Part shown: piece by piece, positions 1-64,000 of the stretch
Position numbering within the stretch: position 1 is the first letter of the stretch
Layout: each line of letters starts with the position of its first letter
IMG/VR virus record: IMGVR_UViG_3300001580_000011
Coordinates: 1 to 64,000 of that record
DNA length: 64,000 nt
Reading direction: 5' to 3' (one strand)
DNA from: a virus
Lineage: Duplodnaviria > Caudoviricetes
The notes under the pieces: generated by a model
Seen by the model: only the letters and a program-made list of their open reading frames with translations
Told to the model about the DNA's origin: nothing
The model's database searches: none
Program-made: the position numbers and the translations under genes

Positions 1-1
1 G

Positions 2-409
2 GAAAGAGATGTAAAAAATAGAAAAATGTGGTATGAAAAAAATCCAGAATATCTCAAAAAATATATAAGAAAAAAAAGAAAGGAAGATATCAATTTTAAG
101 ATTGCTGGCATTTACAGGTGTAGAATTTATCAAGCATTGAGAAATAATCAAAAAACCGGAAAAACTTTTGAATTGCTTGGTTGTTCAATAAAAGAATTGA
201 AAATATATTTAAGTAATCGTTTTCAAAAAGGTATGTCTTGGAATAATTATGGTTATAATGGTTGGCACATAGATCATATTAAACCTTGTTCATCTTTTGA
301 TTTATCCATATCGGACGAACAAAAAAAATGTTTTCATTACACGAATCTTCAACCATTATGGGCAATGGATAATTTTATGAAAGGAAAAAAATTGGAGAAA
401 GGTACATGA
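2..409 (+). CDS. HNH homing endonuclease (probably 5'-truncated by window edge)
   Basis: WHIDHIKPCSSFDL...CFHYTNLQPLWAMDN HNH core; frame is open back to base 2, first ATG at 26. Confidence 0.85.
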   Translation, partial: ERDVKNRKMWYEKNPEYLKKYIRKKRKEDINFKIAGIYRCRIYQALRNNQKTGKTFELLGCSIKELKIYLSNRFQKGMSWNNYGYNGWHIDHIKPCSSFDLSISDEQKKCFHYTNLQPLWAMDNFMKGKKLEKGT

Positions 410-569
410 TGACCCCGAACACGATAAAGCTTCCGATGCAGCCCGGGCTAGACAAAAGCAATTAGAGGCCCAAAGAAGAGCCATTGAAAAGAAAATTAGG
501 GCCGTTCGTGAGAGATATAAAAGAGAAACGTTTTCTTCCTAATGGGAGATAATATTGGAGGAATAAAAA

Positions 570-1115
570 ATGCCAAGATTTGATATTGATAGCTATAGGG
601 CATCATTTCAAGGTGGAGCAAGACAATACTTGTTCTACTACAAACCAACATTTCCAGCCGGAATTGTAGGTGCTGATACTGAAAAGGCAACATATCTTGT
701 AAGATCGACTTCTTTACCCGAAACATCTACGGATGAAATCGTGATGAACTGGCAGGGGTTCGATTATAAGATTGCTGGAAAGTATACTTACTCCGATTGG
801 TCTGTTACTTTCAACGTTGATATGGACGCCAAAATTCAACAGATGATGATGAATTGGGCATCTCTTATCCATGACCCAACAACGAACATCTATTCTGCCC
901 CAGCAAATTATTTTGCCGATCAGCAGATTGAGCTTTTGGGTTATGACGGACAACCGATTATGAAGTATAAACTTTATGGTGCATGGCCAAAATCAATTGG
1001 AACAGCATCATTGGATTATTCGGCAAATGACGTTGTTCAGTTTGATGTAATATTCACCTACATTTACCATGTCGCCGACAATGCTAAATATGGTGGAACA
1101 GTAACATTCGGATAA
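570..1115 (+). CDS. Tail tube protein, T4 gp19-like
   Basis: GGARQYLF, ST.LP, G...Y.DW.VTF, GAWP..IG...LDY motifs; GGAGG RBS; followed by a terminator. Confidence 0.85.
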   Translation: MPRFDIDSYRASFQGGARQYLFYYKPTFPAGIVGADTEKATYLVRSTSLPETSTDEIVMNWQGFDYKIAGKYTYSDWSVTFNVDMDAKIQQMMMNWASLIHDPTTNIYSAPANYFADQQIELLGYDGQPIMKYKLYGAWPKSIGTASLDYSANDVVQFDVIFTYIYHVADNAKYGGTVTFG

Positions 1116-1133
1116 TTTTAGTTACTGAAAACA

Positions 1134-1141
1134 TATAAATA
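1134..1141 (+). promoter_or_regulatory. T4-type late promoter TATAAATA
   Basis: Exact consensus, intergenic; gp55 is encoded in this window. Confidence 0.6.
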
Positions 1142-1180
1142 ATAACGTCCACGCTTAGTCGTAGAACTAATGGATCGAAA

Positions 1181-1216
1181 GGGTCTAAAGGGACAATCTC
1201 TTTAGGCCCTTTTTTT
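1181..1216 (+). terminator. Rho-independent terminator
   Basis: GGGTCTAAAGGGA-caa-TCTCTTTAGGCCC stem plus T7. Confidence 0.85.
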
Positions 1217-1230
1217 ATTTGGAGTGAACA

Positions 1231-1947
1231 ATGCCAATAGTAAATTTTGACCTCAATACATATAAGACTAGATTTACTGGTGGAGCAAGACCATATTTAT
1301 TTTATGTGTTTATTCAATTTCCTGCATCCACCAAAAATCAAATGAAGGGTAGTGGTGGTGCAAGTAACTATAGTGATGGTTGGCAAAAATGGTTGCTTCC
1401 CGCCGCCGAAAGTGTTTTGACTACTTATGGATTAGGTTCGGCAACAGATAAATGGCCATATCTTGTCAAGTCAACAAATTTACCAGAAATAACCATAGAT
1501 GAAATTGTTATTCCTTGGCAACATTTAGATTATAAAATCGCGGGGATTACAAGATATGGTGATTGGACAGTAACTTTCTATATTGATGAGCAATACACTT
1601 TATTGGAAAAATTGGCAGCTTGGCAGCAAATGGTTCATGGTTCTGCAAATTCTAATGATTACGGTGATACATGGTTACAAACACACCATGATGTAAACTC
1701 TTTTAGACAAGATCAAGAGGTGCATCTTATAGATTATTCTGGTAATATAGTTATGTCATATGTATTGAAAAAGGTTTGGCCAAAATCAATAGGTGCAATA
1801 TCACTTGATTATTCGGCTAGTGACATTTTGAGTGTTGATGTTACATTTTCAGTCCAATCCATATCATATGATTATAAACCAGATACGGCTGTATCTGATA
1901 TTTTGAAGAGGAGTTACGAAAAGGCAATAAATTATATTAGGGGATAA
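1231..1947 (+). CDS. gp19-like tail tube paralogue (possible tube initiator, gp54-like)
   Basis: Same GGARPYLF/STNLP/DWTVTF/WPKSIG..LDYS motifs as 570-1115, with an insertion. Confidence 0.7.
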   Translation: MPIVNFDLNTYKTRFTGGARPYLFYVFIQFPASTKNQMKGSGGASNYSDGWQKWLLPAAESVLTTYGLGSATDKWPYLVKSTNLPEITIDEIVIPWQHLDYKIAGITRYGDWTVTFYIDEQYTLLEKLAAWQQMVHGSANSNDYGDTWLQTHHDVNSFRQDQEVHLIDYSGNIVMSYVLKKVWPKSIGAISLDYSASDILSVDVTFSVQSISYDYKPDTAVSDILKRSYEKAINYIRG

Positions 1948-1948
1948 C

Positions 1949-2785
1949 ATGAAAGCATCAATTGATATTCAATCCTATAAAGCAAATTTTCTTGGTGGTG
2001 CAAGACAATATCTTTTTTGGACACAAATAAATTTTCCTAGCTGGGGAAATGTATTACAGGCAACCTTACAAAAGGGTCTTGCTCAACGTGAGACAATGGA
2101 AGGTTTGATGGAAGGTGGTAAAGAGGCGGCCAAGACGGGAGCAACAGGGGCAGCTGCCACATTATCTGATACTGCATTTTTGAATAAAGATCAGAAAAAA
2201 TGGCCTTATCTTGTCAAATCAACTAATTTACCATCATCTGATATTGAAGAAATTGTAACATCGTGGGTCGGCCAAACATATAAGATGGGCGCAAGAAGAA
2301 TAGTAGATGATTGGACGGTTACATTTATAGTAGATAATGATGGTGCTATATTGAAACGTTTTTGGGATTGGCAGAATATTATTCATAATCCAGAAGCCAA
2401 TATTTATGGAAAACCTATGTCATATATGGCAGATCAGGAGATACATCTTCTTGGTTATGATACAGGAGAAACTATTTGTGTATACAAATTGTTTGGTGCT
2501 TGGCCAAAAAATATAGGACAGGTTCAATTAGATTACTCAACAAATGATATTGCACAATTTGATGTAACATTTTCATACCAATATCATGTTGTAACAGAAA
2601 AAGAGCAGGGTGCATTGGCAAGTTTTCTTGGTCGTGCAGGTCGTTCTGTTCTTGCTGGAAGTATGGGTGCTATTACTGGCGGTCTTAATAACCTTACTCT
2701 AGGTAATATAGGTAATGCCGGTGGAACAACATCACCACCTGTAAATGCAGATGGTTTTGTAAATAAAGGAAATGTACAATGGTAA
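1949..2785 (+). CDS. gp19-like tail tube paralogue
   Basis: GGARQYLF/STNLP/DWTVTF/GAWPKNIG..LDYS motifs, insertion and Gly-rich tail. Confidence 0.7.
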   Translation: MKASIDIQSYKANFLGGARQYLFWTQINFPSWGNVLQATLQKGLAQRETMEGLMEGGKEAAKTGATGAAATLSDTAFLNKDQKKWPYLVKSTNLPSSDIEEIVTSWVGQTYKMGARRIVDDWTVTFIVDNDGAILKRFWDWQNIIHNPEANIYGKPMSYMADQEIHLLGYDTGETICVYKLFGAWPKNIGQVQLDYSTNDIAQFDVTFSYQYHVVTEKEQGALASFLGRAGRSVLAGSMGAITGGLNNLTLGNIGNAGGTTSPPVNADGFVNKGNVQW

Positions 2786-2801
2786 GGAGGTTTTATAGAA
2801 T

Positions 2802-3617
2802 ATGTCGAATTTTAAAAGGTATCTCAACGCGTATGAATTTGAGACTGTTTTGCCCGGAAGCGGTGAAAGTATAAAATTCAGACCCATAACAACGGGTCAA
2901 ATTAAGAAGCTTTTGGTTTATGAGGGTGCCGAAGAACCAGAGATTATTGAAAAGGCATTGGATGAAATTATTGAAGGTTGTGTTATAAAAGAAGGATTTA
3001 GTATTTCAGACTTATACCTTCAAGATAGATTTTTTCTTTTGTTGGAATTGAGAAAGGTTACAAAAGGCAATCTATATCAATTTCAAAGTGTATGTCCAAG
3101 TTGCAACTCACAGTCTTTACAAACTGTAGATTTACAGAAATTACCTGTAAAAGTTTTACCGAGATTGAAGAAAGAAAAAATTTCTACGAAAGGTAAAAAG
3201 GTTGTTTTGGAGGAACCAGAAGAAACAAAGACACTTATTGGTTGGAATATTATAAAAATAAATAATAATATTTCTTTGAGAATGTGCCCTATTACAAGGG
3301 GTATGCAAATAATGTCCACAGAGTTGATGAAAGCAAATTTTGCCGATGCGAAACCAATGGAACAGGCAATGAATTTAAGTTCGATTATTTTTGCACTTTC
3401 TATTCAAGAGGTGATTACCCCTTCTGGTGTTGAGGGTGATTTGAGTTTGGATGATAAGATATATCTTCTTGATAATCTAACTCAAAAAGAAACTGAAAAA
3501 ATACCAGATTGGTTTGAAAAAAATAATTTTGGTGTTGACCTTAAATTTGATGTTTTATGTCCTCAATGTGGAACAAAAGTAATTAGGGATATTCCATTAG
3601 AAGATTTTTTCTCATAA
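2802..3617 (+). CDS. Baseplate hub assembly protein, gp26-like
   Basis: LPGSGE.IKFRP, LRK..KG, CPSC/CPQC, C-terminal LEDFF; synteny. Confidence 0.8.
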   Translation: MSNFKRYLNAYEFETVLPGSGESIKFRPITTGQIKKLLVYEGAEEPEIIEKALDEIIEGCVIKEGFSISDLYLQDRFFLLLELRKVTKGNLYQFQSVCPSCNSQSLQTVDLQKLPVKVLPRLKKEKISTKGKKVVLEEPEETKTLIGWNIIKINNNISLRMCPITRGMQIMSTELMKANFADAKPMEQAMNLSSIIFALSIQEVITPSGVEGDLSLDDKIYLLDNLTQKETEKIPDWFEKNNFGVDLKFDVLCPQCGTKVIRDIPLEDFFS

Positions 3618-3622
3618 TCTAT

Positions 3623-3817
3623 ATGTTGTGTTGTGGTACGACATTGCAAACGATAACTGAAGAACAGTATTATCTTGCTAGTCGGGCTCATATTAGTATA
3701 GAGGAAAGTAACCTCTTACCGGATTTTGAAAGAGAAGCTTTATTGAATTTGGTTATTCGTGATATGAAAACCAAATCCGATAATATGAAAACTGCACATC
3801 AGCAGCAAAAGAGGTAA
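3623..3817 (+). CDS. Baseplate hub assembly catalyst, gp51-like
   Basis: Small ORF after gp26 with IEE.N.LP.FERE motif. Confidence 0.7.
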   Translation: MLCCGTTLQTITEEQYYLASRAHISIEESNLLPDFEREALLNLVIRDMKTKSDNMKTAHQQQKR

Positions 3818-3819
3818 AA

Positions 3820-6156
3820 ATGGCGATAAGTAGACCTTTATCATCAGAAATACAAAGAACCATCGACTCAATGGGTGGTGAAATTGCAAAAAGTTTCACT
3901 CAAGGCTTATTGAAAGGAATGGCGTCTGCTTTACCTAAAGAAGTAAAAGATATGTTTGGAGGTACAGGTATTTCCAAACCTGTTATAGGTTCTGAAAGAA
4001 CAAGTGGACTATTTTCTAATAAACAGGCGGAAAGATATCTTAAAACATTACAAAGAACATATAAAAAAGGTGAAGATGATAGAAATAAAATATACCTTTG
4101 GTTTTTGAAAAAACAATGGGGCCCATCTTTTCTTAATATGTGGTTTAAACTGTGGAATAATAAGATAATTTATGGTATTAGAAATTCTTTTGAACGCGTC
4201 ACGGGTTTTATTCGACAACAATTTAATGATATATTTGGTGAATTTTCACCTATTATTGATCTTATGAAAGATAGTTTAATCCATGTAAAAGATTTGGTGA
4301 TGGGCTCATTTAAATTTGCTTTGACAGCGGGTAGAATGTTTAAAAAAATTACTAGCAAATTACTTGATGATGAAGGCCTTAAAAAGTTTTGGACGAAAAT
4401 CACCGGCGGTATTAAATCTCTAAAAGATGGAATAGTTAATAAACTTGATAAAATTCACGATTATCTTAAAAAGGCTGGTTTATTCATGCTGGCAGGTAAA
4501 GCCTTTGGTGGCGCAGGTAAAATGGCAAAATCGTTATTTACTTCTACGGGTATGGCCAAATTACTTGGGTTCCTTCTTAAAGGGGCAGTTATTATGCTCC
4601 TCGGTGGTGGCCTTTTAAAAGTCATTATTGCTTCTTTACCAGAAGAACTTAAAGGTGAGTTATCAAAACTTACTGGTGAAATAGCCAAATTATTAGTGTC
4701 TGCTATTAAAGGTGCCTGGTCAGCTGTAAAGTGGATATTTGGTAGTTTATGGCCTGCGGTGAAAAAAGAAATTGAAAAAACTTGGGGCCCCGCCGGCGTA
4801 ATGGGATTATATATTGCGACTATTGGGTTAGTTGGATTAAAAATCTTAAAAATGGCCCGCGGGGCTCAGCAGGCCGCAACAGTTATTGCCAGCTCGGCCG
4901 ATCTTGTAACTAGGATATTAACTAGTGCGAGTAAAAAACAGGCAGCTACGACTGTGGCCACTACTACAGCTACGACAGGGGCAACCGTGGCGGGCACCGC
5001 AACCGGTGTAGGAATTGGTGCCATGTTAAAAAAGGGTGCTAAGTTTTTTGGTAAGGCGAGTGTAGTTGGGCTTGTAATTCAGGCCATTTTCACTTTATTT
5101 GAAGAGGCCGCGGGCAATGATGCGGAGTTAATTGCTAAAGCTAAGGGAAAAGAGGGTGCAGGTTTAGTAGAAAGATTTCAGTCTTTTATTGCGGGGTTGA
5201 TTTCTAATCTTTTATTGGGTCTTGTTGATAAATCAACTATCCTTAATATGATGGGAGCTCCCGGTTCTGCAGTAACTACAGGACAGGCGGCCGCCGCACA
5301 AATTCCTGTAAAAGATTTTAAAGATATGCCCGCAATTTCAAATGAAAAGATGTCCTCTGGAAATTTAGGGCAACAGTTAAATAATCCGGGCAATATAAAA
5401 TCAAATCAAAAAACAGGACAGGCTTATATAAAAGCCGGCCTTGCGGAAGATAGTGGAAGAAAGGCGAAAGATGGTAGCACGTTTTTAAAATTTAAAACAC
5501 CGGAAGCCGGTTGGAGTGCTATGAATGATGCATTACGAGGCAGTTTTACTGGTGATACCGTAGATGAAAGAATGAATAGATGGAGCAATAAAGGGTATGG
5601 TGCAGCCGGTTTAGGTTTAGGTGCCATGGCCAATAAAAAAATGAAAGACCTTTCAGATGAAGAAATGAAAGATCTTATGCATAAAATGGCAACTAGGGAA
5701 GGGTATTATGCTGAAAGTAAGGGTGGTGCAAAATTGCCTAGTGGTGGTCATGGTGGTGGTATAAATGTTCCCGGTAGTTTGGGTGGTAGTGGTATCCTTG
5801 CCGGCCTCCTTGCCGGTGGTGATCCTATTGCAATGGCTATGTTTGGTAGACAAATTGCAGAGTTTGAGAATGAGGTTGGTTTGACAAGGAATGAAATGGG
5901 AACAAAGACTAACGATACAGGTCAAACTTCTATGAATTTGCAGAGACAGGAGGCTTTACTTGCTAAAGAAGAAATGACATCTAAGGCGGCGACAAACGCA
6001 ATGTCAGATTTTGTCCCTACACCCGTTCCTACTGGAACAAGTAGTCAAATTACAGCGGGAGGTTCTACTGGTGGTGTAGTAGGTGGTCCAGAACCACCAC
6101 CATCATTAGGTGCTAATGATATTGTTCAATATATTTTAGTGAATAATGGGGAATAG
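3820..6156 (+). CDS. Tape measure protein with C-terminal NNPGNI lysozyme-like domain
   Basis: Long helical Ala/Gly-rich protein with hydrophobic stretches; NNPGNI...F.TPEAG...REG motif; synteny. Confidence 0.7.
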   Translation: MAISRPLSSEIQRTIDSMGGEIAKSFTQGLLKGMASALPKEVKDMFGGTGISKPVIGSERTSGLFSNKQAERYLKTLQRTYKKGEDDRNKIYLWFLKKQWGPSFLNMWFKLWNNKIIYGIRNSFERVTGFIRQQFNDIFGEFSPIIDLMKDSLIHVKDLVMGSFKFALTAGRMFKKITSKLLDDEGLKKFWTKITGGIKSLKDGIVNKLDKIHDYLKKAGLFMLAGKAFGGAGKMAKSLFTSTGMAKLLGFLLKGAVIMLLGGGLLKVIIASLPEELKGELSKLTGEIAKLLVSAIKGAWSAVKWIFGSLWPAVKKEIEKTWGPAGVMGLYIATIGLVGLKILKMARGAQQAATVIASSADLVTRILTSASKKQAATTVATTTATTGATVAGTATGVGIGAMLKKGAKFFGKASVVGLVIQAIFTLFEEAAGNDAELIAKAKGKEGAGLVERFQSFIAGLISNLLLGLVDKSTILNMMGAPGSAVTTGQAAAAQIPVKDFKDMPAISNEKMSSGNLGQQLNNPGNIKSNQKTGQAYIKAGLAEDSGRKAKDGSTFLKFKTPEAGWSAMNDALRGSFTGDTVDERMNRWSNKGYGAAGLGLGAMANKKMKDLSDEEMKDLMHKMATREGYYAESKGGAKLPSGGHGGGINVPGSLGGSGILAGLLAGGDPIAMAMFGRQIAEFENEVGLTRNEMGTKTNDTGQTSMNLQRQEALLAKEEMTSKAATNAMSDFVPTPVPTGTSSQITAGGSTGGVVGGPEPPPSLGANDIVQYILVNNGE

Positions 6157-6168
6157 AGGCATATAATT

Positions 6169-7332
6169 ATGAGTGATCCGGTATTTAACGCAGAGATGGG
6201 TCGGGGCCCTAATGTTCCCGCAGGCAACAGCTCTATCATCTATAAGGATATGGGTGAGCGCTCCGGGCAAGGCGGTGGTGATCCTGTCATTAATAAAATG
6301 ATGGGTCTTGGTAAAGATAATACTTATAAAGGAAAAATAGATAAACCAACTGCTTTAAAAGCAGGTACAAAAAAAGTAAAGTCTAATCCACAGCCCGTAA
6401 GAACAGATGATCAAAGGGAAACCGCAAGCTCGGAGGCGCCTTTCACAGCGGAGGTAATTTATAGGCCCTCTTTATATTATAATTACAATGAGGAGTATTC
6501 CTCTCATGTATGGCTAAGGTTGACAGCAAAACCTATTGAGAAACAAGCCGCCTGGGCAAGGTCTGATAAAGGACCAATTACAGCCGGTGCTAAAAGGTTC
6601 GAAATTAATTTTTTGGCTCCAAATGAAATACAAGAGATTGTTTCTCATGAATGGGGCCCATATGAAAGTGTTGCTTCAAAAATCGCTGAAAAGGCGGCCT
6701 CCCTCGGTAGATTTGAATATGAATTTAAAAATCTTCAAAATCAGTGGAAAAATTATAAAGAAAGGGCGGATAAAAATCGGTCTTTAACGGGGCAAACAGT
6801 TTCTAAAATTGTGCAGGGCCCGATGGATACACTCCACCACCTCGCCGTCGCCGGTTCTGGTGCAGATATTAGGCAACAAAGAGTAGATACTACATTGGTT
6901 TATAAAAATTCAGAAAGAAGAAAATATGATTTTGTTTTTTATCTTGCGGATGTTGGTGCGAACCTTTATGATGAAGTTATTTATCCTGTAAAACTTTTAC
7001 AATATTTATCATCACCATCAAAAGATAATGATAGGGGTAACGCTTCTTTAGCTGACATTAAAGCCCCCTTCTTTTTTGAATTGAGCACTTGGCCAAAAGA
7101 TTATATAAGAGTAAAATATGCGGCTTGCACTTTAGTACAACCAACATGGAAGGGGCCATATGTAAATGGATTGCCTTCATCATGTGAATTACATTTATCA
7201 TTTGTTGAAATTGAACCTCTATGGGATTCAATGTTTGTAGATGATAAAAGAATTACATCATCTGCCAGATTTAGTAATGCCTCAGAAACATTTGCAACAC
7301 CATCGCCAGAGTCATTTGGTTCCGGTATGTAA
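6169..7332 (+). CDS. Baseplate tail-tube cap, gp48-like
   Basis: RRKYDFVFYL, G.PSSCELHLSFVEIEP motifs; synteny. Confidence 0.65.
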   Translation: MSDPVFNAEMGRGPNVPAGNSSIIYKDMGERSGQGGGDPVINKMMGLGKDNTYKGKIDKPTALKAGTKKVKSNPQPVRTDDQRETASSEAPFTAEVIYRPSLYYNYNEEYSSHVWLRLTAKPIEKQAAWARSDKGPITAGAKRFEINFLAPNEIQEIVSHEWGPYESVASKIAEKAASLGRFEYEFKNLQNQWKNYKERADKNRSLTGQTVSKIVQGPMDTLHHLAVAGSGADIRQQRVDTTLVYKNSERRKYDFVFYLADVGANLYDEVIYPVKLLQYLSSPSKDNDRGNASLADIKAPFFFELSTWPKDYIRVKYAACTLVQPTWKGPYVNGLPSSCELHLSFVEIEPLWDSMFVDDKRITSSARFSNASETFATPSPESFGSGM

Positions 7333-7344
7333 GGGGGGAAAGAA

Positions 7345-7725
7345 ATGCCATCTACGCTAGTAACAGATTCTTTTGAGGACTTGACAGGCCATCCTTTGGA
7401 GGTAGTTTCTTATTTAAGATTATTTCCTATTATGTTAGATGATGATGGGGAGTATTTTCTTAATATTTTTAGATCATATTCTATCAACGATGATCTTCTT
7501 ATTGATTCTCTTTATTTTGAAACATATGAAGTAAAAGAAGATGATTGGTGGGAATTGATAGCAAATGACCTTTATGAATCAGTAAATTTTTGGTGGATAC
7601 CACCAATTGCTAATAAGGTAGTAAATCCTTTTGAGGAATTGGAAATAGGTACAAACTTACAAATTTTGCGAAAATCTATTTTACCTATTTTGGTAAGAGA
7701 AATAAGAGATATTGGAACACTATAA
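7345..7725 (+). CDS. Baseplate wedge protein, gp53-like (LysM-like)
   Basis: YEVKEDD.WELIA..LY....WWI....N...NPF. Confidence 0.75.
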   Translation: MPSTLVTDSFEDLTGHPLEVVSYLRLFPIMLDDDGEYFLNIFRSYSINDDLLIDSLYFETYEVKEDDWWELIANDLYESVNFWWIPPIANKVVNPFEELEIGTNLQILRKSILPILVREIRDIGTL

Positions 7726-9005
7726 TGTCAAATAATCCAGATACCTCTCAAAATTTATCAGATCATAATAATCTTCGTGTTGCCATTACAACACAGTTAG
7801 GTGTTGCTTTTGTGGATATGAAGGATATCGTTGAGCTGACAATGATAGAGGATATTTTTTCCAGCTCTATTGTTGGTAAACTTATTTTTATTGATCGGGC
7901 CGGGGCTCTTGAGTTATTATCTTTCGCCGGCCATGAACCATTGACTGTTATATATGGTGAAGATGGTGATATACAAAAGGAATTTATAATTTTTTCTGTA
8001 AATGCAATTAATTCCATTGGTCAATTAGAAAATTATGATATGCAACAAGTAGAATTATATTTTGTAGAACCTTTATTCTTATCCCTTACTCAAAGAAGAT
8101 ATAGTATTTCTTGGAAAGATAAAAAAATATCGGATATCATAAATGATATTATATCCAATCTGTTATTAACAGATGGAAAAATTGCTCAATTTGAAAATAC
8201 AATTGAAACACTTCCTTATTTTTATATGCCTTATTGGACACCAAAGGAGGCATTAAAATGGTTAATAAAAAGGGCATCGGGGTCTGAAACTTCCATGCCA
8301 GGGTATTTATTTTATAGTAATTCAAAAGGGTTGAATTTTGTTACTCTTGAAAAACTTTTGAAACAAACAGAATTAGAAAATGACTATAAAGGAAATCCAT
8401 TGAGATATTATCTTCAATCAAAGGCACCAAATGACCCTAATAAAATATTAGGGTTCACTACTAACGGAATTGATTATCAATCATTTATTGATTTGAAAGG
8501 TGGTATTAAGCATGGATTTGATTTTGAAACAAAACAAGCTGTTACAAAAGAATATGAGTATTCAAATGTTATTTCAAAATTTACTATGTTAGGTAAAAAA
8601 ACATTGTTCTATAATATTGATGATACGAGAACGAAGTATGAGCTTGAAGGTGATAGCGATGAAAAAACACTTCAAAATATTGCATGGCATGAATTTATTC
8701 GAAGATATGTTCAGCAATATCAAGTTCATATGACGGTCAAAGGACATGAAAGAAGATATGCAGGAATGGTAGTGGATATTATATGGCCAAGTACCAAAAA
8801 AGAAAATTTAATGCATAAAGCCTTGGAAGGAAAATATTTAGTAAAATCTGTAACTAATACGTTTAGTAGTAAATCACAACCATATTGGAAACAATTATTG
8901 GTGCTTTTAAAAATAGCATATACTGATTCAGATTACAAGCAATTAGTAACGGCAACAAAGGTTAATTTGGATACAAAAACAACAAAAGTAGGTAAAGCAA
9001 GATAA
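7725..9005 (+). CDS. Baseplate hub protein, gp27-like
   Basis: EDIFS..IVG.L, P.W.P...L.WL, YLFY, G.YLV..V; directly upstream of gp5. Confidence 0.7.
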   Translation: MSNNPDTSQNLSDHNNLRVAITTQLGVAFVDMKDIVELTMIEDIFSSSIVGKLIFIDRAGALELLSFAGHEPLTVIYGEDGDIQKEFIIFSVNAINSIGQLENYDMQQVELYFVEPLFLSLTQRRYSISWKDKKISDIINDIISNLLLTDGKIAQFENTIETLPYFYMPYWTPKEALKWLIKRASGSETSMPGYLFYSNSKGLNFVTLEKLLKQTELENDYKGNPLRYYLQSKAPNDPNKILGFTTNGIDYQSFIDLKGGIKHGFDFETKQAVTKEYEYSNVISKFTMLGKKTLFYNIDDTRTKYELEGDSDEKTLQNIAWHEFIRRYVQQYQVHMTVKGHERRYAGMVVDIIWPSTKKENLMHKALEGKYLVKSVTNTFSSKSQPYWKQLLVLLKIAYTDSDYKQLVTATKVNLDTKTTKVGKAR

Positions 9006-9811
9006 TGAAGCATAAAATGAAGGATATGTCACTTCCCCGTGAAAAATTGTTGGGTATTTATCGCGGAGTTGTGGAAGATAATAATGATCCCCTTTTAGCC
9101 GGAAGATGTCGGGTTCGTGTTTTTGGTGTTCATACGGAAATGAAAACAAAAACGGCCGTGGAAGGAATACCAACCGATGAATTGCCTTGGGCACAACCGG
9201 CTTATGGTTTAGTTGAGGGGTCCATTTCACAGTATGGATGCTGGGCTGTTCCCCTTCAAGGTTCTCATGTTTTTTTATTTTTTGAAAGTGGACATATTCT
9301 TCAACCAAGATTTTTTGCTACAGTGCCGGGTATTGTAGCCACTGCCCCTGATGCCTCAAAGGGGTTCAATGACCCCGATGGAGTATATCCAGATAAAACT
9401 GGTGTAGATTTCCATCCCGGTGCAGGAACGTATCCACATAATATTGTGTTGTTTGTCCACGGTGGTCATATTATTGAAGTAGATTCAACGCCAGGTGATA
9501 CAAGACTTCATGTTCGCCATGTATCGGGGACGGATTTTCTTATAGATCATACAGGAAATATTATTATTGAGGGTGTTGCAGATAGAACGGAACATATTGT
9601 TGGTGACGAAACAATAAATATAGATGGTACAAGAACTGTAACTGTTGTTGGTGATGAAAATCATATATGGGATGCAAATAGAACAGAAACGGTAACAGGG
9701 AATAAGTCATTGACCGTAAATGGAAATTACGACATAACCGTAGGGGGAAACGTAACTGTAACGGTTACAGGTAATTGCACAGTTACAGCTGACGTAATAA
9801 ATTTAAACTAA
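9005..9811 (+). CDS. Baseplate central spike, gp5-like (OB fold plus beta-helix, no lysozyme)
   Basis: YRGVVEDNNDPL.AGR.RVRVFG.H, LPWA, YPHN, V.G 8-aa repeats. Confidence 0.9.
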   Translation: MKHKMKDMSLPREKLLGIYRGVVEDNNDPLLAGRCRVRVFGVHTEMKTKTAVEGIPTDELPWAQPAYGLVEGSISQYGCWAVPLQGSHVFLFFESGHILQPRFFATVPGIVATAPDASKGFNDPDGVYPDKTGVDFHPGAGTYPHNIVLFVHGGHIIEVDSTPGDTRLHVRHVSGTDFLIDHTGNIIIEGVADRTEHIVGDETINIDGTRTVTVVGDENHIWDANRTETVTGNKSLTVNGNYDITVGGNVTVTVTGNCTVTADVINLN

Positions 9812-10116
9812 TGGGATTATCTGCGGCCAGAATAACAGATCAAACACATGGAACGTGTTACGATCAATCACATAATCAACCGGTTAATACAGGTGGGATG
9901 ATCCTTACTGGCAGTTCAAATGTTTTTGAGAATAGTTTGAGCGCTGCTAGTATAGGTGACATTGTGTTAAGTTATTGTGGCCACGTTGGTATTATTATTA
10001 CAGGATCGGGTAATGTAATGGTGAATGGAAAACCTCATGCGAGGTTATCGGATATACATTCTGGAACATATCAAGGAACTATTATATCGGGTTCCGGTAA
10101 TGTAATGGTGGGATAA
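9811..10116 (+). CDS. PAAR spike tip protein (gp5.4-like)
   Basis: SAARITD, GSSNVF.N, CGH, GSGNV.VNGKP.AR. Confidence 0.9.
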   Translation: MGLSAARITDQTHGTCYDQSHNQPVNTGGMILTGSSNVFENSLSAASIGDIVLSYCGHVGIIITGSGNVMVNGKPHARLSDIHSGTYQGTIISGSGNVMVG

Positions 10117-10823
10117 TGTCAGTATTAAGCGAATGGTTGGCGGTTTTACCAGAAACAATAATTCAAACACAGAACAGTATTGACAATATTGATGTTCAGC
10201 TTGCCGACCTAACGGCAAAACAGGGTGCATTGAATAGTGTGTTGAGTACGATTACTACTGATATGACAGTAACGTTACTGCCCGCTAAGGCTAAACAGTT
10301 ACCAGAATATACACCTTATGTGTATTCGTATGGTGGTTATGGTGCAACGAATGTTTCAGAGTGGGTTGTATACAGTATAATGAACATCTCTGTGACCCGT
10401 GAAGATGATACAAGTTTTTATGCACCATCGGGAACATCTTTATATTTCCCGGGCGGAACAGTTATAACTGTTGATGATGGTGGAGCTGTTTCTGGATGGC
10501 TCGATTTTACTGTTTCATCTTATACACCTTCTGGTGCATCCGGTCTTGTAACGGTTTCGGGTAATGTATTGCCGGGTACTATTGTAAGGGTATTGGAAAA
10601 GACGTATGTTTATGGTGGTATTGGCTGGGACAGCGATGCAACCATTACGGAAAATATAAATGATTTTGTTTTTACTTACGACCATTTGACACAGCCATTG
10701 GGTTTGGGTGGAACATACGGTATAAATGATATGATAACAAAGCTCGGAATTGGTAGAGGTATCTTGGTGATAAATAAAGCTAAGTATACTGGGTCATTGA
10801 CAACATATGATAGGTTCGCATAA
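10116..10823 (+). CDS. Putative baseplate/structural protein
   Basis: Translationally coupled between PAAR and gp25; N-terminal coiled coil. Confidence 0.5.
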   Translation: MSVLSEWLAVLPETIIQTQNSIDNIDVQLADLTAKQGALNSVLSTITTDMTVTLLPAKAKQLPEYTPYVYSYGGYGATNVSEWVVYSIMNISVTREDDTSFYAPSGTSLYFPGGTVITVDDGGAVSGWLDFTVSSYTPSGASGLVTVSGNVLPGTIVRVLEKTYVYGGIGWDSDATITENINDFVFTYDHLTQPLGLGGTYGINDMITKLGIGRGILVINKAKYTGSLTTYDRFA

Positions 10824-11236
10824 TGATAAAAACTAGTAAGATAACATTTACCATCAAGGATGTTTATTCTGATTTTGATGGTGAGATGTCGAGACAATCT
10901 GATGGTGACGTAAAAAGAATTACGGATTATGATTCTGTGAAAGCATCTATTCGAAACATTCTTCAAACATCAAAAGGTAGTCGAAGAATGATGCCAGATT
11001 TTGGTGCCAGTTTGGAAAAGTTTCTTTTTGAACCTATGGATGATAATACAGCCAGAAGAATTGGTGCAACAATTCTTGAGGAACTAACATATTGGGAACC
11101 GAGAATTGTAGTCGAAAATGTAAACATCGAAGCGGATTATGATAACCTTCAATATAATATTTCACTTTCTTTTACCATTGAAGGTGCTGGCACACAAAAT
11201 ATAGAAAGATTGATATTCGTGTTGAGGAGAACATAA
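10823..11236 (+). CDS. Baseplate wedge subunit, gp25-like
   Basis: SIRNILQT.KG.R.M.PDFG..L...LFEP, WEPRI. Confidence 0.9.
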   Translation: MIKTSKITFTIKDVYSDFDGEMSRQSDGDVKRITDYDSVKASIRNILQTSKGSRRMMPDFGASLEKFLFEPMDDNTARRIGATILEELTYWEPRIVVENVNIEADYDNLQYNISLSFTIEGAGTQNIERLIFVLRRT

Positions 11237-11238
11237 AG

Positions 11239-12951
11239 ATGGCAGAAATAATGGTTCCAAAATATTTGGATATAGATTTTGCAAGCTTGAAAGAGAGAAT
11301 AAAAGACCAATTGGCTGATACGGCCACTTTCAGAGACTATAACTTTGAAGGTAGTAACATATCTCTTATTATTGAATTGGTTTCTTATTTGGGTGCACTT
11401 ACAACATATTACTTGAACAAGGTAGCCCAAAATCAATACATTGATACGGCAGACATTTATGAAACAGTCCATATGTTGTCGAGATTGAGAGGATATAACC
11501 CACAAGGTTACAGATCATCTGCAACAGAAGTTACGGTTACGATCAGTACATCTGGTACAGATGTATCACCAGGTGATGAAATCAATATTCCTGCTTGGAA
11601 AACACTTTCCTGTGCGACATTGGTAGATTCGAATGGTGATCCACTTAAATTTGCTACAGTGGCAAGTACAACGATTACTGTTCCTACCTCAGCCACAACA
11701 TCTCATACCTTTACACTACCTGTCCGACAGGGAATTGTAACAACATATAGTTATAAAGGTACTGACTTGATTGAAAACGCTCTTTATCTTCCATTTGAAA
11801 AATTTGATTATGATGATATTGATGAAACAACAACACCGTCTGTTCAAGTGGCTGTTGGAGATGCTATTTGGACAAGGGTATCTGATTTTTATAGTTTACT
11901 TTCCGGTCTGGAAGATTTGGAAACGGTCTATATGTTTCGATTTGATAAGTACCAAAAATATATTATTGATTTTACAGAACAAAGAAGTGTTCCTTTATTA
12001 ACCGATGATATTGTAGTAACTCTTTTGATAACAGAGGGTGTGGATGGTGGGGCGGCCGCCAGTGAAATTACAACACCGGAAACAGAGTTTATGTATAATC
12101 GTACAACACTTGCTTGGGTTGATAACGATACTTTATCTATAGCAAATGCAGATGCTTCAACAGGTGCTTCTGATTTTGAAACGATTGATGAAATCAAGGA
12201 TGCTTCAACTGGTGCACTTCATTCCCAGTATAGAAATGTTACAAAACTTGATTATACTACACATCTGGAATCACGTTCAGATGTTGTTGTTGCCAATGTT
12301 TGGGGAGAACAAGATATTGCACCATCCGGTAGCATTCAAGAATATAACAAGGTTCATATTTCTCTTATTCCTGATGTATGGAGTGACGGCACAATTTCTA
12401 CATATGTTTTGAGTGCAGGTGCAACAGCAGATATTGTAGCCCCCTCAGCATACTTTACTGATTGGACAGAGGAAATATCTACATATCTTGAACCAAGAAA
12501 AATGATCTCTACATACGAGCAGTATGATTTACCAGAGCTTGTTTATTTTTCTTTTGATGTTGGTATTCGTGTAAAGAGGACATATGTGTATACAAATGTT
12601 ATGAATGATGTTCGTAGTAAATTGGATTACTATTTTAGTTCAATAAACAGATCGTTCAATGAAACAATTTCATTCCTCGATATTCAAGAATATATTTTGG
12701 ATTCGACACAAACATCTGTAGACGGTGAGACTTGGGCACAGGTGAAAGGTATTCAGAGTTTGGTTATTCGTGATATTGATGTTTTGACACATACCGTTTA
12801 TGAACCAAATGTAATTGGAAATTATCCGGTGTATGCCACAGATTCGGCTACCTATTCTGAATACGAAAATAAGCTGAGAAAAATTACATTGGGTTTCAAT
12901 CAATTCCCACAGATAGCTATTGATTTTTGCACATTTACTGAGGAAACGTAA
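11239..12951 (+). CDS. Baseplate wedge subunit, gp6-like
   Basis: DF..LK..I....F.DYNFEGS.IS..IEL; RNVT..DY. Confidence 0.9.
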   Translation: MAEIMVPKYLDIDFASLKERIKDQLADTATFRDYNFEGSNISLIIELVSYLGALTTYYLNKVAQNQYIDTADIYETVHMLSRLRGYNPQGYRSSATEVTVTISTSGTDVSPGDEINIPAWKTLSCATLVDSNGDPLKFATVASTTITVPTSATTSHTFTLPVRQGIVTTYSYKGTDLIENALYLPFEKFDYDDIDETTTPSVQVAVGDAIWTRVSDFYSLLSGLEDLETVYMFRFDKYQKYIIDFTEQRSVPLLTDDIVVTLLITEGVDGGAAASEITTPETEFMYNRTTLAWVDNDTLSIANADASTGASDFETIDEIKDASTGALHSQYRNVTKLDYTTHLESRSDVVVANVWGEQDIAPSGSIQEYNKVHISLIPDVWSDGTISTYVLSAGATADIVAPSAYFTDWTEEISTYLEPRKMISTYEQYDLPELVYFSFDVGIRVKRTYVYTNVMNDVRSKLDYYFSSINRSFNETISFLDIQEYILDSTQTSVDGETWAQVKGIQSLVIRDIDVLTHTVYEPNVIGNYPVYATDSATYSEYENKLRKITLGFNQFPQIAIDFCTFTEET

Positions 12952-15137
12952 TGGGAAAATTCTGCGATTCGCCATATTTTATTATCAAGGATTTTGTTGA
13001 AAATATAGACCCATTTGGAACATCTTTTCCAAAAAAGGCTCACTTGAAAGGGCCTTCGTCGGGAATGGTTGCTAAGTATGGTTATGGTGTAGACCTGTTC
13101 ATAAAGGCCGAAACTGGTTATATCAGAATAAAAGGTGTTCCTGTTGGTGGTTATCCAGAAGATAATATTTTCAAGTTTTATATGCCAACGGACAATTACA
13201 GGATATCAGATATTACTTGGACAGAATTGGCAGATTATGCTGGATATGAAGTGTATTTTCGAAAGGATGCACTGTTTCACGATTATGTAGACGAGGAAAC
13301 AACGTGGGAAACAATCATCAATACGAACAGAGTGTTTCTTTATTTTGGAACTGTTGCACCAACATCTGAAAACTATTTCACTATCTGTTATTATGGGATG
13401 AAAGATTTTGTTGTCAATGCATTACCTTCAAATAACAGAACAGATAATATGACAACATTTTTACAGACGAGTTTTGATGAAGTGTATAATGAACCATATT
13501 ACCTCATTCGAAACATTTACACACAGTCTGATCCACACGAAATCAATGAGGATTACCTGTATTATATTTCCAATATGTATGCTTCCCCTATTCTTACGCC
13601 TATTGCATCAGATATACAGAGGAAAAGAGATTATGTCGAGGGACTACCTGCTCTACTTAAAAGAAAAGGAACGTATACTTCTCTTTATATTATTTGGAAA
13701 AATATCGTTGGTGACAATCCAAATCTTATGAACATTTATGAAAGATGGCATCAACCTATGCCACCAAGTGCTGGTGATAACCCATATCCATATTTTGTCG
13801 ATCATCTATATGTTACATATCCAGAATATAATCATACACCACCCACAGGCGGTGCTGGTGTTGGATATTATTGGAGCCCATCTGTAACAGGGACGGGGTA
13901 TCCTACATATGATTATGATACCGGTATGATTTTATCACCACATTATAAGATGGAAATAGACCTTACAAATGCGCCATTTGGGGATGATTATATTATTGAT
14001 AAAATTTTGATGGACAATTTAATTACTGGATGGGAAACTATGAGACCGGTTTCTCGTGTTGTTCATTACCAAAATGTTATATCGCCTTTGGGTAATTTTG
14101 GTATGAGAGCTAAGTCCTTGTATGGAAGCGATTATAAAGCATTTTGTATAACAAGAGGTTTACAACGAGCAGCTTTACCTTACAATACTCAGACCGCTAT
14201 TTTTACGAAATCCGGTCTTAGTGATACTTGGGTTGTAACACATAATTTGAATACAAAACATCCTATCATTCAATTTTTCGATACAGATAACAATCAAATT
14301 ATTCCAAGTACTGTAGAATATCTTACAATGAATAGCGTAAAGGTTACTTGGGCGTTCCCCGCAGAAGGTACTGCCTTTATATGTATGCCTGATAGTACAT
14401 ATACTGAATTAGCCGCTTCTGCATCACAATGGATTGTAGATCATAATTTGAGTAAATATAATATAGTCCAGATTGATGATTTGGCCAGTGAAGTTTTCAT
14501 TCCTTTATCTATTATTGCCACAGATGATGATACAATGACGGTAAATTTCGTTTACAATCAAGCAGGAACATTGGCTATATCAGATGTTGATTATAGGTAC
14601 ACATCTACGGGGGCATCGACAAGTTGGGCGGTAAGACACAATCTTGATGCATTTGGCGTACAGATACAATGTTATGATGAAAACGATAATGTCATTTATC
14701 CAGAAAATGTAAATATTGTATCTTCATCACGGATAGATGTAACATTTTCCGAGGCAGTATCTGGTAATGCAGTTGTTCGAAAAATCGGTTCTCGTGTTGC
14801 CGATATGGATGGTATCGTCAGCAAGATTGATTTCTTGGCTATTGGTGATGAAGGAACTGGTGTTGATCGTACATTCAATCCTGCCGCTTCCGGTAATTCA
14901 TTACAGCACGAAACGATGAGGTTTGATGTTACAATTACATACGATAACGATTATTATTATGTCAAGGCAGACATTCCACAAACATCCAACGATCTTTATA
15001 TTACAGAGATGGGTCTTTTGCACGAAGGTAATGCTCTACCAGATGAATTATTATGGTATACATATAATAGTTCTATTTATAAGGCAGCAAATAGTTACTT
15101 GACAATATTTTATAGATTACAGAAAATAATTACATAA
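12951..15137 (+). CDS. Baseplate wedge/fibre-attachment protein (gp7-like) with W-x-x-x-HNL repeats
   Basis: KRKGT motif typical of gp7/P2 gpI; three HNL repeats; follows gp6. Confidence 0.6.
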   Translation: MGKFCDSPYFIIKDFVENIDPFGTSFPKKAHLKGPSSGMVAKYGYGVDLFIKAETGYIRIKGVPVGGYPEDNIFKFYMPTDNYRISDITWTELADYAGYEVYFRKDALFHDYVDEETTWETIINTNRVFLYFGTVAPTSENYFTICYYGMKDFVVNALPSNNRTDNMTTFLQTSFDEVYNEPYYLIRNIYTQSDPHEINEDYLYYISNMYASPILTPIASDIQRKRDYVEGLPALLKRKGTYTSLYIIWKNIVGDNPNLMNIYERWHQPMPPSAGDNPYPYFVDHLYVTYPEYNHTPPTGGAGVGYYWSPSVTGTGYPTYDYDTGMILSPHYKMEIDLTNAPFGDDYIIDKILMDNLITGWETMRPVSRVVHYQNVISPLGNFGMRAKSLYGSDYKAFCITRGLQRAALPYNTQTAIFTKSGLSDTWVVTHNLNTKHPIIQFFDTDNNQIIPSTVEYLTMNSVKVTWAFPAEGTAFICMPDSTYTELAASASQWIVDHNLSKYNIVQIDDLASEVFIPLSIIATDDDTMTVNFVYNQAGTLAISDVDYRYTSTGASTSWAVRHNLDAFGVQIQCYDENDNVIYPENVNIVSSSRIDVTFSEAVSGNAVVRKIGSRVADMDGIVSKIDFLAIGDEGTGVDRTFNPAASGNSLQHETMRFDVTITYDNDYYYVKADIPQTSNDLYITEMGLLHEGNALPDELLWYTYNSSIYKAANSYLTIFYRLQKIIT

Positions 15138-15147
15138 GAGGTTTATT

Positions 15148-15780
15148 ATGAGAACACATTTCTGGTTTTTTATCCAAAATGAGGAGGGGCAGCCCATAGA
15201 GGATGCTAGTGTATCCGTTTATCTTGCTGCGTCTACAACACCCGCTATGGTTTATTTGGCAGAGAACGGCGGAACTGCTGTTGATACTGTAGCTAATCCT
15301 ATTTCTACAAGAGACGATGGTTATTTTGAATTTTGGGTAGCCGATGCTAATGATGTAAATGGATATACGGGTCAAAAATTTAAGATTACTTGGACAAAGC
15401 CGGGCATCATTGCTGATGGTGTTGTCGATTTTATTGAAATTAGTTTGTCAACTGCTGAGGTTGACGAGACAGATATTGATGAAACAAAAAATAAAACGGT
15501 AAGTAACTATTTGGCAAAAAGTTGGAGCGGAAAAGCGGGTGTTGTTACCAAAAGAATTACTGCAGAAGAATGGATTTTGGATACCGGTAACTATTATGTA
15601 GATATTGATCATTATCTTGAAAATAATTATCCAGTGGTTATGGTTTATGAAATAAAAGATATTGCTGATAATGATGTTAATCTTTCTGTAGAGGCTGTTA
15701 TTGATTGTTCAAAAGGATCATCTACTATCAGAGTGTGGAGAGTAGATGCTACTGAAACACAAATTACGATTATAGGATAA
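15148..15780 (+). CDS. Tail fibre/spike-associated structural protein
   Basis: G.P...A.V.VY.A....A...NP..T..DGYF head domain seen at tail fibre N-termini; one HNL-like repeat. Confidence 0.55.
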   Translation: MRTHFWFFIQNEEGQPIEDASVSVYLAASTTPAMVYLAENGGTAVDTVANPISTRDDGYFEFWVADANDVNGYTGQKFKITWTKPGIIADGVVDFIEISLSTAEVDETDIDETKNKTVSNYLAKSWSGKAGVVTKRITAEEWILDTGNYYVDIDHYLENNYPVVMVYEIKDIADNDVNLSVEAVIDCSKGSSTIRVWRVDATETQITIIG

Positions 15781-15782
15781 GA

Positions 15783-16148
15783 ATGAGGCTTATAAATTAT
15801 TTATCGTACTCTGGGCAAGATACAAAAACCAATATCTTTCGTGCATTGTCAATAAAACTGACAGAGAAAGAAAATATTGGTAATCGCGAGATCGTATCTG
15901 AAATTACAGAGAAGTATAAATTAAATAAAGATATTATAGATGTTGTTACCTCTTTGAATAAGGAATTGAAGAAAGAGTATCGTGGTAAGTTCAAATTTGA
16001 TTTCTGTTTGGAAGGTATTGAAATCGAAAATCTCCGAGCGAAAAATGCCGATAATATCAAGAAAAAATTTTTCGAAGTGAGTAGCCAGTTGGGGAGATTA
16101 CAAATCCACTTGGAGAAAAAACTTCGGGATAAAGAAGATACTCCGTAA
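15783..16148 (+). CDS. Hypothetical protein
   Basis: ORF in operon. Confidence 0.5.
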   Translation: MRLINYLSYSGQDTKTNIFRALSIKLTEKENIGNREIVSEITEKYKLNKDIIDVVTSLNKELKKEYRGKFKFDFCLEGIEIENLRAKNADNIKKKFFEVSSQLGRLQIHLEKKLRDKEDTP

Positions 16149-16161
16149 GTTTCACACCATA

Positions 16162-16190
16162 TTGATTTTCCAAAACATTTCCTGTATAAT
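16162..16190 (+). promoter_or_regulatory. Sigma70-type promoter for gp55 operon
   Basis: TTGATT-N17-TATAAT. Confidence 0.55.
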
Positions 16191-16217
16191 TATAAACAAT
16201 AAGGAGATATAATAATT

Positions 16218-16631
16218 ATGTCCAAACGCGACAAGAACGGTTATTATGTCAAGAACAGTGATTTGTTGGCTGAGATCGTTGAATTTAAAAGAACAAGTAA
16301 GGCTTCTGAAGAATTGGGCAAGATGCTCATGACTATTGCGGAAAATTTTTCTTCGAAAGGCAGTTTTGCTGGATATACCTGGAAAAAAGATATGCAATCT
16401 GAAGCGGTTTTAACTTGTTTAAAATATATAAAAAATTTTGATGAGACGAGATCGACAAACGCTTTTGCATATATTACACAGATTTGTAAAAATGCTTTCT
16501 TGACATATATAAAAGATCAAAATAAGCATAGTGATATTAAAGATATTTGCTATAAACAGTATATACAAATGGTAAATAATAGAATTGATGACTGTGCAAT
16601 TGATTATCAAAAAATTAAAGACGAAATGTAA
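16218..16631 (+). CDS. Late transcription sigma factor, gp55-like
   Basis: YV.N..LL, F.GYTW..DM, NFD...S.NAFAYITQIC.NAF; AAGGAG RBS; upstream of gp47. Confidence 0.9.
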   Translation: MSKRDKNGYYVKNSDLLAEIVEFKRTSKASEELGKMLMTIAENFSSKGSFAGYTWKKDMQSEAVLTCLKYIKNFDETRSTNAFAYITQICKNAFLTYIKDQNKHSDIKDICYKQYIQMVNNRIDDCAIDYQKIKDEM

Positions 16632-16634
16632 TTT

Positions 16635-17627
16635 ATGAAACCAAGTATCCTTGTAAGTGATACACATCTTGGTCTATATAAAAGCTCGGACCTTTATCAT
16701 AATATCACTCTTAATTTGTTCAAAGAAATTGTTGACACCTGTGTAAGACGAAATATAAAACGTATTATACATCTTGGAGATTTTTTTGATAATAGAAGAC
16801 ATATTAATGTAAAGACCCTTTATATTGCTTTTCAAATAGCGGAGCTTCTCAAAAATTTTGAAGTTTTTATCATTATAGGAAATCACGATACTTTTTATCG
16901 TGACAAAATCCTTCCAACATCCCTTAGCGTCTTTGAGGAACACCCAAATATAAAAGTTATTGATAAAGTAACAAAAGTTGATGACGTACTGATGGTTCCG
17001 TGGGGTGTCAATATAACCGATGTTCCCGATGTAGATGTTTTATTTGGCCATTTTGAAATTAATGGATTTCCCGTTGTAAAAGGAATGGACTTTTTCAAGG
17101 CTGAAATCGGTATCAATAATTTTAACAGGTTTGAAAAGGTTTATTCCGGCCATTTTCATATTCCATCCCATCGAAACAATATTACATATCTTGGTGCACC
17201 ATTTCAATCAAATTTTGGTGATGCTGGTAGTGATAGAGGATATTATATTCTCGAAAACAATCAATTGGAATTTATAAAATACAAGAATGCTCCAGAGTTT
17301 GTAATCATCACTACCGACGATAAGGTAAAACCCGATAGAATAAAGGGTAACATAGTAAAATTGGTATATCGAAAAGATTATGGTGGATCGGAAAATAACA
17401 AAATCCTCGAAAATATTCAAATATACAACCCAATTCAATTATTTACGGATTTCGGCAGAATTTCAACACCACAAGTTGACGGGTCTGTTCAAGAAACCGG
17501 TGAATTGATACAGTTAAAAAGTAATCGGGAAATTCTTATGGAATATATTGACAAGGTTTCCATTCCAGACCATATAAAAATAAATACCTTGAAACAATTT
17601 GTTTACGGGTTATTGAAGGAGGATTGA
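16635..17627 (+). CDS. Recombination endonuclease subunit, gp47/Mre11/SbcD-like
   Basis: DTHLG, GDFFD, GNHD, GHFE, SGHFH. Confidence 0.92.
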   Translation: MKPSILVSDTHLGLYKSSDLYHNITLNLFKEIVDTCVRRNIKRIIHLGDFFDNRRHINVKTLYIAFQIAELLKNFEVFIIIGNHDTFYRDKILPTSLSVFEEHPNIKVIDKVTKVDDVLMVPWGVNITDVPDVDVLFGHFEINGFPVVKGMDFFKAEIGINNFNRFEKVYSGHFHIPSHRNNITYLGAPFQSNFGDAGSDRGYYILENNQLEFIKYKNAPEFVIITTDDKVKPDRIKGNIVKLVYRKDYGGSENNKILENIQIYNPIQLFTDFGRISTPQVDGSVQETGELIQLKSNREILMEYIDKVSIPDHIKINTLKQFVYGLLKED

Positions 17628-17628
17628 T

Positions 17629-18126
17629 ATGTTTGATGATATTATAAAGACATTGGAAGAGGATATAGAAGTCTTTGATATATGGAAAGATATGGCACAC
17701 CAGCTTGCCAAAAGTAAGGACTATTATACAGGGCTCTTGGATGAAATCGCAAAATGTTTCGGGGAAGATTCATATATTTCTGATGATGGTAGTGTTCAAG
17801 ATTCTCCATTGAGAGCTAAAATGCCGGAATTGGTATTGAAACTCAAAGAGGAAAAAGATAAATTTGAGAGAAGTATAATAGTATTGGAAGATTTGATAAA
17901 GGTTCAATGTTCACAGGGAAATTGGGACTATGATCCTTATATGCACGGTATGGCAAATGGAATGATCCTTTCATTATCGGTAATGTCTGATGACAAAAAT
18001 CCACAATTTCTCGATGCACCTAAAAAATGGGGATGTGATCGTGTAAAAAGATTTAAGCAAGGAAGATATTGTACGGAGGCGGGGAAAACTAAAGAGGGTA
18101 AAAATGAACAAAAAGAAACCAGATAA
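17629..18126 (+). CDS. Hypothetical protein with N-terminal MFDDII tag
   Basis: ORF with GGAGG RBS. Confidence 0.6.
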   Translation: MFDDIIKTLEEDIEVFDIWKDMAHQLAKSKDYYTGLLDEIAKCFGEDSYISDDGSVQDSPLRAKMPELVLKLKEEKDKFERSIIVLEDLIKVQCSQGNWDYDPYMHGMANGMILSLSVMSDDKNPQFLDAPKKWGCDRVKRFKQGRYCTEAGKTKEGKNEQKETR

Positions 18127-19084
18127 TGTATATCTTGTAACAGGTAGCGCTGGATTTATAGGGTTTCATGTATCCAAAGCCTTGTTGGAGCGGGGTGAAA
18201 CTGTTATCGGTTTTGACAGTTTCAATGACTATTATTCTTCAACATTAAAGTATGCCAGAAACCATTACCTTGTATGTAATTACGATAAATTTACAGGTCT
18301 AGAGGGTAATATAACTAATCTAAAAGATGTAAAGAACTTATTTTGTTTTTACAATCCAAATTATATCTGTCATTTGGCTGCTTATGCCGGCGTTCCTTAT
18401 TCTATGCAGAACCCGTTGATATATGAACATAACAATGGAACCGGTTTTATCCAGTTGATGGAAATGGCCCGTCTATGGCCTATCAAAAATTTTGTATATG
18501 CATCATCCAGTAGTGTTTACGGTGATGTAGAAGATCAGACGGCCATCAAGGAAGAAATGAATACTGAAACACCATTGAGTATTTATTCTGCTACCAAGAA
18601 ATATAATGAGTTACTGGCGCATGTATACAGTAAGTTTTATAAAATTCCAATAACAGGATTGAGATTTTTCACCGTATATGGACCGTGGGGAAGGCCTGAT
18701 ATGTCTATGTATAAATGGGTAAAGGCTCTTTATGATAAACAACCATTGATACTCAACAACTTTGGAAATATGTGGAGAGATTATACTTTTGTAGATGATA
18801 TTGTATCGGGTATTATTGCAGCTCTTGATACTCCACAAGCACTTAAGGTTTATAATCTTGGTCGTGGTGAAGCCGTTAAAATTCTCGATGTGGTCGATAT
18901 ACTACAGGAACATACTGGTATAAAAGGTGAGATTGAAACGAGAGAGTTGCCGGATGGTGAAGTCCTTTATACGATGGCTGACATCACAAAGGCAAAAGAG
19001 GAATTGGGATATGAACCCAAAACAAATGTTTACGAAGGAACAAAGAAATTTGTAGAATGGTATCGTCAATTTTATTTAAAATAG
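18104..19084 (+). CDS. NAD-dependent NDP-sugar epimerase (UDP-glucuronate 4-epimerase-like)
   Basis: TGSAGFIG, ASSSSVYG, YSATK, RFFTVYGPWGRPDM, RDYT. Confidence 0.92.
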   Translation: MNKKKPDNVYLVTGSAGFIGFHVSKALLERGETVIGFDSFNDYYSSTLKYARNHYLVCNYDKFTGLEGNITNLKDVKNLFCFYNPNYICHLAAYAGVPYSMQNPLIYEHNNGTGFIQLMEMARLWPIKNFVYASSSSVYGDVEDQTAIKEEMNTETPLSIYSATKKYNELLAHVYSKFYKIPITGLRFFTVYGPWGRPDMSMYKWVKALYDKQPLILNNFGNMWRDYTFVDDIVSGIIAALDTPQALKVYNLGRGEAVKILDVVDILQEHTGIKGEIETRELPDGEVLYTMADITKAKEELGYEPKTNVYEGTKKFVEWYRQFYLK

Positions 19085-19091
19085 GTGAATT

Positions 19092-19268
19092 ATGGATATC
19101 GTATTTATTGTAACTTGGAAAGATGGTACAACAGAAGAGTTTATTGTTAAGGACGGATATATTCCAAATATTATTTCCACAATGATTGACATATGTAGAA
19201 ATTACAGATTTGAAAAAATCGAAATTGTAAAAAGATTAAAGGGAATTGGTGAAGAAACAAATGGCTAA
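19092..19268 (+). CDS. Small hypothetical protein (58 aa)
   Basis: AGGTGA RBS; fills gap; translated by eye MDIVFIVTWKDG... Confidence 0.5.
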   Translation: MDIVFIVTWKDGTTEEFIVKDGYIPNIISTMIDICRNYRFEKIEIVKRLKGIGEETNG

Positions 19269-19548
19269 TAATGTCAAAAATTTTGAAGAATATGGAATAA
19301 GTATAGGAAAAATATTAAATGAGAAAAATGCTGCTTACGGTAATTCATTTGAAAAAGCCGGGGGTGTGCTTAAAATTCTGTATCCCGACGGCATTAAACC
19401 GGAACAATATGATGATATGCTTGCTATTGTAAGAATATTGGATAAGTTGTTTAGGATTGCGACACAACCGGATGCTTATGGTGAAAATCCATGGCAAGAT
19501 TTGGCAGGGTATTCTATTTTAGGCTGGGCAATAAAAGAAGAAAAATAA
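19261..19548 (+). CDS. Nucleotide-modification-associated domain 1 (DUF1599-like) protein
   Basis: KNAAYGNSF, RILDKLFRI, E.PW.DLAGYSIL. Confidence 0.7.
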   Translation: MANNVKNFEEYGISIGKILNEKNAAYGNSFEKAGGVLKILYPDGIKPEQYDDMLAIVRILDKLFRIATQPDAYGENPWQDLAGYSILGWAIKEEK

Positions 19549-19552
19549 AATA

Positions 19553-21745
19553 ATGAAACTTGAAATTGAAAAGATTCAATGGAAAAACTTTTTCAGTTAT
19601 GGAAAAGTAATGCAAGAGATTCTACTTCAGCCTGGATTGAACCTTATTTTGGGTAATGATATAACCAAAGATAGAAGTAATGCTGTAGGTAAATCTGGTT
19701 TTCTTGAAACAATCCCATTCGCACTATTTGGGAAAGTGAACAGGAATGTCAGAAAAGAAAGTATCATTAATTGGAAAAATAGAAAAAATTGTGAAGTATA
19801 TCTTACCTTTAAGAAAGGGGGGATAGAGTATGTCATTCATCGTGCGTTGAAACCCGATAAACTCGAAGTATATCAGGATGGTAAACAGCTACCAACACCT
19901 TCTCATAAAATTGATTATCAAAGACAGATAGAAGAAGATATTTTGGGTATTGACTTTAAAACATTTATGTCATTGGTATATTCCAATCTCAATTCTTCTC
20001 AACCTATTTTGAGTATGACAGCGGGCAATAAACGAAAGTTTATTGAAACTGTATTTGGTCTTGAATTGTTTACTCAATTACATAATAAATGTAATGAAAA
20101 ATTGAAGTCTGTTGCAGAAAAAACTTTCACATATAAGACCAAGAAAGAGTATCTTGAGAAGTCTATGGAGGATTTGCAGAAACAAATTATTGAAGGACGA
20201 TCTCAATTATATAATATCACTTCTTTTGAGGCTGAATTGTCGGTTGCTAAGGATGAATATAACAAGACAAAAGTAGGTTCTCCCGCCAAGAAATTGGAAA
20301 GTTTGAAAGAAAAACTTTCCAAGAAACAATCTGAACTCCAATCACTTAGAAAAAAATTATACGAAAGTGATTCTAAAGTTATGCATATAAAAGGTCAGAT
20401 AGAAATTCTCGATGGTGAGCTCGAAAAAATTGGTGATGTTGAAAAAGATACCGAAACATTCGATAGGATAAAAAAGGAATATAATTCAGCATATCAATCA
20501 CCTTTAATTACATCTCAAATTGATAGCTTGAATGATGAATTGATGGATTTATCTATTAAATTGGATAAATTGAGAACCGATCTTGATATCATAAATCATG
20601 ATATTATAGAAAATAATGTTACAATAAAATCTTCCAGTTCTTCTCTTGAATTGTTGATGGGTGTTAGTATTTGCCCAACCTGTGGAACATTGATTGATAG
20701 TAACCGAATCGCTAAAGATAAAGATAAGAATGTAAAAGAAGTGAAGAAAAAACTTGCTATTCTTGATAAAAAGAAAAAAACACTTGAAAATTTAATGAAG
20801 AGTGGAAAGGATAGAAGGATAGAAATCCAAGAATCTATAAAAAATCTGACCGAGTTGAAAATAAAACAAATTGAATTGGGTGCTCAATTAACATCTTTCT
20901 CACACCTCGATGAAAAGATAAAAAATAAAAAACTTCTTTGTAAGGAAAAGAAAGAAAAAGAAAAAGAGTTGTTAATTCATAAAAAAGAATATAATTCCAT
21001 AGAGAAAAAAATGGAAATTCTTAATGATGAAATTGGTGAATTTGATAAAGAACGTGCGGAATTAGAAGAAAGATTAGCAAGAGTTTCTACGCTAAAGAAT
21101 AAGATGATGTTATTGGAAGAAAAAGTTAGAAGTGAAACTGAAGCTAAAACCCGTCTTGAAAACCTTATTAAAGGCTATGAAGATAAATTATATGAAATTT
21201 CAAATGAAAAAAGGGGTATGTCAATTCAAATATCACGAATGTCTGGTATAAACGATTATCTCGATTTCGTAAAGCTTCTTTGCAGGGACGAACAAGTCAA
21301 ACAATATGCTATCAGTACTATTATTCCTTTCTTAAACAAACAAACAAATCGTTATCTGTCAGAGGTAGGACATTCGTTTTATGTTGTATTGGATAACTGG
21401 TTAGATGAAGAAATAAGAGGGCCGGGGATTGTTAATTGTTCATATGGTAACTTATCTGGTGGAGAAGCAAAGTCGGTAGATTTTGCATTACAAATGGCTT
21501 TATTGGATATTGCTAGAATACAGGCCGGAGTATTTCCAGACCTTCTTCAATTGGATGAAATCCTTGATAGTTCTGTTGATAGTTACGGTTTGGAAAAGAT
21601 ATTTCAAATTCTTAAAAACAAACAAATGGAAGATAAAGGTAAAGTATTTATTGTTTCTCATCGTCGCGAAGTCAATGATATTGATATAGACCACTGTTAT
21701 ATTGTAGAGAAGAAGGACGGTTTTTCGTATATACGTTTACAGTAA
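19553..21745 (+). CDS. Recombination ATPase subunit, gp46/Rad50/SbcC-like
   Basis: NFFSYG, NAVGKS, CPTCG zinc hook, LSGGE, LDE, SH. Confidence 0.93.
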   Translation: MKLEIEKIQWKNFFSYGKVMQEILLQPGLNLILGNDITKDRSNAVGKSGFLETIPFALFGKVNRNVRKESIINWKNRKNCEVYLTFKKGGIEYVIHRALKPDKLEVYQDGKQLPTPSHKIDYQRQIEEDILGIDFKTFMSLVYSNLNSSQPILSMTAGNKRKFIETVFGLELFTQLHNKCNEKLKSVAEKTFTYKTKKEYLEKSMEDLQKQIIEGRSQLYNITSFEAELSVAKDEYNKTKVGSPAKKLESLKEKLSKKQSELQSLRKKLYESDSKVMHIKGQIEILDGELEKIGDVEKDTETFDRIKKEYNSAYQSPLITSQIDSLNDELMDLSIKLDKLRTDLDIINHDIIENNVTIKSSSSSLELLMGVSICPTCGTLIDSNRIAKDKDKNVKEVKKKLAILDKKKKTLENLMKSGKDRRIEIQESIKNLTELKIKQIELGAQLTSFSHLDEKIKNKKLLCKEKKEKEKELLIHKKEYNSIEKKMEILNDEIGEFDKERAELEERLARVSTLKNKMMLLEEKVRSETEAKTRLENLIKGYEDKLYEISNEKRGMSIQISRMSGINDYLDFVKLLCRDEQVKQYAISTIIPFLNKQTNRYLSEVGHSFYVVLDNWLDEEIRGPGIVNCSYGNLSGGEAKSVDFALQMALLDIARIQAGVFPDLLQLDEILDSSVDSYGLEKIFQILKNKQMEDKGKVFIVSHRREVNDIDIDHCYIVEKKDGFSYIRLQ

Positions 21746-21765
21746 GAAATGAAAAGGTGTATATT

Positions 21766-21936
21766 ATGTTTAACGATATTGTTGCAACAGACAAGCCTGT
21801 TGATTATTATACATCAAAAAAAGTAGAGTCATATAGTAGTCCCGGTGGTGAGACAATTGATTTTTGTGATAACTGTTACAGATGGTTTTCATTTTATTGG
21901 GAATATAAGAAAAATATTTTTTGTGATAATTTATAA
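21766..21936 (+). CDS. Small hypothetical protein with N-terminal MFNDIV tag (56 aa)
   Basis: AAGGTG RBS; translated by eye MFNDIVATDK...FCDNL. Confidence 0.5.
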   Translation: MFNDIVATDKPVDYYTSKKVESYSSPGGETIDFCDNCYRWFSFYWEYKKNIFCDNL

Positions 21937-21959
21937 AATTAAATAATGGAGAAAATTTA

Positions 21960-23066
21960 ATGAGTATTACGTTTTTTGATGAGTTACAAAAAAAAATTGC
22001 ACGGAACGTGAAGGGCGTACATATGTCTGTTATGGCACAATCTGATATTGCTTCGATATCGGATTGGATTGAAACACCCAGTTATGATTTGAACAGAATT
22101 TTATCGGGAGATATCCACAGGGGCATTCCAAATAGAAGTCTTGTCGGGGTAGTTGGGCCAGAACATACGATGAAATCAAGTTTTATGATTCTCTGTATGG
22201 CACAAGCACAGAAACAAGGATATTATCCAATTATTATTGATACAGAGAGGGGTGTTGAGACAGATTTTTGTAAACGATGGGGACTCGATACAGATAATGC
22301 TTACTATATTTATACTCCGTGGGAAGATAAAATTCGATCAGTTCTTGCTCAATTGAAGGAAAGTAACCAAAGAAAGATGATTATTGGTATTGATTCTATG
22401 GGCGGAATTGACCGATATAAGATGTATGAAGATGCTCTTGGTGGTGAACCAAAGGCCGATCAAGGTTTATTGCAGAAGAATATCAGAGTTTTATTGAAAC
22501 TTCTTCTAAATATAGTTATAGAGCAGGAATCAATTGCCATCGTGACAGGTCATATGTACGGTAGTCCAAGTCCCGTTCCGATGCCAGATCAGATGGGTGG
22601 TGGTAAAGCTATGAGGCTGTTCCCGTCTATTCTTATTAATCTCAAAAAAACAGCCATCAAAAATAGTGAGAAAGAAGTTACTGGTAATGAGATTACAGCA
22701 ACTACGATCAAGAACCGTATGTATCCGCCGTTTCAACAGGCTACGGTGAGTATTGATTATAAAGAAGGTATCAATCCATATGCAGGATTGATACCGCTAT
22801 TGATTGAATCTGGTATTGTTAGTGTTGAGGGTAATACACATTATATTACATCAACAAAAGAGAAGATGGGTGTTGGTGTTACTAATGCTGAAAATAAGAT
22901 TATAAAATACCCAAAATTATTAGATGAATTAAATGTTTGGTTAAAAAATACTGGATACTCAAATGTCAATGCGGAAATTGAAAAGATTGTAACAGAAATG
23001 GAAGATGTGGCCGAAGTTGTAGAGAAAGAAGTATCAAAAAGTAAAAAGAGGGGTGGTAAGAAGTAG
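21960..23066 (+). CDS. uvsX: RecA-like recombinase, UvsX
   Basis: LNRILSG, GPEHTMKS Walker A variant, IDTE, IDS.G, GGG, K.R..P. Confidence 0.88.
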   Translation: MSITFFDELQKKIARNVKGVHMSVMAQSDIASISDWIETPSYDLNRILSGDIHRGIPNRSLVGVVGPEHTMKSSFMILCMAQAQKQGYYPIIIDTERGVETDFCKRWGLDTDNAYYIYTPWEDKIRSVLAQLKESNQRKMIIGIDSMGGIDRYKMYEDALGGEPKADQGLLQKNIRVLLKLLLNIVIEQESIAIVTGHMYGSPSPVPMPDQMGGGKAMRLFPSILINLKKTAIKNSEKEVTGNEITATTIKNRMYPPFQQATVSIDYKEGINPYAGLIPLLIESGIVSVEGNTHYITSTKEKMGVGVTNAENKIIKYPKLLDELNVWLKNTGYSNVNAEIEKIVTEMEDVAEVVEKEVSKSKKRGGKK

Positions 23067-23068
23067 TC

Positions 23069-23278
23069 ATGAAAGAGAAAGTTTTTGTTGAGCTTCCGAT
23101 TGGACCAAAGAAATATGAATTGGGTGAGTGTTTCCTAGAGGGAAATGCCATTATCAATCAAAAAGGAAATAAAAAGCCCGGTGAATGGGTAACTTACCTC
23201 AAAATAATTACCGTTCATCCAAATCAAAGAATTGAATATATTCCGGTTACGGAAAAATTGGAGGAAGATTATGAGTAG
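23069..23278 (+). CDS. Hypothetical protein
   Basis: ORF in operon. Confidence 0.55.
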   Translation: MKEKVFVELPIGPKKYELGECFLEGNAIINQKGNKKPGEWVTYLKIITVHPNQRIEYIPVTEKLEEDYE

Positions 23279-23606
23279 TGCTAAATCGTTATCTGTGTTT
23301 AGAGTAGAATATGAATTGATGAAGGATATGTCCGCGTGGACAGCTTTCATCGTAGCTTGGTCGCATGAGGAAGCATTGAGTACTCTTGCAAGAAGAGTCG
23401 GGCCGCACCATGTTATGACTTCTGGATTCCAAAGCCGTGTTGATGCTGTTTCCGATGAAGTAAGGTTCTGGATCGCCGAAAAGACTTTGGGAAAGCCAAA
23501 GGAAAAGAAGGCAGTGGAGATTAAAAAGGTGGAAAAAACAGAAGAACCAGAAGAAAATCAACCAGTTGTGGGGACAGAAAAAAAAGTTTCTCTTAAGAGA
23601 AAATAA
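23271..23606 (+). CDS. Hypothetical protein
   Basis: GGAGG RBS before ATG 23271. Confidence 0.6.
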   Translation: MSSAKSLSVFRVEYELMKDMSAWTAFIVAWSHEEALSTLARRVGPHHVMTSGFQSRVDAVSDEVRFWIAEKTLGKPKEKKAVEIKKVEKTEEPEENQPVVGTEKKVSLKRK

Positions 23607-23620
23607 TTTACAAAAAATAT

Positions 23621-23650
23621 GTTTACATTTGATGTTAGATAGGGTATAAT
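23621..23650 (+). promoter_or_regulatory. Early-type promoter of the Y-RNA/Ro60 unit
   Basis: GTTTACA-N17-TATAAT, same as other promoters in the window. Confidence 0.8.
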
Positions 23651-23768
23651 AATATCTAACACGGTGACAAACCGGAGATTCTCCCTTGTACTATTTGTCA
23701 TCTTTAACTATTAAATCCTATAAATGGATTTGGCCGACGGGGGGAGACAAGTCGGCTGTCGATAATAA

Positions 23769-23857
23769 CTATCAGTGGCGTAGGACGAGGTTACTTCATA
23801 CATTTGTCAAAATGACCGGGCTTCGGCCCATTTCCTTTTCCGCCTGTTCCCTGATAG
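23769..23857 (+). ncRNA. Y-RNA-like unit 1
   Basis: Terminal stem CTATCAG/CTGATAG; GTGGCGTA, TTACTTCA and TGTTCC conserved blocks; internal cUUCGg hairpin; upstream of Ro60. Confidence 0.7.
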
Positions 23858-23871
23858 CATTATATTGAAAA

Positions 23872-24002
23872 TAAATGGTGGCGTAGGACGCAGTTACTTC
23901 ATTTGATAGATGAGAAGGCGGGTTCAACTCCCGTACACCCCAACGAATATGGGGTGTGTTCCGGCGAACAAACAATTTCTGTTTCCGCTTGTTCCCCATT
24001 TA
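23872..24002 (+). ncRNA. YrlA-like Y RNA (unit 2) with circularly permuted tRNA-like domain
   Basis: Stem TAAATGG/CCATTTA; T-arm GCGGG-TTCAACT-CCCGT; loop-closed acceptor-like stem ACACCCCA/TGGGGTGT; D-like arm GTTC/GAAC. Confidence 0.8.
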
Positions 24003-24012
24003 CTGATATTTT

Positions 24013-24116
24013 GAGGGTGGCGTAGAACGAGATTACTTCATCGGGAACCAGAAAGTGATCCACTGTAAAGAGGAATCCACGCTGGTATAAAAGATCTTGT
24101 TCGTCTGTTCCCCTTC
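24013..24116 (+). ncRNA. Y-RNA-like unit 3
   Basis: Same conserved blocks; inner stem GAACGAGAT/ATCTTGTTC; cargo stem ACCAG/CTGGT. Confidence 0.7.
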
Positions 24117-24128
24117 TACTAATAATAT

Positions 24129-24194
24129 AAGGGTGGCGTAAAGTGGGCTTACTTCACTCCAAATGACATGATGGCTTACTTGATTGTTCCCCTT
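24129..24194 (+). ncRNA. Y-RNA-like unit 4 (minimal)
   Basis: AAGGG/CCCTT stem, GTGGCGTA, inner stem AAGTGGGC/GCTTACTT, TTACTTCA, TGTTCC. Confidence 0.7.
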
Positions 24195-24233
24195 TTTATA
24201 AAAAAATAATTTGTACATATGGAGGTATTTGAA

Positions 24234-25592
24234 ATGGCGACCACAAAGAAATTCCTTTCAAACCAAAACAAAACCCATGAGGGTGCTCCAGCATACCTTG
24301 ATCTAACTCCCGAGCAGAAGCTCAGGCGATCAGTTCTTTCCTGCATGTTATGGGAAAGGGAAGCCTACGAGAGCGGTGATACCATCGCTAATAGAATCAA
24401 AACCTTTATTCCGCTAGTAGAACCTGAAAAGGTGGCTAACCTTGCGATTGAAGCCCGTGAGAAGATGAAACTTCGCCATGTTCCGCTTTTTATCGTCAGG
24501 GAGATGGCCCGGATCAATTCCCATAAGTCACTTGTCGCTTCAACACTCGAAAGAGTTATCCAGAGAGCGGACGAACTTACGGAGTTTTTGGCTCTCTACT
24601 GGATGGACAAAAGGCAACCACTTTCCAAGCAGGTAAAGAAAGGTCTTGGAAAAGCCTTCTATAAATTCAACGAATACCAGTTTGCTAAATACAATCGTAA
24701 TGATACTGTAAAATTTCGCGATGTATTGTTCCTTACACATCCAAAGCCTCGTAATGATGATGAGGATATTCTTTGGAAGAAAATCATCGCAAACAAATTA
24801 GCGACACCTGAAACTTGGGAATCCCGAGCGGCCGCTGGTATGGATAAGAGAACAAATTTCGAAACTTTGCTTCGTGAGAACAAGTTAGGTGCTCTTGCAC
24901 TTATTCGTAATCTTCGTAATATGACCGCGGCGGGTGTTCCAGAGAGCCTTATCCGTGACGGAATCAACCATATGAAAACCGAAAAGATACTACCTTTCCG
25001 TTTCATCACTGCTCAGCGATACAGCGAGTCTTTCACGAAAGGTCTTGAAAATGCCATGTTTAAGTGTCTTGAGGGTCATGAGATGTTAGAAGGTAAAACA
25101 CTTCTACTTATTGATGTTTCTGGTTCGATGACCATGTTACTTTCAGCAAAGTCCGATCTTACAAGATTGGATGCTGCTACGGGTTTGGGCGTTCTTCTTC
25201 GTGAAATTTGTGAAGATGTTGTCATCTATTCCTTCTCTGGCAAAACAGTGAAGGTTTCCGATGGCCACGGTTTCGATCTTATTCATAAAATCACCAATAG
25301 TCAGCCAAATAACAGTACATATTTGGGTGAAGCCATCAAAAAAGTAAACGTCAGTGAAGAGTATGATCGCATCATCGTTATTACGGATGAGCAGTCTCGC
25401 GACCGTGTTGGTTCGCCTAAAGGTATGGGATATGTTATCAATGTTGCTTCTGCCCAAAATGGTGTAGGATACGGTGTTTGGAACCATATCGACGGTTTTT
25501 CAGAAAACGTAATTTCATATATTATGGAATACGAAAAGGAATTTGTGCACAAGCAATTGTCACAAAATGTAAAACATATTAATAATTTATAA
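24234..25592 (+). CDS. rsr: Ro60/Rsr TROVE-domain RNA-binding protein with C-terminal vWA
   Basis: THEGAPA, RADE, KY.R, HPKP, TWE, ALIRNLRN, LPFRF, DVSGSM MIDAS, ITDEQ; GGAGG RBS before ATG 24234. Confidence 0.92.
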   Translation: MATTKKFLSNQNKTHEGAPAYLDLTPEQKLRRSVLSCMLWEREAYESGDTIANRIKTFIPLVEPEKVANLAIEAREKMKLRHVPLFIVREMARINSHKSLVASTLERVIQRADELTEFLALYWMDKRQPLSKQVKKGLGKAFYKFNEYQFAKYNRNDTVKFRDVLFLTHPKPRNDDEDILWKKIIANKLATPETWESRAAAGMDKRTNFETLLRENKLGALALIRNLRNMTAAGVPESLIRDGINHMKTEKILPFRFITAQRYSESFTKGLENAMFKCLEGHEMLEGKTLLLIDVSGSMTMLLSAKSDLTRLDAATGLGVLLREICEDVVIYSFSGKTVKVSDGHGFDLIHKITNSQPNNSTYLGEAIKKVNVSEEYDRIIVITDEQSRDRVGSPKGMGYVINVASAQNGVGYGVWNHIDGFSENVISYIMEYEKEFVHKQLSQNVKHINNL

Positions 25593-25606
25593 GCTTCGTG
25601 TGAGAA

Positions 25607-25630
25607 AACTGCCGGATTAATCCGGCAGTT
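25607..25630. repeat. Perfect 24-bp palindrome
   Basis: AACTGCCGGATTAATCCGGCAGTT. Confidence 0.9.
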
Positions 25631-25725
25631 GAAAGCACGTTTAATGAAAGGCTTGATCATAGGAAAAAATATATCAAACAGAATATCATTCTACGATTAG
25701 GCCCTTTTAAATTGGGAGAAAAATA

Positions 25726-26580
25726 GTGTCAAAACTGTTGACTTGGAACGCACATAAAATAATCAACGATTCATTAAAAGGATCGCCTATCATAAATAAC
25801 ACACTTCCCGACGGGGATGCTCTTTTTCTTGATTATCTCCCGCCTACATCAACAGATTTCTTACAACAGGTGGAAGTTATCAAACATTATGTCAAGAAAA
25901 AGATAAACATCTTTATCTATGACAAAACACTTTCGATTAAATCTGATGAAGCAGAATGGTTGAAACATCAAAAGATTAAATTGTATGAACCGGCCTTGAA
26001 GTATAGAGACGGTTTCAAATACCTTCCCTTGTTTTGTCCTGTTCTTCATACCCTATCTACCATAAAACTTAATACAAGTGATCCTAGACCCGTTTCTGTG
26101 GGTTATAAGGGTATTATAGAAGATAAGGTGAAGTCCTTTGAGAAGTATTATGTAGAAATGGGTAAAAATTATCCTTCTACAACCATTCAATATAATAATC
26201 CAACCGGTTTAGATAAATCCAAAATAAACGACTATACTAATTTTAATGTCACGGAAAATACGGAACTGGAATATAAAAATATGAAATGTATGGTCCTTTT
26301 GGGCTCCTATTTTGATTATTCCATCGGATATTTACCCGACATCTTTACACCACTTTCACAAAATGTTATAATATTATTACCGGAAGAACATAGATACTAT
26401 CATTCTCTATTCAGTGATACGATTGTAAGGGGGGTTTCCGATATATCCTACTTCGAAAGTACATACGATTATACTTATATTGGATATATTGTTTCCATAT
26501 ACGAAAGGATTGAAAAATATTTTCCAGAAATGACGTTACAATATACACTTGATGTTATAAAAGAGGAATTGTGTTTATAA
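25726..26580 (+). CDS. Hypothetical protein
   Basis: 284-aa ORF, GTG start, GGGAG RBS. Confidence 0.6.
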   Translation: MSKLLTWNAHKIINDSLKGSPIINNTLPDGDALFLDYLPPTSTDFLQQVEVIKHYVKKKINIFIYDKTLSIKSDEAEWLKHQKIKLYEPALKYRDGFKYLPLFCPVLHTLSTIKLNTSDPRPVSVGYKGIIEDKVKSFEKYYVEMGKNYPSTTIQYNNPTGLDKSKINDYTNFNVTENTELEYKNMKCMVLLGSYFDYSIGYLPDIFTPLSQNVIILLPEEHRYYHSLFSDTIVRGVSDISYFESTYDYTYIGYIVSIYERIEKYFPEMTLQYTLDVIKEELCL

Positions 26581-26951
26581 AAAAATTATTAATACTTATA
26601 ATTTTTTTTAGTTTTGTTTTTATTACATATTCGTTTGCTTTAAACGATAAACCAAGACTTCTCACCGTGGGAGAAAGACAGGAAATATGTAAAAGTATGA
26701 ATGATATGGTTAAAGCTTTACAAATAAATCCTATTAATGGAAAAAAAGGATATATCAAATGCCTTGATAAAAGGGCGACGATTATTCAAATAGTAATGGA
26801 TGGAATGACAGAAAAAGAAGCTAATAATTTTTTTGGTAAGGATATTTTAAGAGACTTTGGTATTGCGGGATATAAAGAAATTTATTTTGAAAATCTTACC
26901 GGTGATAGATGGATTATAATATTGGAAAATAAAAAAGGAATTGGTTTATGA
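26571..26951 (+). CDS. Putative exported protein
   Basis: Signal-peptide-like N-terminus ending SFA. Confidence 0.55.
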   Translation: MFIKKLLILIIFFSFVFITYSFALNDKPRLLTVGERQEICKSMNDMVKALQINPINGKKGYIKCLDKRATIIQIVMDGMTEKEANNFFGKDILRDFGIAGYKEIYFENLTGDRWIIILENKKGIGL

Positions 26952-27163
26952 ATAGAGTGGCTGAGGTATTAACAAAAATCGGTAATGTTGTAATTTGGCA
27001 GGGTACAGATTTTCGTTCTATAAAAACAGGGGATTGTTTTCGATTGTTTGAATCCAATGATGGCTCTCAAGTAAAAGATGATCAGGGAAATACCCAATGG
27101 ATTGCAAAATCGGCCGCATATTTAAACCCAAAGGGTATATATGAAATAAAGGTAGAGGATTAA
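26948..27163 (+). CDS. Hypothetical protein
   Basis: ATGA overlap with upstream gene. Confidence 0.55.
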   Translation: MNRVAEVLTKIGNVVIWQGTDFRSIKTGDCFRLFESNDGSQVKDDQGNTQWIAKSAAYLNPKGIYEIKVED

Positions 27164-27167
27164 AGTT

Positions 27168-27938
27168 ATGAAGAAGGATACACTAGATAAAGCGTTTGAT
27201 GATTTGTCAGACATTATTAATGACCCAAAGAGGGTTTTGCACGTTGCTATTGTTATTGATGCATCGGGATCAATGAATCGTTTGAAACCGTTTGTAATCA
27301 AAACATTTAACGATCAATTGGAAGTTTTGAAAAAGGAAGCTGATGAAAAATTGGAAGTAAGGGTAAGTGTCCTTACGTTTTCATATCCAGAGATGATCAC
27401 ATTTCTTCGATGGGAAACCAATATTCATGATATTGAACCGATATTAGAAAATGAATATCGTCCTGATGGTTCAACGGCCTTATTTGATGGCATTGGTATG
27501 ATGATGGATCGCTTGAAAGAGGTTGACGATTACCTTAGTGAAAATTCGGCTTTCCTTCTTATGATCATTACAGACGGTGAGGAAAATTCCTCGCGTAGAT
27601 ATGGTTATAAGCAGATCAAGTCCCTTCTAGATGAAATGGAAGCCACAAAGAGATGGACTGTTACTTATTATGGTTCGGAACCTAAGGCAATAACAGAACA
27701 ATTTAATATTCATTCCGGTAATACGATGACGTTCAGTGCAGATGATGTAGCTTCTGGACTATATGCCCGGAGTAATATGAGAAGCACCAAGAGACATATG
27801 GATAATATCAAATTGGGTTCTTTTGCATCATCTGCTTATTATGTTGATCCAGCAGTGGGAAGTACAGATGCAGCAGGGGAAGATGCCTTGGATACTGTTG
27901 TTACATCCTCAACGGTGAAAATAAAAAGAAGAAGGTGA
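27168..27938 (+). CDS. von Willebrand factor A domain protein
   Basis: DASGSM, GSTALFDGIG, ITDGEENSS. Confidence 0.9.
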   Translation: MKKDTLDKAFDDLSDIINDPKRVLHVAIVIDASGSMNRLKPFVIKTFNDQLEVLKKEADEKLEVRVSVLTFSYPEMITFLRWETNIHDIEPILENEYRPDGSTALFDGIGMMMDRLKEVDDYLSENSAFLLMIITDGEENSSRRYGYKQIKSLLDEMEATKRWTVTYYGSEPKAITEQFNIHSGNTMTFSADDVASGLYARSNMRSTKRHMDNIKLGSFASSAYYVDPAVGSTDAAGEDALDTVVTSSTVKIKRRR

Positions 27939-27944
27939 AGTAGT

Positions 27945-28115
27945 ATGTCAACAAATTTAAATGAATTTGCAAAAAAGATTACATTGGAAGAAGGCTTGAA
28001 AATGTCGATTTCTATTGCACAAGCCAAAGAGATGCTTCGTATCATTCTTAAAGAGTTTGCTAAGATGGATGAAGAAGAAGTTATTAAGATTGTTCGTAGA
28101 TATAAAAACAAGTAA
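27945..28115 (+). CDS. Small helical hypothetical protein (56 aa)
   Basis: AAGGTG RBS; MSTNLNEFAKKIT...; weak resemblance to HU N-terminal helices. Confidence 0.5.
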   Translation: MSTNLNEFAKKITLEEGLKMSISIAQAKEMLRIILKEFAKMDEEEVIKIVRRYKNK

Positions 28116-28124
28116 AGGTGATAT

Positions 28125-28415
28125 ATGAAAACTGTGGATATAACGGTTAAAAAAAGCGCAACATATAATACGGGGAATTTTGGTAATATTCGTCCAGAGG
28201 TCGAATTGACATTGAAAGACGTTCCCGTAGAAAATCTTATATCGGAATATGCGAAATTATTAGATGTTTGTAATGCCATGTTTGCTATTAATACATTGGA
28301 ATTAATGGATGAATCCGATACTGTAAATACTATTGGTTTCAAACCATATCTTGATGCCTTGAGACAGAATAAACGTGAAATGGAAGAAATCATTGAGAGG
28401 TATCAACCAGAATGA
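28125..28415 (+). CDS. Hypothetical protein
   Basis: AAGGTGA RBS. Confidence 0.6.
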   Translation: MKTVDITVKKSATYNTGNFGNIRPEVELTLKDVPVENLISEYAKLLDVCNAMFAINTLELMDESDTVNTIGFKPYLDALRQNKREMEEIIERYQPE

Positions 28416-28639
28416 GAAAATGTCCTAATTGTAATTCCATATGGGTTTGTTGGAATTGGATGCACGTTACAAAAGAAAATATGGAAAAATTAAATCCAAC
28501 ACAATCTTTTTCTACCGATCAATGGTATCACGAATGTTGGGATTGTGAGAATGTTTTTGAAACAAGTGAAGAAGTATTCAATGGTATTGATTATGAAAAA
28601 CTAATAAGTCTGTGGACGGAGCCCGTAAAATGCAAGTAA
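28412..28639 (+). CDS. Zinc-ribbon protein
   Basis: CPNC...CWDC. Confidence 0.6.
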   Translation: MRKCPNCNSIWVCWNWMHVTKENMEKLNPTQSFSTDQWYHECWDCENVFETSEEVFNGIDYEKLISLWTEPVKCK

Positions 28640-28965
28640 GTAAAAGTCAATTTAAACAGATTGTAATGCCTCCAATAGGCACGATGGTAGAAGATAAGTA
28701 TAAGGTTGATTACGTTCACTACGGTAAGTTAAAATTCACTGCAAAGGGTACTCCTATGATGGGCGATCTTTTAATTTGGGAAGGACGTAAGTATATTGTT
28801 AATTATTTTATAAAAGAAGATAAATTTTATGCAGAATTTGCTGGGTTTGTGGAAAATCCAACAGTCGAAAATAATGTAAAAGTTGAAGATATCACCTGTG
28901 ATTGTGGAGAATGTGGTGATAATACAATGATGGTAGATATAGATGAAAGGGATAGTTTAGTATAA
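28630..28965 (+). CDS. Hypothetical protein
   Basis: ORF in operon; GGAG before ATG 28630. Confidence 0.5.
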   Translation: MQVSKSQFKQIVMPPIGTMVEDKYKVDYVHYGKLKFTAKGTPMMGDLLIWEGRKYIVNYFIKEDKFYAEFAGFVENPTVENNVKVEDITCDCGECGDNTMMVDIDERDSLV

Positions 28966-28991
28966 TATCGAAAAAATTGAGAAAATTTTAA

Positions 28992-29678
28992 ATGTTAAAA
29001 ATTATTAGAAAAGATATAGGTGCTAAGATACTTGTTGCAACACCTCTTTTTACCGGACATAAGATATCAAAAGAAACGGAACAATCAATAAAAAGAAATA
29101 CGGTTCCTATAATATGGGCTTCTTATGAGGGACCAGATAAACACGCAGCTAATGTCCAGCATTTGCTAAATGAATACAAAAAACAATTCGGTAATTTTCC
29201 CCCCTACATACAAGTACTTGATCGTGATATCATAGCTGGAAGATATATGTTAGATAGGTTATATGATGTCTTAGAGAGATCGAGGTTTCAATCCGATAAG
29301 AAATTTGGATATGCCTATGCTAGTTTTGAGTATAGAGGTTATATCAATGCTCAATTCCCGGCCCGTGTATTCGATATTAATATGTTGATGAAAAGTAACT
29401 ACATATCATCCAATTCTTTATATTGTAGTGAAGTTGTAGAGGAAGTGGGGGGATTTGTTACGGAAGAAGATACACATAGATTGTCGGATTGGGCGTTTTT
29501 CTTAAAATTATTTCAACACGGATATCACGGTATTCCCTCTATCAACGCTTCTTTTGTTGCTATTAGTTCTAAAGACGATATTTCGGCCGGAAGTCAAGAA
29601 GAATATCAAAGAACATATAAAATAATTCAAGAAAGATATGTAAAACCAATAGTGATGAAATGTAATATTATTCATTGA
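28992..29678 (+). CDS. GT-A/GT2-like glycosyltransferase
   Basis: LDRD (DxD), NYISSNSL, VGGF, DWAFFL. Confidence 0.7.
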   Translation: MLKIIRKDIGAKILVATPLFTGHKISKETEQSIKRNTVPIIWASYEGPDKHAANVQHLLNEYKKQFGNFPPYIQVLDRDIIAGRYMLDRLYDVLERSRFQSDKKFGYAYASFEYRGYINAQFPARVFDINMLMKSNYISSNSLYCSEVVEEVGGFVTEEDTHRLSDWAFFLKLFQHGYHGIPSINASFVAISSKDDISAGSQEEYQRTYKIIQERYVKPIVMKCNIIH

Positions 29679-29720
29679 TCTAGACTGTTTTATAAACATT
29701 CAAGATATTTTTTGGATAAT

Positions 29721-29763
29721 AAAAAAGGGCATTGGAGATTTAATCCCCTAGCCCTCTCTCTTT
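29721..29763. terminator. Possible bidirectional terminator between convergent genes
   Basis: A6-GGGC...GCCC-pyrimidine run. Confidence 0.45.
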
Positions 29764-29785
29764 AATAGAGCAACACCCTGCTATC

Positions 29786-29950
29786 TTACGTTTTCCAAAT
29801 ATCCGGTTGTTTTCCTGTAGTCCACGGCAGTTCTTCACTAACTGTTACAATTCCAGTATCAAACACATCTTTATCTTCCCAATTCTTTTCAACAACAGGA
29901 TTTTCTTTTGGTGTATCGTTCAAAATATCATCGAATAGATCATCAAACAT
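29786..29950 (-). CDS. Small acidic protein with doubled N-terminal tag MFDDLFDDIL (54 aa)
   Basis: TAATG coupling with upstream ORF; translated by eye. Confidence 0.55.
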   Translation of the reverse strand: MFDDLFDDILNDTPKENPVVEKNWEDKDVFDTGIVTVSEELPWTTGKQPDIWKT

Positions 29951-30156
29951 TACTTCTTTACCCCTTTCTTATTTGGCTTCTTTACCACAATTACTTTTTG
30001 AACACAGTCCTTAAAAGTTTCTTCAAGGGCCGATGCTTTAACACCCGATAAAAAAGATACTCTTCTTACTACATCATGATATTCTTTGATTGTTAATTTT
30101 ACTTCAGCATCATTCAGAATACCTAAAATCGTTTGTATATATTTCTCAGTTTTCAT
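29950..30156 (-). CDS. Hypothetical protein (possibly leaderless)
   Basis: ATG lies 7 nt after a TATAAT -10 box. Confidence 0.55.
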   Translation of the reverse strand: MKTEKYIQTILGILNDAEVKLTIKEYHDVVRRVSFLSGVKASALEETFKDCVQKVIVVKKPNKKGVKK

Positions 30157-30162
30157 ACTCAT

Positions 30163-30192
30163 ATTATACCACAATTACACAAGGATGTAAAC
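30163..30192 (-). promoter_or_regulatory. Early-type promoter
   Basis: GTTTACA-N17-TATAAT with extended TG. Confidence 0.75.
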
Positions 30193-30193
30193 A

Positions 30194-30358
30194 TCAATTA
30201 TCTAATGATTTCGAAATATTGGGCGTGGGAACAACTATTTTCCTGTTTTTGTCCGGTATCTCAACAATAGCCCAACCCCATTTTAAGTAAATAATTTGAC
30301 CACGTTGGCCACTTTCACATATTACAACTTGATCTCCAATTGTGAAAGTTTGTGCCAT
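30194..30358 (-). CDS. Small KOW/SH3-like protein (54 aa)
   Basis: F.IGDQVVI...G.RG.I......AIVEI; coupled to neuB stop. Confidence 0.5.
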   Translation of the reverse strand: MAQTFTIGDQVVICESGQRGQIIYLKWGWAIVEIPDKNRKIVVPTPNISKSLDN

Positions 30359-31188
30359 TATTTCCTTAATTTCTTTTTAATTTCTTCTTCTGACGGATAT
30401 ACTATCCATTCACCCGTTCCCATACCTTCCTGCCACGCTTTACAATAACTAGACAATCTGGTTACACCACCAGGCTCAATACTAGCTGCTTGATCTGAAC
30501 CATACATTGATCTATCAAGGGTAATATGAAATTCAATCATTTCAGCACCAAATGCTGGCGCTACTGTTGCCCAAAAAATACCCGGTGAGTGATTACTAAA
30601 CCCTATTTTATATTTAGGTGAATATTCGTTTTTCAATGTAGAAATAAATTTCATATTCATTTCACTATCTTTGGTTGGATATGTAGAGGTGCAGGCTAAA
30701 ATATACTCAACACGATTACCAAGAACCTCAAGACACTTATCAACTTCTGCCTTTGTTGACATACCGGTGGAAATGATTACAGGGGTATCGGTATGATATT
30801 TGATGGTATTCAATAATTCTAAATTGGTAATGAGTGCAGACGGAATTTTTATGTATGGTGGTTCATACTGTTTCAAGAATAAAACACTTTCCGTATCCCA
30901 CGGACTGGCAAACCAACCAACAAAATTTACACGACAATAGGCGTCGATACGATCATAATCTTTTTGATTTAGCTCCAACCCCATCTTCTGTTCACGATTA
31001 GTAAATCCCCACGGGCTTTCACGATACCTATCCAATTCCTCTTTCGTGTAAACCTTTTCTACCGTTCTTTTCTGAAATTTTACATAATCAAGATTTGCAA
31101 GATTAGCGACATTAATAAGTTTTTTGATAATATCCATATCAGAATTATGATTTATGCCGATTTCTCCGACAAGCACCACCTTATTCAT
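30358..31188 (-). CDS. neuB: N-acetylneuraminate/nonulosonate synthase (short, no SAF domain)
   Basis: EIGINHN, VKFQKR, KIPSA, ISTGMS, CTSTYP, GFSNHS, IEFHITLDR.MYGSDQAAS. Confidence 0.92.
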   Translation of the reverse strand: MNKVVLVGEIGINHNSDMDIIKKLINVANLANLDYVKFQKRTVEKVYTKEELDRYRESPWGFTNREQKMGLELNQKDYDRIDAYCRVNFVGWFASPWDTESVLFLKQYEPPYIKIPSALITNLELLNTIKYHTDTPVIISTGMSTKAEVDKCLEVLGNRVEYILACTSTYPTKDSEMNMKFISTLKNEYSPKYKIGFSNHSPGIFWATVAPAFGAEMIEFHITLDRSMYGSDQAASIEPGGVTRLSSYCKAWQEGMGTGEWIVYPSEEEIKKKLRK

Positions 31189-31216
31189 AAAGAAAACCTC
31201 CAATATTTTCTATAGA

Positions 31217-31224
31217 TATTTATA
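31217..31224 (-). promoter_or_regulatory. T4-type late promoter upstream of neuB
   Basis: TATAAATA on minus strand 29 nt upstream of ATG. Confidence 0.6.
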
Positions 31225-31980
31225 TTATCGGTGGATTTCTTTTTTTACAAGATCGACATAATTTAATAAGGGATATAAAGGCGTTTTCTTATATCCCACA
31301 AGAATTTCTCTTCCCTGTGGTTTCATATGTTTTTTGTTGAAGTCAATGACGAAATCAACGATATGTGATGTATTGTGAGGTAAATTTGGTTTCTTTCCTT
31401 CGTGGTCTTTATTGGTCAGGCAATGTGTTTTACCATACTTCTTATCACCACTTGACCAAAAATATTTACTGTCGGTAATATCGACACCATATAAAACAAT
31501 ATATTCATATCCCATCTTATACATCAGGTGTATTAGAGTGGAAAGAGATACGTCAAAACATTTCATCAAGGGGCCGGACGGGTCAAAATTTGCATCTATT
31601 TTTACATTTGGATTGATTTTAGGATGTTCGCCGTATTTTCTATACTCATAGGAATATATCTGGGCTTCTTTCGGATGGCCAATTGCTTCTGCTACATAAT
31701 GTGCCCTGTCTGAATTGAGAAGATATTTCACGTTCTTCCATCCCAATTCCCACTTCTCTGCAATACGATCTTTTGATATCTGGAAGTCATATGTTTTCAA
31801 TTCAAGGGACAACATCTTGGGAATAAATTTTGGATGATAAAACCAGTTATTGATACCCAATGTATCACATTCCCTAATGGCATTCCATTCTTCTCTTATA
31901 AGATCATTGACAGAGCTACCAGACCCAAGAATGACCCCAATATTTGTTTCTCTTGTCAGTTCTTTTATATTTCTAAACAT
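31225..31980 (-). CDS. Maf/sialyltransferase-like nonulosonate transferase (DUF115-like)
   Basis: VILGSGSS..., GINN, MGYE.IVLYGVD motifs; adjacent to neuB. Confidence 0.6.
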   Translation of the reverse strand: MFRNIKELTRETNIGVILGSGSSVNDLIREEWNAIRECDTLGINNWFYHPKFIPKMLSLELKTYDFQISKDRIAEKWELGWKNVKYLLNSDRAHYVAEAIGHPKEAQIYSYEYRKYGEHPKINPNVKIDANFDPSGPLMKCFDVSLSTLIHLMYKMGYEYIVLYGVDITDSKYFWSSGDKKYGKTHCLTNKDHEGKKPNLPHNTSHIVDFVIDFNKKHMKPQGREILVGYKKTPLYPLLNYVDLVKKEIHR

Positions 31981-33079
31981 TTTTACTCATTACCTTATCT
32001 ATATAATCAAATATTTTCTGTTGTTGATTTTCATATGAATAAAATTCATTAGATTTTTTCTGGATTTCGTTTGACATTTTATTTAATAGAACCCTATCAT
32101 CGTATAATTTTTTGATATTATCAACTATTTTATCGACATCATCTCTTTCTATTATAATTACACTTTTTGAATATGGATAACATTTTGACGTATTATTCAT
32201 ATCCGTTGTTATTAAAACACTACCTCTTAACATCGCCTCAACACCTAACGGCCAGCCATTTTCTGCACCACCGCGATGAGGGTTGACGTATACATCAACA
32301 CTATCATACAAAATTTTAAGGTCCTCCATTGTCATTGAACCTATTTGGGTAACAAATTTACTATTAGGCGAGCTACCCACGGTAATAAATTCTATATGGT
32401 CATTGGGGTATAATAATTTATATCTCTCCGCCGCTTTTATATAAGTTGACGATCCCTTTTCTTCACTACTTTTTAAGGATGAAAAACATATTTTTAATTT
32501 ACCATTATTAATTGGTCGTAAAGAATAGGTATGATTTTTTTGTAAAAATGTCCCACCCAATACCTCTATAATATTTTTGTGCCCCATTCGACCTACCCAA
32601 TCTGTTATATACTTTTGAGTTGTAATGAGATGGACTTCTTTATTCTCGTATGATACATCCTTTGAAAAAAGATATTTCATCGGATAAAAATGTACAAACT
32701 GTTTTGAGGAAGGAACTTTATATAATGAGTTAAATTCTATGTATCGTGAATAAAAAATATGATATATCACATCGTAATTAGAGAGATTGAAATCTTCTTC
32801 TTTTGTAATTAAAAAATCATACCTAGATTTACTATTAAATTTTGTTCCGTCTATTTTTTTATTATGTTCATTAAGGGAATTAAAAACGGGATTAAAAATA
32901 AGAAGATTATGGTTTTCAATACCATAATATTCCTTCATTTGACCATATAAAGGCGCTTTATTTTTATGAGGATAAACTAATATATCTGCATCCTTATCTT
33001 TTATAAAAGATTTTGTTTCTTCCATAAGCCATTGTGCATGATGGGCGGGAACCTGGCTACTAACGACGAGTATTTTCAT
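31973..33079 (-). CDS. GT-B (GT4-like) glycosyltransferase
   Basis: EEKG, DVYV.P...ENGWPLGVEAM..G..LITT. Confidence 0.8.
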   Translation of the reverse strand: MKILVVSSQVPAHHAQWLMEETKSFIKDKDADILVYPHKNKAPLYGQMKEYYGIENHNLLIFNPVFNSLNEHNKKIDGTKFNSKSRYDFLITKEEDFNLSNYDVIYHIFYSRYIEFNSLYKVPSSKQFVHFYPMKYLFSKDVSYENKEVHLITTQKYITDWVGRMGHKNIIEVLGGTFLQKNHTYSLRPINNGKLKICFSSLKSSEEKGSSTYIKAAERYKLLYPNDHIEFITVGSSPNSKFVTQIGSMTMEDLKILYDSVDVYVNPHRGGAENGWPLGVEAMLRGSVLITTDMNNTSKCYPYSKSVIIIERDDVDKIVDNIKKLYDDRVLLNKMSNEIQKKSNEFYSYENQQQKIFDYIDKVMSKNV

Positions 33080-33202
33080 AAGATAACCTTCCAATAATTT
33101 TTTAAAAATTCCATAACCCACCATTCACCTTTAAAATACATCCTGATAAATATTTTGTCAAATATTGCCCAATTTCACTACTTGCCCTCGCAATAAGGAT
33201 GT

Positions 33203-33733
33203 TCATCTTGAGTTATACTCCTCAAGAAATATTTTCTCTAACTCTAACATATTTTTTTTACGGTCTTTAATTTTTTTAGCAGGAATACCTGCATAAATTG
33301 ACCACGGTTCACAATCCTTATTTACCATCGAACACGCACCAATTGCGGCACCTTCACCAACAGTAACACCAGGCATAATATTCACTCTTGTTCCGGCAAC
33401 ACTGTGTCTTTTTAAAACAACCTTTCCACTTTTAAATATAGGTTTGTATTTCATTGGTATACATGGACTAATTAAAGACTCACCAGAAAAATCATCCGAT
33501 TGAGATAAAATACATAGGCCTGGGCCGGAGCCCGAAAAATCTTCTAATTCGATTCCACCACCACCAAAGAGATAAGAACCACAACCGATATGGATATGAC
33601 TTCCTATTTTTAATCCGATTCCACCTGATAACACACAAAATGCGTCAATCCTAGTATTCTCACCAATCTCGATCATATCACCGTTAAAAATTTGAACAGT
33701 TGGATGTATAACACTACCCTTACCGATTTTCAT
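33203..33733 (-). CDS. Hexapeptide-repeat acyltransferase
   Basis: Left-handed beta-helix repeats, GIPAKKIK. Confidence 0.88.
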   Translation of the reverse strand: MKIGKGSVIHPTVQIFNGDMIEIGENTRIDAFCVLSGGIGLKIGSHIHIGCGSYLFGGGGIELEDFSGSGPGLCILSQSDDFSGESLISPCIPMKYKPIFKSGKVVLKRHSVAGTRVNIMPGVTVGEGAAIGACSMVNKDCEPWSIYAGIPAKKIKDRKKNMLELEKIFLEEYNSR

Positions 33734-33744
33734 AAATCAACTCC

Positions 33745-34167
33745 CTATTGAGGCCAAATAGGTTCCTTACCATTTCCGACCTTTTTTTGTTCTATCATAA
33801 GTACGTTTCTTTTCAATTCTGTTTCTGTCATATTTCTTATAACCCTACACGGATTTCCTGCAGCGATAACACCCGAAGGTATATCTTTCGAAACTACACT
33901 TCCAGCACCTATAATAACATTATTACCGATCTTAACCCCAGGCAAAATAATACATCCCCAACCGATAAAAACATTATTTCCGACTATCGTTTCAATTTTT
34001 TTCTTTTTATAAAATATTATAGGACAATGTGTTATTATCCTAGAATTTGCACCCAAAACAACATTATCGCCTATAGTAACGATTTCACCACATAAGGGAT
34101 CAATTGAACCAATACATTGAAAGTTTTTACCACATTTTTTTAGTTTACTCATCGCCTCTGGTTTCAT
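33745..34167 (-). CDS. Hexapeptide-repeat O-acetyltransferase
   Basis: VGNNVFIG..ILPGVKIG..IGAGSVV, GNPCRVIR; start uncertain. Confidence 0.88.
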   Translation of the reverse strand: MKPEAMSKLKKCGKNFQCIGSIDPLCGEIVTIGDNVVLGANSRIITHCPIIFYKKKKIETIVGNNVFIGWGCIILPGVKIGNNVIIGAGSVVSKDIPSGVIAAGNPCRVIRNMTETELKRNVLMIEQKKVGNGKEPIWPQ

Positions 34168-34792
34168 TATAGACCTCAAATTTTGATAGGTCTGGATATG
34201 GTAACTCCAAATCTTCATTATGTTTGGGTTTCATATCTGGTAGACTATAAAATTGTCTCATTAACAATAACCCCCTTGTAGCAAGCTCGGGCATCATATA
34301 CATATTCCAACCTAACATATCGAAGTTGTCATCGTGATACGAACATTCCCTTCTACCGGAGTTTCGTGATCTCTTGAACCAGAGATATGCCTTGTAATCG
34401 TCTGTCAGGATGGCACCACCTTTACTCAATTTGAAGTGCTTATATGGTCCGGTGAATGATATACACATATGGGTATTTGAAATATACATATCATAAGTGA
34501 ACCTCAATGCTGAATCCCATACCTTTGTCGGTTCCAATTGGTATGCCCCTTTCAGTGTCACGCCTTCCATTGGCCGAAATTTTACCTTTCCTCCGGCGTG
34601 AATGATCTCACAGGGAACAGATGGATATGTTCGGGCGGGAATGGTTATCTCTTTTCCTTTTATATTCTCATACATAAGAGATAAAAATAAAGCATTACTT
34701 TGATTATCCAGACATACAACATATGGTGCTCTGGTGTAATCTGATAACTCTTTTTCAAATTGCTCTGTTATTTTGTGAACACCCTCTGCCAT
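34145..34792 (-). CDS. DegT/DnrJ-family PLP aminotransferase (short form)
   Basis: FEKEL..Y, TY.SVP..I, DSA, SF...K, GGAILTD. Confidence 0.8.
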   Translation of the reverse strand: MAEGVHKITEQFEKELSDYTRAPYVVCLDNQSNALFLSLMYENIKGKEITIPARTYPSVPCEIIHAGGKVKFRPMEGVTLKGAYQLEPTKVWDSALRFTYDMYISNTHMCISFTGPYKHFKLSKGGAILTDDYKAYLWFKRSRNSGRRECSYHDDNFDMLGWNMYMMPELATRGLLLMRQFYSLPDMKPKHNEDLELPYPDLSKFEVYNETRGDE

Positions 34793-34867
34793 TACCTATA
34801 CCATGTACCCAAAATAATTTTTATTTTTGAACTTCTTTTCAACTCTTCGATTTCATGAAAATGATAT

Positions 34868-34972
34868 TCAATCACTTATTGTAACCCCTTTTGGATTATA
34901 TTCAAGTCTCTGACAACGATATCCTTTATGACGTTTTCTTTTTATTATATTGGTTATTTTGTAGATGTTCAT
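34868..34972 (-). pseudogene. GIY-YIG homing endonuclease relic
   Basis: MNIYKITN start fused directly to an HKGY-type tail; 34 aa. Confidence 0.45.
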
Positions 34973-34976
34973 AATG

Positions 34977-35771
34977 TCAATCCGAAGTAGGAACGCCAAA
35001 AAATTCACATTTACTTCCACAGAAAGGCAATTCTTTTCTCTTTCCTTCAATATGTTTTCTCAACATTTCCTGTCTCTTTTCACCGTTCCACATTGCTTCT
35101 AATTCAGTGTCAACAATATTTCCCAAAACTAATTCACCTTCTGGATCAAATCTTACGCATACAGAAACATTCCCGAAACGATCAATAGCCAATCGGTTCA
35201 ACAAATCCAGACACACACCGTGCTCGGGTATTGTGGGTGATTTGCGATATCCTATAGACCCTTTGGGTTGGTGAATTGTTCGATATACCTTTGTTACGTC
35301 AATGTCTTTATAACGCTCAACGTCTGCTTTACCCACGAAACGAAGATTGAGATAAGGACGTTTATCGCCTTTCATAACCAAAAAATCAACTATTTCATCA
35401 TACTGTTGGTTGGCAACTTCTGGTATTTCATTTTCAATAATAGAAACAGAAACAATATCGAGGTTGTCGATGATTTCATTTGCCTTTTTTGCAAGCAATA
35501 AACCATTGGTAACAAAATATGTTGTCTGATTTTCAAATAATTGGAGGGCTTCACCAAGACGGGGATACATCATTGGTTCACCGTTATTATGAAGGGCAAC
35601 TACAATACCGGAAGGTAATTCATCGGCAATCAAGAAAAGTAGATCAAAATCAATATCACCATAATTCTGATCACCATATAACTTTTCTCTTTCCCTACGA
35701 CCACAAAAACTACACTTTTTATTGCAGCGGGATGTAAGCTCACAATTAACAACAGCCAAACCGTTCATCAT
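34977..35771 (-). CDS. Radical SAM/SPASM-twitch protein
   Basis: CNKKCSFC, GEP, TNG, C-terminal Cys cluster. Confidence 0.9.
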   Translation of the reverse strand: MMNGLAVVNCELTSRCNKKCSFCGRREREKLYGDQNYGDIDFDLLFLIADELPSGIVVALHNNGEPMMYPRLGEALQLFENQTTYFVTNGLLLAKKANEIIDNLDIVSVSIIENEIPEVANQQYDEIVDFLVMKGDKRPYLNLRFVGKADVERYKDIDVTKVYRTIHQPKGSIGYRKSPTIPEHGVCLDLLNRLAIDRFGNVSVCVRFDPEGELVLGNIVDTELEAMWNGEKRQEMLRKHIEGKRKELPFCGSKCEFFGVPTSD

Positions 35772-36028
35772 AAAAGCACCTTCTTTAATAAAACATAACC
35801 TTTATTTTTTCCATATTTTAAGAAAATTATCCTCATTGAATGATAGCTCGTTTTTTTATCAAGACACCAGTATTTTAAACTTGATACTTTTTCTATTTTG
35901 TTTTCTGGTGTTTTTATGTACCAAATATATTTTGATGTGCCTTCCATTCTTTTTCTATTTACTTCATCATTATAACGGCCTTTTGTCATATTGACTTGTC
36001 CCAATCCGGCAAAATAATTGTTATTCAT
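35768..36028 (-). CDS. Small basic protein, probable homing-endonuclease DNA-binding remnant
   Basis: TPENK...SLK.WC...KGY tail pattern. Confidence 0.4.
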   Translation of the reverse strand: MNNNYFAGLGQVNMTKGRYNDEVNRKRMEGTSKYIWYIKTPENKIEKVSSLKYWCLDKKTSYHSMRIIFLKYGKNKGYVLLKKVLL

Positions 36029-36576
36029 TTCTTATCCCTAAACACTAAGAGCCAAGATTTTCTCCATTCTTCTTTGTAAAAACTATTAAAATATTTTGCA
36101 TATTCCGATATTTCATCGACATTTGGTTGATGTTTGTCAATAATATTTTTTTCACTAAGGCGAACAACTCTCGGAAAGGATATTAATAATATACCTCCGG
36201 TATCTAAAACAGAAATAAAATCATCCATAACCCTTTTTGATGTTTCGTATGTAAGATGTTCTAAAGTTTCGATTGATAGAACAACTGATACTTTTGAAAT
36301 ATAATCTTTTATACTTTCTTTTTCTAAATCTATACAAATAACTTTTCTGCCATCATTTTTCAATCTTTGAAGTTTTGTCGGGTCAATGTCAACAGCTATA
36401 TAATTTCCTTCCCTGATACTTCTTCCGGTTCTTGAATTAAAAAAATAATCGGCCACCATATAACCATCACCGGAAGCACAATCCAACCAAGTAGTATATT
36501 TACCGTAGAATTTATTCGGAATAAATTTTACCAAATGTTCCGGTTTTGAATTTTTCTTTTCTGATCTATCAACCAT
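36025..36576 (-). CDS. Class I SAM-dependent methyltransferase
   Basis: LDCASGDG, AVDID, ETLEHL, L..GG.L.ISFP. Confidence 0.85.
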   Translation of the reverse strand: MVDRSEKKNSKPEHLVKFIPNKFYGKYTTWLDCASGDGYMVADYFFNSRTGRSIREGNYIAVDIDPTKLQRLKNDGRKVICIDLEKESIKDYISKVSVVLSIETLEHLTYETSKRVMDDFISVLDTGGILLISFPRVVRLSEKNIIDKHQPNVDEISEYAKYFNSFYKEEWRKSWLLVFRDKK

Positions 36577-37240
36577 TTCCTTTTATTCCCTTCAATATAT
36601 ATTCAACGTGCCTCATATCAGCCATATCATCAATTTCAAATGAAGCCCAAAATGGAATATCAACATATCCTATTTTACCACTAAGGCGACAACCTGATTT
36701 CAGATATGCTTCTCTGGTGGTAATATAAAAAGCACCAGTTTCAATAATATATTTATCCTTTCTGTCCTGCCTAATTCCTCGATTTTGTAAAGAATAATTT
36801 ACTGGGGACATATTCTCTTTATCCCAAAATAAAAGGTCGTTACCTTCCATGCTCATGCCAGAAAAAACAGCATCACATTCTCCTGTAATAATTCTAGCGA
36901 TACCCCGATTGATCCATACCGACTTTGTAAGTGGTGATGTAGGAGAAAGCAAAACAAGGATATCGTATTCGATATTGTCGGTGAAATGATTGATTACTTC
37001 TTCAATGGATGATGTATCACCCGCCAATTCTATTGGCCTGTCAATAACATTTACACCCCAGCTTTTGGCGTGTTCAGCTATCACCGCATCTTCTGTGCTA
37101 ACCCACGTTTCGGCCATAAAACATTGTTTACCTGTTTGGACAGCATACCATAATAAAGGTTTCCCGTTCAATGGATGAAGATTTTTTCGTGGTATACCTT
37201 TTGACCCACCTCTGGCCGGTATAAGAATTACTGATTTCAT
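36569..37240 (-). CDS. neuA: CMP-N-acetylneuraminate/nonulosonate synthetase
   Basis: IPARGGSKGIPRKN, VSTE, RP.ELA.D, PTSPL, E.GA.Y, EIDD. Confidence 0.92.
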   Translation of the reverse strand: MKSVILIPARGGSKGIPRKNLHPLNGKPLLWYAVQTGKQCFMAETWVSTEDAVIAEHAKSWGVNVIDRPIELAGDTSSIEEVINHFTDNIEYDILVLLSPTSPLTKSVWINRGIARIITGECDAVFSGMSMEGNDLLFWDKENMSPVNYSLQNRGIRQDRKDKYIIETGAFYITTREAYLKSGCRLSGKIGYVDIPFWASFEIDDMADMRHVEYILKGIKGNG

Positions 37241-37950
37241 TTACTCATTTTCTCCAATTTCTTTTCATATTTTTTTATTCTCATATCTTTACCAGTTGTT
37301 CCTCTACCTTCTAATCCAGATTTATGTGCACTCCAAAAGTAAGAATTGTTTTTTTCCGCCGGATCAAGATAACGATAATCAAGATTTTTCCATTTTAAAT
37401 CATACTTATTCATATACTTTATTACATACTGATAAAACGAAGGTTGATCCTTATCGTAAAAAAACTCACCATTCAATAGATAATCATTCCATTCATTAAG
37501 AAAATTCTCCGTCAATCTATTTGACCTTAGGGCAATAAAACCTCCAGCGACTTTTAATTTTTCTTTTATCATATATCCCGCTATATCAAAATCACCATCT
37601 GTAATCTCATTTGGTAATGGCTGAACCAATATCATATCAGTATCCACCATAATATAAATATCCGACTCAATTGCATCTAATGTTCGAAGGAAAAAAAGTG
37701 CTTTAGATTCTATAATTCTCCAAGAAATCTCTGCCTTTTCCATTGGTTCGATATCATAATAATCTATAGTATACTTATCCTTTAATATTTCTCTAATTTG
37801 AAAGTCACTTACACCATTATTATCCATATTCACTAAATGTAATGATATATAAGCATCTGGATGAAAAAGTTTAATAGATGGTATCAAAACTTTGGCCCAC
37901 GGTAGATAATCTTCATTAAAATATAAAATAAAACATAGACTTTTTTTCAT
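37237..37950 (-). CDS. GT-A glycosyltransferase (GT8/nucleotide-diphosphosugar transferase-like)
   Basis: VDTD DxD, AGGF, DQ motif. Confidence 0.65.
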   Translation of the reverse strand: MKKSLCFILYFNEDYLPWAKVLIPSIKLFHPDAYISLHLVNMDNNGVSDFQIREILKDKYTIDYYDIEPMEKAEISWRIIESKALFFLRTLDAIESDIYIMVDTDMILVQPLPNEITDGDFDIAGYMIKEKLKVAGGFIALRSNRLTENFLNEWNDYLLNGEFFYDKDQPSFYQYVIKYMNKYDLKWKNLDYRYLDPAEKNNSYFWSAHKSGLEGRGTTGKDMRIKKYEKKLEKMSK

Positions 37951-38885
37951 ATAACTAACTTAAAAAAATTAAAATATTGTTCAGAAACTTCTTCTATTTT
38001 TAACAATTCTGGCATTTTTACCCTATATCTATGTAAATCAATTTTTGCCATACATTTAGTTATTTTTCTTATACTATCAAGTCGATTCCAATTCTCCGAT
38101 AAAGGATCGACAGGCTCCATATTATCATCTTCTGGAAAAGTATAACACCCATAGGTCATAGAACATATTTCTGATGCACCACCACAGGCTTTTGTAGTTA
38201 TAACAGGTATACCCATCCCTATTGATTCTACAACAAAATTAGAGCACGCGTCCCTCTTATTAAAATATAAAGCGAGATTAGCCATCCTCATCGCCGAAAT
38301 AAAAAGGGGATTGTTGTGGGCCAAAGGACCATAATATATTATATTTGGATGTGATACTTCAACATTATTTCTCAAATCGCCTATAACATGAAGAAAGGAA
38401 TCTGGATTGGAAGAATGATAATCTAAAAAAATTGATATAATTTCTGGAAGTCTTTTCATTCTTGACCAATTTGCCACAGTGATTATATTGAAGGGGTCCG
38501 CTGGGTCGTGTTTACCACACCAAAATTCATCAATACCATTATAAATTATTGTTGATATGGCGCCTTCCTTTTTTTCGGTAAGATACTTTTCACATAAAAC
38601 CTTCGCATAATTACTTTGATAAATGATACCATCGGCTCTACTATGTGCATCACTAATAGTTTTATTTCTATCTTGATGTATACCGACATCATAATATGCT
38701 TGATCGAGCCTCAATACTATTGGTAAATCTGTTTCCTCTGAAATCCTGGCTGTGGCAATATATAAATCACATTTTTCTTGTGATTCCGTTTTTACCTTAC
38801 ATCCCATTTTTTTCCAATAAGGTAACATTCTTTTATAAAGAATATGTTTACCAATTTTTCCCGTTGTTTGTAAATACACCTTCAT
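37947..38885 (-). CDS. GT4-like glycosyltransferase
   Basis: IYQS, IYNGID, KR, DACSN.VVE.IG.G.PVI; paralogue of next gene. Confidence 0.85.
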   Translation of the reverse strand: MKVYLQTTGKIGKHILYKRMLPYWKKMGCKVKTESQEKCDLYIATARISEETDLPIVLRLDQAYYDVGIHQDRNKTISDAHSRADGIIYQSNYAKVLCEKYLTEKKEGAISTIIYNGIDEFWCGKHDPADPFNIITVANWSRMKRLPEIISIFLDYHSSNPDSFLHVIGDLRNNVEVSHPNIIYYGPLAHNNPLFISAMRMANLALYFNKRDACSNFVVESIGMGIPVITTKACGGASEICSMTYGCYTFPEDDNMEPVDPLSENWNRLDSIRKITKCMAKIDLHRYRVKMPELLKIEEVSEQYFNFFKLVI

Positions 38886-39817
38886 ATGAGTGATTTAAAT
38901 ACCTCCAAATATCTTACAGCTTGTTCTTCCGAAGTAAGAACCTGTGGAAGATTTACTCTTGGTTTTTCTTTTGTAATCTGTATCATAGCATTCAACAGAC
39001 CTTCTTGAACCTTTGGTGATATCACATTGTAACTGTCACGGTATGGATAGCAAGGTTCAATACTCTTGTCCTCACCAGGCACAATGATACACCCTTCTGT
39101 CATCTGACACATTTCCGTAGAACCGCCACAGGCATCTGTAGTAATAACAGGTAAACCTGCACCAATAGCCTCTACAACAGAGTTTGGGCAGGAATCTTTC
39201 TTAGAAAGATGGATAGTAAAATCGGCTATACTATGATGGTAGGCGAAATCCTTACGATCAACGTGACCATAATAAAGAATGTTTGGATGTTTTACTGGAA
39301 CGTTATCGTGGAGCTTACCAAAAATATGAAGGGTTGCCTTTGGAAAATGTTTAACATACTCTCTGAACAGGTCAATCGTTTCCTTGAGTCTCTTGTGTCG
39401 CCTCCATTTAGCCGATACGATGATATGTTCTCCGGCAATTTTCTTGTGAGGTCCACACCAATCTTTATCTACACCGTTATAGATAACAAATTTTTTGGCT
39501 GATTTTTTGGAAGGGGCGAGATATTTCTCACACATTTGTTTTGATGAATTACTCTGATAAATGATAGCATCGGCTACGGCGTGACCGTGACTGATACCGG
39601 AATTTCGAGCATTATAATTGGTATCTGCATCATAATAAATTGAATCCAATCTCAAAACAATTGGTAATCCTGCCCCTTTCGTTATATGAACAAAAGCCAA
39701 ATGAATATCACATCCACGATGATCGTAAAATTGAACAGACACACCCATTTTTTTCCAATGAGGCGCCATTCTTTCGGTTACTATATGACCCTCACCATTT
39801 TGTATAAATATTCTCAT
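38882..39817 (-). CDS. GT4-like glycosyltransferase
   Basis: IYQS, IYNGVD, HKR, DSCPNSVVEAIGAGLPVI. Confidence 0.88.
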   Translation of the reverse strand: MRIFIQNGEGHIVTERMAPHWKKMGVSVQFYDHRGCDIHLAFVHITKGAGLPIVLRLDSIYYDADTNYNARNSGISHGHAVADAIIYQSNSSKQMCEKYLAPSKKSAKKFVIYNGVDKDWCGPHKKIAGEHIIVSAKWRRHKRLKETIDLFREYVKHFPKATLHIFGKLHDNVPVKHPNILYYGHVDRKDFAYHHSIADFTIHLSKKDSCPNSVVEAIGAGLPVITTDACGGSTEMCQMTEGCIIVPGEDKSIEPCYPYRDSYNVISPKVQEGLLNAMIQITKEKPRVNLPQVLTSEEQAVRYLEVFKSLI

Positions 39818-40688
39818 CTTTATTTCTTCCTAATAATACACCATTTTCTGAATAACAATATGTTTCCCCGATTCTTGTAAGAAGTCCCTCCTCACGCCTC
39901 TTTTGTGCTCCAATATACATTTGTTTTTTTAATGCCATTACTCTATCTTGATATTTTTTATCCCTGTCCCGCCAGACATTGGAAATACTTGAGCCATGTT
40001 TTCTATAATTATAAAGGTTTTGTGGTAAATAATAAAGATCACCAACTTCTTCCAGTTTCAATATAACATCCTTGTCAACCGCTTTCAGTAAGCGATGATC
40101 AAGCCCAATTGTCATATCGTAAAACCCTCTCTTGAATGTCTTGAGATGGCTTATATTTATATTACTTCCAGTATATCCCCTTTTTTTATAGTCGTAAACA
40201 CCTAAAAGAGATTCATTTTCTGTTAAATTCCTGCTTTTTATAATTATTTTGCCCGGAATTTCACAATAGTTACTATAAGTCATTGATACATTCGGAAGCT
40301 CTTTATGTTTTTTAACACAGATATCAAGAACATCACTATTACTGAACAAATCATCTGAATCAAGAATGGCAATAAGCTCACCTTCACCAGATTCAATTGC
40401 CCATTTCAAAGCCGTTCCGTAACCACTATTAGCATTGGTTTTATACAAAGTACACTTGTCTTTGATATCCCATTTTTTTACTATACCTTTGATTGTTTCG
40501 ATGGTCTTGTCTTTGGAACAATCGTCTATGATATAGATGTGCCAGTTTGTATATGTCTGTGACATAACACTTTCTATGGCATCACGAATAAAATTGCCCG
40601 TATTGTAAGCCGCCATGGCAATATCAAATACAGGTTCATCGGAAATCCAAATTAGCGGTTTACCATCATCACTTGTTCGTAAATGCAT
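39792..40688 (-). CDS. GT2 glycosyltransferase
   Basis: MAAYN, IDDCSKD, LDSDD, YR.H. Confidence 0.9.
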   Translation of the reverse strand: MHLRTSDDGKPLIWISDEPVFDIAMAAYNTGNFIRDAIESVMSQTYTNWHIYIIDDCSKDKTIETIKGIVKKWDIKDKCTLYKTNANSGYGTALKWAIESGEGELIAILDSDDLFSNSDVLDICVKKHKELPNVSMTYSNYCEIPGKIIIKSRNLTENESLLGVYDYKKRGYTGSNINISHLKTFKRGFYDMTIGLDHRLLKAVDKDVILKLEEVGDLYYLPQNLYNYRKHGSSISNVWRDRDKKYQDRVMALKKQMYIGAQKRREEGLLTRIGETYCYSENGVLLGRNKDENIYTKW

Positions 40689-41625
40689 AGGGTGTTACTC
40701 CCGTCTCTTTTGTGTTTTTATCCCACTTTTTTATTTGTTTGACAATATCGACACCAACGTTTTGGCTCCATACCTTCAAGATTTCTTGGGTAATGTTACC
40801 AATCTTTCCCTTACCAATAGGAATACCGTTAATAGATGTTACAGGTAATACACAGAACGGTGTCCCTGTATAGAAGGCTTCATCTGCATTGATTACATCG
40901 TATATCTCTATATTTTTTTCACAGGACGGTTTAAGAGACATAACGTATTGTCTACTAATACCTCTCAAGATGTTTCTTGGTTCCGGTGTCATAAGATATC
41001 CATCTTTTACAATGAAAAAATTTGACCCGGTGCCTTCAGCGACATATCCGTCCGGGTCCAATAGAAGTGCCCAATTATTGTTTCCCTTGTATTGAGAAAC
41101 TTCGATGTTTGCCATCAAATAATGAATACGAGAACGATTTTTTACTTTGGGTTCCAACAGATTTGCAGGAATGGTTCTCTGACTTGGAATAACGGCATTT
41201 ACACCACTATCAAATAACTTACCCATACCCTGAACTGTCCAACGAAGAGGAAAATCAGCAATGATTACATTAGGACCTTTATTATCTGTATCAATTCCTT
41301 GATACAAACCCAACAGGCCCCTTGTAACGTTTATCATTAAGCGATGTTCATCGTCGTCATTAAAAAGGGGTTCATTCGCTTCGATAGTGTCCAAACAAGA
41401 TTGGATAACATCCTTACGCGTATAAGGAATATCAATTCTCAAATATTTTGCTGATTGGAATAACCTATCAATATGTTCTGCAAGTTTAAATTGAATTTTA
41501 TTGAAACTTCGCAGCATTTCGAATACCATTGAGCCGAAGATTAACGCTTCATCGTATATGCTAATCCGGGCTTCTTTTTCCGGTATCAAATTACCATTCC
41601 ACCATACCATTCTACCCACTGACAT
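40669..41625 (-). CDS. Class IV PLP aminotransferase (IlvE-like)
   Basis: W.NG, G..VFE..R, H..RL, K.R, EG.G.N.F, L.GISR, ADEAF.TGT. Confidence 0.9.
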   Translation of the reverse strand: MSVGRMVWWNGNLIPEKEARISIYDEALIFGSMVFEMLRSFNKIQFKLAEHIDRLFQSAKYLRIDIPYTRKDVIQSCLDTIEANEPLFNDDDEHRLMINVTRGLLGLYQGIDTDNKGPNVIIADFPLRWTVQGMGKLFDSGVNAVIPSQRTIPANLLEPKVKNRSRIHYLMANIEVSQYKGNNNWALLLDPDGYVAEGTGSNFFIVKDGYLMTPEPRNILRGISRQYVMSLKPSCEKNIEIYDVINADEAFYTGTPFCVLPVTSINGIPIGKGKIGNITQEILKVWSQNVGVDIVKQIKKWDKNTKETGVTPYAFTNK

Positions 41626-41647
41626 ATTATAACTCCTTTATATCTTT

Positions 41648-41836
41648 TTACTCTTTAGCTAAATAATTTTCCGGTATAAGGAAATTTTTACCTTTTCGAG
41701 GAAAAAAAACCAATATCCAATTATTTCCTTCTTCTATTATACCACGAATACCAACAACCCTTCCACGAAAATTTTTCAAAGGATGTTTATCACTAATTAC
41801 TATTACCTTTTCGTGTACGTTTATTCTATTTTCCAT
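41648..41836 (-). CDS. Small KOW/SH3-like protein
   Basis: V.VIS......G.VVG pattern; coupled. Confidence 0.5.
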   Translation of the reverse strand: MENRINVHEKVIVISDKHPLKNFRGRVVGIRGIIEEGNNWILVFFPRKGKNFLIPENYLAKE

Positions 41837-42243
41837 TAACTATCCTTGTGATCAACCTTATTTTTTTCACCAAGACCATCTACTATTTTAATATTATACT
41901 TATCACAAATTTCCTTTTCAGGAATTTCATTTGAAAATCTATCACCACCTTTAGCAAAAATTAATTGTTCTTTTGATAATACTTGTACAATAGCTTCCAA
42001 CGTTTTACTTACCGATAAATCGTTATCTATTTGTTTTACTGCAATATCGACGAATTTAAGAGATGATACAATCTTTACTCTATCATCTTCATCCATAAAA
42101 ATACGTCCTTTACTTATAGCACAGGACTTATTTGTATTAACTATTACAAGATGCATTTCCCCGAGTTTTTTTGCTAATTCAAGATATTCGATGTGACCAA
42201 CTTGTAAAGGATCGAAGTGCCCCGACGTGATTACGACTGTCAT
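41836..42243 (-). CDS. Cytidylyltransferase (TagD/RfaE-like)
   Basis: SG.FDPL.VGH, KGR.FM....R, FAKGGDR. Confidence 0.85.
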   Translation of the reverse strand: MTVVITSGHFDPLQVGHIEYLELAKKLGEMHLVIVNTNKSCAISKGRIFMDEDDRVKIVSSLKFVDIAVKQIDNDLSVSKTLEAIVQVLSKEQLIFAKGGDRFSNEIPEKEICDKYNIKIVDGLGEKNKVDHKDS

Positions 42244-42465
42244 TGTGCCTCCATAAAAAGTATATTTACATCTCTACTATTTATGGTCATCCATCCTCCG
42301 ATTCTATATCGTCCAATTCCTTATCAAACTTCAAATATTCTAACATTTCCTCCATATCTTTCATCATTTTCATAAACTCTTTTGACTTCCACCTATTGGT
42401 TATACCCATCTTATGGGGTTTACACATAGGGCAGGAATGTCTTTTTTTCTTTAGTCTTTTTCTCA

Positions 42466-43140
42466 TTACTCTACCTTGAACAAATCATCTGATAATTGTT
42501 TATTGACGATTTTTTTCTCTGGTTTTGGAACAGGACATCCTTCTTTTACCCACCTGACAACACATTCATCTTGATAATATAATCTTCTTACGGCTTCTTT
42601 TTGCTCTGATGTTATTTCATTGTATTCATTAAATGATATAAAATCTGGCAGTGTTCTTTCTGCCCGTTCCCATCTCCCATTATATTCATTTATGGCATAT
42701 GTAATCATATTGAATACACCTTCATTCACAATAATACCAATATTCCCGCAGGCCATCATACCCGTATTCATAAAACAAATTTGTAATCTTCTTTCGGTAT
42801 CAAACCAATGTGTTCCACTATCAGAGGATACTATCTGTATACCATTTGATGCCCGGTATCTTACGGGTATTTTTGTGCTAATCATCATAGCCATCATTGT
42901 TTTGACGGGGTTTTGACAATTCTCATCAAAATATAATGGTTCAGAGTAACTCCATTTTGTTGCTTCACATTCACAAATTATTTTTTCTCTCGGGGCTGTA
43001 ACAAGGACAGGTGGTGTAAACTCTGGATTATATGCGTTGAAAATTCTATCATCAATTGCCCTTTCATACTCATTTAACACTTCTTCCCATCCCTCTGGCA
43101 TATTTTCTTTTGACCAATTATACTTTGTATATGTTGACAT
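42466..43140 (-). CDS. Hypothetical protein with C-terminal DDLFKVE tag
   Basis: GGGAG RBS; 224 aa. Confidence 0.6.
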   Translation of the reverse strand: MSTYTKYNWSKENMPEGWEEVLNEYERAIDDRIFNAYNPEFTPPVLVTAPREKIICECEATKWSYSEPLYFDENCQNPVKTMMAMMISTKIPVRYRASNGIQIVSSDSGTHWFDTERRLQICFMNTGMMACGNIGIIVNEGVFNMITYAINEYNGRWERAERTLPDFISFNEYNEITSEQKEAVRRLYYQDECVVRWVKEGCPVPKPEKKIVNKQLSDDLFKVE

Positions 43141-43248
43141 TATCTATACTCCCTTGCAACAATATCCTTATATGGTTTTTCTTTCTATGGATTTTATTCC
43201 AATTTTTCTTTTATAACACTTATTATTTATTTTATTTTTTATAGATGA

Positions 43249-43746
43249 TCATTTATATGTTCGTATCAATAAATCCGATTTCTCCATAATATATTCTGAG
43301 GGCCCATCATATCTATCAATAGAGGTAACAACAATTTCTCGTATACCAGAATTTATAATGGACGATAAACAGTTTTTACAAGGAATAGAACAGGTTATAT
43401 ACATAGTAGTATCTTTAACACATACACCTATCCTTGCTGCATTTAAGATTGCGTTGACTTCAGCGTGTACCGCGATACAGTATTGTAAACCTTCACCTGA
43501 TTTGAAACCCATTACAAAGCGTGGACATTGGCCATTTTTATCCATAGGTAAGTTATAATCTAATGTTTTATCTATCCCCCACCTTTTGTCACAAGTTGGA
43601 ACGCCTCTTGGAATCCCGTTATACCCTGTAGAAATAATCGACTTGTCTTTGACGATGATTGCACCAATCTTTCTTGACATACACTGTGAATTTTCACCTA
43701 TAGTTTTCGCCACTTTCAAAAAATAACTATCCCAACGTTCCATCAC
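43249..43746 (-). CDS. dCMP deaminase
   Basis: TGYNG, HAE.NAI, PC..C. Confidence 0.92.
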   Translation of the reverse strand: MMERWDSYFLKVAKTIGENSQCMSRKIGAIIVKDKSIISTGYNGIPRGVPTCDKRWGIDKTLDYNLPMDKNGQCPRFVMGFKSGEGLQYCIAVHAEVNAILNAARIGVCVKDTTMYITCSIPCKNCLSSIINSGIREIVVTSIDRYDGPSEYIMEKSDLLIRTYK

Positions 43747-43946
43747 TTACCACCTTCTATATCGGATTTTATATCTTTTTCCAGTATATCAATATCTCGA
43801 TTAAGAATATAACTTATTTCACAGATAACATCGTTCATCATTTTATAAAGAAAATATTTTTTCTCTTTATCACTATCCTCTAATAGATTGATGGTATTAT
43901 ATATTGATATTAATTCATTCATTTCTTCTTCTGCATATTTTTTCAT
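43743..43946 (-). CDS. Hypothetical protein
   Basis: GGAGG RBS before ATG 43946. Confidence 0.5.
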   Translation of the reverse strand: MKKYAEEEMNELISIYNTINLLEDSDKEKKYFLYKMMNDVICEISYILNRDIDILEKDIKSDIEGGK

Positions 43947-44046
43947 ACAATCCTCCACGCAAAAATATATCCTATGATACAACCACTTTAAGTATACCAT
44001 AGGATATATTGTTATGAAACTATTGTTTTATCTAACCGAATATTCA

Positions 44047-44847
44047 TCAATCATACCGACTAACAACAGACATCGGTTGTGAGTTATAAAAGACATACTT
44101 GCAAAGTTTATTGACAGTATCCCGATCAGGTGTATGAGGAAGAACGGAATTTTCATACCATTTCTCAAAAAGTTTATCAAATTCCTCAACTCTCTGCATC
44201 AATTCCTCATATGACCATAATCCATTTCTAACCTGTAACAACAAATCTGCATCCGGTCTTGGAAATGTCATATGTCCGGTAAGAAGAAGCTCCTTACCTT
44301 CTGTCATCAACCTGTAAAGGTGCATGGCGTGTTTAGTATCATACCCAAACTTCTGTTCAAGAGCAAACCTTTTGGGATTACGGTTTTCTTTCCATAACAT
44401 CCAAGCCTTCAATTCCTCTGTATCAAAAGGTACTTTACCAAGCAACCATTCCCTATGGTTCTTCAACCTCTTGAGCTGTGCGTGAGCATAACCTGTGAAG
44501 GTATGCTTTGCCTTTGTAGAAAGAAAAGACTTTCTATGAAAAACAACATACTCCCATAAGTCGGAAGTTGCAAGCCACATCTTTTTCGGGACAAATAATA
44601 ATTCTACCATATTTGGATTACTATTTAAACATAATTTGAGAAACTTACGAAATTCATAGTAAACTACGTCATTCATCTTATCTTCAAACTGCTCTGGCCC
44701 GCTTTCAAGGCCAACCCAGTAATCATCGGGAGACATAAAAACCCCTCGTTCATCATAATCCGAATCGGGTGTATTGGTTCCATATAAATGAGAACCAGCA
44801 ACCGTCCTATATAATAGCACAAAATTTTTTGGTAACGTAACAGTCAT
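44047..44847 (-). CDS. Pol-beta-type nucleotidyltransferase (RlaP/Nuc-transf-like)
   Basis: GSHLYG...PDSD.D.RGVF, NPN.VELL, YD.K.AMH.YRL. Confidence 0.85.
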   Translation of the reverse strand: MTVTLPKNFVLLYRTVAGSHLYGTNTPDSDYDERGVFMSPDDYWVGLESGPEQFEDKMNDVVYYEFRKFLKLCLNSNPNMVELLFVPKKMWLATSDLWEYVVFHRKSFLSTKAKHTFTGYAHAQLKRLKNHREWLLGKVPFDTEELKAWMLWKENRNPKRFALEQKFGYDTKHAMHLYRLMTEGKELLLTGHMTFPRPDADLLLQVRNGLWSYEELMQRVEEFDKLFEKWYENSVLPHTPDRDTVNKLCKYVFYNSQPMSVVSRYD

Positions 44848-45044
44848 TGTATCACCAATTCCTTTATCTTGAAAACAATTTGTGTAATTTTTTGTCTTTC
44901 AAACGTAAGTTGATTCAACTTTATAAGAGTTTCTTCGGCCAAAATATAAGACTGGGCATCAAGAAGGTTTGTGAAGGCCCGGTCTATAATCGTCCGCTTT
45001 TCGCCAGCTTTTTTCAATTCCCTGTATACCAGATGTATCGTCAT
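44844..45044 (-). CDS. Hypothetical protein
   Basis: GAAGGGGG RBS; heads minus-strand operon. Confidence 0.55.
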   Translation of the reverse strand: MTIHLVYRELKKAGEKRTIIDRAFTNLLDAQSYILAEETLIKLNQLTFERQKITQIVFKIKELVIQ

Positions 45045-45074
45045 TCATATAAACCCCCTTCATTATTGTAAAGA

Positions 45075-45110
45075 TATTTATATTATACCATATACTTTAT
45101 ATAAGGTAAA
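45075..45110 (-). promoter_or_regulatory. Overlapping early (TTTACC-N17-TATAAT) and late (TATAAATA) promoters
   Basis: Both consensus sequences on minus strand upstream of 45044. Confidence 0.6.
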
Positions 45111-45111
45111 T

Positions 45112-45140
45112 AAAGAAAAACCCAGTGTTTCCACTGGGTT
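45112..45140 (-). terminator. Rho-independent terminator
   Basis: AACCCAGTG-GAAA-CACTGGGTT plus U tract on minus strand. Confidence 0.8.
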
Positions 45141-45165
45141 CTCTTTTCTTCTATTCAGTTTTACC

Positions 45166-45375
45166 TTACTTCTTTGCTCGAATCTCTGCCAAAAGTGCTT
45201 CCAACTTTGCTTTTATATCAGCAGTAAGTTTTCCAGATTGTGCATCAGCGATGAGTTCATTAACCTTTGTTTCGGCATCGAGAAACCATTTCTTATTGTT
45301 TCTCCAAACAAAGAAAAATATCACGCCACTGACAGCTACGCCAGCACCAAAAGCAATAATAACTTGTCCTTCCAT
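45166..45375 (-). CDS. Small single-TM membrane protein
   Basis: N-terminal TM helix, AAGGAGG RBS, own terminator. Confidence 0.7.
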   Translation of the reverse strand: MEGQVIIAFGAGVAVSGVIFFFVWRNNKKWFLDAETKVNELIADAQSGKLTADIKAKLEALLAEIRAKK

Positions 45376-45568
45376 ATAAAACCTCCTTTTTATTAAAACT
45401 TTGAGGAAAATTTCCTCATAAATCTTTATATTATAAAAAAATACAAAATGTTAAATTTTTTTTATAACAATCATACTTTTTGTAAACAATCGAAATAGGA
45501 CAATAACTTTTTTTACCCCCCTATTTTGGAGTTAAAAAAGGTCAGTGTGTTTACACACTTACAACTTC

Positions 45569-45665
45569 TTGACAAACCCCCCTCTCCGTGTTATACTATC
45601 ACCTATATTTATGATAAATAACATAATAAAAAAATATTTACAATCCCATTGAAACGTGTTACAAT
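45569..45665 (+). promoter_or_regulatory. Tandem sigma70-type promoters at strand switch
   Basis: TTGACA-N17-TATACT (45569-45597) and TTTACA-N17-TACAAT (45637-45665). Confidence 0.7.
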
Positions 45666-45707
45666 GGTATAAAATTATATTGTAATATGTAAGGCTAAGG
45701 AACAAGA

Positions 45708-45905
45708 ATGAAAAAACTATGGTGTTTTTTATTTCATCGCTTCCATTGGAAATCGTTTCCTATTGGCGGCCTTGATGGTGGTATGAAAGATAGACAGATG
45801 TTTATCACTATAGGTGATATGGCTGTCTGTGAAAAATGTTATAGGGTATTTTTTAGACCTATAAATGAATTTGGAAAGATGGAAAAAAATGAAAAAGTAT
45901 CTTAA
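45708..45905 (+). CDS. Hypothetical protein
   Basis: AAGGA RBS; C..H / C..C. Confidence 0.55.
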   Translation: MKKLWCFLFHRFHWKSFPIGGLDGGMKDRQMFITIGDMAVCEKCYRVFFRPINEFGKMEKNEKVS

Positions 45906-46080
45906 ACCGTGGGAAATACAGACCATTGTAATAGGGATTATATCGGGTCTACTCGCTCTTCTTTGTAATTATTATCGACTACCTATGGTGTTTTGGGGGA
46001 TAGGAATTTTTTCCGGTATCATTATTGGTTACTTACCAACAGAAAAGGAAATGAAAGATGAGCAACGTGAAGAAAATTGA
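45889..46080 (+). CDS. Small 2-TM membrane protein
   Basis: Two hydrophobic segments. Confidence 0.55.
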   Translation: MKKYLKPWEIQTIVIGIISGLLALLCNYYRLPMVFWGIGIFSGIIIGYLPTEKEMKDEQREEN

Positions 46081-46330
46081 TGAATGGCTGAAAGAAAAAG
46101 GTATTACGCTTGAGGATGCTGTTCAACTTGGTATCGCTCCTATATTACTTGAATGTAAGAAACGGGAAGCTGAACTGGAAGTTATTGAAAAACAGAATGA
46201 GGTTCTGATTACTGAATTGGATAATGTTCTCAACAAGATTAAAAGAGAATTAAAAGAAATGGATGATAATGCCCAAAGGCTCAAGGCCTTGGTTGAGTTT
46301 CAAGTAAAAGGGAGAACGTTTGACGCATGA
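46058..46330 (+). CDS. Coiled-coil hypothetical protein
   Basis: Heptad pattern; overlap coupling. Confidence 0.6.
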   Translation: MSNVKKIDEWLKEKGITLEDAVQLGIAPILLECKKREAELEVIEKQNEVLITELDNVLNKIKRELKEMDDNAQRLKALVEFQVKGRTFDA

Positions 46331-46497
46331 TTATTTGTCCGAAATGTAGAGGCCGTGTGGAGATCGTCGATACGGAAAAAGTGGATGCTCCTACTGGTAA
46401 GGGAAAAATGTTTATTCCCATCTATCAATGTCTTAAGTGTAAAAAATCTTTTACAGACAGTGATGCAAAGAAAACACCTATGGAACAAGATATATAA
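46327..46497 (+). CDS. Zinc-ribbon protein (56 aa)
   Basis: CPKC...CLKC; ATGA coupling. Confidence 0.55.
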   Translation: MIICPKCRGRVEIVDTEKVDAPTGKGKMFIPIYQCLKCKKSFTDSDAKKTPMEQDI

Positions 46498-46557
46498 TCA
46501 TAAATAATAATATGAAAAAAATAAAATCATATTTTATATATTTGTAAGAGATAACTA

Positions 46558-46878
46558 ATGTTTGACGATATTATAGGAAACCAAAATAAACCCTGCCGTT
46601 GCACACCATATATCAATATCAAGGTCACAAAAGGCGAGGTTGCTGAAACAAACACATTGGGATATATCCTTATCATATACGTTGACCCAGCAAATGGTAA
46701 AATGTATTACCTTAAGTACATTACTAAAGAGAAATTCAATAGTGGTGATGAAGTTGAAATAGTTTTCGAAGATTTGAATAAAGGACCTCATATAACACAA
46801 ATTTGTGAACGATGGACAATAGACAATAAAACACAAGATGATATATGTGTTGAAGAAGTAAGAAAGGTGAAAAAATGA
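46558..46878 (+). CDS. Hypothetical protein, MFDDII tag; paralogue of 48127-48474
   Basis: YVD..NGK.Y..KY, D.VEIVF shared. Confidence 0.65.
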   Translation: MFDDIIGNQNKPCRCTPYINIKVTKGEVAETNTLGYILIIYVDPANGKMYYLKYITKEKFNSGDEVEIVFEDLNKGPHITQICERWTIDNKTQDDICVEEVRKVKK

Positions 46879-47066
46879 AAAAGATGGAACCAAAAGAAGA
46901 CACGTTTATTTCATTACAATTGATTGAAGAAGGTTCGGGAGAATATATCACGACATTGAACCTGACATTCGATCAGACGATTAACCTTTTGCAATTCGCT
47001 ATCGTTAGAGGACTAAAAGATCAAATCAAATTTATAGAAGAAAACAAGGAAAAAAAAGATGTTTGA
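46875..47066 (+). CDS. Hypothetical protein
   Basis: AAGGTGA RBS. Confidence 0.55.
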   Translation: MKKMEPKEDTFISLQLIEEGSGEYITTLNLTFDQTINLLQFAIVRGLKDQIKFIEENKEKKDV

Positions 47067-47295
47067 CGACCTTATTATTCCCAAAAAAGCGATGAAGGTA
47101 ACGCAGCGGAAAAAAAAAGATGGAATTGATCTTTCCGGCGCCACTTCTCCAATCGTTCAAAACACAGCATCACCTTGTCAAAAATGTAATTCAACAGACC
47201 TAATAATATTAATGCACCATCTAAACCCATATACAGGACGTAAAGAGTTTTTTGTTGAATGTAAAATGTGTGGACATCAGTATTGGTCGCTATAA
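47059..47295 (+). CDS. Zinc-ribbon protein with MFDDLI tag
   Basis: CQKC...CKMC. Confidence 0.6.
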   Translation: MFDDLIIPKKAMKVTQRKKKDGIDLSGATSPIVQNTASPCQKCNSTDLIILMHHLNPYTGRKEFFVECKMCGHQYWSL

Positions 47296-47323
47296 AGACT
47301 AATATAATTGCAATTTTCGTTTA

Positions 47324-47352
47324 TTTACATCTTACTAATAATTTGATATAAT
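47324..47352 (+). promoter_or_regulatory. Early-type promoter
   Basis: TTTACA-N17-TATAAT. Confidence 0.7.
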
Positions 47353-47396
47353 AATCATTAATGTATGGTTTTTTAAAATGTGAAAGGATTATTAAT

Positions 47397-47660
47397 ATGA
47401 AAACTGTTGAAATTAAAAAATATGTTGAAGCTATTAATGAGCTTCATACTGAATTTGTAAAGTCCACCAACCTCATTGAAAAACATAGATTTGCTGTAGC
47501 ACTTAGCATTATGGCAGATCAACTTATGTTAGCCCTATCACCAATCATAAACGCTAAAATAATAAAACCGGGAATTATTGTAGAAGATTATTTACCAAAT
47601 GATCGTCCACCTACACCTCAAAAGACAGCGAAAATATATCAATTCAAGGAAAAAGAGTGA
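47397..47660 (+). CDS. Hypothetical protein
   Basis: AAGGA RBS before ATG 47397. Confidence 0.55.
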   Translation: MKTVEIKKYVEAINELHTEFVKSTNLIEKHRFAVALSIMADQLMLALSPIINAKIIKPGIIVEDYLPNDRPPTPQKTAKIYQFKEKE

Positions 47661-47661
47661 T

Positions 47662-47829
47662 ATGTACTGGTTTGTACTTTTTCTTATAGGTATGTGCACA
47701 TTTTCTACAGCAGTATTCCTTACTGTAATGTTCTCATGGCTACCATCGTGGTTTCCATATCTTACGATAACCGTAATACCCGGAACGTTCATTGTAGATC
47801 ATCTTGTTAAAAGGAAAAGAAATGTGTAG
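47662..47829 (+). CDS. Small 2-TM membrane protein
   Basis: Hydrophobic segments. Confidence 0.5.
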   Translation: MYWFVLFLIGMCTFSTAVFLTVMFSWLPSWFPYLTITVIPGTFIVDHLVKRKRNV

Positions 47830-47847
47830 ATCAATGTTCGATCTCGA

Positions 47848-48123
47848 TTGCAAGAAAAAAAGAAATGGTGTACTATAAACAATACATATGATATGTTTCC
47901 AGTAGGAACAAGGGTTCACGTTGTTACGGCCTGTCAGGATTTCAATTTCTTTTATGATGAAACTGGTTTTGTAACCAAGAACACAGGTGAATATCTCGGT
48001 ATCACCGTAACGTTTGATGAAAAAAGGGAATTTACCAACGGGGATGTCCAAACTAGTTTTGGATTTAATCCCGATGATTTATTTCCATTAGACATACCAA
48101 ATAAACTATTTGAAGTGGAGTAA
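47848..48123 (+). CDS. SH3/KOW-like protein with C-terminal KLFEVE tag
   Basis: FPVGTRV..., start uncertain. Confidence 0.55.
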   Translation: MQEKKKWCTINNTYDMFPVGTRVHVVTACQDFNFFYDETGFVTKNTGEYLGITVTFDEKREFTNGDVQTSFGFNPDDLFPLDIPNKLFEVE

Positions 48124-48126
48124 AAA

Positions 48127-48474
48127 ATGTTTGAAGATATTCTTGGACCAAATAAATCGAATATGACCGATACCTCTGCCAGACATGGATGCGGCCGTCC
48201 TAGGCTAACGTGTAATGGTAAGTGTAATGGAATAGATGTTGATGGCCAACATATTTATTTCAATTATGTAGATATAAGCAACGGTAAAACATATAATATC
48301 AAATACCGTTGGCCGGATGCTATTATGAAAAAAATGTTCGTAAAAGACGACCCGGTTGAAATAGTGTTTTATGATGGTAAATTCAAAAATGTTTCAATAC
48401 AAAAGTGCCGTCGGCTGGATATTCGTAGTAAAAAATGGGATTTCATTGATATACAGGATATTATAAAACGATGA
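48127..48474 (+). CDS. Hypothetical protein, MFEDIL tag; paralogue of 46558-46878
   Basis: Shared motifs; GGAG RBS. Confidence 0.65.
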   Translation: MFEDILGPNKSNMTDTSARHGCGRPRLTCNGKCNGIDVDGQHIYFNYVDISNGKTYNIKYRWPDAIMKKMFVKDDPVEIVFYDGKFKNVSIQKCRRLDIRSKKWDFIDIQDIIKR

Positions 48475-48833
48475 AAAAAATTCTCAAAATAAAAAGTATA
48501 TCCGCACCGAGCAAAATATATAAATATATTACATTCCAAATTATAGAACAATCACATCGAGGTTCTAATTTTGGTGACGAATCATCTGATTTCTCGGCTT
48601 CTAACGGTATTGTTTTGGCATCTTCCTTGTTCCCGCAGATAGGATATACAGCATTTTATGTGCGTGGAACAAACCACGATGAAGACGATAAAATATTGAA
48701 AACTACATCTAAAACTTTTGAGAGAATTCAATTTGCCATACAAGAATATAATAATTTCTTTAATGGAAAGAAAATTTCTATCGGACAAGACGATTATATC
48801 AAAAGGATAGGTATCTCATATAACGATATTTAA
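48471..48833 (+). CDS. Hypothetical protein with GQDDYIKRIGI tag; paralogue of 62395-62826
   Basis: F.IIEQSHR, VRG....D, FE.I..A...YN shared. Confidence 0.65.
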   Translation: MKKILKIKSISAPSKIYKYITFQIIEQSHRGSNFGDESSDFSASNGIVLASSLFPQIGYTAFYVRGTNHDEDDKILKTTSKTFERIQFAIQEYNNFFNGKKISIGQDDYIKRIGISYNDI

Positions 48834-48954
48834 GTATGTCATAGTAAGATTTTACTATTGGAAATACCCACGGATATATTTTGGGCCATAATCATCGGCC
48901 GATGGAAAACAGAAAAAACTTTTATAAAAAGTGTATCGAGCATTAGTAGTGGTA

Positions 48955-49131
48955 ATGAAAAAATGTAAACACGTATATCAAATAGAAAAACATGGAAAAT
49001 ATTTTCTCGTAAAATGTATAAAGTGTAGACAAAGATTGTTTTGTGAACATTTTTCAGAAAAATATTTAATATGTGATGATTGTATAAACATTCTTCGTAA
49101 AAACATTTTAAAAGGAAAGTATTATGATTAA
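48955..49131 (+). CDS. Cys-rich zinc-finger protein
   Basis: C.H, C..C, C.H, C..C. Confidence 0.45.
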   Translation: MKKCKHVYQIEKHGKYFLVKCIKCRQRLFCEHFSEKYLICDDCINILRKNILKGKYYD

Positions 49132-49393
49132 TAAAAACAAAGAAATGAGAGCAGGTTGGATACATGAATTTTATATATCGTCAACGGCCACACATCCTTA
49201 CCTCTATTATATTCCGGTAATATTTACGGATACGGTTATTCTTTATACGGAAAACGGGATAAGTGAAATTGGTAAATACAAAATAAGTGAAGTAGAAAAA
49301 TCTTATTATAAAATTATTCCTATAAAAAAATTCGATACAGCTGAACCAAAAATTGGGCAGGATGAATATCTTAAAAGAATGGGCATAAGGTAG
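49124..49393 (+). CDS. Hypothetical protein with GQDEYLKRMGI tag
   Basis: AAGGA RBS. Confidence 0.6.
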   Translation: MINKNKEMRAGWIHEFYISSTATHPYLYYIPVIFTDTVILYTENGISEIGKYKISEVEKSYYKIIPIKKFDTAEPKIGQDEYLKRMGIR

Positions 49394-49467
49394 TATAATT
49401 TTATAAAATATTTTCTACTGTTAACCAAAAGATACATATAACACACCGTTTTTACTCATCTTTTCTT

Positions 49468-49497
49468 GTTTACATATACCTTCAACTATGATATAAT
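49468..49497 (+). promoter_or_regulatory. Early-type promoter
   Basis: GTTTACA-N17-TATAAT with TG. Confidence 0.8.
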
Positions 49498-49520
49498 ATC
49501 TCATATTTGGAGGTTTAATC

Positions 49521-49910
49521 ATGAAGAAAGAACACGCTGAAAAATTATTGAAGGATTTTCCCTATCAGTTTTCGTACTATCACGATCACACAAAACCCAT
49601 GATGCCAATGGTATTTGGATTTGAGTGTGGTGATGGTTGGTATGAGATCATTTACAATCTCACCAAGAAATTATCGGAAGTATCGCCCACTACAAAAGTA
49701 ATGCAAGTCAAAGAGAAGTTTGCTGGCCTACGTTACTATGTCGATTCATGTAATGAAGAAGGTTTCGAATTGATTAATCAAGCAGAAAAATTATCGTATA
49801 AAACCTGTGAAAATTGTGGTTCGATGGAAGATGTAAAAATAAGAGGAAAATACTGGGCACAAACCCGTTGTGAAAAATGTAAAGACGTTTCAGCGAGGGA
49901 TACGAGATGA
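49521..49910 (+). CDS. Conserved-looking phage protein with C-terminal zinc ribbon
   Basis: FECGDGW, QVKEKF.GLRYY, TCENCG; GGAGG RBS. Confidence 0.7.
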   Translation: MKKEHAEKLLKDFPYQFSYYHDHTKPMMPMVFGFECGDGWYEIIYNLTKKLSEVSPTTKVMQVKEKFAGLRYYVDSCNEEGFELINQAEKLSYKTCENCGSMEDVKIRGKYWAQTRCEKCKDVSARDTR

Positions 49911-49946
49911 AAGTAAAATCTTTGATACAAAGAGGTCATTGGGTAT

Positions 49947-50234
49947 ATGATACAAAAACCGAAAAATCAAAAACCATTGAATGGTGAATCATATCTGACA
50001 GCTAAGATTGTGACTTCCAAATATTCTACATTTTGGTATGAAAGGGAAATAGGTGAATTGTATTATATTTGTCCTACAAGACGACAACATCGTCCATATC
50101 GTAATGGAGCTCCCGGTGATTGGTATTATGAGGTAATAGGCCCCTTTGCCAGTAAAAGATTTTTATTGGAACGCGATATTGAAATAGTTGTATTAGATGA
50201 ATATAAAATTCCAGAAGAGTTATTTGAAATATGA
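49947..50234 (+). CDS. Hypothetical protein with IPEELFEI tag
   Basis: WY...IG motif; start uncertain. Confidence 0.55.
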   Translation: MIQKPKNQKPLNGESYLTAKIVTSKYSTFWYEREIGELYYICPTRRQHRPYRNGAPGDWYYEVIGPFASKRFLLERDIEIVVLDEYKIPEELFEI

Positions 50235-50443
50235 AAACAAAAGTGAGATATATTGGTGATAAGGACTGTTGGGGATTTGTACAAAATTTCATTTATGATG
50301 TAACAGATATTGACGAGTTAAGCGGTAATATATTACCATATTGGATTGTTTTGAATAGTGGTATCAGAGCATCTGGTATGGCTTTCATGAAAGAAGATGC
50401 TGTGATCGTATCAATAATTCCAGACGAGTTATTTGAAATATGA
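50231..50443 (+). CDS. Hypothetical protein with IPDELFEI tag
   Basis: ATGA coupling. Confidence 0.6.
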   Translation: MKTKVRYIGDKDCWGFVQNFIYDVTDIDELSGNILPYWIVLNSGIRASGMAFMKEDAVIVSIIPDELFEI

Positions 50444-50658
50444 AGTGTGATAATCGTAACGGACTATTTGGTGGATATAAAGCCTCCATTAATTGTACAA
50501 ATAAAGCGATATGGAAAATAACCATAGATCGAAACGAGGTCAATATAAAACCGATGTATGTGTGTGATTCATGTTCTTTCCATATTTCAAAGACAATAAA
50601 GAAAAGGTTTGAATTACACGGGAGAGAAACAATAATTGAGATGGAGAGAATATTATAA
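50440..50658 (+). CDS. Cys-containing hypothetical protein
   Basis: ATGA coupling. Confidence 0.55.
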   Translation: MKCDNRNGLFGGYKASINCTNKAIWKITIDRNEVNIKPMYVCDSCSFHISKTIKKRFELHGRETIIEMERIL

Positions 50659-50795
50659 AGTGGAAAAATAGTGAAGAATTTGAACATAAGAAAAAAAGAA
50701 TAGCTGAATGGCATAGGGAGCATAGGGAAGTAAAAGAAAGGTAATAGGCCGTATAAAATATTATGGTAATTATTTCACTTATGAATGAATAGAAT

Positions 50796-51053
50796 ATGAA
50801 AAAGATATTTCAAATGAACATAACCGATTCAAACTTGAAAAAAATTGGAAAATACAAATATGATAAATTTGTACAGGATTATAGAAGATGTGGTGGCAGG
50901 TTTTATGTGTTCAATGACCAAATTGGAAACAGTGTAATATATGTGGAAAGATCATATGACCCAAAATTATACTGGATTGTGATGAAGAAAAATGGTATGC
51001 TCATTGACGTGCCTATAGAAGTTACACTGGATGGAGGTCTATTTGAGATATGA
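50796..51053 (+). CDS. Hypothetical protein with LDGGLFEI tag
   Basis: ORF coupled to next. Confidence 0.55.
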   Translation: MKKIFQMNITDSNLKKIGKYKYDKFVQDYRRCGGRFYVFNDQIGNSVIYVERSYDPKLYWIVMKKNGMLIDVPIEVTLDGGLFEI

Positions 51054-51239
51054 AGGTAAGAGCGATAAAAGCCAAATATGATGATGTGTGGTATTATAAT
51101 GATATAGGAAAGATTTTTGAAGTAGAAGAAAAATTATATATGTCAACTTACTATCTATTGAAAAACCGACCTTATGAAACAATCAGAGGCTTCCGTATTT
51201 CAGATGTAAAAGTTACCGGACGAATTATTTGAGATATAG
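51050..51239 (+). pseudogene. Small ORF whose LPDELFEI tag lies in the +1 frame
   Basis: Frame 0 stops at 51232; TTA CCG GAC GAA TTA TTT GAG ATA TAG at 51213-51239. Confidence 0.55.
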
Positions 51240-51251
51240 AAAGAACGAATT

Positions 51252-51590
51252 ATGAAACGAGAATTGTTATTTTCAGTGACAAAGGACGATTTTGATGTTC
51301 AAACGTTCAAAGCTGGTGGTAAGGGCGGGCAACACCAGAACACCACAAATACAGGTGTTCGTATCATTCATAAGGAATCTGGTGCAGTAGGTGAATCCCG
51401 TGAAGAACGGTCACAGGCACAAAACAAGAAAGTTGCCTTCCGTAGATGTATTGAAACAAAGATATTTCAATTATGGTTGAGACTCAAATCATCTGCCCGT
51501 ATGAAAGGAATATATGATATTGAGAAACATCTTGACAAGATGATGGAAGAAAAGAATATCAAAGTAGAAACCTATACACCAAAGGAGTAA
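51252..51590 (+). CDS. Stand-alone GGQ peptidyl-tRNA hydrolase domain (ArfB/PrfH-like)
   Basis: GGKGGQHQN.T.TGVRI.H..SG......EERSQ.QNK. Confidence 0.88.
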   Translation: MKRELLFSVTKDDFDVQTFKAGGKGGQHQNTTNTGVRIIHKESGAVGESREERSQAQNKKVAFRRCIETKIFQLWLRLKSSARMKGIYDIEKHLDKMMEEKNIKVETYTPKE

Positions 51591-51594
51591 TAAA

Positions 51595-51807
51595 ATGTCT
51601 AAATCACCTGAAATGGAAAAAATTTTAAACGATATATCGAAACGCATGTATGGGAGAGAAAGGAACTCTAATATGTGTGTAGTTTGTGGTTCCGATAAGG
51701 TAAAACCAACCGATTTCAAGGATAATCTGTCTCGAAAGGAATATACCATTTCCTATATGTGCCAGAAATGTCAGGATAAAGTGTTTTTCGACAATGGAGA
51801 ACAATAA
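51595..51807 (+). CDS. Zinc-binding hypothetical protein
   Basis: CVVC...F.D.LS.KEY.IS.MCQ.CQD; AAGGAG RBS. Confidence 0.65.
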   Translation: MSKSPEMEKILNDISKRMYGRERNSNMCVVCGSDKVKPTDFKDNLSRKEYTISYMCQKCQDKVFFDNGEQ

Positions 51808-51909
51808 AACAGTTATATTATTTGGTAAAATAAAATCAAAAGTGCAAGTAGGCCGATACTGACATATGAGGGCTGTAACGTTATACAGGATAAACAAGCT
51901 AAGTATATC

Positions 51910-52074
51910 ATGAGCCTTATTTGCAAAGACTCCAAGGCCGAGAACAAGCTGGAAAAGATAATGGAAAAAGTGGACGAAGTTATATTAAACCGCCAAGAAA
52001 ACGAAGAACATCCTTATCTAGGAGATGTTTTCGACGAACTCAGGCAAATTACCTTCACGGAGAGAAAGAGATGA
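51910..52074 (+). CDS. Small hypothetical protein (54 aa)
   Basis: Translated by eye; ATGA coupling to next. Confidence 0.4.
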   Translation: MSLICKDSKAENKLEKIMEKVDEVILNRQENEEHPYLGDVFDELRQITFTERKR

Positions 52075-52502
52075 AACTGGAAACAGCGCAGAAGTTACAA
52101 TGGCCGTGGCCTACAGAATGGGTTTACCTTGTAAAAAAAACCGGGCACATAGAGTCTCGCCACAAAAAAGAGTCCTGGGGTAAGTATTACGATCTACAAA
52201 AAGTAATACAAAACCCCTCTGTCGAGGAGATGCTGGAGAGGATGCCGAACTTTATCTGTAAAAATGCCAGCGATCCGGTTCTTTATAAAGCGATTATCTG
52301 GTCGGATAGAGACTTTAGTGTTGGATACCGTGGCGGCAAGGGGGAGGGGTTTATGCTTAATTTTCCCGATAACCTCGCCGAAGCCCTCGCCCTTCTCTGC
52401 ATCTGGCTTCGGGACAATAAACTAATGGATTGGAAGCGAGAAGAGGTGGGAAATGAAGAACACGTTAAGGCATCTAAAAAAATTGGATGGAACAACTCAT
52501 GA
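52071..52502 (+). CDS. Hypothetical protein
   Basis: Likely start MKLETAQKL at 52071. Confidence 0.6.
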   Translation: MKLETAQKLQWPWPTEWVYLVKKTGHIESRHKKESWGKYYDLQKVIQNPSVEEMLERMPNFICKNASDPVLYKAIIWSDRDFSVGYRGGKGEGFMLNFPDNLAEALALLCIWLRDNKLMDWKREEVGNEEHVKASKKIGWNNS

Positions 52503-52693
52503 AAAAATGTCTAGAATGTGGTAACTGGAGTGTTAAAGTATTAAGTAGTCAAGAAGAGCAATGCTTGGCCTATGGTTGCTCATACAAAGTAATATATTCA
52601 ACAGACCGAGAAAGAATATTGGAATTAGAAAAACAAGTCAAATATTTAAACACTATCATAGTGGAGTGGTCAAGGGAAAGAGGGGAGTTATGA
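52487..52693 (+). CDS. Zinc-ribbon/coiled-coil protein
   Basis: CLEC...C...C. Confidence 0.5.
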   Translation: MEQLMKKCLECGNWSVKVLSSQEEQCLAYGCSYKVIYSTDRERILELEKQVKYLNTIIVEWSRERGEL

Positions 52694-53058
52694 ACATAGA
52701 CCGATTTATCGCTGAGAATGTTATGCACGTTTGCTGGCATAAGGCCGATGAAACTTCGTGGTACGGAGAACGGTGTTCTTTATGTGGATTAAACACAATG
52801 GATGATGATAATAAATTGTTTTCTTTAGTTGAAACACTTCATCCCAATTATTCAACCGGAAAACATAAAACCGACTTGATGAACTTCTGCGTAGAACAGG
52901 AATGGTGGCTGAAATTTTGGGATTGGGCTTATTTCGATAATTATCTACCAACAGGAGAATATAGAAAATCGTCAGGACCGCTTCATGCTGTATTCACCGC
53001 CTATCTCTGGCGCAGCCTACGTGAACTGGTGGCGGTTTATCATGGGTATAAAGAATGA
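52690..53058 (+). CDS. Hypothetical protein
   Basis: GGGGAG RBS before ATG 52690. Confidence 0.6.
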   Translation: MNIDRFIAENVMHVCWHKADETSWYGERCSLCGLNTMDDDNKLFSLVETLHPNYSTGKHKTDLMNFCVEQEWWLKFWDWAYFDNYLPTGEYRKSSGPLHAVFTAYLWRSLRELVAVYHGYKE

Positions 53059-53059
53059 T

Positions 53060-53284
53060 ATGAAAACATTTGCAACGGGCGAAATTGTAAGATGGGGTGA
53101 TTCATTATGGATAGTATCGGAATCGAGAAAAGATAAACTGGTATTACTTAGCATGAATCGTGCTAATTGCTCTGCCTATATATCGGAAAATTGGCCAATA
53201 AAGAAATCGGACAGACAAGTGAAATGGGTAGCTAATAGTGTATATGATTTTATCACTCGCACACTAAAAAATGTAGGAAAATAA
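53060..53284 (+). CDS. Hypothetical protein (SH3-like)
   Basis: F..GEIVRW pattern. Confidence 0.5.
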   Translation: MKTFATGEIVRWGDSLWIVSESRKDKLVLLSMNRANCSAYISENWPIKKSDRQVKWVANSVYDFITRTLKNVGK

Positions 53285-53293
53285 TTTTATAAA

Positions 53294-53656
53294 ATGGATG
53301 TATTTGATTTTATATTAATATGCCTTCCGATTGCTGCTTTTGTTTGTACTAATGTTTTTTATTTTGTTAGAACATTAAACAGAATAAAAGAAGATATAAA
53401 GAGGATAGAACAAGAGCAAGCTAGAAGGGCAGAAGAAGCTCGAAGAATATTGTCTGCAGCTAGGGTGGAAAGACAAAAATTAATATCATATATGAACTTG
53501 GTTGGAATTACCCACCCATTTACTAAAGAAGAAATTTCAAAGAAAAGGAGGGTCCTTAGTTTAAAATATCATCCAGATCGTAATAACGGAAAAGACGATA
53601 AAATGAAAAGAGTAAACGAAGCGTGTGATTATTTAGAAAAAATGTCACAAGGATAA
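53294..53656 (+). CDS. Membrane-anchored DnaJ-domain protein
   Basis: N-terminal TM; KYHPDRN...MK.VNEA. Confidence 0.85.
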   Translation: MDVFDFILICLPIAAFVCTNVFYFVRTLNRIKEDIKRIEQEQARRAEEARRILSAARVERQKLISYMNLVGITHPFTKEEISKKRRVLSLKYHPDRNNGKDDKMKRVNEACDYLEKMSQG

Positions 53657-53712
53657 GGAAAAAGATTTACTTGAAGCTAGGGAAATGGAACACGTAAGAG
53701 AAAGTAACCATC

Positions 53713-53826
53713 GAATAATACTCTTATAGGGGATAGTTTTATAATGGATTTACAAAAAGTCATCATCACTAGCCAAAGACCTTGTATACATTTATGTGAA
53801 TAGGTGATATAACAGAAAGAAAATCA
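53713..53826 (+). repeat. Promoter cassette copy A
   Basis: GAATAATACTCTTATAGGGGATAGTTTTATAA and promoter-like sequence repeated at 54956-55047. Confidence 0.75.
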
Positions 53827-53841
53827 GTAGGAGATTAGAGG

Positions 53842-54066
53842 ATGAAGAAGTTATTTTGTATATTATTGGTTGTTTTACTTACTGGTTGTGGTATTCCATT
53901 CACCAAGATAGATATGTCATTATATCAAAATGATTACCTTGAGTGTGAATGGGAAGCCGATAGGGTGGCCGGATATTATAAAGGTGGCCCTCACGCTGAA
54001 CAACTTATAAAATGTATGGAAAAAAGAGGATATAATACACATAGGGAGTATGTTGAAATGTTATGA
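53842..54066 (+). CDS. Lipoprotein; paralogue of 54364-54630
   Basis: LTGC lipobox; FTK.DMS, EC, CME.RGY. Confidence 0.75.
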   Translation: MKKLFCILLVVLLTGCGIPFTKIDMSLYQNDYLECEWEADRVAGYYKGGPHAEQLIKCMEKRGYNTHREYVEML

Positions 54067-54364
54067 AAACATTTATAACAGCAATCATAATGGTATTGGC
54101 ATCAACCAGTTTTGCTTTAGCGGACACAGGAAGAATATATGATGATCGGGGGTTGGAACAAAGACAGAAGAGGGTAGGTATTATTCACCCGATGGGAAGT
54201 ATCAAGGGAAAGAGGTAGATGGCCGATATTACTCAAATGACGGCAAATATGTAGGTAAACAAGATGGTGATAGATACTACTCAAGTGATGGTTCATATAG
54301 AGGTAAAGAAGTGAATGGCCGTCTGTATAATACAACTGGGAAATATAAAGGGAGTAAGAGATAA
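54063..54364 (+). pseudogene. Frameshifted exported repeat protein (GRYYSxDGxYxGK repeats)
   Basis: Signal peptide in frame 0; repeats continue in another frame after G5 run 54148-54152. Confidence 0.65.
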
Positions 54365-54630
54365 TGAAGAAGTTACTTGGTCTATTGATAATGTGTTTTA
54401 TGCTAACTGGATGTGCAACACATTTTACAAAGAATGATATGTCAAGAATAAATGATGATAAAACCGAATGTCTGAGTCTTGGTTCACAAGCAGGATTATC
54501 TGCTGATACTTTTATAGTTTATATTGATTGTATGGAAACCAGAGGATATGTAACTGACCCCGAATATAAGAAAGGATTTGTTGATGCTTACCAGAAGAAA
54601 GAAGCTTCATTGAAAAAGTATAAACAATAA
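54364..54630 (+). CDS. Lipoprotein
   Basis: LTGC lipobox; paralogue of 53842. Confidence 0.75.
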   Translation: MKKLLGLLIMCFMLTGCATHFTKNDMSRINDDKTECLSLGSQAGLSADTFIVYIDCMETRGYVTDPEYKKGFVDAYQKKEASLKKYKQ

Positions 54631-54673
54631 ACACTATCTTCATATTTTATATCTCCTTAGCAATAATAACATA

Positions 54674-54761
54674 ACTAGCCAAAAACCATAATACAAAAAA
54701 TAATAACATAATTACAAAAAGTCATCATTACAAAAAGTCATCATTACTAGCCAAAAACCAT
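54674..54761 (+). repeat. Short direct repeats
   Basis: ACTAGCCAAAAACCATA x2, ATTACAAAAAGTCATC x2; related copy near 53750-53777. Confidence 0.75.
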
Positions 54762-54796
54762 ATTATATAGGGTAAATCTAATAAGGAGGGATAACA

Positions 54797-54937
54797 ATGG
54801 AAGATTTGCAAAAAAGTCTCGTTACCAAAATTGGTGAGCAATTGAAGTCTGATAAACCAAACATACAATTGCTTGACGTATTGAACCGATTGTTGGGAAC
54901 AGTCAATAACTATCTTGTTGCTATAAGAGGTTACTGA
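54797..54937 (+). CDS. Small hypothetical protein (46 aa)
   Basis: TAAGGAGG RBS. Confidence 0.55.
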   Translation: MEDLQKSLVTKIGEQLKSDKPNIQLLDVLNRLLGTVNNYLVAIRGY

Positions 54938-55005
54938 TAGTAATATCCCCTATAGGAATAATACTCTTATAGGGGATAGTTTTATAAAATCAATAACATA
55001 TTCTT

Positions 55006-55035
55006 GTTTACATTTATATGAATAGGTGGTATAAT
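55006..55035 (+). promoter_or_regulatory. Early-type promoter (cassette copy B)
   Basis: GTTTACA-N17-TATAAT with TG. Confidence 0.8.
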
Positions 55036-55063
55036 AGAAAGAAAAGTAGTAGAAGAGTGTAAA

Positions 55064-55336
55064 ATGGATTTTGAGACAAATTTGAGGTATGAACAGGAAA
55101 AAAAGTCAGAAGTGTTGGGGGCATTACTTTCATTTATTTTGCCCGGTATAGGTAGTATGTATGCTGGGAAGGTAGGTAAAGGAATTATGTTCCTTTTCGG
55201 CGCGATCATTGGTTATATATTATTTGTCATCCCCGGCTTGATCGTTCACCTGTTTTCTATCATATCAGGATATAATGATGTAAAGATTTCAAATACCCTT
55301 TTGGGATTGGAATATCTCAAAAGAGAGAAAGAGTAA
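55064..55336 (+). CDS. TM2-domain membrane protein
   Basis: KKS...ALLS.ILPG.G.MY.G..GKG. Confidence 0.75.
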   Translation: MDFETNLRYEQEKKSEVLGALLSFILPGIGSMYAGKVGKGIMFLFGAIIGYILFVIPGLIVHLFSIISGYNDVKISNTLLGLEYLKREKE

Positions 55337-55340
55337 GATT

Positions 55341-55697
55341 ATGAAAAAGATATTGTGTATAATAATTGGATTGGTTATGGTATTGTTTACTAATAATGTC
55401 TTTGCTCAATGGGGAACACCTGTTTTAAGGGAAAGAGATTTAATGATTATTGGTAATGAGGATATGGTTGATTCGCTATGTCCAGCACAACAAAGTATAA
55501 ACAAGTGTTGGCAGAAAGTAATGACAATAAAAAGTGAACCTACCTATAGTAAAGATAGGAAACTTCAAATGAATGCTTATAATTGGAGTGAAGAATGTAA
55601 GGTGATTGAGAAGAATTATAAAACTTGTGAAAGGGTATTAAAGAAGATTCGTGCACAAGATTTAAAGGATTGTAAGAAGGCCGGGTATTGTAAGTAA
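55341..55697 (+). CDS. Exported Cys-rich protein
   Basis: Signal peptide ending VFA. Confidence 0.65.
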   Translation: MKKILCIIIGLVMVLFTNNVFAQWGTPVLRERDLMIIGNEDMVDSLCPAQQSINKCWQKVMTIKSEPTYSKDRKLQMNAYNWSEECKVIEKNYKTCERVLKKIRAQDLKDCKKAGYCK

Positions 55698-55950
55698 GGG
55701 TATAACGATATAAAAAGTAGCAACCAATCTATCACTACACAAAAACCCTATCATTTAATCCCCGACTGAACATATAGCATCTCAGCCCATTCTTATTCGA
55801 TAATTCATATTACATCATTGTGTAAAGTGTCACCTTGGCACCCCTTTCATATCAATACTCTGCAGACTACTCCCGGTTTTATACTTTTTACACTGAAAAC
55901 ACTATACATCACCCCTTCTACAGTAACCAAAATATAAAATATTATATCAC

Positions 55951-55991
55951 TGTCGGTATTCTTTACACATTAGTGTCGGTATTCTTTACAC
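55951..55991 (+). repeat. 18-bp direct repeat
   Basis: TGTCGGTATTCTTTACAC x2, 23-bp period. Confidence 0.85.
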
Positions 55992-56040
55992 TCGATTAAT
56001 TATTCTTGTAAGTTATTGATATTATGTAGAAAAATTAATT

Positions 56041-56070
56041 GTTTACATTTATGTACATAGGTGGTATAAT
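56041..56070 (+). promoter_or_regulatory. Early-type promoter
   Basis: GTTTACA-N17-TATAAT with TG; IHF-like site at 56009-56021. Confidence 0.8.
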
Positions 56071-56098
56071 AGTATTATAAACAATTGGAGATTAACAG

Positions 56099-56296
56099 AT
56101 GAAAGATAAAAGGGAACGTAGGAAAGAGCTTTTTAAGATATCGGTTAAACCGGATACCTCGTCTGATTATCCCGATGAAATGGAGATTGCTTATACTAAG
56201 AACGGTTTCCAGAAAACTATTTTTAGTTTGTTGCCCGAGGAAATGGAACAATTTATTTTGGTTTTTCAGGACACTCTGAAAAAAATACAGAGATAA
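56099..56296 (+). CDS. Hypothetical protein
   Basis: GGAG RBS. Confidence 0.6.
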   Translation: MKDKRERRKELFKISVKPDTSSDYPDEMEIAYTKNGFQKTIFSLLPEEMEQFILVFQDTLKKIQR

Positions 56297-56304
56297 GAGG
56301 AAAT

Positions 56305-56526
56305 ATGGCCAGAGGACGTAAAATAGATGTTAACAGTGTTCGCCATCGGAAGTTTTGCAAGAGGCTTGAAAACGTTGACAGGTATATGAATGCTGTCACG
56401 CGTGGTATTGAACGTGGAAACAAGATGTATACAAATTCCTATGATGTAGCCCTGGCTGTTATAACGGAGCTTCGGATTGACGGATTCCAGATTATTCCCC
56501 ACCCTACCAGGAAAGGTGACAAGTAA
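56305..56526 (+). CDS. Hypothetical protein
   Basis: GAGG RBS. Confidence 0.6.
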   Translation: MARGRKIDVNSVRHRKFCKRLENVDRYMNAVTRGIERGNKMYTNSYDVALAVITELRIDGFQIIPHPTRKGDK

Positions 56527-56912
56527 TGCCTAAGATGAAAGTGTATAACGATAAAAACATCATTCGTTTAAAGGGTTTTGGTGAAACTAAATCCTGGGTT
56601 CGTAAGAACATCAAAAACAAGGGTGGCGTTGTAGACCCCGATACTTATGAATGGGTTATGCCTAATAAGGATCGTTATGTCGTGTATGCTGTGGGTGTTC
56701 GTTTAATTCCTGCCAGTGAAGTGGCTAAACGTAAGAAAGTTAAACCTGTAAACTATGCCACCACTGATGATTTGGGTGATGTGAAAACCCCGGTGGAAAA
56801 GAAGGTTCGTGTTAAACGGGCTGTGAAAGACCCTGTTGTCAAGGTGTTAAAGCTTCGTATTGTTCGTAAACCCACTAACGGTAGCAAGATTATCAATTTG
56901 AGGATTAGGTAA
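56526..56912 (+). CDS. Basic hypothetical protein
   Basis: TAATG coupling, K/R/V-rich. Confidence 0.6.
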   Translation: MPKMKVYNDKNIIRLKGFGETKSWVRKNIKNKGGVVDPDTYEWVMPNKDRYVVYAVGVRLIPASEVAKRKKVKPVNYATTDDLGDVKTPVEKKVRVKRAVKDPVVKVLKLRIVRKPTNGSKIINLRIR

Positions 56913-57191
56913 TATGGTTGTATACATTACTAAGCAATGGGAACCTTGTGAGTGTAAGGCTGCTTGTGATTATACTATTGATCTGGTATTCATGAAGGAA
57001 GCGGATGCTGAGAAGCGTGCCGAGGAACTGTATCAAGGTTTTTATACTGTGGAACAGGTGATTGAATAATGGAAATCTTACACTTCTGGTATGATTGTAT
57101 GAAGGAAAAAGAAGGCCAATGGATGTTTATTGGCGGTGTAGTGTTCATGATCTGTATTTTAATCATTATTGCCTTATAGGAGAATGTAACA

Positions 57192-57419
57192 ATGGCTATG
57201 ACCCGCAAAGACTATAACCGTATTGCCTATTACCTTGCCATGCAGGAACCTGAGTTGTTATCGGATAATAATGACATTAGCCAGGTTCGTATGCAGCATG
57301 AGGTATGTTGTTCAGCTGTTGCCCAGGCGTTAGTGGGGACAAATCCCCGGTTTCGTAAGGAATATTTTTTGGAAGCGTGTAAATTCAGTTATTGGGAAAA
57401 CAGGAAACTTCCCCGATAG
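57192..57419 (+). CDS. Conserved-looking phage protein
   Basis: MTRKDY..IA...NPRF....FLEAC; AGGAG RBS. Confidence 0.7.
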   Translation: MAMTRKDYNRIAYYLAMQEPELLSDNNDISQVRMQHEVCCSAVAQALVGTNPRFRKEYFLEACKFSYWENRKLPR

Positions 57420-57428
57420 AGGAGCATT

Positions 57429-57629
57429 ATGATTTTTCAATTGGAAAGAACATTACGGAATGGCGCTACGGTTATTGCCTTTATGGGCGATATTGTCCTG
57501 GCACGATGGAACAAGGGAACCCATATGGAATATGTGACCTGGAGAATTGATAAGAACGCAGATGCCTATTGTGGCCATTACTTTAAGGATTTGGATGAAG
57601 CTAAAGCGGATTTCAAAGAACGTATCTAA
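57429..57629 (+). CDS. Hypothetical protein
   Basis: EYVTW...GHYF..L.EA..DF.ER; GAGGAG RBS. Confidence 0.65.
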   Translation: MIFQLERTLRNGATVIAFMGDIVLARWNKGTHMEYVTWRIDKNADAYCGHYFKDLDEAKADFKERI

Positions 57630-57807
57630 TGAGCTGTAATTGTGGAAAGTGCAAGAAGATTAAAACCCTTACAGGCACTAGCGCTAAAGTTGTCAGTGAC
57701 CGGATGCAATCTGTATCGCTGATATGTATGGATTAAAGATGGGTGATTTCGATTTTCATTCATGTTTGAATCATGGCCGTATTGAATAGTATGAGGGGGA
57801 ACAAATA

Positions 57808-58023
57808 ATGAGTATGTATACAGATACGAATTTTAAGACCAAGAAGGCTTTGAAAGAGGCAGTGGCCACTGGAAAGAAAATCGGATATTACCAGCCGGGG
57901 CCTTTTGGTGGTAATGAACCTAAAGACGGAACGATTTTTTTGGAAGGGCCGTGGTATCCTCAGCCCCATAACTGGTACGCTAAGGCTATAGTTAAAAACG
58001 GTATTATTGTGAAGGTTACTTAA
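57808..58023 (+). CDS. Conserved-looking phage protein
   Basis: NFKTKKALKEAV..G, EGP.YP.PH.WYA. Confidence 0.7.
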   Translation: MSMYTDTNFKTKKALKEAVATGKKIGYYQPGPFGGNEPKDGTIFLEGPWYPQPHNWYAKAIVKNGIIVKVT

Positions 58024-58048
58024 TTTTTTAAAAAATTAAGTAACCTTT

Positions 58049-58056
58049 TATAAATA
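58049..58056 (+). promoter_or_regulatory. T4-type late promoter TATAAATA
   Basis: Exact consensus at start of ORF-free region. Confidence 0.6.
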
Positions 58057-58061
58057 AATAT

Positions 58062-58486
58062 GTAGGAAAGAAATTTAAGCTTAGTACTACCAGAGCAGAT
58101 GAGATACCAGTGGTATCGTTCTTTTGAGACATCGTAAAGCCAAGCGTCAGGAACAGTAAGGGTTTTATAACTACAACAAGGCAGTTTGTAATACTGCCTG
58201 GTATTGGACCGTAAAAAAATTACGATAGTAGGACCATAGTTGAAAACAGAAAGCAGGTGATTAAGCCAGCAATCCTGTCGTAAACAGCAGTTTGTAACAC
58301 TGCTTGGTAATAGACCAAAAAGTTACGGTATAATTAGTCGAAAGCAGAAAGCAGGTGATTAAGCCAGCAATCCTGTAATAGACAAGGGTACAGCGACTAT
58401 ACCCCGTGAACCTTTGGTAGCAGTTAGACGATAATTAACTTCGTAATCCTGTGAAAAAAGACGAACGAAAATAGGACTATTTTCGT
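58062..58486 (+). ncRNA. Candidate structured ncRNA with internal ~100-nt duplication
   Basis: No convincing ORF; 32-bp exact repeat (58247, 58345); duplicated hairpins; closing stem 58087-95/58412-20. Confidence 0.5.
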
Positions 58487-58508
58487 GCAATATAAACAAG
58501 GTGTATAT

Positions 58509-58715
58509 ATGAAGCAAGCTACCTGGGTTAAATGTAATGGAGAGGCACATGGCAATCCGTATATCGACCATTGTATGATATGCATACCCTATTGGGGCGA
58601 ATATCCGATTTGTCCGTATTGCAATTCTACGCACCTAGGTAATGGTGTCACTAGAACCAAGTGCAAGAAATGTGGTAAAATGGTAAGTATGAAACGGGAT
58701 ATCGTCCCTATATAG
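58509..58715 (+). CDS. Zinc-finger protein
   Basis: Multiple CxxC; AAGGTG RBS. Confidence 0.6.
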   Translation: MKQATWVKCNGEAHGNPYIDHCMICIPYWGEYPICPYCNSTHLGNGVTRTKCKKCGKMVSMKRDIVPI

Positions 58716-58735
58716 CGTCAAAATTTTGACGCTAT
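58712..58735. repeat. Perfect 24-bp palindrome (operator-like)
   Basis: ATAGCGTCAAAATTTTGACGCTAT. Confidence 0.85.
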
Positions 58736-58804
58736 TGGTATTTCGAGGTCATAACCGTATATGAAAAATCTTGCAACTATTTGATTATATTGAGAAACAT
58801 TTTT

Positions 58805-58834
58805 GTTTACATTCCCTGCCGGATATGATATACT
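58805..58834 (+). promoter_or_regulatory. Early-type promoter
   Basis: GTTTACA-N17-TATACT with TG; IHF-like site 58774-58786. Confidence 0.75.
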
Positions 58835-58864
58835 ATAGGTATAGACAATCGGAAAGGAAAAAGA

Positions 58865-59194
58865 TTGAGAGTACAGGCCCCCCGTTATAGAGTAATCACG
58901 AATTTGGTTGAAATCGCTCAGATTCTTGCCTCAACCCGTAGGATTATTGAAAATAGTAATGGTGACTTGAACGCAATGGCTATTGTATCCAATCTTGGAA
59001 TGATTGCCGAGGATTTGACTGATTTAGGTCAGACCATTGCCGCCAATCACGTTGCTACCGCCGGAAAGATTCTTTTTTCATATCCCATGTATCGTAACAA
59101 TCATATCGTTGACCGTGAAACCCTGATTCAGATTATGGGTAACATTTCCAGCGCCATCATTTTTATCACCGATCATCGTTTTTATCACCGATAA
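58865..59194 (+). CDS. Hypothetical protein
   Basis: AAGGA RBS, TTG start. Confidence 0.55.
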   Translation: MRVQAPRYRVITNLVEIAQILASTRRIIENSNGDLNAMAIVSNLGMIAEDLTDLGQTIAANHVATAGKILFSYPMYRNNHIVDRETLIQIMGNISSAIIFITDHRFYHR

Positions 59195-59224
59195 CCCTAC
59201 CCGATAACATATAGGAGATTTAAT

Positions 59225-59626
59225 ATGTTTGGAAAGAAAAATACTACCGACGGTTTAACTTACAATTTTAATACCAACGGCAAGCTTGAGATTCAGCTCA
59301 AGACTAAAAACCGTATGGGTGACAAGACCAAAACCAAGTGGATGCCTGCCACGCCTAACGTGTTCCGGTCTTTCCATGGCAAGCGTAGGGTAAACGGTGT
59401 AAACTTCAAGGGGCAGGTGTTCTGCTTTATGACCAACGCCAAGTACGGTATTGACGCCTTTATGGACGGCTATAAAACAGCCCCTGTAAAGTCCCGTATA
59501 CCCGAAAAGAAGCCCCTTTCCATCCAGATTGTGAAGAAGGGAAATTCCAATGGTTATACCATGGCTGCCATTACCGATTTTTCTACCGGTAAAACTACAG
59601 TGAAGTTTCGCCCTTTTGGGAAGTAA
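59225..59626 (+). CDS. Basic hypothetical protein
   Basis: AGGAG RBS. Confidence 0.65.
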   Translation: MFGKKNTTDGLTYNFNTNGKLEIQLKTKNRMGDKTKTKWMPATPNVFRSFHGKRRVNGVNFKGQVFCFMTNAKYGIDAFMDGYKTAPVKSRIPEKKPLSIQIVKKGNSNGYTMAAITDFSTGKTTVKFRPFGK

Positions 59627-59772
59627 CAGCTCCCTTATATAACATATGTTGTATGTGTGGACATATCAGATTATTATATAGCCACCATATGACAATCCTC
59701 GGAGAGCTGTGTGATTATTGTGTAATAGAGTTGGAAACAAAAAAATTATAACAACAAAAGGAGATTTACCAG

Positions 59773-59994
59773 ATGAAGAAGACAGCAAAGCCCGCAACAG
59801 ACACCAAGGCCCCCGCCAAGGCAACCGCAAAGAAGCCTGAGGCGCCCAAGACCGTTACCGGCACCCTCAAGTATAACAAGGACACCAAGCGCTTCCACGC
59901 ATACGATATCAAGGGTGGAACCTTCAATGGTGCCGTGTATTTCGAGAAGGATGGCGATATCCCTAAGACCATTACCCTGACCATCGTTTCGTAA
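59773..59994 (+). CDS. Small basic protein with PAK-rich tail, possibly DNA-binding
   Basis: AAGGAG RBS; strongly biased codons. Confidence 0.7.
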   Translation: MKKTAKPATDTKAPAKATAKKPEAPKTVTGTLKYNKDTKRFHAYDIKGGTFNGAVYFEKDGDIPKTITLTIVS

Positions 59995-60241
59995 TACGAA
60001 ACCTATATGATACCCTATGCAAGATCGGCGGTGTCTTTTGATGCCTAACCGGGGCTGTACAGGGTATCATATAAATATAATTATACTGTATCGGAAGGGG
60101 GTGATTATCTTCTACACTGAATAACAGTTAGACCATATTTAGATTGTATTAGAATGAATTAAAATGACTATCGAAGGACTAAAGAAACCAATGAAGTAAG
60201 ACTGTTACACTATTAACTTAAATTGATATTAGGGTTATTAT

Positions 60242-60291
60242 AAACCCCTATCCCACAGGTCTTCGGATGTCTGGCAGATAGGGGTTTTTTT
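60242..60291 (+). terminator. Rho-independent terminator
   Basis: AAACCCCTATC...GATAGGGGTTT plus T run. Confidence 0.7.
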
Positions 60292-60376
60292 ATGCCCATC
60301 AATTCAATCGAAAAATTTATAACTAGGAAATTCCCATATAAGGGGTATTATGTCCCCAATATGTCCCCTTACACTA

Positions 60377-60468
60377 TAGTGTCACCTTACAAAACCTTAC
60401 ATAGTGTCACCTTACAAAACCTTACACTACAGTATATAGCAAGGTGAAAAAAGGTGAAAAAAGGTGAA
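60377..60468 (+). repeat. 25-bp tandem repeat x2 and AAGGTGAAAA x3
   Basis: TAGTGTCACCTTACAAAACCTTACA x2; 10-bp unit at 60441-60468. Confidence 0.85.
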
Positions 60469-60499
60469 TTTAAGATATAAATATATGTAACTATTATGT

Positions 60500-60934
60500 T
60501 TGGAGGGTGACAAGGTGAGTAAATTGAATAGAGATAAGGTGTTTTATGAAGCAAAGATCGAGAATGTCCCTGTTGATGTTCTAGCAAAGAAATATTCAGT
60601 AACTCGTAAGTCAATATATCAAATCCTACAAGGCTTTGATAAGGATGATAAGGTAAGGATATTAAAGGTTGAGATTGAAAGATTAAAGGCTATGAATGAA
60701 AAACTCAATGTACATTCTTTATTGAGAACTGAAATTGAGAAGCTAAAAAGGGTGATAGACGATATATGGGTGAATAAAGGTGAAAAAAGGTTACAACCCG
60801 ATACCAAACCCAATAGAAATGGGGATAGAGAGGGTGACACTGATGTACCCTCAATCAAGGATATATTTGCAAATAGAAACGGTAATGGTATCAAGAGGGC
60901 CACTGATGAAGATTGTGGTGGTATATTCGAATAA
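60500..60934 (+). CDS. HTH plus coiled-coil protein
   Basis: LAKKYSVTRKSIYQIL helix-turn-helix; start may be GTG 60515. Confidence 0.65.
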   Translation: MEGDKVSKLNRDKVFYEAKIENVPVDVLAKKYSVTRKSIYQILQGFDKDDKVRILKVEIERLKAMNEKLNVHSLLRTEIEKLKRVIDDIWVNKGEKRLQPDTKPNRNGDREGDTDVPSIKDIFANRNGNGIKRATDEDCGGIFE

Positions 60935-61220
60935 TGAAAGAAACCACCACCTTTCAATACTCCAAAGAATGTATACCGGTATATGTACTATATGATATAA
61001 TACCCTGTATATACAGGTACTTAAGTACTATGTACATCCGATGTAACATATGGTATAATGAATGTATAAAATAAGGTTAACCTACATATAATGTAGGCCT
61101 ATGGGTCTACATTATTTGGAAATAATAATTAATTATAAATTAATTATTACATTATTTGGAAATACCCTAAAAACGGGTTAACCCTTATGAAAACAGGTGC
61201 TGAAATTGCAGGAATTAGCT

Positions 61221-61435
61221 TAGATATGCACTTGCTTATTCAATTACAGGGAGTTATCAGCTTATAATTGCAACTATGCACTTGCTTATTCAATTACAGG
61301 GAGTTATCAGCTTATAATTGCAACGTTGCACTATTACAGGTAGATATGCACTTGCTTATTCAATTACAGGTAGATATGCACTTGCTTATTCAATAGTTAT
61401 CAGCTTATTTAATTACAACGTTGCACTATTACAGG
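61221..61435. repeat. Modular 10-bp-phased repeat field (possible origin/packaging site)
   Basis: TATGCACTTGCTTATTCAAT at 61225, 61275, 61345, 61375; other modules recur. Confidence 0.85.
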
Positions 61436-61487
61436 TGGTTATAAAAAAATTGCTGGGCCGGGAAAATATATTATAGGGGAGATTAAT

Positions 61488-61685
61488 ATGTCTGTAAGAA
61501 CAAAAAACCGTATTATAGGATGGTGTTTGATCGGTATTCCAATCCTGATCGTAACAATTCTTCTAATGATTGAATTTGGATCTGTACCGGTATTACAATT
61601 CATAGCTGGATTTGGTGCTATCGTAATAGGTATTACGATGGTTGCTGTAGGTATATTATATATATCGGGAGAGTATGATAAATGA
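61488..61685 (+). CDS. 2-TM membrane protein
   Basis: GGGGAG RBS; two TM helices. Confidence 0.7.
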   Translation: MSVRTKNRIIGWCLIGIPILIVTILLMIEFGSVPVLQFIAGFGAIVIGITMVAVGILYISGEYDK

Positions 61686-62014
61686 AAAGAGTGTTATCTG
61701 TAATCGTGGTAACGTGTTTCCTGTTTACGATGGTAGGGTGCGGGTCGAACAAAAATATTCCCATTAAAGACAAGGAAGGAAAGTATCGGACTTATACGTT
61801 TCAGCAGGTTGGGCTGTTCAATCAGGAAAAGAAAAACCCCCAAGTCGAATATAGTGTGATCGTTGGTAACGTGATTTGGGCAGTTATTCTCTGTGAGACT
61901 GTTATTGCACCTGTTGTTATTTTCGGTTGGTATCTGTATGAACCGATTGGTACATCTGTTGAAGGTGTGCCTGGTGCTGTGGAGCCTCCACAGCATGCTG
62001 TGGAGGATAGATAA
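61682..62014 (+). CDS. Lipoprotein with a TM segment
   Basis: MVGC lipobox; GNVIW..IL.ET...P. Confidence 0.7.
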   Translation: MKRVLSVIVVTCFLFTMVGCGSNKNIPIKDKEGKYRTYTFQQVGLFNQEKKNPQVEYSVIVGNVIWAVILCETVIAPVVIFGWYLYEPIGTSVEGVPGAVEPPQHAVEDR

Positions 62015-62087
62015 TGTTGGAATGGTTGTTGATAGCTATTGTAATATTGGTTATACTGATATTATATTTGGATAATCGGATAAACAA

Positions 62088-62282
62088 ATGAAAAGATATT
62101 TTATTCCCGATAAACACGGTGTACCGTGGACGGATGCTTTTCGTGAGGATATGGATCGACAGGGATGGAAGGCGGAGATTATAAGTGAGTATCATTTCGA
62201 TACTTTCGATATATATCGTACGGAAGAAAGTAAAAAAAAGTATAAGACGATTGGAGTGTTAATAAAAAATGTGGTAAAATAA
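62088..62282 (+). CDS. Hypothetical protein
   Basis: ORF. Confidence 0.5.
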   Translation: MKRYFIPDKHGVPWTDAFREDMDRQGWKAEIISEYHFDTFDIYRTEESKKKYKTIGVLIKNVVK

Positions 62283-62394
62283 TTGTAGAGGAAATTCGAA
62301 TAATAGACGATAATAGAGAAATGAAAAGAGAATTATATATAAAGCTTGTTTCTTGTAGTGTATTTATTGTGCTTGGTTTCTTTGATCGTAAACA

Positions 62395-62826
62395 ATGAGT
62401 TGTTTGAAAAATAAAAAATTGCCGGCGGCGGGAAATTTTGAAAATGGGGAGTTTACGCTTTTTATGAAAAAGAATTTGAAAATAGCATGGATATCGAAAT
62501 CTGTCGATAGTGTAGTGTTTCGGATTATTGAACAATCTCACCGGAACGATGATTTTTCAAATCTGTTGGAAACGGAGCCGAATGAATATCTTTGCCCGGA
62601 TACGAAGTTAAGGATTATTTCCTGTAGTATGCCTGAGTGGGATACGATTGGAAAAATCCTTTTTGTTCGAGGTTCAGATAGACGACATGACAATGATGAA
62701 ATGTTGGTTTCTGTAAAAGAATTCGAAAAAATTGAAAAAGCGGTGGAGAATTACAATCGAGAACATAATGGGTTTGAACCGTTAAAAATAGATTGTTTAC
62801 AGGACGATCTTTTTATAATAGAATAA
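62395..62826 (+). CDS. Hypothetical protein with QDDLFIIE tag; paralogue of 48471
   Basis: IIEQSHR, FVRGS; start may be later (MKKNLK). Confidence 0.6.
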   Translation: MSCLKNKKLPAAGNFENGEFTLFMKKNLKIAWISKSVDSVVFRIIEQSHRNDDFSNLLETEPNEYLCPDTKLRIISCSMPEWDTIGKILFVRGSDRRHDNDEMLVSVKEFEKIEKAVENYNREHNGFEPLKIDCLQDDLFIIE

Positions 62827-62832
62827 AAGAGA

Positions 62833-63147
62833 ATGGTTTCGTCTTTCGGGGCTATCTCTGTTGGTGCGAAAAAGACGACAATAGGTGGTTTTCTCGTGGA
62901 AAAAAAGACATATATAGTGAAATATATAGGAAATCGTATGGGCGATATAATGACTTCGAAATGGACCGGTAGTCTTTTTCTGGTGACGGACGGGGGAGCT
63001 TCATGGAATATTGTAGACGTTCTCCATTATGAAAACCCGTTCGAACTGGACCGCCAGGGGGACAACTCGTTTTTTAAATTCAATGCAGAAGTCGTTCAAG
63101 GTTATACGATGGTTGAATTGGAAGACGATTTATTTAAATTGGAATAA
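62833..63147 (+). CDS. Hypothetical protein with EDDLFKLE tag
   Basis: VKYIG motif; start uncertain. Confidence 0.55.
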   Translation: MVSSFGAISVGAKKTTIGGFLVEKKTYIVKYIGNRMGDIMTSKWTGSLFLVTDGGASWNIVDVLHYENPFELDRQGDNSFFKFNAEVVQGYTMVELEDDLFKLE

Positions 63148-63243
63148 TATATGGAAACGTTTATTTTTTTATTTTTATCGGCAGCGGCAATTATAACCGT
63201 TATTATCTGTATGTTTTTTGACGAATAGAAGGGAACGGATATT

Positions 63244-63453
63244 ATGGTAAGAATATGTGAAAGAGTGAATAGTTGTCGCGTGGGCGATAATTGTCCAATT
63301 GGTGCTGGGTCTCGACATGAATGTGCCGGAACTCCGTTTTTTTGTGATGTAATATATGCACGAGTATCCTGTATTATCGCTCCCGATAAATTAAAAAAAG
63401 AACCTATATTCGGTAACGATGAATATCTTAAACGAATGGGAATAGTAGAATAA
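63244..63453 (+). CDS. Cys-rich protein with GNDEYLKRMGI tag
   Basis: ORF. Confidence 0.6.
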   Translation: MVRICERVNSCRVGDNCPIGAGSRHECAGTPFFCDVIYARVSCIIAPDKLKKEPIFGNDEYLKRMGIVE

Positions 63454-63455
63454 TC

Positions 63456-63737
63456 ATGACGAAAAAGTTTATTATAAGATACAAATATAGTCCTACCGAT
63501 TTAATTTTTATTTGTACGAAGCAAATCAGAACGGAAATGGACCTTTATCGTAAAAAAACAGTGGAGATTTGGAAATATTGTGTTGAAAGGGAAATAACTC
63601 CCGGCTATGAAGGCAGTACGCGATATAGCAATGTAGAATTTAGATTGAACGATACATTATGTACCGTCGAACCCTATAAAAAAAATGCAATTGACGATTT
63701 CTATCAAGACGATTATTTGAGAAGGATCGGTCTATGA
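63456..63737 (+). CDS. Hypothetical protein with QDDYLRRIGL tag
   Basis: ORF, coupled. Confidence 0.6.
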   Translation: MTKKFIIRYKYSPTDLIFICTKQIRTEMDLYRKKTVEIWKYCVEREITPGYEGSTRYSNVEFRLNDTLCTVEPYKKNAIDDFYQDDYLRRIGL

Positions 63738-63991
63738 AATATCTTGTAATTTATAACTGGAAAATCCATAACGATAGAAAATCTCTTTTCATTTGTGTTA
63801 AAAAAAATAATTGTTTTATTATCGAAGACGATATAACGCCGGATGGAAATAATTATTATGGTGGACAGGGAAATCGTTTTGTCGGCCATAAAATTAATGA
63901 TTTTTCAGAGTATATTGTAGCAGTAGAGAAATATAATGAAATTAAATGGGAACTGGATGAAGATAATTATTTGAGAAGGATTGGCTTATAA
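63734..63991 (+). CDS. Hypothetical protein with EDNYLRRIGL tag
   Basis: ATGA coupling. Confidence 0.6.
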   Translation: MKYLVIYNWKIHNDRKSLFICVKKNNCFIIEDDITPDGNNYYGGQGNRFVGHKINDFSEYIVAVEKYNEIKWELDEDNYLRRIGL

Positions 63992-64000
63992 TGAGAGAAT

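What the first reader, a model, noticed from the sequence alone, without database searches (positions are those of the whole stretch)
23769..25592. Four-unit modular Y-RNA array co-transcribed with a phage Ro60
Seen: behind a GTTTACA-N17-TATAAT promoter, four units (about 89, 131, 104 and 66 nt) share invariant blocks GTGGCGTA, TTACTTCA and (C/T)TGTTCC. Their flanking stems differ in sequence but keep pairing (CTATCAG/CTGATAG, TAAATGG/CCATTTA, GAGGG/CCCTT, AAGGG/CCCTT; inner GGACGAGG/CCTTTTCC, GGACGCAG/CTGTTTCC, GAACGAGAT/ATCTTGTTC, AAGTGGGC/GCTTACTT), i.e. covariation inside one genome. Each carries a different cargo: two small hairpins, a tRNA-like domain, a branched stem, or almost nothing. 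Known: Ro60/Rsr binds the terminal stem of Y RNAs encoded next to it, and the other end tethers effectors such as PNPase. Inference: one phage Ro60 is loaded with four interchangeable adaptor or decoy RNAs, a small library of RNP variants, possibly for counter-defence or to redirect host RNases.
Basis: partly seen in the sequence, partly recalled or inferred. Interest (0 to 1): 0.9.

Follow-up and report, generated by a model that had tools for sequence, protein, structure and literature searches.

The report
Phage Ro60 gene with four Y RNAs
A large uncultured phage carries a gene for the ring-shaped RNA-binding protein Ro60, preceded by four small RNA genes that share one conserved "handle" but have different bodies; this is a real Ro60/Y-RNA locus, but of a kind already known and common in phages and soil bacteria.

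Summary
Window 23769-24197 holds four tandem units. Each has an outer stem, UGGCGUA, an 8-bp inner stem, UUACUUCA, a variable body, the returning inner-stem strand, YUGUUCC and the closing outer stem. The pattern GGCGTA-N8-TTACTTCA occurs 4 times against 0 expected. A TTTACA-17-TATAAT promoter lies upstream. The gene downstream encodes a true Ro60: Pfam TROVE, a fold matching 13 solved Ro60 chains, and closest to Thermus phage phiLo Ro60, which binds two upstream Y-like RNAs.

The stems covary strongly, both in 27 units I aligned and in 110 independent units (91% paired against 56% shuffled). A covariance model of the handle finds 1 to about 10 units beside homologous Ro60 genes in about 30 viral loci and about 75 of 80 bacterial loci, always on the gene's strand.

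Unit 2 is a YrlA-type tRNA mimic. Units 1, 3 and 4 are YrlB-like hairpins.

Several co-transcribed Y RNAs per Ro60, phage cases included, are published, and this scan has noted similar arrays on other DNA. What appears undescribed is the breadth of this handle subfamily, which Rfam's YrlA model misses. RNA processing, Ro60 binding and any counter-defence role are untested.

The parts
23622..23650 (+). Sigma-70-type promoter TTTACA-17 nt-TATAAT
   Evidence: 11 of 12 matches. It is the only strong + strand site before the Ro60 gene. The same position in relative L001 holds TTTACA-17-TATAGT.
23651..23768 (+). Structured 118-nt leader of three hairpins, function unknown
   Evidence: Fold. Conserved in sequence and partly in pairing with L001 2471-2592. 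No Rfam match.
23769..23857 (+). Y unit 1: handle plus two small hairpins, one a GGGC-UUCG-GCCC tetraloop hairpin
   Evidence: Model R1 65.3 bits. L001 unit 1 has the same layout with a UACG tetraloop.
23872..24002 (+). Y unit 2: handle plus a tRNA-like body. T-arm 23919-23933, closed 8-bp stem 23935-23957, mini D-arm 23958-23969.
   Evidence: The T-arm matches the tmRNA/tRNA T-arm. R1 84.8 bits. At 131 nt it has the modal length of T-arm units in other arrays.
24011..24118 (+). Y unit 3: handle plus a 54-nt irregular hairpin body; paired outer stem 24013-24017 with 24112-24116
   Evidence: R1 62.6 bits.
24127..24197 (+). Y unit 4: minimal unit, handle plus a 17-nt body, followed by U5
   Evidence: R1 53.8 bits. 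60-80 nt is one of the two common size classes.
24234..25592 (+). Ro60 (TROVE + vWA) gene, 452 aa; RBS GGAGG at 24221-24225; the mechanical ORF starts at 24219
   Evidence: Pfam TROVE 54.1 bits. phrog_850 E 2.6e-45. phiLo Ro60 9KOP E 3.7e-28, with DVSGS and ITDEQ conserved. Model pLDDT 83.6. The top 13 PDB fold matches are Ro60 chains.
25609..25628 (+). Perfect 8-bp hairpin 17 nt after the stop codon, without a U tract; possible 3' end of the operon
   Evidence: Read from the sequence. Not called by the terminator scan.

Best explanation
This is a Ro60/Y-RNA operon of a large phage. One promoter drives a leader, four Y RNAs and the Ro60 mRNA. The four RNAs are probably cut out of the precursor at the AU-rich 9-14-nt spacers.

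Each RNA closes its 5' and 3' ends into the same handle: an outer stem, an asymmetric conserved core (UGGCGUA facing G-Y-Y-UGUUCC), an 8-bp inner stem and UUACUUCA. The phage Ro60 ring binds this handle, as Ro60 binds GGUCCGA or GNCGAA in known Y RNAs. The distal body differs between units. Unit 2 is a YrlA-type tRNA mimic. Units 1, 3 and 4 are YrlB-like hairpins with single-stranded loops.

By analogy with Deinococcus, Salmonella and Thermus phage phiLo, the bodies would dock or gate partner proteins, most likely host PNPase or other RNases and, for unit 2, tRNA-handling enzymes. One Ro60 would then form several RNPs that reshape RNA turnover during infection.

Shown here: the elements, their covariation, their linkage to Ro60 genes, and the protein's identity. 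Inferred: co-transcription, processing, Ro60 binding and any partner.
For: Motifs are far above chance.

The 15 stem pairs are 91.1% paired against 58.1% in shuffles, 15 of 15 pairs show double changes, and the covariation score is 0.893 against 0.243. Slid controls reach at most 0.21. In 110 non-training units the figures are 91.0% against 55.6% and 0.897 against 0.222.

G.U pairs outnumber A.C 24 to 2 in the inner helix, so the + strand RNA is the folded species.

Model R1 hits only these four sites in the whole 98-kb record.

Of 118 viral loci picked by the bare 14-nt RNA pattern, 24 have R1 units. 23 of those 24 have a Ro60 homologue next to the units on the same strand, against 0 of the 94 others.

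The 80 bacterial Ro60 loci give 290 R1 hits, all on the + strand and all upstream of the gene.

Protein identity rests.

Literature: the motif GNCGAAN0-1G, YUAY at nt 22-25, and YrlA plus YrlB cut from one precursor (PMC4201824). phiLo Ro60 binds two upstream Y-like RNAs and host PNPase (PMC12135203).
Against: There is no expression data: no RNA run holds this stretch, so discrete RNAs are unproven.

Rfam YrlA (RF02553) gives no hit on the window even at E<=10.

The handle differs from GNCGAA at one base, U for A. Neither tested pairing scheme for the conserved core shows compensatory change.

Outer-stem pairing was one of my criteria for picking the 27 training units. Only the inner helix and the 110-unit set are free of that bias, and the 110-unit alignment is fitted to the model.

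No PNPase, RtcB or other obvious partner gene lies beside the locus.
Confidence: 0.8

Rival explanations
1. The array is not a set of separate RNAs. It is a cis-acting 5' untranslated region of the Ro60 mRNA, with repeated Ro60-binding sites that feed back on translation or stability of the message, or a set of attenuators.
For: No promoter-like site lies between the units and the gene. Unit 4 ends in a stem followed by U5, 20 nt before the RBS. In the 80 bacterial loci all units lie upstream of the gene.
Against: In L028, L050, L072, L115, L130 and L004 the units lie downstream of the Ro60 gene. Bacterial arrays extend more than 2 kb, and in some loci a different gene sits between the array and Ro60. 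In characterised relatives the equivalent RNAs are processed and stable (PMC4201824). The U5 after unit 4 is absent in the closest relative, L001.
Confidence: 0.1
2. The RNAs act without Ro60, for example as free tRNA-mimic decoys or sponges, and sit next to the gene only because they share its regulation.
For: The bodies, not the handle, carry the tRNA-like features. Ro60 binding was not tested.
Against: The part conserved across about 400 units is the handle, not the body. The handle occurs essentially only beside Ro60 genes. It resembles the mapped Ro60-binding motif (PMC4201824; PMC12135203).
Confidence: 0.05
3. The units are decayed remains of a phage tRNA gene cluster.
For: Unit 2 keeps a T-arm. 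Ro60 genes in L002-L005 and other phages sit inside tRNA clusters. Database records annotate some units as tRNAs.
Against: ARAGORN and Rfam find no tRNA in the window. The conserved, covarying handle is not a tRNA feature. Three of the four units have no tRNA-like part. Selection on pairing is evident.
Confidence: 0.03
4. The conserved blocks are DNA sites, such as operators or iterons, for a DNA-binding protein.
For: Three short invariant blocks repeat four times within 430 bp.
Against: The orientation is strictly strand-specific relative to Ro60 in every locus. Compensatory changes keep RNA pairing. G.U is favoured over A.C 24 to 2 in the inner helix, which has no meaning in duplex DNA.
Confidence: 0.02

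Closest known systems
Thermus phage phiLo Ro60 with Yrl1 and Yrl2 (PDB 9KOP, 9L5Y; PMC12135203)
   Same: A phage Ro60 with TROVE ring, vWA domain and MIDAS motif. It is the closest solved relative (E 3.7e-28; best fold match). It has several Y-like RNAs next to the gene, each a stem, a bulge with a CGAA-type motif, then another stem. The RNAs scaffold host PNPase.
   Different: Only 26-29% protein identity. phiLo has two described RNAs against four here. The motif is CGAA against CGUA. The phiLo RNAs lack the UUACUUCA and UGUUCC blocks and the tRNA-like body. R1 matches neither described upstream phiLo RNA; it finds a weak site just downstream of the gene (18.1 bits).
Bacterial Rsr with YrlA and YrlB (Salmonella, M. 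smegmatis; phage YrlAs of Chen et al. 2014, PMC4201824; Rfam RF02553)
   Same: Same strand and adjacent to Ro60. A 5' motif of GNCGAA type, an inner stem, then YUAY at about nt 22-25. One RNA has a permuted tRNA-like body (T-arm, closed stem, D-arm) and there are additional hairpin-type Y RNAs. They are made from one precursor.
   Different: RF02553 does not detect the window units. It scores their CcrColossus relatives at 30-42 bits against a cut-off of 69. The handle has an extra outer stem with an invariant UGUUCC bulge. The D-arm of unit 2 is reduced to 4 bp plus a 4-nt loop. There are four units rather than one or two.
Deinococcus radiodurans Rsr with Yrn1 and Yrn2, and the Ro60-Y RNA-PNPase (RYPER) machine
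   Same: Several Y RNAs upstream of rsr are transcribed as a polycistron. The handle binds Ro60 and the distal module tethers PNPase.
   Different: The Deinococcus polycistron also contains a true tRNA. No PNPase link has been shown for this phage. The sequences are unrelated outside the motif.
Human Y1, Y3, Y4 and Y5 RNAs
   Same: One Ro60 serves four clustered Y RNAs that share a binding stem and differ in their loops.
   Different: The human genes are independent Pol III genes, have no tRNA-like module, and are not linked to the Ro60 gene.

Membership tests
Ro60 / Rsr protein (TROVE + vWA) | TROVE domain above Pfam's cut-off | tested here: met
   PF05731 54.1 bits against a cut-off of 23. 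56.1 bits summed in the six-frame search.
Ro60 / Rsr protein (TROVE + vWA) | Helical-repeat ring followed by a vWA domain, as in solved Ro60 structures | tested here: met
   AlphaFold model with pLDDT 83.6 and pTM 0.76. Foldseek ranks 1-13 are all Ro60 chains (phiLo, Xenopus, human, Deinococcus) at TM 0.56-0.67.
Ro60 / Rsr protein (TROVE + vWA) | MIDAS motif D-x-S-x-S plus a downstream T-D in the vWA domain | tested here: met
   DVSGS and ITDEQ align with the same residues of phiLo Ro60. D294, S296, S298, T384 and D385 are invariant in 24 homologues.
Y RNA (general) | Encoded beside the Ro60 gene on the same strand | tested here: met
   The units end 37 nt before the start codon. The same holds in every related locus.
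Y RNA (general) | 5' and 3' ends pair into a stem that carries a conserved Ro60-binding motif (GGUCCGA or GNCGAA) on its 5' strand | tested here: inconclusive
   The terminal and inner stems are supported by covariation. The motif is GGCGUA, one base away from GNCGAA; relatives have GGUGAA or GGCGCA. The pairing of the core itself is unresolved.
Y RNA (general) | A stable small RNA bound by Ro60 in vivo | not testable with these tools
   No RNA run holds the stretch. Needs RIP, Northern blot or EMSA.
YrlA (Rfam RF02553) | Score at or above the gathering threshold of 69 bits | tested here: not met
   No RF02553 match on window 23550-24300 even at E<=10. Related CcrColossus units score 42.3, 30.5 and 29.9 bits.
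YrlA (Rfam RF02553) | Permuted tRNA-like body: T-arm, closed acceptor-like stem, D-arm | tested here: inconclusive
   Unit 2 has a T-arm CGGGUUCAACUCCCG, an 8-bp closed stem, and only a 4-bp/4-nt mini D-arm. Units 1, 3 and 4 have no such body.
YrlA (Rfam RF02553) | YUAY directly after the inner stem, at about nt 22-25 | tested here: met
   UUAC at nt 23-26 of all four units, compared with PMC4201824.
Handle-RNA family defined here (model R1) | Outer stem, UGGYGWA, 8-bp stem, YUACUUC, body, stem, G-Y-Y plus WRWUCC, outer stem; located next to a Ro60 gene | tested here: met
   The four units score 53.8-84.8 bits, but they were in the training set. Independent support comes from about 400 non-training hits beside Ro60 genes.

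The most novel reading that the evidence does not exclude
The handle-plus-swappable-body design is a natural adaptor library. Each unit would bring a different host factor (PNPase, another RNase, tRNA-modifying or tRNA-cleaving enzymes) to the one phage Ro60 ring, or would act as a decoy for it, and the set would turn over quickly under pressure from host RNA-targeting defences. The closest relative, at 71% Ro60 identity, already has three units with different bodies. At family level, this Rfam-less handle class would be a major, undescribed branch of Ro60 biology, with arrays of up to about 10 units in phages, Acidobacteriota and Alphaproteobacteria.
Probability: 0.2. Interest if true: 0.7.

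Novelty: new member of a known kind. Interest (0 to 1): 0.42.

Why it matters
The role of the distal modules of bacterial and phage Y RNAs, especially the tRNA mimic, is still open. Loci like this one are natural experiments: one Ro60 and one constant handle, with several different bodies that change quickly between relatives.

The handle consensus and the covariance model built here could seed an Rfam family. That family would correct annotations where units are currently called tRNA genes or terminators in CcrColossus and in a Brevundimonas phage.

The model also points to cultured systems where the biology can be tested: CcrColossus with Caulobacter, crAss001 with Bacteroides, and Xanthomonas phage Sopo. 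For this particular window the result is an ordinary member of that class.

Tried and rejected
- Rfam at gathering thresholds on the window found nothing, and ARAGORN found nothing.
- Megablast of the locus against 50,697 phage records gave no match.
- The bare 14-nt pattern scan of viral contigs gave mostly chance matches: 94 of 118 loci had no unit. These served as negative controls.
- A single-protein scan of genome contigs found no relative. The alignment-based scan did.
- I tested two pairing schemes for the conserved core: GGC with the three bases after the inner stem, and GGCGUA with UGUUCC. Neither shows compensatory change, so the core is left as an asymmetric loop.
- The downstream ORF 25726-26580 has no Pfam or PHROG family. 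It is conserved only in the syntenic relative L001, so it is not a general partner.
- Sequencing runs: no RNA holder is listed for this stretch. The DNA holders are hydrocarbon-metagenome runs, probably the source sample. No reads were laid.
- The leader was compared with L001 only. Two sequences are too few to establish a structure.
- No complex prediction was run, because the tool does not take RNA partners.

Full report
**What is in the sequence.** Window 23769-24197 contains four head-to-tail units separated by AU-rich spacers of 9-14 nt. Each unit reads, 5' to 3':
- a 5-7-nt outer-stem strand;
- UGGCGUA;
- an 8-nt inner-stem strand;
- UUACUUCA;
- a variable body of 35, 77, 54 or 17 nt;
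- the complementary inner strand;
- three bases (GCC, GCU, GUC or GAU);
- UGUUCC;
- the complementary outer strand.

GTGGCGTA occurs four times in 64 kb and only here (0.62 expected). GGCGTA-N8-TTACTTCA occurs four times against 0 in 100 shuffles. A TTTACA-17-TATAAT site lies at 23622-23650. It is followed by a 118-nt leader that folds into three hairpins. No other strong + strand promoter-like site precedes the next gene.

**The gene is a Ro60.** The ORF at 24219-25592 probably starts at ATG 24234, behind GGAGG. Several lines identify it.
- It has a Pfam TROVE domain (54.1 bits, cut-off 23) and matches phrog_850 "RNA-binding protein" (E 2.6e-45).
- Its closest solved relative is the Ro60 of Thermus phage phiLo (9KOP and 9L5Y, E 3.7e-28 over residues 10-391). 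The MIDAS residues DVSGS and ITDEQ align.
- A model built from 24 homologues has pLDDT 83.6. Its 13 best PDB fold matches are all Ro60 chains from phiLo, Xenopus, human and Deinococcus, at TM 0.56-0.67.
- Three of the four basic residues reported to contact RNA in phiLo Ro60 (K141, K142, R178; PMC12135203) align with K, K, K here. R137 aligns with S. This mapping assumes an 8-residue numbering offset that I inferred from the alignment.

The record is an IMG/VR virus contig of 98,256 bp, rated 38% complete. Its neighbours look like phage replication and recombination genes (RecA-like, SMC-like, SbcD-like). "Phage Ro60" is therefore correct.

**The units are structured RNAs.** I aligned 27 units: the window's 4, 3 from L001, 3 from L052, 6 from Caulobacter phage CcrColossus, 6 from Brevundimonas phage Gurke and 5 from Xanthomonas phage Sopo.
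- The 15 proposed pairs are 91.1% paired against 58.1% in shuffles. All 15 pairs show changes on both sides. The covariation score is 0.893 against 0.243, and slid controls reach at most 0.21.
- I had used outer-stem pairing to delimit units, so that helix is partly circular. The inner helix was not used for selection, and it is 91.7% paired.
- A covariance model (R1) then collected 110 distinct non-training units. They give 91.0% paired against 55.6%, and 0.897 against 0.222, with slid controls at most 0.134. That alignment is fitted to the model, which favours the structure, but the margin is large.
- G.U pairs outnumber A.C 24 to 2 in the inner helix. The folded molecule is therefore RNA of the + strand, not DNA and not the antisense strand.
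- The conserved core (GGCGUA facing GYY-UGUUCC) gave no compensatory evidence for either pairing scheme I tried. I describe it only as an asymmetric conserved loop or bulged helix.

**Linkage to Ro60 genes.**
- R1 finds only the four units in the whole 98-kb record.
- A scan of IMG/VR for the bare 14-nt RNA pattern returned 118 loci. Of these, 24 have R1 units at E<1e-5.
- 23 of those 24 encode a Ro60 homologue next to the units on the same strand. None of the other 94 does. The exception, L041, has its units at the very start of the contig.
- Known phages with homologous Ro60 genes carry the units too: CcrColossus 8, Gurke 6, Sopo 5, Rhizobium phage TM39 5 and Microcystis phage Mvi-JY20 2. 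crAss001 has weaker matches in the 900-nt gap after its gene.
- A profile scan of bacterial genomes found at least 588 homologues. They are mostly Acidobacteriota, with some Alphaproteobacteria, on contigs of up to 2.5 Mb.
- In the best 80 of these loci R1 gives 290 hits at E<=1e-4, all on the gene's strand and all upstream. By my reading of the table, about 75 of the 80 loci have hits.
- Arrays hold from 1 to about 10 units. In six viral loci they lie downstream of the gene.

**Composition of arrays.** Across 112 viral units the lengths are bimodal, with 34 units at 60-80 nt and 40 at 120-140 nt. 52 units carry a T-arm-like hairpin, with a median length of 133 nt. A typical array has one tRNA-like unit of about 131-137 nt plus short hairpin units. 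The window's set of 89, 131 (T-arm), 108 and 71 nt fits this pattern.

Unit 2 has a T-arm CGGGUUCAACUCCCG (also picked up by the tmRNA model), an 8-bp closed stem and a reduced D-arm. This is the YrlA order. The closest relative is L001, with 71% Ro60 identity, the same gene order, the same promoter position and the same leader. It has three units whose bodies only partly correspond to those in the window. Bodies therefore turn over faster than the handle.

**Relation to what is known.** Chen et al. 2014 (PMC4201824) described Y RNAs beside Ro60 in 254 bacteria and 22 phages. Their features were a 5' GNCGAAN0-1G motif thought to bind Ro60, YUAY at nt 22-25 and a permuted tRNA-like domain. They also found second, hairpin-type Y RNAs (YrlB, Yrn2), and processing of several Y RNAs from one precursor in M. 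smegmatis and D. radiodurans.

The window units share that plan. GGCGUA starts at nt 9 and UUAC falls at nt 23-26. A mycobacteriophage YrlA locus (Sparky) has the same topology with different motif letters. The phiLo study (PMC12135203) showed that a phage Ro60 binds two neighbouring Y-like RNAs through a CGAA motif and assembles with host PNPase. It also cites CcrColossus among phages with known Y-like RNAs.

Rfam's YrlA model does not detect the window units. It scores the CcrColossus units below its threshold (42, 31 and 30 bits against 69). I found no paper that describes long arrays or this handle consensus, but Chen's supplementary tables are not held here. Earlier notes of this scan report similar Ro60-like gene plus RNA-array loci on other DNA.

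**Mechanism and limits.** The most likely reading is one transcript from the 23622 promoter, processed into four Y RNAs plus the Ro60 mRNA. The common handle would load each RNA onto the Ro60 ring, and the bodies would engage different partners. PNPase is the precedent, and tRNA enzymes are candidates for unit 2.

Only the anatomy, the covariation, the linkage and the protein identity are shown here. Transcription, processing, binding and partners are inferred. No RNA data set holds this stretch. The counter-defence idea is compatible with the phiLo authors' suggestion, but it is untested.

**Verdict.** The finding is real and correctly identified. It is a new member of a known kind. The family-wide picture has moderate interest as a resource and as a route to testing what Y-RNA modules do.

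Noticed in passing
window 23651-23768; L001 2471-2592: The 118-nt leader between the promoter and unit 1 is conserved with the closest relative. Shared blocks are CACGGUGA, CGGAGAYUCYCCCUUG and GACGGGGGRA, and three hairpins have partly compensatory changes. The UCYCCC and GGGGGA segments are complementary. It has no Rfam match and its role is unknown (processing signal, regulator or a fifth RNA).
   Followed up: partly
L124 (CcrColossus) 1261-2461; L125 (Gurke) 1594-2430: GenBank features overlap Y-like units. These are 'tRNA-Gln' (L124 1673-1740), a 'rho-independent terminator' (L124 1600-1615) and 'tRNA-Ser' (L125 2296-2370). They are probably mis-annotations of the tRNA-like bodies.
   Followed up: partly
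L132 (Thermus phage phiLo) 3986-4051: R1 gives a weak match (18.1 bits, E 0.005) with GUACUUC and UUUCC blocks 13 nt after the stop codon of the phiLo Ro60 gene, overlapping the start of annotated phiLo_25. The published Yrl1 and Yrl2 lie upstream, so this could be an unrecognised third Y-like RNA.
   Followed up: no
L133 (Bacteroides phage crAss001) 3911-4510: The 900-nt gene-free gap after the crAss001 Ro60 gene (gp96) holds several AT-rich units with UAGUGUA-N8-UUACUUCA, some with T-arm-like hairpins. Only the first scores well with R1 (27.4 bits). This is a cultured system where the RNAs could be tested.
   Followed up: partly
L170 827-2218 and 4552-6264: In several Acidobacteriota loci a gene of about 1.4 kb sits between the RNA array and the last unit plus Ro60. 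In L170 it is a BCS1-like AAA+ ATPase (PF08740 + PF00004), and a DEAD/HRQ1-type helicase lies downstream. AAA+ and vWA pairs are common partners, so this may be a Ro60 cofactor in bacteria.
   Followed up: partly
L002, L003, L004, L005, L130, L131: In these phages the Ro60 gene sits inside a tRNA gene cluster. L002 and L003 each show about 20 tRNA genes within the 7.3-kb locus. A permuted tmRNA lies nearby in L002, L003 and L125, and a standard tmRNA in L052.
   Followed up: no
window 44047-44847 (- strand); L001 7168-7350; L122 12044-12313: A nucleotidyltransferase (phrog_388, E 6.5e-64) is encoded 19 kb from the Ro60 gene in the window. Its homologue lies only about 3 kb downstream of Ro60 in L001 and within 6 kb in L122. 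Halovirus HGTV-1 also has a nucleotidyltransferase two genes after its TROVE gene (L135).
   Followed up: partly
window 24219-24236: The mechanical ORF starts at ATG 24219. That ATG overlaps the GGAGG box at 24221-24225, while ATG 24234 lies 8 nt behind it and aligns with the start in L001. The protein is more likely 452 aa than 457 aa.
   Followed up: yes

Follow-up and report, generated by a model that had tools for sequence, protein, structure and literature searches.

Roughly a dozen small early proteins of an uncultured T4-like phage end in one and the same eight-residue acidic "LF" tail, carried behind a flexible linker, which raises the question of what a shared terminal peptide does on so many different proteins. 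The tail, here called tag A or tail A, was studied in a viral fragment from IMG/VR, a contig of 98 kb that is ~38% complete; the window referred to below is the stretch of DNA analysed, namely the first 64,000 nt of this contig. By sequence, a homologue of the late sigma factor gp55 marks the phage as T4-like. A sister contig of 137 kb encodes identical proteins.

Results

A terminal tail enriched on small early proteins

An earlier note on this DNA had listed eight C-terminal tails, QLSDDLFKVE (gene 42466–43140), IPNKLFEVE (47848), IPEELFEI (49947), IPDELFEI (50231), LDGGLFEI (50796), LPDELFEI (51050, +1 frame), LQDDLFIIE (62395) and LEDDLFKLE (62833), and all eight were found in place (Table 1). 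Four more copies lie past the window on the same contig, in genes at genome coordinates 63991–64320, 64741–65082, 69054–69395 and 69395–69805. The copies follow the consensus Phi-[P/D]-x-[D/E]-[L/M]-F-x-Phi-(E)-stop, with an optional final E and an invariant Phe that is followed by two or three residues in every copy; the final residue itself differs (I, V, L, E, Q or F), and so does the spacing between Phe and the carboxyl terminus.

When C-termini were compared with a shuffled control, as the earlier note had proposed, a relaxed form of the motif was found on 11 of 194 gene products, against a mean of 0.006 and a maximum of 1 in 2000 within-protein shuffles. The string [DE][DE]LF occurs six times at most three residues from a stop, compared with twice elsewhere in 29,718 residues, and none of 527 shadow ORFs (529 non-selected ORFs minus two that are real tagged genes) carries an acidic-LF ending. 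An unbiased count over the last nine residues of all products returned LFE, LKR, YLK, DLF and RIG as the commonest tripeptides, which derive from tag A and from another shared ending, called tag B or tail B. Tag A is a real, modular and terminal feature that is selected as a peptide.

Table 1 Tagged genes and neighbouring features of the window
Position	Strand	Feature	Remarks
16218–16631	+	gp55 (late sigma) homologue	C-terminal segment unlike tag A
42466–43140	-	Tag-A gene, 224 aa	EQSHR-like central domain; tail at low-coordinate end, ~42469–42498
47848–48123	+	Tag-A gene, 91 aa	Singleton body; N-K replaces the acidic pair in the tail
48471–48833	+	EQSHR-family paralogue	Tail B where paralogues have tail A
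49124–49393	+	Tag-B gene	
49469–49497	+	Sigma-70-type promoter match, TTTACA, 17 nt, TATAAT, with TG	Upstream of the tandem tagged genes; consensus match only
49947–50234	+	Tag-A gene, 95 aa	Heads a tandem series of four tagged genes downstream of an early-type promoter
50231–50443	+	Tag-A gene, 70 aa	Singleton body
50796–51053	+	Tag-A gene, 85 aa	G-G variant, codons GGAGG, in the next gene's Shine-Dalgarno window
51050–51239	+	Tag-A gene	Tail (51213–51239) displaced by one base; ORF as written stops at 51232
62395–62826	+	Tag-A gene, 143 aa	EQSHR-family body
62833–63147	+	Tag-A gene, 104 aa	Homologues solely within the same phage
63244–63991	+	Three consecutive tag-B genes	63244–63453, 63456–63737 and 63734–63991
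63991–64000	+	Start of a tag-A gene	EQSHR family; continues past the window to genome coordinate 64320

Selection on the peptide and modularity of the tail

The earlier note's suggestion that selection acts on the peptide, made on the strength of unrelated bodies, scattered loci and varying codons, was borne out on several counts. Leu is encoded in the tails by TTG, CTA, TTA, CTT or CTG and Phe by TTT or TTC, and substitutions between orthologues are conservative: an orthologue of 42466 at 57% identity retains the tail with L changed to M, after a linker rich in indels, and an orthologue of 62395 retains it with I-I changed to V-V. In G003, a related phage of 162 kb, the tail copies differ from each other by synonymous or D/E changes only. 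The linker between the last helix of the body and the Phe measures 12–31 residues in 28 representatives (homologues from other metagenomes). Members of a domain family that we term EQSHR differ in what they bear at the same position, some having tail A, others tail B, others again a third module at the C-terminus and some none, and the acidic tail A and the basic tail B, opposite in charge, replace one another on paralogues.

The tail of gene 51050, which had been assigned to the +1 frame, is truly out of frame, being parted from its ORF by one extra A in an A4 run at 51208–51211 while the tail and its stop remain intact. The same frameshifted DNA was present, identical, in three contigs from other samples.

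The bodies that carry the tail

The description of the bodies as mostly unrelated was overstated, and holds for four of them (47848, 50231, 50796 and 62833), for which no similarity to anything else was found. The EQSHR domain is common to 42466, 62395, 63991, 64741, 69054, 69395 and the tag-B gene 48471, and 49947 and 51050 are probable paralogues, as their tail-trimmed bodies align with a Z of 5.3. Since seven tagged proteins share one domain and two more are probably paralogous, the number of body types is nearer six than twelve.

The EQSHR family has more than 1,200 homologues and is absent from Pfam and PHROGs. Pfam gave no family for the ten proteins scanned and PHROGs no match for the five tagged proteins of the window scanned; one tagged protein of G003 matches PHROGs that are all of unknown function. 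Searches of GenBank phages by megablast and tblastn, with the region and three tagged proteins, and single-protein scans of IMG/VR with 62395 and 42466 returned no matches. In an AF2 model of 62395 the body has a pLDDT of 88–98 and the tail forms a short helix (pLDDT 72–80). Foldseek with the confident EQSHR model gave no match at E <= 0.001, and no fold was called from VIA-align, in which the best Z was 3.1, to scattered PH-like domains.

The tail in related phages

G003 carries seven tagged ORFs, whose bodies are unrelated to one another and to those described here, and the EQSHR domain was not found in it; the small early genes of this phage are not those of the present one, although both have tail A. 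In three relatives, tagged genes lie between gp47 and gp46 and directly before UvsX, and G003 has a further one between a gp41-type helicase and the polymerase. The relatives have tail A without tail B. The counterparts, in the present genome, of the two syntenic tagged genes are without the tail, which counts against a docking role.

Ten stretches in IMG/VR matched a degenerate DNA pattern encoding P-[DE]-[DE]-L-F-E-I-stop, but only those in G001, G002, G003 and one other contig lie in real ORFs, the rest being chance matches. In the ESM Atlas, the tail segment reached no more than a noise-level score of 0.79, and the literature searched, on the peptide strings and on small phage proteins that hijack clamp motifs, yielded nothing of relevance.

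Discussion

Tag A as a possible docking label

The properties of tag A, as read from sequence, are those expected of an address or docking peptide. The earlier note had proposed an addressing system that recruits many proteins to one hub; its general part fits a tail that is peptide-level and modular, sits on a variable linker and recurs on unrelated proteins, whereas its prime hub candidates fit imperfectly. We consider it somewhat short of an even chance, at a probability of about 0.45, that tag A is a docking label attaching accessory proteins to one shared partner. Such a label would be a portable short linear motif, an acidic amphipathic helix turn on a variable flexible linker, by which many fast-evolving accessory proteins could dock on the same partner; the hydrophobic residues, at -5, -1, 0 and +2 counted from the Phe, would insert in a groove of the partner, with the acidic residues on either side of them.

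By analogy with the tails of T4 gp43, gp33 and gp55, our best guess for the partner would be the PCNA-like sliding clamp of the phage or some other hub of its replisome or recombination machinery; that it is the clamp itself seems unlikely. Clamp, polymerase and gp32 were not found on the 98 kb contig, which is ~38% complete, and T4 gp33 and gp45 as queries gave no matches in four related contigs. In G003, clamp candidates flank gp44/gp62 at 151590–152339 and 153653–154231; the single-sequence model of an ORF beside gp44/gp62 had a pLDDT of only 35. A 228-aa protein common to G003 and the present phage was suspected to be the clamp and was set aside, its pairwise alignment not being clamp-like by eye. 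No reader of the MoxR-type AAA+ class was detected in the four contigs.

The closest analogue is the set of T4 clamp tails on gp43, gp33 and gp55, read by gp45, which likewise place a hydrophobic-acidic peptide on a divergent linker at or near the C-terminus. These tails are short hydrophobic-acidic ends with divergent, unstructured linkers and can be exchanged between proteins (PMC2988020). The core D-x-L-[F/Y], as read from the T4 record, is common to the T4 tails and tag A, but the full T4 motif [S/T]-L-D-F-L-[F/Y/L] is not: agreement is limited to D(-3), L(-1) and F(0), and in tag A position -4 is Pro or Asp, position -2 is acidic and x-Phi follows the Phe. The T4 motif stands on three proteins with known clamp functions, while the bearers of the tail here are a dozen small early proteins without an assigned function. 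Furthermore, the three T4 ligands are nearly identical to each other in this segment, unlike the present clade, in which the polymerase and gp55 endings differ from tag A: the G003 polymerase ends ...IDSIFG, and the four gp55 homologues carry IDY near the end (GIDY in three, AIDY in that of the window). As the same motif on all clamp ligands is not universal across the family (PMC2988020), these differing ends weaken the clamp as partner without excluding it.

Neither of the other two candidates named in the earlier note, the bacterial beta-clamp motif and the SSB tail, fits cleanly. The beta-clamp motif Q-L-[S/D]-L-F also has a terminal or near-terminal D/E-L-F, and the 42466 tail even starts Q-L-S; its defining Gln, however, is not kept in tag A, being Ile in the 57% orthologue and without preference in position counts, and the hydrophobic anchor of tag A lies one residue farther from L-F. 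The spacing of the PIP box (Q-x-x-[ILM]-x-x-[FY]-[FY]) differs as well, tag A having a single aromatic residue and no Gln. SSB-type tails (E. coli SSB, T4 gp32, T7 gp2.5 and gp4) resemble tag A in combining an acidic run with a hydrophobic or aromatic residue at a C-terminus that serves in replisome docking. There, one hub protein bears the tail and many partners read it, whereas here many proteins bear it. The E. coli and T7 tails terminate in their aromatic residue, which has a free carboxylate, in contrast to the two or three residues that follow the Phe of tag A.

A shared address peptide would matter because, for the majority of small early genes in phages, neither a function nor a homologue is known, and it offers an experimental entry: what a dozen proteins bind, and with them hundreds of relatives from metagenomes, could be identified in a single pull-down with a 12-residue peptide. 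If that partner were the sliding clamp, T4's three-client system would widen to a tool-belt for accessory proteins. More tentatively, and to our mind doubtful, tail A, tail B and perhaps an N-terminal M-F-D-D-I-I could together form an interchangeable terminal-peptide code in this clade of T4-like phages, by which at least a tenth of the fast-evolving early "dark matter" proteins would be routed to a small set of fixed hubs; a new accessory gene would need only to acquire a tail to reach the replisome, the membrane or host machinery.

Alternative explanations

A terminal tail exposed on a linker, on products of early genes behind sigma-70-type promoters (consensus matches; similar ones lie at 45569, 47324, 55007 and 56042), could also be a turnover or handling signal by which a protease, unfoldase or chaperone of the host or the phage clears or processes the early proteins together, and a gene for a J-domain protein lies near the tagged genes. 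We judge this improbable: the variation in final residues and in Phe-to-end distance makes tag A unlike degrons of the ssrA type, which are read from the very end, and the ClpX, Lon and DnaK motifs known to us are not acidic. Less probable again is mimicry of the acidic gp32 end, by which the tagged proteins might compete for gp32-end sites on replication and recombination proteins, in many pockets rather than on one hub. The T4 gp32 end, D-D-L-L-x-D-L, and the similar one of the relative G001 are roughly as close to tag A as is the clamp motif, and the relatives' tagged genes lie inside gp46/47–UvsX and helicase–polymerase modules; the Phe that is invariant in tag A is nevertheless missing from gp32 ends, and we know of no defined receptor motif for the extreme gp32 end. 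With similarly slim odds, the tail might act within its own protein, by folding back or as a homo-oligomerisation helix, or tail A, being acidic, might pair with the basic tail B, in either case without an outside hub. The short tail helix in the AF2 model, of moderate confidence, and the opposite charges at one position on paralogues are in keeping with such contacts, but linker length is not conserved and tail B is missing from the relatives that have tail A; moreover, a body-specific contact is hard to reconcile with eight residues that recur on six or more unrelated bodies here and on a further seven in G003.

The explanation at the level of nucleic acid, in which the tail codons are the translation-initiation region of the next gene or a recombination cassette, is largely refuted, and we give it very little weight beside the docking label. 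The earlier note had named the next gene's ribosome-binding site as an observation that would undo the peptide reading, and such sites do overlap the acidic pair. Most tagged genes end four or one bases into the next ATG, or three to six bases before it; where the overlap is ATGA, the acidic pair falls 12–17 bases upstream of the ATG, which is the position of GGAG-type sites before large genes, and GAG or GGAGG stands at the acidic pair in 9 of 11 overlap cases as against none of 7 others (our count; one-sided Fisher p ~0.001). The overlap shapes the choice between E and D and the G-G and K-E variants, but leaves the motif unexplained. The acidic pair stays, as GAT or GAC, where no Shine-Dalgarno sequence is needed; behind 62833, 97 bases separate the gene from the start of the following listed one, 63244, although an ATG sits three bases past the stop. 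The use of five Leu codons and the conservative protein-level substitutions also speak against this explanation, and positions -5, -4, -1, 0 and +2 have no counterpart at the RNA level. Nascent-peptide arrest at termination was rejected on the ground that Phe does not lie at a constant distance from the stop. In the overlapping genes, the same bases serve both the peptide motif and the ribosome-binding site of the next gene, a case of dual coding.

A shared acidic C-terminal tail

The acidic "LF" tail at the C-terminus of small proteins encoded by this phage (tail A) is real: its occurrence is non-random, selection acts on the peptide, and it is both modular and common to a clade of T4-like phages. 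All eight endings listed in the earlier note were found in the window, and four copies just past its end give 12 on the contig. A relaxed regular expression matched 11 of 194 gene products, a count outside which stands the frameshifted tail of 51050 (genes are named by start coordinate), compared with a mean of 0.006 and a maximum of 1 in 2000 trials of within-protein shuffling, confirming enrichment over a shuffled control. The [DE][DE]LF core is found at six sites no more than three residues from a stop, as against two sites in the remaining 29,718 residues, and no shadow ORF of the contig carries the tail. An unbiased tripeptide count over the nine C-terminal residues of every product placed fragments of tail A and of a second, basic tail (tag B) at the top.

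An alignment, anchored at the Phe (position 0), of 28 homologues from other samples gave a consensus of a hydrophobic residue at -5, P/D at -4, any residue at -3, D/E at -2, L/M at -1, F at 0, any residue at +1 and a hydrophobic residue at +2, followed by a stop or one extra residue, mostly Glu. The hydrophobic positions share one face of a helix that starts at the Pro, and in these homologues the Phe follows the final helix of the folded body at a distance of 12-31 residues. In an AF2 model of 62395, the body has pLDDT 88-98 and the final 23 residues 72-80; among the latter, D-D-L forms a three-residue helix.

Selection on the peptide

The earlier note took selection on the peptide to be likely, and named DNA-level conservation, such as the ribosome-binding site (RBS) of the next gene, as the alternative. 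The Leu preceding the Phe uses five different codons, the hydrophobic positions flanking L-F alternate among I, V and L codons, and changes are conservative: the tail persists in a 57%-identical orthologue of 42466, with Met for Leu and behind a linker with indels, the orthologue of 62395 from a 6.6 kb contig has V-V for I-I, and tail copies compared within a related phage differ only synonymously or by D/E, indicating that the peptide is under selection. The phage's RBSs are GGAG-type, their first base mostly 10-15 bases upstream of the start codon, and at ATATGA junctions, in which a tagged gene runs into the start of the next, this zone takes in the acidic pair. By our own count, GAG or GGAGG lies at the acidic pair in 9/11 overlap junctions versus 0/7 other junctions, which have GAT or GAC there (one-sided Fisher p about 0.001), and the exceptional variants, G-G and K-E, are encoded by perfect Shine-Dalgarno sites; thus, the DNA-level alternative holds for the choice of E or D, which the RBS determines without creating the motif. 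At the other junction type, the optional final Glu likewise provides GAG.

The 51050 tail is displaced by one base at G-T-A-A-A-A-G. As the frameshifted sequence is identical in contigs from other samples, it is no one-off assembly error, and reflects a recent mutation or else a +1 slip site, with AAA-G read as AAG, that would yield both tagged and untagged forms.

Protein bodies

BLAST and profile analysis placed 62395, 64741, 69054, 69395, 63991, 42466 and the tag-B gene 48471 in one domain family, which we named EQSHR after its conserved motif. When tail-trimmed bodies were compared, 49947 and 51050 paired at Z 5.3, all others remaining at background. The earlier description of the bodies as mostly unrelated therefore fails for this family and this pair, and stands for the rest: by sequence comparison, about six body types appear to carry tail A in this genome. 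EQSHR members end in tail A, tail B, a longer G-N-[FC]-F-x-T-x-E-E-A module, or a stop right after the body, so the tails are exchangeable modules at one position.

A profile search of 1.84 billion representatives found 1,249 EQSHR proteins at E <= 0.001; the family has no Pfam or PHROGs entry, and structure comparison gave no clear match. The domain spans about 100 residues, pairing a beta-sandwich with a helix at its C-terminus; Q, G, Y and N are invariant, and some metagenomic homologues contain up to five copies in one protein.

Recurrence in related phages

A UvsX search identified two related contigs, G001 and G002 (56-65% identity), and a degenerate DNA pattern for tail A identified a third, G003 (161.6 kb, 71% complete), which has structural and recombination genes, but almost none of the small genes, in common with this phage, and lacks the EQSHR domain. 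Seven G003 ORFs end in tail A, compared with two matches to the core at internal positions among 51,160 residues, and their bodies are unrelated to one another and to those of this phage. In all three relatives, one tagged gene separates gp47 from gp46 and a second directly precedes UvsX, and G003 has a third placed between a gp41-type helicase and the polymerase; window genes at the positions matching the gp47-gp46 and pre-UvsX ones lack tail A.

Fifteen G003 ORFs (95-478 aa) begin M-[RK]-[LF]-x-x-[YF]-[LI], mostly then x-E, starts reminiscent of the sequence that targets T4 proteins to the capsid and has an L-x-E protease site.

Candidate binding partners

The best-fitting reading, at a probability of roughly 45%, is that tail A is a docking label. 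The phage clamp is a candidate reader, though of low probability. In T4, the clamp-binding ends are ...SLDFLFG (gp43), ...SLDFLY plus four residues (gp55) and ...TLDFLL (gp33), with an architecture like that of tail A and a common D-x-L-[F/Y] core; they are hydrophobic-acidic, sit on divergent, probably unstructured linkers and can be swapped between proteins (Geiduschek and Kassavetis; PMC2988020). However, the clade's polymerase end (...IDSIFG in G003) and its four gp55 homologues, which have a near-terminal IDY (GIDY in three, AIDY in the window's), are unlike tail A. Since identity of the three clamp-ligand ends is not general within the T4 family (PMC2988020), this mismatch weakens the clamp reading without excluding it. 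The D-D-L-L-type gp32 ends of T4 and G001 resemble tail A about as closely as the clamp motif does, and a single-sequence model of a candidate clamp was too poor for use.

The bacterial beta-clamp motif and the SSB tail, also raised in the earlier note, were ruled against, the former as its defining Gln is not conserved and the latter as the Phe is not terminal. No MoxR-type AAA+ protein, another conceivable reader, is present in the four contigs.

The baseplate-hub protein, a conserved late structural protein, has an ending reminiscent of tail A (P-L-E-D-F-F-S; P-D-N-F-F-L in its G003 homologue), which probably belongs to the fold.

Genomic context and further terminal motifs

The source is a linear IMG/VR viral contig of 98,256 bases (CheckV completeness 38%; the window is its first 64 kb), with no near relative found among GenBank phages. 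Judged from its genes, it is a distant T4-like myovirus, because it encodes tail tube, baseplate hub and baseplate wedge proteins, gp55, gp47, gp46, UvsX, a Ro60-type protein and a sugar-biosynthesis block; clamp, DNA polymerase and gp32 are absent from its 98,256 bases. From ~45.5 kb to the window end, dense small plus-strand ORFs lie behind sigma-70-type promoter matches (TTTACA-17-TATAAT) and look like early genes.

Features and their coordinates
Feature	Coordinates	Remark
Baseplate-hub protein	2802-3617	
gp55 late-sigma homologue	16218-16631	E 4e-17
Ro60 (TROVE) protein	24219-25592	
RlaP-type nucleotidyltransferase	44047-44847	RNA repair pathway family
Displaced 51050 tail with the preceding G-T-A-A-A-A-G	51206-51239	
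RF-1 domain protein	51252-51590	112 aa
J-domain protein	53294-53656	
EQSHR domain protein	62395-62826	paralogues present
Tag-B ORFs, window	48471-48833, 49124-49393, 63244-63453, 63456-63737, 63734-63991	
Tag-B ORFs, genome coordinates	64374-64739, 65079-65294	
M-F-[DE]-[DE]-[ILV]-[ILV] ORF starts	17629, 46558, 47059, 48127	
M-[RK]-[LF]-x-x-[YF]-[LI] ORFs, G003	48778-57000, 141204-148186	examples

The RlaP-type nucleotidyltransferase and the Ro60 protein lie on the same phage fragment. Directly 3' of four tandem tagged genes, and in the same early-type operon, is the RF-1 domain gene, whose product is an ArfB-like peptidyl-tRNA hydrolase with G-G-Q. Another small protein has a hydrophobic segment at its N-terminus, then a charged helix, and ends in a J domain.

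Tag B, D-[DEN]-Y-[LI]-[KR]-R-[IML]-G plus 1-6 residues, ends seven ORFs and is also retained in EQSHR homologues from other samples; its basic amphipathic form may resemble the MinD-type membrane-targeting helix. Additionally, six-frame translation of the contig as a whole yields four matches to M-F-[DE]-[DE]-[ILV]-[ILV] (rough chance expectation 0.1-0.2); each lies at the very start of a real ORF, and the motif may serve as the tails' counterpart at the N-terminus.

Follow-up and report, generated by a model that had tools for sequence, protein, structure and literature searches.

The gap between two small genes of an uncultured phage holds a non-coding element built of two tandem units of about 100 nt. 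The duplication is real, conservation across it is non-uniform, and a few of the changes between its copies are compensatory. The element belongs to no known family, and its kind would be that of a modular structured leader or non-coding RNA (ncRNA). The explanation that we tentatively prefer is a structured leader or ncRNA of the + strand, which would run from a TATAAATA box ahead of a zinc-ribbon gene and would carry two or three binding modules; we infer its transcription, strand, pseudoknot, binding partner and effect from the arrangement and variation of the sequence.

The gap and its duplicated units

The window analysed here is a single stretch of 64,000 nucleotides at the start of an IMG/VR virus record of 98,256 bp, whose completeness is ~38% (CheckV). 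The record comes from a myovirus-type phage, which encodes baseplate wedge and tail proteins, a UvsX-like recombinase and SbcCD-like nucleases, and its G+C content is ~35%. The same phage, at an identity of 100% or close to it, also occurs in metagenomes from hydrocarbon, wastewater, groundwater and soil. Between ~46 kb and 64 kb, where the window ends, there are only small genes, all of them on the + strand. Upstream of the gap lies a 71-aa gene (57808–58023, +), whose stop codon falls within a perfect 36-nt palindrome (18+18, 100% complementary; 58012–58047, +). This palindrome is likely to be a terminator or boundary of the upstream unit. Downstream lies the gene for a 68-aa Cys-rich zinc-ribbon protein (58509–58715, +), which has the Shine–Dalgarno (SD) sequence AAGGTG at 58497–58502; beyond the gene comes a terminator-like hairpin (58712–58735, +).

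The 68-aa protein has a weak match to the Pfam family DZR_2 (double zinc-ribbon), Pfam and PHROG searches of the neighbouring genes gave no match, and in protein-atlas look-ups both flanking proteins had as neighbours just generic zinc-ribbon proteins or those labelled ‘hypothetical phage protein’. For the zinc-ribbon gene two relatives are known, each immediately preceded by another gene and without a comparable leader. Among relatives of the 71-aa gene, the next gene mostly lies ≤100 nt downstream, and a conserved pairing of the 71-aa protein gene with an RNA is ruled out by this spacing.

The gap had been described as free of convincing ORFs, and this was borne out: there is no + strand frame of ≥25 aa with a start codon at 58024–58508. 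On the − strand there is a stop-free run of ~100 codons, which has no start codon and in which the two copies of a repeated 32-mer, described below, fall in different frames. The copies are offset by 98 and 106 nt, neither of which is a multiple of 3, and a diverged strain from a soil metagenome (X9) has four insertions and one deletion (net +4 nt) inside 66 nt. The absence of an ORF, the non-triplet copy offsets and the frame-breaking indels exclude a coding function for the stretch.

The two tandem units of ~100 nt reported by the first-pass annotation were recovered, with an alignment identity of 86%. Unit 1 occupies 58176–58281 and unit 2 occupies 58282–58379 (both +), and the two score 145 and 131 bits, respectively, with a covariance model (R1). 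Both carry the three parts claimed for them, namely a GCAGT-N7-ACTGC hairpin (hairpin 1), a GGT-N5-ACC mini-hairpin and the identical 32-mer, and the differences between the units, noticed before as falling mostly in loops and linkers, are in linkers or are compensatory. Hairpin 1 of unit 1 (GCAGT-TTGTAAT-ACTGC; 58181–58197, +) extends to 7 bp at 58179–58199, and its counterpart in unit 2 (58287–58303, +) has the loop TTGTAAC. The mini-hairpins are GGT-ATTGG-ACC in unit 1 (58200–58210, +) and GGT-AATAG-ACC in unit 2 (58306–58316, +). Further downstream, ATTACGA in unit 1 (58219–58225, +) and GTTACGG in unit 2 (58322–58328, +) complement the loop of hairpin 1; the former is a candidate for stem 2 of a pseudoknot, and it has an alternative local pairing with CGTAA at 58210–58214. 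The invariant 32-mer is present at 58247–58278 and at 58345–58376 (both +), and is predicted to form an irregular hairpin that contains the SD-like AGGTGATT.

Several further hairpins surround the units. A 6-bp hairpin, GATACC-AGT-GGTATC (58103–58117, +), is followed by GTTCTTTTGA and is terminator-like or attenuator-like. A long-range closing stem had also been proposed. Its 5′ arm CTACCAGAG (58087–58095, +) and 3′ arm CTTTGGTAG (58412–58420, +) are indeed present and would pair over 9 bp with one G.U, but a stem like this is not beyond chance for a 440-nt stretch, in which about one or more would be expected by estimate. The hairpin at 58385–58405 has 9 bp on the − strand (two of them G.U) but two A.C mismatches on the + strand. 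The end hairpin (58465–58486, +; arms 58465–58474 and 58477–58486) was found as claimed, a perfect stem of 10 bp with GGA in its loop region; a U-run follows it on the − strand and none on the + strand.

T4-type late promoters have a TATAAATA-type box at −10 and depend on a gp55-type sigma factor. A TATAAATA box, and with it a candidate promoter of this type, lies directly 3′ of the palindrome (58049–58056, +), and the gap had been taken to start with a late promoter on this account. That claim stands in part. The box is not over-represented in the window (12 found vs 12.7 expected), but its placement upstream of genes is above chance: 7/20 copies in the 98-kb record lie ≤120 nt upstream of a gene in the sense orientation, vs 11% under the null (P 0.0045, without correction for AT-rich intergenic DNA). 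From its position, a promoter-like role of TATAAATA is plausible.

Conservation and compensatory changes

The two 32-mers are identical at 32/32 positions, as against an identity of 70% for the rest of the unit (80% when gap columns are left out) and a divergence of 20–30% in the linkers. An uninterrupted identical 32-mer has a window-corrected P of ~0.001–0.05, and the duplication is clearly more than chance. Duplication as such is common in this phage, since neighbouring gaps also hold tandem repeat arrays (54662–54770, 55946–55991, 60376–60425 and 61225–61394). There is also an origin-like repeat field at ~61.0–61.4 kb.

The diverged X9 strain is represented by a 132-nt contig from a soil metagenome run, which covers 58244–58367 and differs from the window by 10 substitutions and 5 indel events. 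All 15 of these changes lie within the 66 nt between the two 32-mers, leaving identical islands of 35 and 23 bases against a background identity of ~77%, which is not expected by chance; this pattern is partly due to how the contig was found, since such contigs tend to end in sequence common to other strains. Between the islands, the RTTACG block is kept in X9 amid altered flanks. The duplication is older than the split from this strain. A different kind of variation is seen in a JGI contig of the same phage (L084), where 27 nt of the second 32-mer copy have been tandemly duplicated to give a third core copy. The novel junction has just 2 nt in common with the reference, so the extra copy is more likely to be a real slippage variant than an assembly artefact.

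It might be supposed that the element is a functionless tandem duplication of spacer, or a decayed element, and that its conserved blocks reflect recent slippage or gene conversion. The confinement of the element to one phage lineage is consistent with this, as are the slippage-prone nature of the locus (L084), the abundance of tandem repeats in the region and the modest folding z-scores reported below. However, the duplication predates the X9 split, and both 32-mers have stayed unchanged vs 15 changes in the 66 nt between them. Three compensatory changes also argue against a functionless origin, and 32 bp is short for repeated gene conversion. We regard this explanation as improbable.

Perfectly conserved repeats with variable spacers would also suit an element that acts as DNA. 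Here the 32-bp direct repeats (two or three, ~98 bp apart) would be iteron-type or operator-type sites for a phage or host DNA-binding protein, with a role in regulating the adjacent promoter or in marking where replication or packaging takes place. The other tandem repeat arrays in neighbouring gaps fit such a scheme, and one more site would result from the 27-bp duplication in L084. That the repeats act in this way is nevertheless unlikely: the compensatory changes in hairpin 1 and a G.U-preserving change in the end hairpin are expected of RNA and not of duplex sites, and the 32-mer has no dyad symmetry, only its 4 terminal bp being palindromic on inspection. Two copies also make a poor iteron array, and the repeat field at ~61.0–61.4 kb is the better origin-like candidate.

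The 32-mer can be read, in addition, as a mini-ORF of 7–8 codons (GTG-ATT-AAG-CCA-GCA-ATC-CTG), which might encode a leader peptide in ribosome-dependent attenuation. In-frame stops follow it in all versions, as TCG TAA in unit 1, TAA TAG in unit 2 and TAG TAG in X9. The GTG has a weak SD alone (AGAAAG), 3 nt ahead of it, however, and the strong AGGTGAT overlaps the start codon and does not precede it. The perfect nucleotide identity of the 32-mers includes silent sites, which argues for constraint on the nucleic acid and makes a leader peptide highly improbable.

In hairpin 1, unit 1 has G-C and unit 2 has A-U as the sixth pair; at the outermost core pair, unit 2 has G-C and X9 has A-U (58287 G>A with 58303 C>T). 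The sole loop difference between the units, T58192/C58298, is matched by A58219/G58322 in RTTACG, and a pseudoknot is suggested by this match; the loop–RTTACG pair 18–45 is CG in two sequences and UA in one. Covariation is limited to three sequences because there is no homologue beyond near-identical strains. The alignment thus comprises unit 1, unit 2 and the X9 variant of unit 2, two of these being paralogues, and the pseudoknot was written into it. In this three-sequence alignment, 97% of cells are paired, vs 20–50% with slid partners. Three of the 25 pairs have changed on both sides and are still paired, a result that 19/500 shuffles match, while loop–RTTACG complementarity alone arises in 12–16% of shuffles (P 0.16). 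Selection on RNA structure is modestly supported by these three sequences, which are suggestive in this respect.

Folding, strand and a proposed structured leader

The first part of each module is probably an H-type pseudoknot, in which the 7-nt loop pairs with the downstream RTTACG. In this model stem 1 has 5–6 bp, and the loop UUGUAAY would pair via GUAAY with RUUAC ~27 nt downstream. The connecting loop of the pseudoknot would consist of the GGU-N5-ACC mini-hairpin and an A-rich tract. The second part would be the 32-mer, as a self-contained irregular hairpin presenting the SD-like AGGUGAUU. This sequence has 8 potential pairs with the 3′ end of 16S rRNA, and AGGTGAT is a real SD elsewhere in the phage, at 28116, 57056 and 80089. 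No usable start codon follows the SD-like heptamer in the 32-mers.

Several observations bear on the strand. On the + strand the TATAAATA box comes directly after the upstream palindrome, and the orientation is the same as that of the genes at 46–64 kb. There is no + strand terminator between the element and the zinc-ribbon gene, and there is one beyond the gene. In composition the + strand is rich in purines, its linkers being A-rich (A 37%, AT skew +0.21). In X9 the change 58484 C>T, in the end hairpin, gives G.U on the + strand vs A.C on the − strand, and two further pairs would form on the + strand only, namely the G.U of the closing stem and the basal A/G-U pair of the 32-mer hairpin. In the other direction, three helices (58385–58405, a local hairpin of unit 1 and the 32-mer) gain G.U pairs on the − strand only, and the U-run beyond the end hairpin is likewise confined to that strand. 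Folding against shuffled sequences gave z −1.9 on the + strand and z −3.0 on the − strand for the whole region, and z −1.65 and z −3.1, respectively, for unit 1, with an MFE frequency of 0.19 on the − strand. On balance the + strand is favoured, by a modest degree.

A functional RNA on the − strand would be an antisense-oriented ncRNA of ~350–400 nt, starting from near 58420 at a weak TTCACA-16-TATCGT promoter. The motif AUCACCU, which mimics the 3′ end of 16S rRNA, would be exposed in its hairpin loops and could pair with the Shine–Dalgarno sequences of mRNA. Folding is both better and better defined in this orientation, as the above z-scores and MFE frequency indicate, and a 9-bp hairpin (58405–58385), a 7-bp local hairpin and a 32-mer hairpin of 7+2+2 bp all need G.U pairs that exist on the − strand only. 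A promoter-like site is found at 58455–58428, and U-rich tails come after several hairpins. Yet all genes for 18 kb around are on the + strand, the promoter match is weak (9/12), and the loops would be U-rich instead of A-rich. The 58484 C>T change of X9 and the A/G difference before the 32-mer would each break pairs, and a terminator-like hairpin (58486–58465) would stand upstream of the modules in that orientation. A − strand RNA is for these reasons not a likely one.

If the + strand leader is correct, transcription would begin a few bases past the TATAAATA box at 58049, and the RNA would span both modules, reaching the ribosome-binding site of the zinc-ribbon gene. It would thus be that gene's ~450-nt leader, possibly processed to a separate RNA. 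The repeated modules would form a multivalent platform that offers two sites (three in the L084 variant), and the factor bound there could be a small ligand, a protein or the 30S subunit. Through such binding, the platform would either titrate the factor or regulate the downstream mRNA at the level of its stability or translation. The conserved SD-like hairpin suggests 30S binding, in an mRNA-stabilising or standby role, or a protein site, while the pseudoknot might serve as a ligand pocket or as a further element for recognition. The sequencing runs found to contain the stretch gave DNA contigs, and no RNA run was among them.

Known families and comparable systems

The element had been called an unclassified RNA, a description that holds: Rfam 15 has no match at gathering threshold over the whole window. 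At E up to 10, there were chance-level matches alone (E above 1), which lie on the palindrome at 58011–58048 or are marginal. ARAGORN reports no tRNA at default or 80% stringency and junk alone at 60–70%, the tRNA and tmRNA models of Rfam do not match, and no cloverleaf or T-arm was found. The preQ1 models RF00522, RF01054 and RF02680 do not match at E up to 10. Searches for relatives were made at the level of DNA, patterns and models. No match was given by blastn against the GenBank phage collection or by core patterns in IMG/VR (a 25-mer, a 17-mer, hairpin-plus-TGGTA and an RY-coded 32-mer). In the JGI metagenomes, a 20-mer had 0 matches and an RY-coded core had 27, all of them in unrelated AT-rich coding DNA. 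Among 82 loci with relatives of the flanking genes, nhmmer and blastn found no element, and synteny is not shared. The covariance model R1, run on these 82 loci, on five related phage records (with a baseplate protein 62–65% identical to that of this phage) and on the phage's own genome, recovered the own two copies only. A DNA search of the related phage records gave chance 19–22-mers only. Across IMG/VR, the JGI metagenomes, GTDB genomes and the related phages, no homologue was found beyond near-identical strains, and the element appears to be an orphan of one uncultured phage lineage.

Some specific identities had been offered for the element or could be considered. The first-pass annotation suggested a type III antitoxin mimic, to which the period of ~100 nt (98–106, not 34–45) and the lack of a ToxN-like gene and of any ToxI match are opposed. 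Its other suggestion of a virion RNA met with no phi29 pRNA-like or other Rfam match, and the protein sponge that it also named may be a possible function. Template and variable repeats of a diversity-generating retroelement (DGR) were rejected, the differences not being adenine-specific and no reverse transcriptase being present; the latter also applies to a retron. A CRISPR mini-array or solitary-repeat anti-CRISPR was rejected because of the homology between the ‘spacers’. This phage also encodes a Ro60/TROVE protein, with four Y-RNA-like units directly upstream, and it has four tRNA-Arg genes. Since proper Y-like units adjoin the TROVE gene, at 23.8–24.2 kb, a role of the present element as the Y RNA of this Ro60 was rejected.

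Hairpin 1 has the geometry of an anticodon arm, with a 5-bp GCAGU/ACUGC stem and 7-nt loops (UUGUAAU/UUGUAAC). The loop has U33 and a purine at 37, and GUA occupies 34–36 in all three sequences. In GTDB genomes the exact 17-mer arm has at least 122 matches at at least 120 loci, and among the matches listed 0 are in a tRNA gene; the proposal that hairpin 1 is a copy of a real tRNA-Tyr arm was rejected on this basis. Phages counter defence systems that target tRNA-Tyr with tRNA-Tyr genes of their own or by amplifying these (PMC11555353, PMC13728456).

A stand-alone, trans-acting decoy or sponge RNA could be considered, one that mimics a tRNA-Tyr-like anticodon arm and/or a ribosome-binding site and whose copy number would set its capacity. 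The targets proposed for it are host factors such as a tRNA-Tyr nuclease (of Septu or retron-Eco7 PtuAB type), tRNA-guanine transglycosylase (TGT), a type III toxin or another RNA-binding protein. Besides the arm geometry and the GUA conserved in three sequences, a decoy would accord with tRNA-Tyr being a known target of defence systems (PMC11555353, PMC13728456), with natural variation in copy number (two in the window and a third core copy in L084) and with the investment of this phage at the RNA level, in the form of its Ro60/TROVE gene, four Y-RNA-like units and four tRNA-Arg genes. We nonetheless consider it quite unlikely. The exact arm is in no tRNA gene among the at least 122 genome matches listed, a cloverleaf and T-arm are missing, and A38, typical of tRNA-Tyr, is replaced by U or C. 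The loop would not be free, given its apparent engagement in the predicted pseudoknot. No + strand terminator delimits a separate RNA, the 98-kb fragment (from a record ~38% complete) has no TGT or QueC gene, and the published rescue requires a functional tRNA, not a decoy. The bolder proposal of a class of anti-defence decoy RNA with adjustable copy number, presenting a tRNA-Tyr-like arm or a mimic of the ribosome-binding site, has in our view little chance of being right. If it were true, the RNA would soak up a host tRNA-targeting nuclease or another RNA-binding immune effector, and the third core copy of L084 would be an expansion under selection, comparable to the expansion of pseudo-ToxI.

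Few phage-encoded structured RNAs are known, and several of them proved to be counter-defence or takeover devices. A conserved two-module RNA, together with the Ro60/Y-RNA module and the four tRNA-Arg genes, would support the view that some large phages fight largely at the level of RNA. At ~100 nt per module, it would also be a compact object for binding and structure studies. Its value depends on transcripts or more relatives, since it is an orphan from an uncultured phage.

Among the known systems with which the preferred leader or ncRNA may be compared are the bacterial and phage Y RNAs (YrlA) bound by Ro60/Rsr, this phage having both TROVE/Ro60 and tandem small RNA-like units. Y RNAs mimic tRNA (PMC4201824). 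The units at 23.8–24.2 kb, however, have no sequence in common with the 58-kb element, which in turn has neither a T-arm nor a recognisable terminal helix of Ro-binding type. In ToxI, CptI and TenpI, as would be the case here, tandem RNA repeats stand behind a promoter and a hairpin precedes a small gene, and the extra core copy in L084 recalls the repeat expansion by which phage pseudo-ToxI escapes ToxIN. In contrast to those antitoxins, the present units are not head-to-tail identical and have diverged linkers, and there is no ToxN, AbiQ, CptN or TenpN gene. Two cores directly in tandem (27 nt each) occur in contig L084 only.

The sponge RNAs CsrB and RsmZ repeat a short motif for protein or ribosome binding in hairpins, as the modelled element would, and the mRNA-stabilising STAB-SD sequences of Firmicutes resemble it in having SD-like sequences far upstream of any start codon. 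The element differs from CsrB and STAB-SD in its two or three repeats, in its motif, which is AGGUGAU and not the GGA of CsrA targets, and in its lack of relatives. Tandem riboswitch aptamers (glycine) would share with it the serial arrangement of two similar structured modules in a 5′ leader. In H-type pseudoknot aptamers (preQ1-I, -II and -III), as in the modelled unit, a hairpin and an A-rich tract come before a 3′ stretch that pairs back to the hairpin loop; preQ1-II resembles the model, in addition, in the hairpin within its connecting loop and in the placement of an SD-like sequence in a downstream helix. In the element, by contrast, no ORF follows the SD-like sequences, genes related to a ligand are absent from the vicinity, and no Rfam riboswitch model matches at E up to 10.

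The thrS operator of E. coli is a leader with two mimics of the tRNA anticodon arm, which are bound by dimeric ThrRS. The hairpins described here lie 200–300 nt from the ribosome-binding site, whereas those of thrS are adjacent to it; the downstream gene encodes a zinc-ribbon miniprotein and not a synthetase; and the loops are apparently pseudoknotted, with an extra 32-nt hairpin in each module. What the two would have in common is an mRNA leader with two anticodon-arm-like hairpins of a fixed ‘anticodon’, an arrangement that would suit a dimeric binder.

Copy number and pairing of the repeated core

The 32-nt core that is identical in both units of the two-unit element, a candidate structured RNA, appears to vary in copy number within the same phage. 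When positions 2510–3030 of the JGI metagenome contig L084 (JGI 3300002220) were aligned to positions 58345–58380 of the window, which hold the second core, an extra tandem core copy of 27 nt (AGGTGATT...CCTGTAAT) was found, giving three copies in total. The new junction has only 2 nt in common with the reference, and the third copy is therefore probably a real slippage variant. Separately, the 3′ end of the 32-mer, AATCCTGT, occurs a third time at positions 58445–58452 of the window, in the stretch that separates the proposed closing stem from the end hairpin. This copy could compete to pair with the CAGG...GATT segment of the 32-mers, producing an alternative structure.

Surrounding intergenic DNA and small genes

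Tandem direct repeats are also present in several other intergenic gaps of the window: three 37-nt copies at 54662–54770, two 23-nt copies at 55946–55991, two perfect 25-nt copies at 60376–60425, three copies of GGTGAAAAAA at 60443–60475 and three 50-nt copies with shuffled sub-modules at 61225–61442. Intergenic DNA duplication is therefore common in this phage. The region containing these gaps is early-gene-like.

Upstream of the two-unit element, a gene at 57808–58023 (+) encodes a 71-residue protein that falls in neither a Pfam nor a PHROG family. At least 103 relatives, with identity of up to 74%, occur on IMG/VR phage contigs of 4–435 kb, and the gene neighbourhood differs in every case; this small phage gene is apparently mobile and widespread. 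A second instance of the box TATAAATA lies within positions 60070–60292 (+) of the window, followed ~20 nt 3′ by an orphan SD-like GGGGGTGATTA without a start codon and, ~170 nt beyond that, by a strong intrinsic terminator (~60243–60292; AACCCCTATC...GATAGGGGTT plus a T-run). This stretch could be a small RNA of ~220 nt or an 11-codon mini-gene.

tRNA genes and a TROVE/Ro60-like locus

Four tRNA-Arg genes (anticodons TCT, CCT, TCG and ACG) cluster outside the window, at 85169–86520 of the whole record; ARAGORN found no further tRNAs across its 98 kb.

The gene at 24219–25592 encodes a TROVE/Ro60-like protein (PF05731, E 1.9e-14). On its 5′ side four Y-RNA-like units stand in tandem (23770–24195, +), each opening with approximately GGTGGCGTAGGACG.GTTACTTCA and closing with TGTTCCCC; no Rfam family reached threshold in these units. 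In the second unit, a T-arm-like GGCGGGTTCAACTCCCGT weakly matches the tmRNA 3′ end (E 0.047). A sigma-70-like promoter, TTTACA-17-TATAAT, is located at ~23622–23650. Together, gene and units form a candidate phage Rsr/Y-RNA module (compare PMC4201824, PMC12135203).
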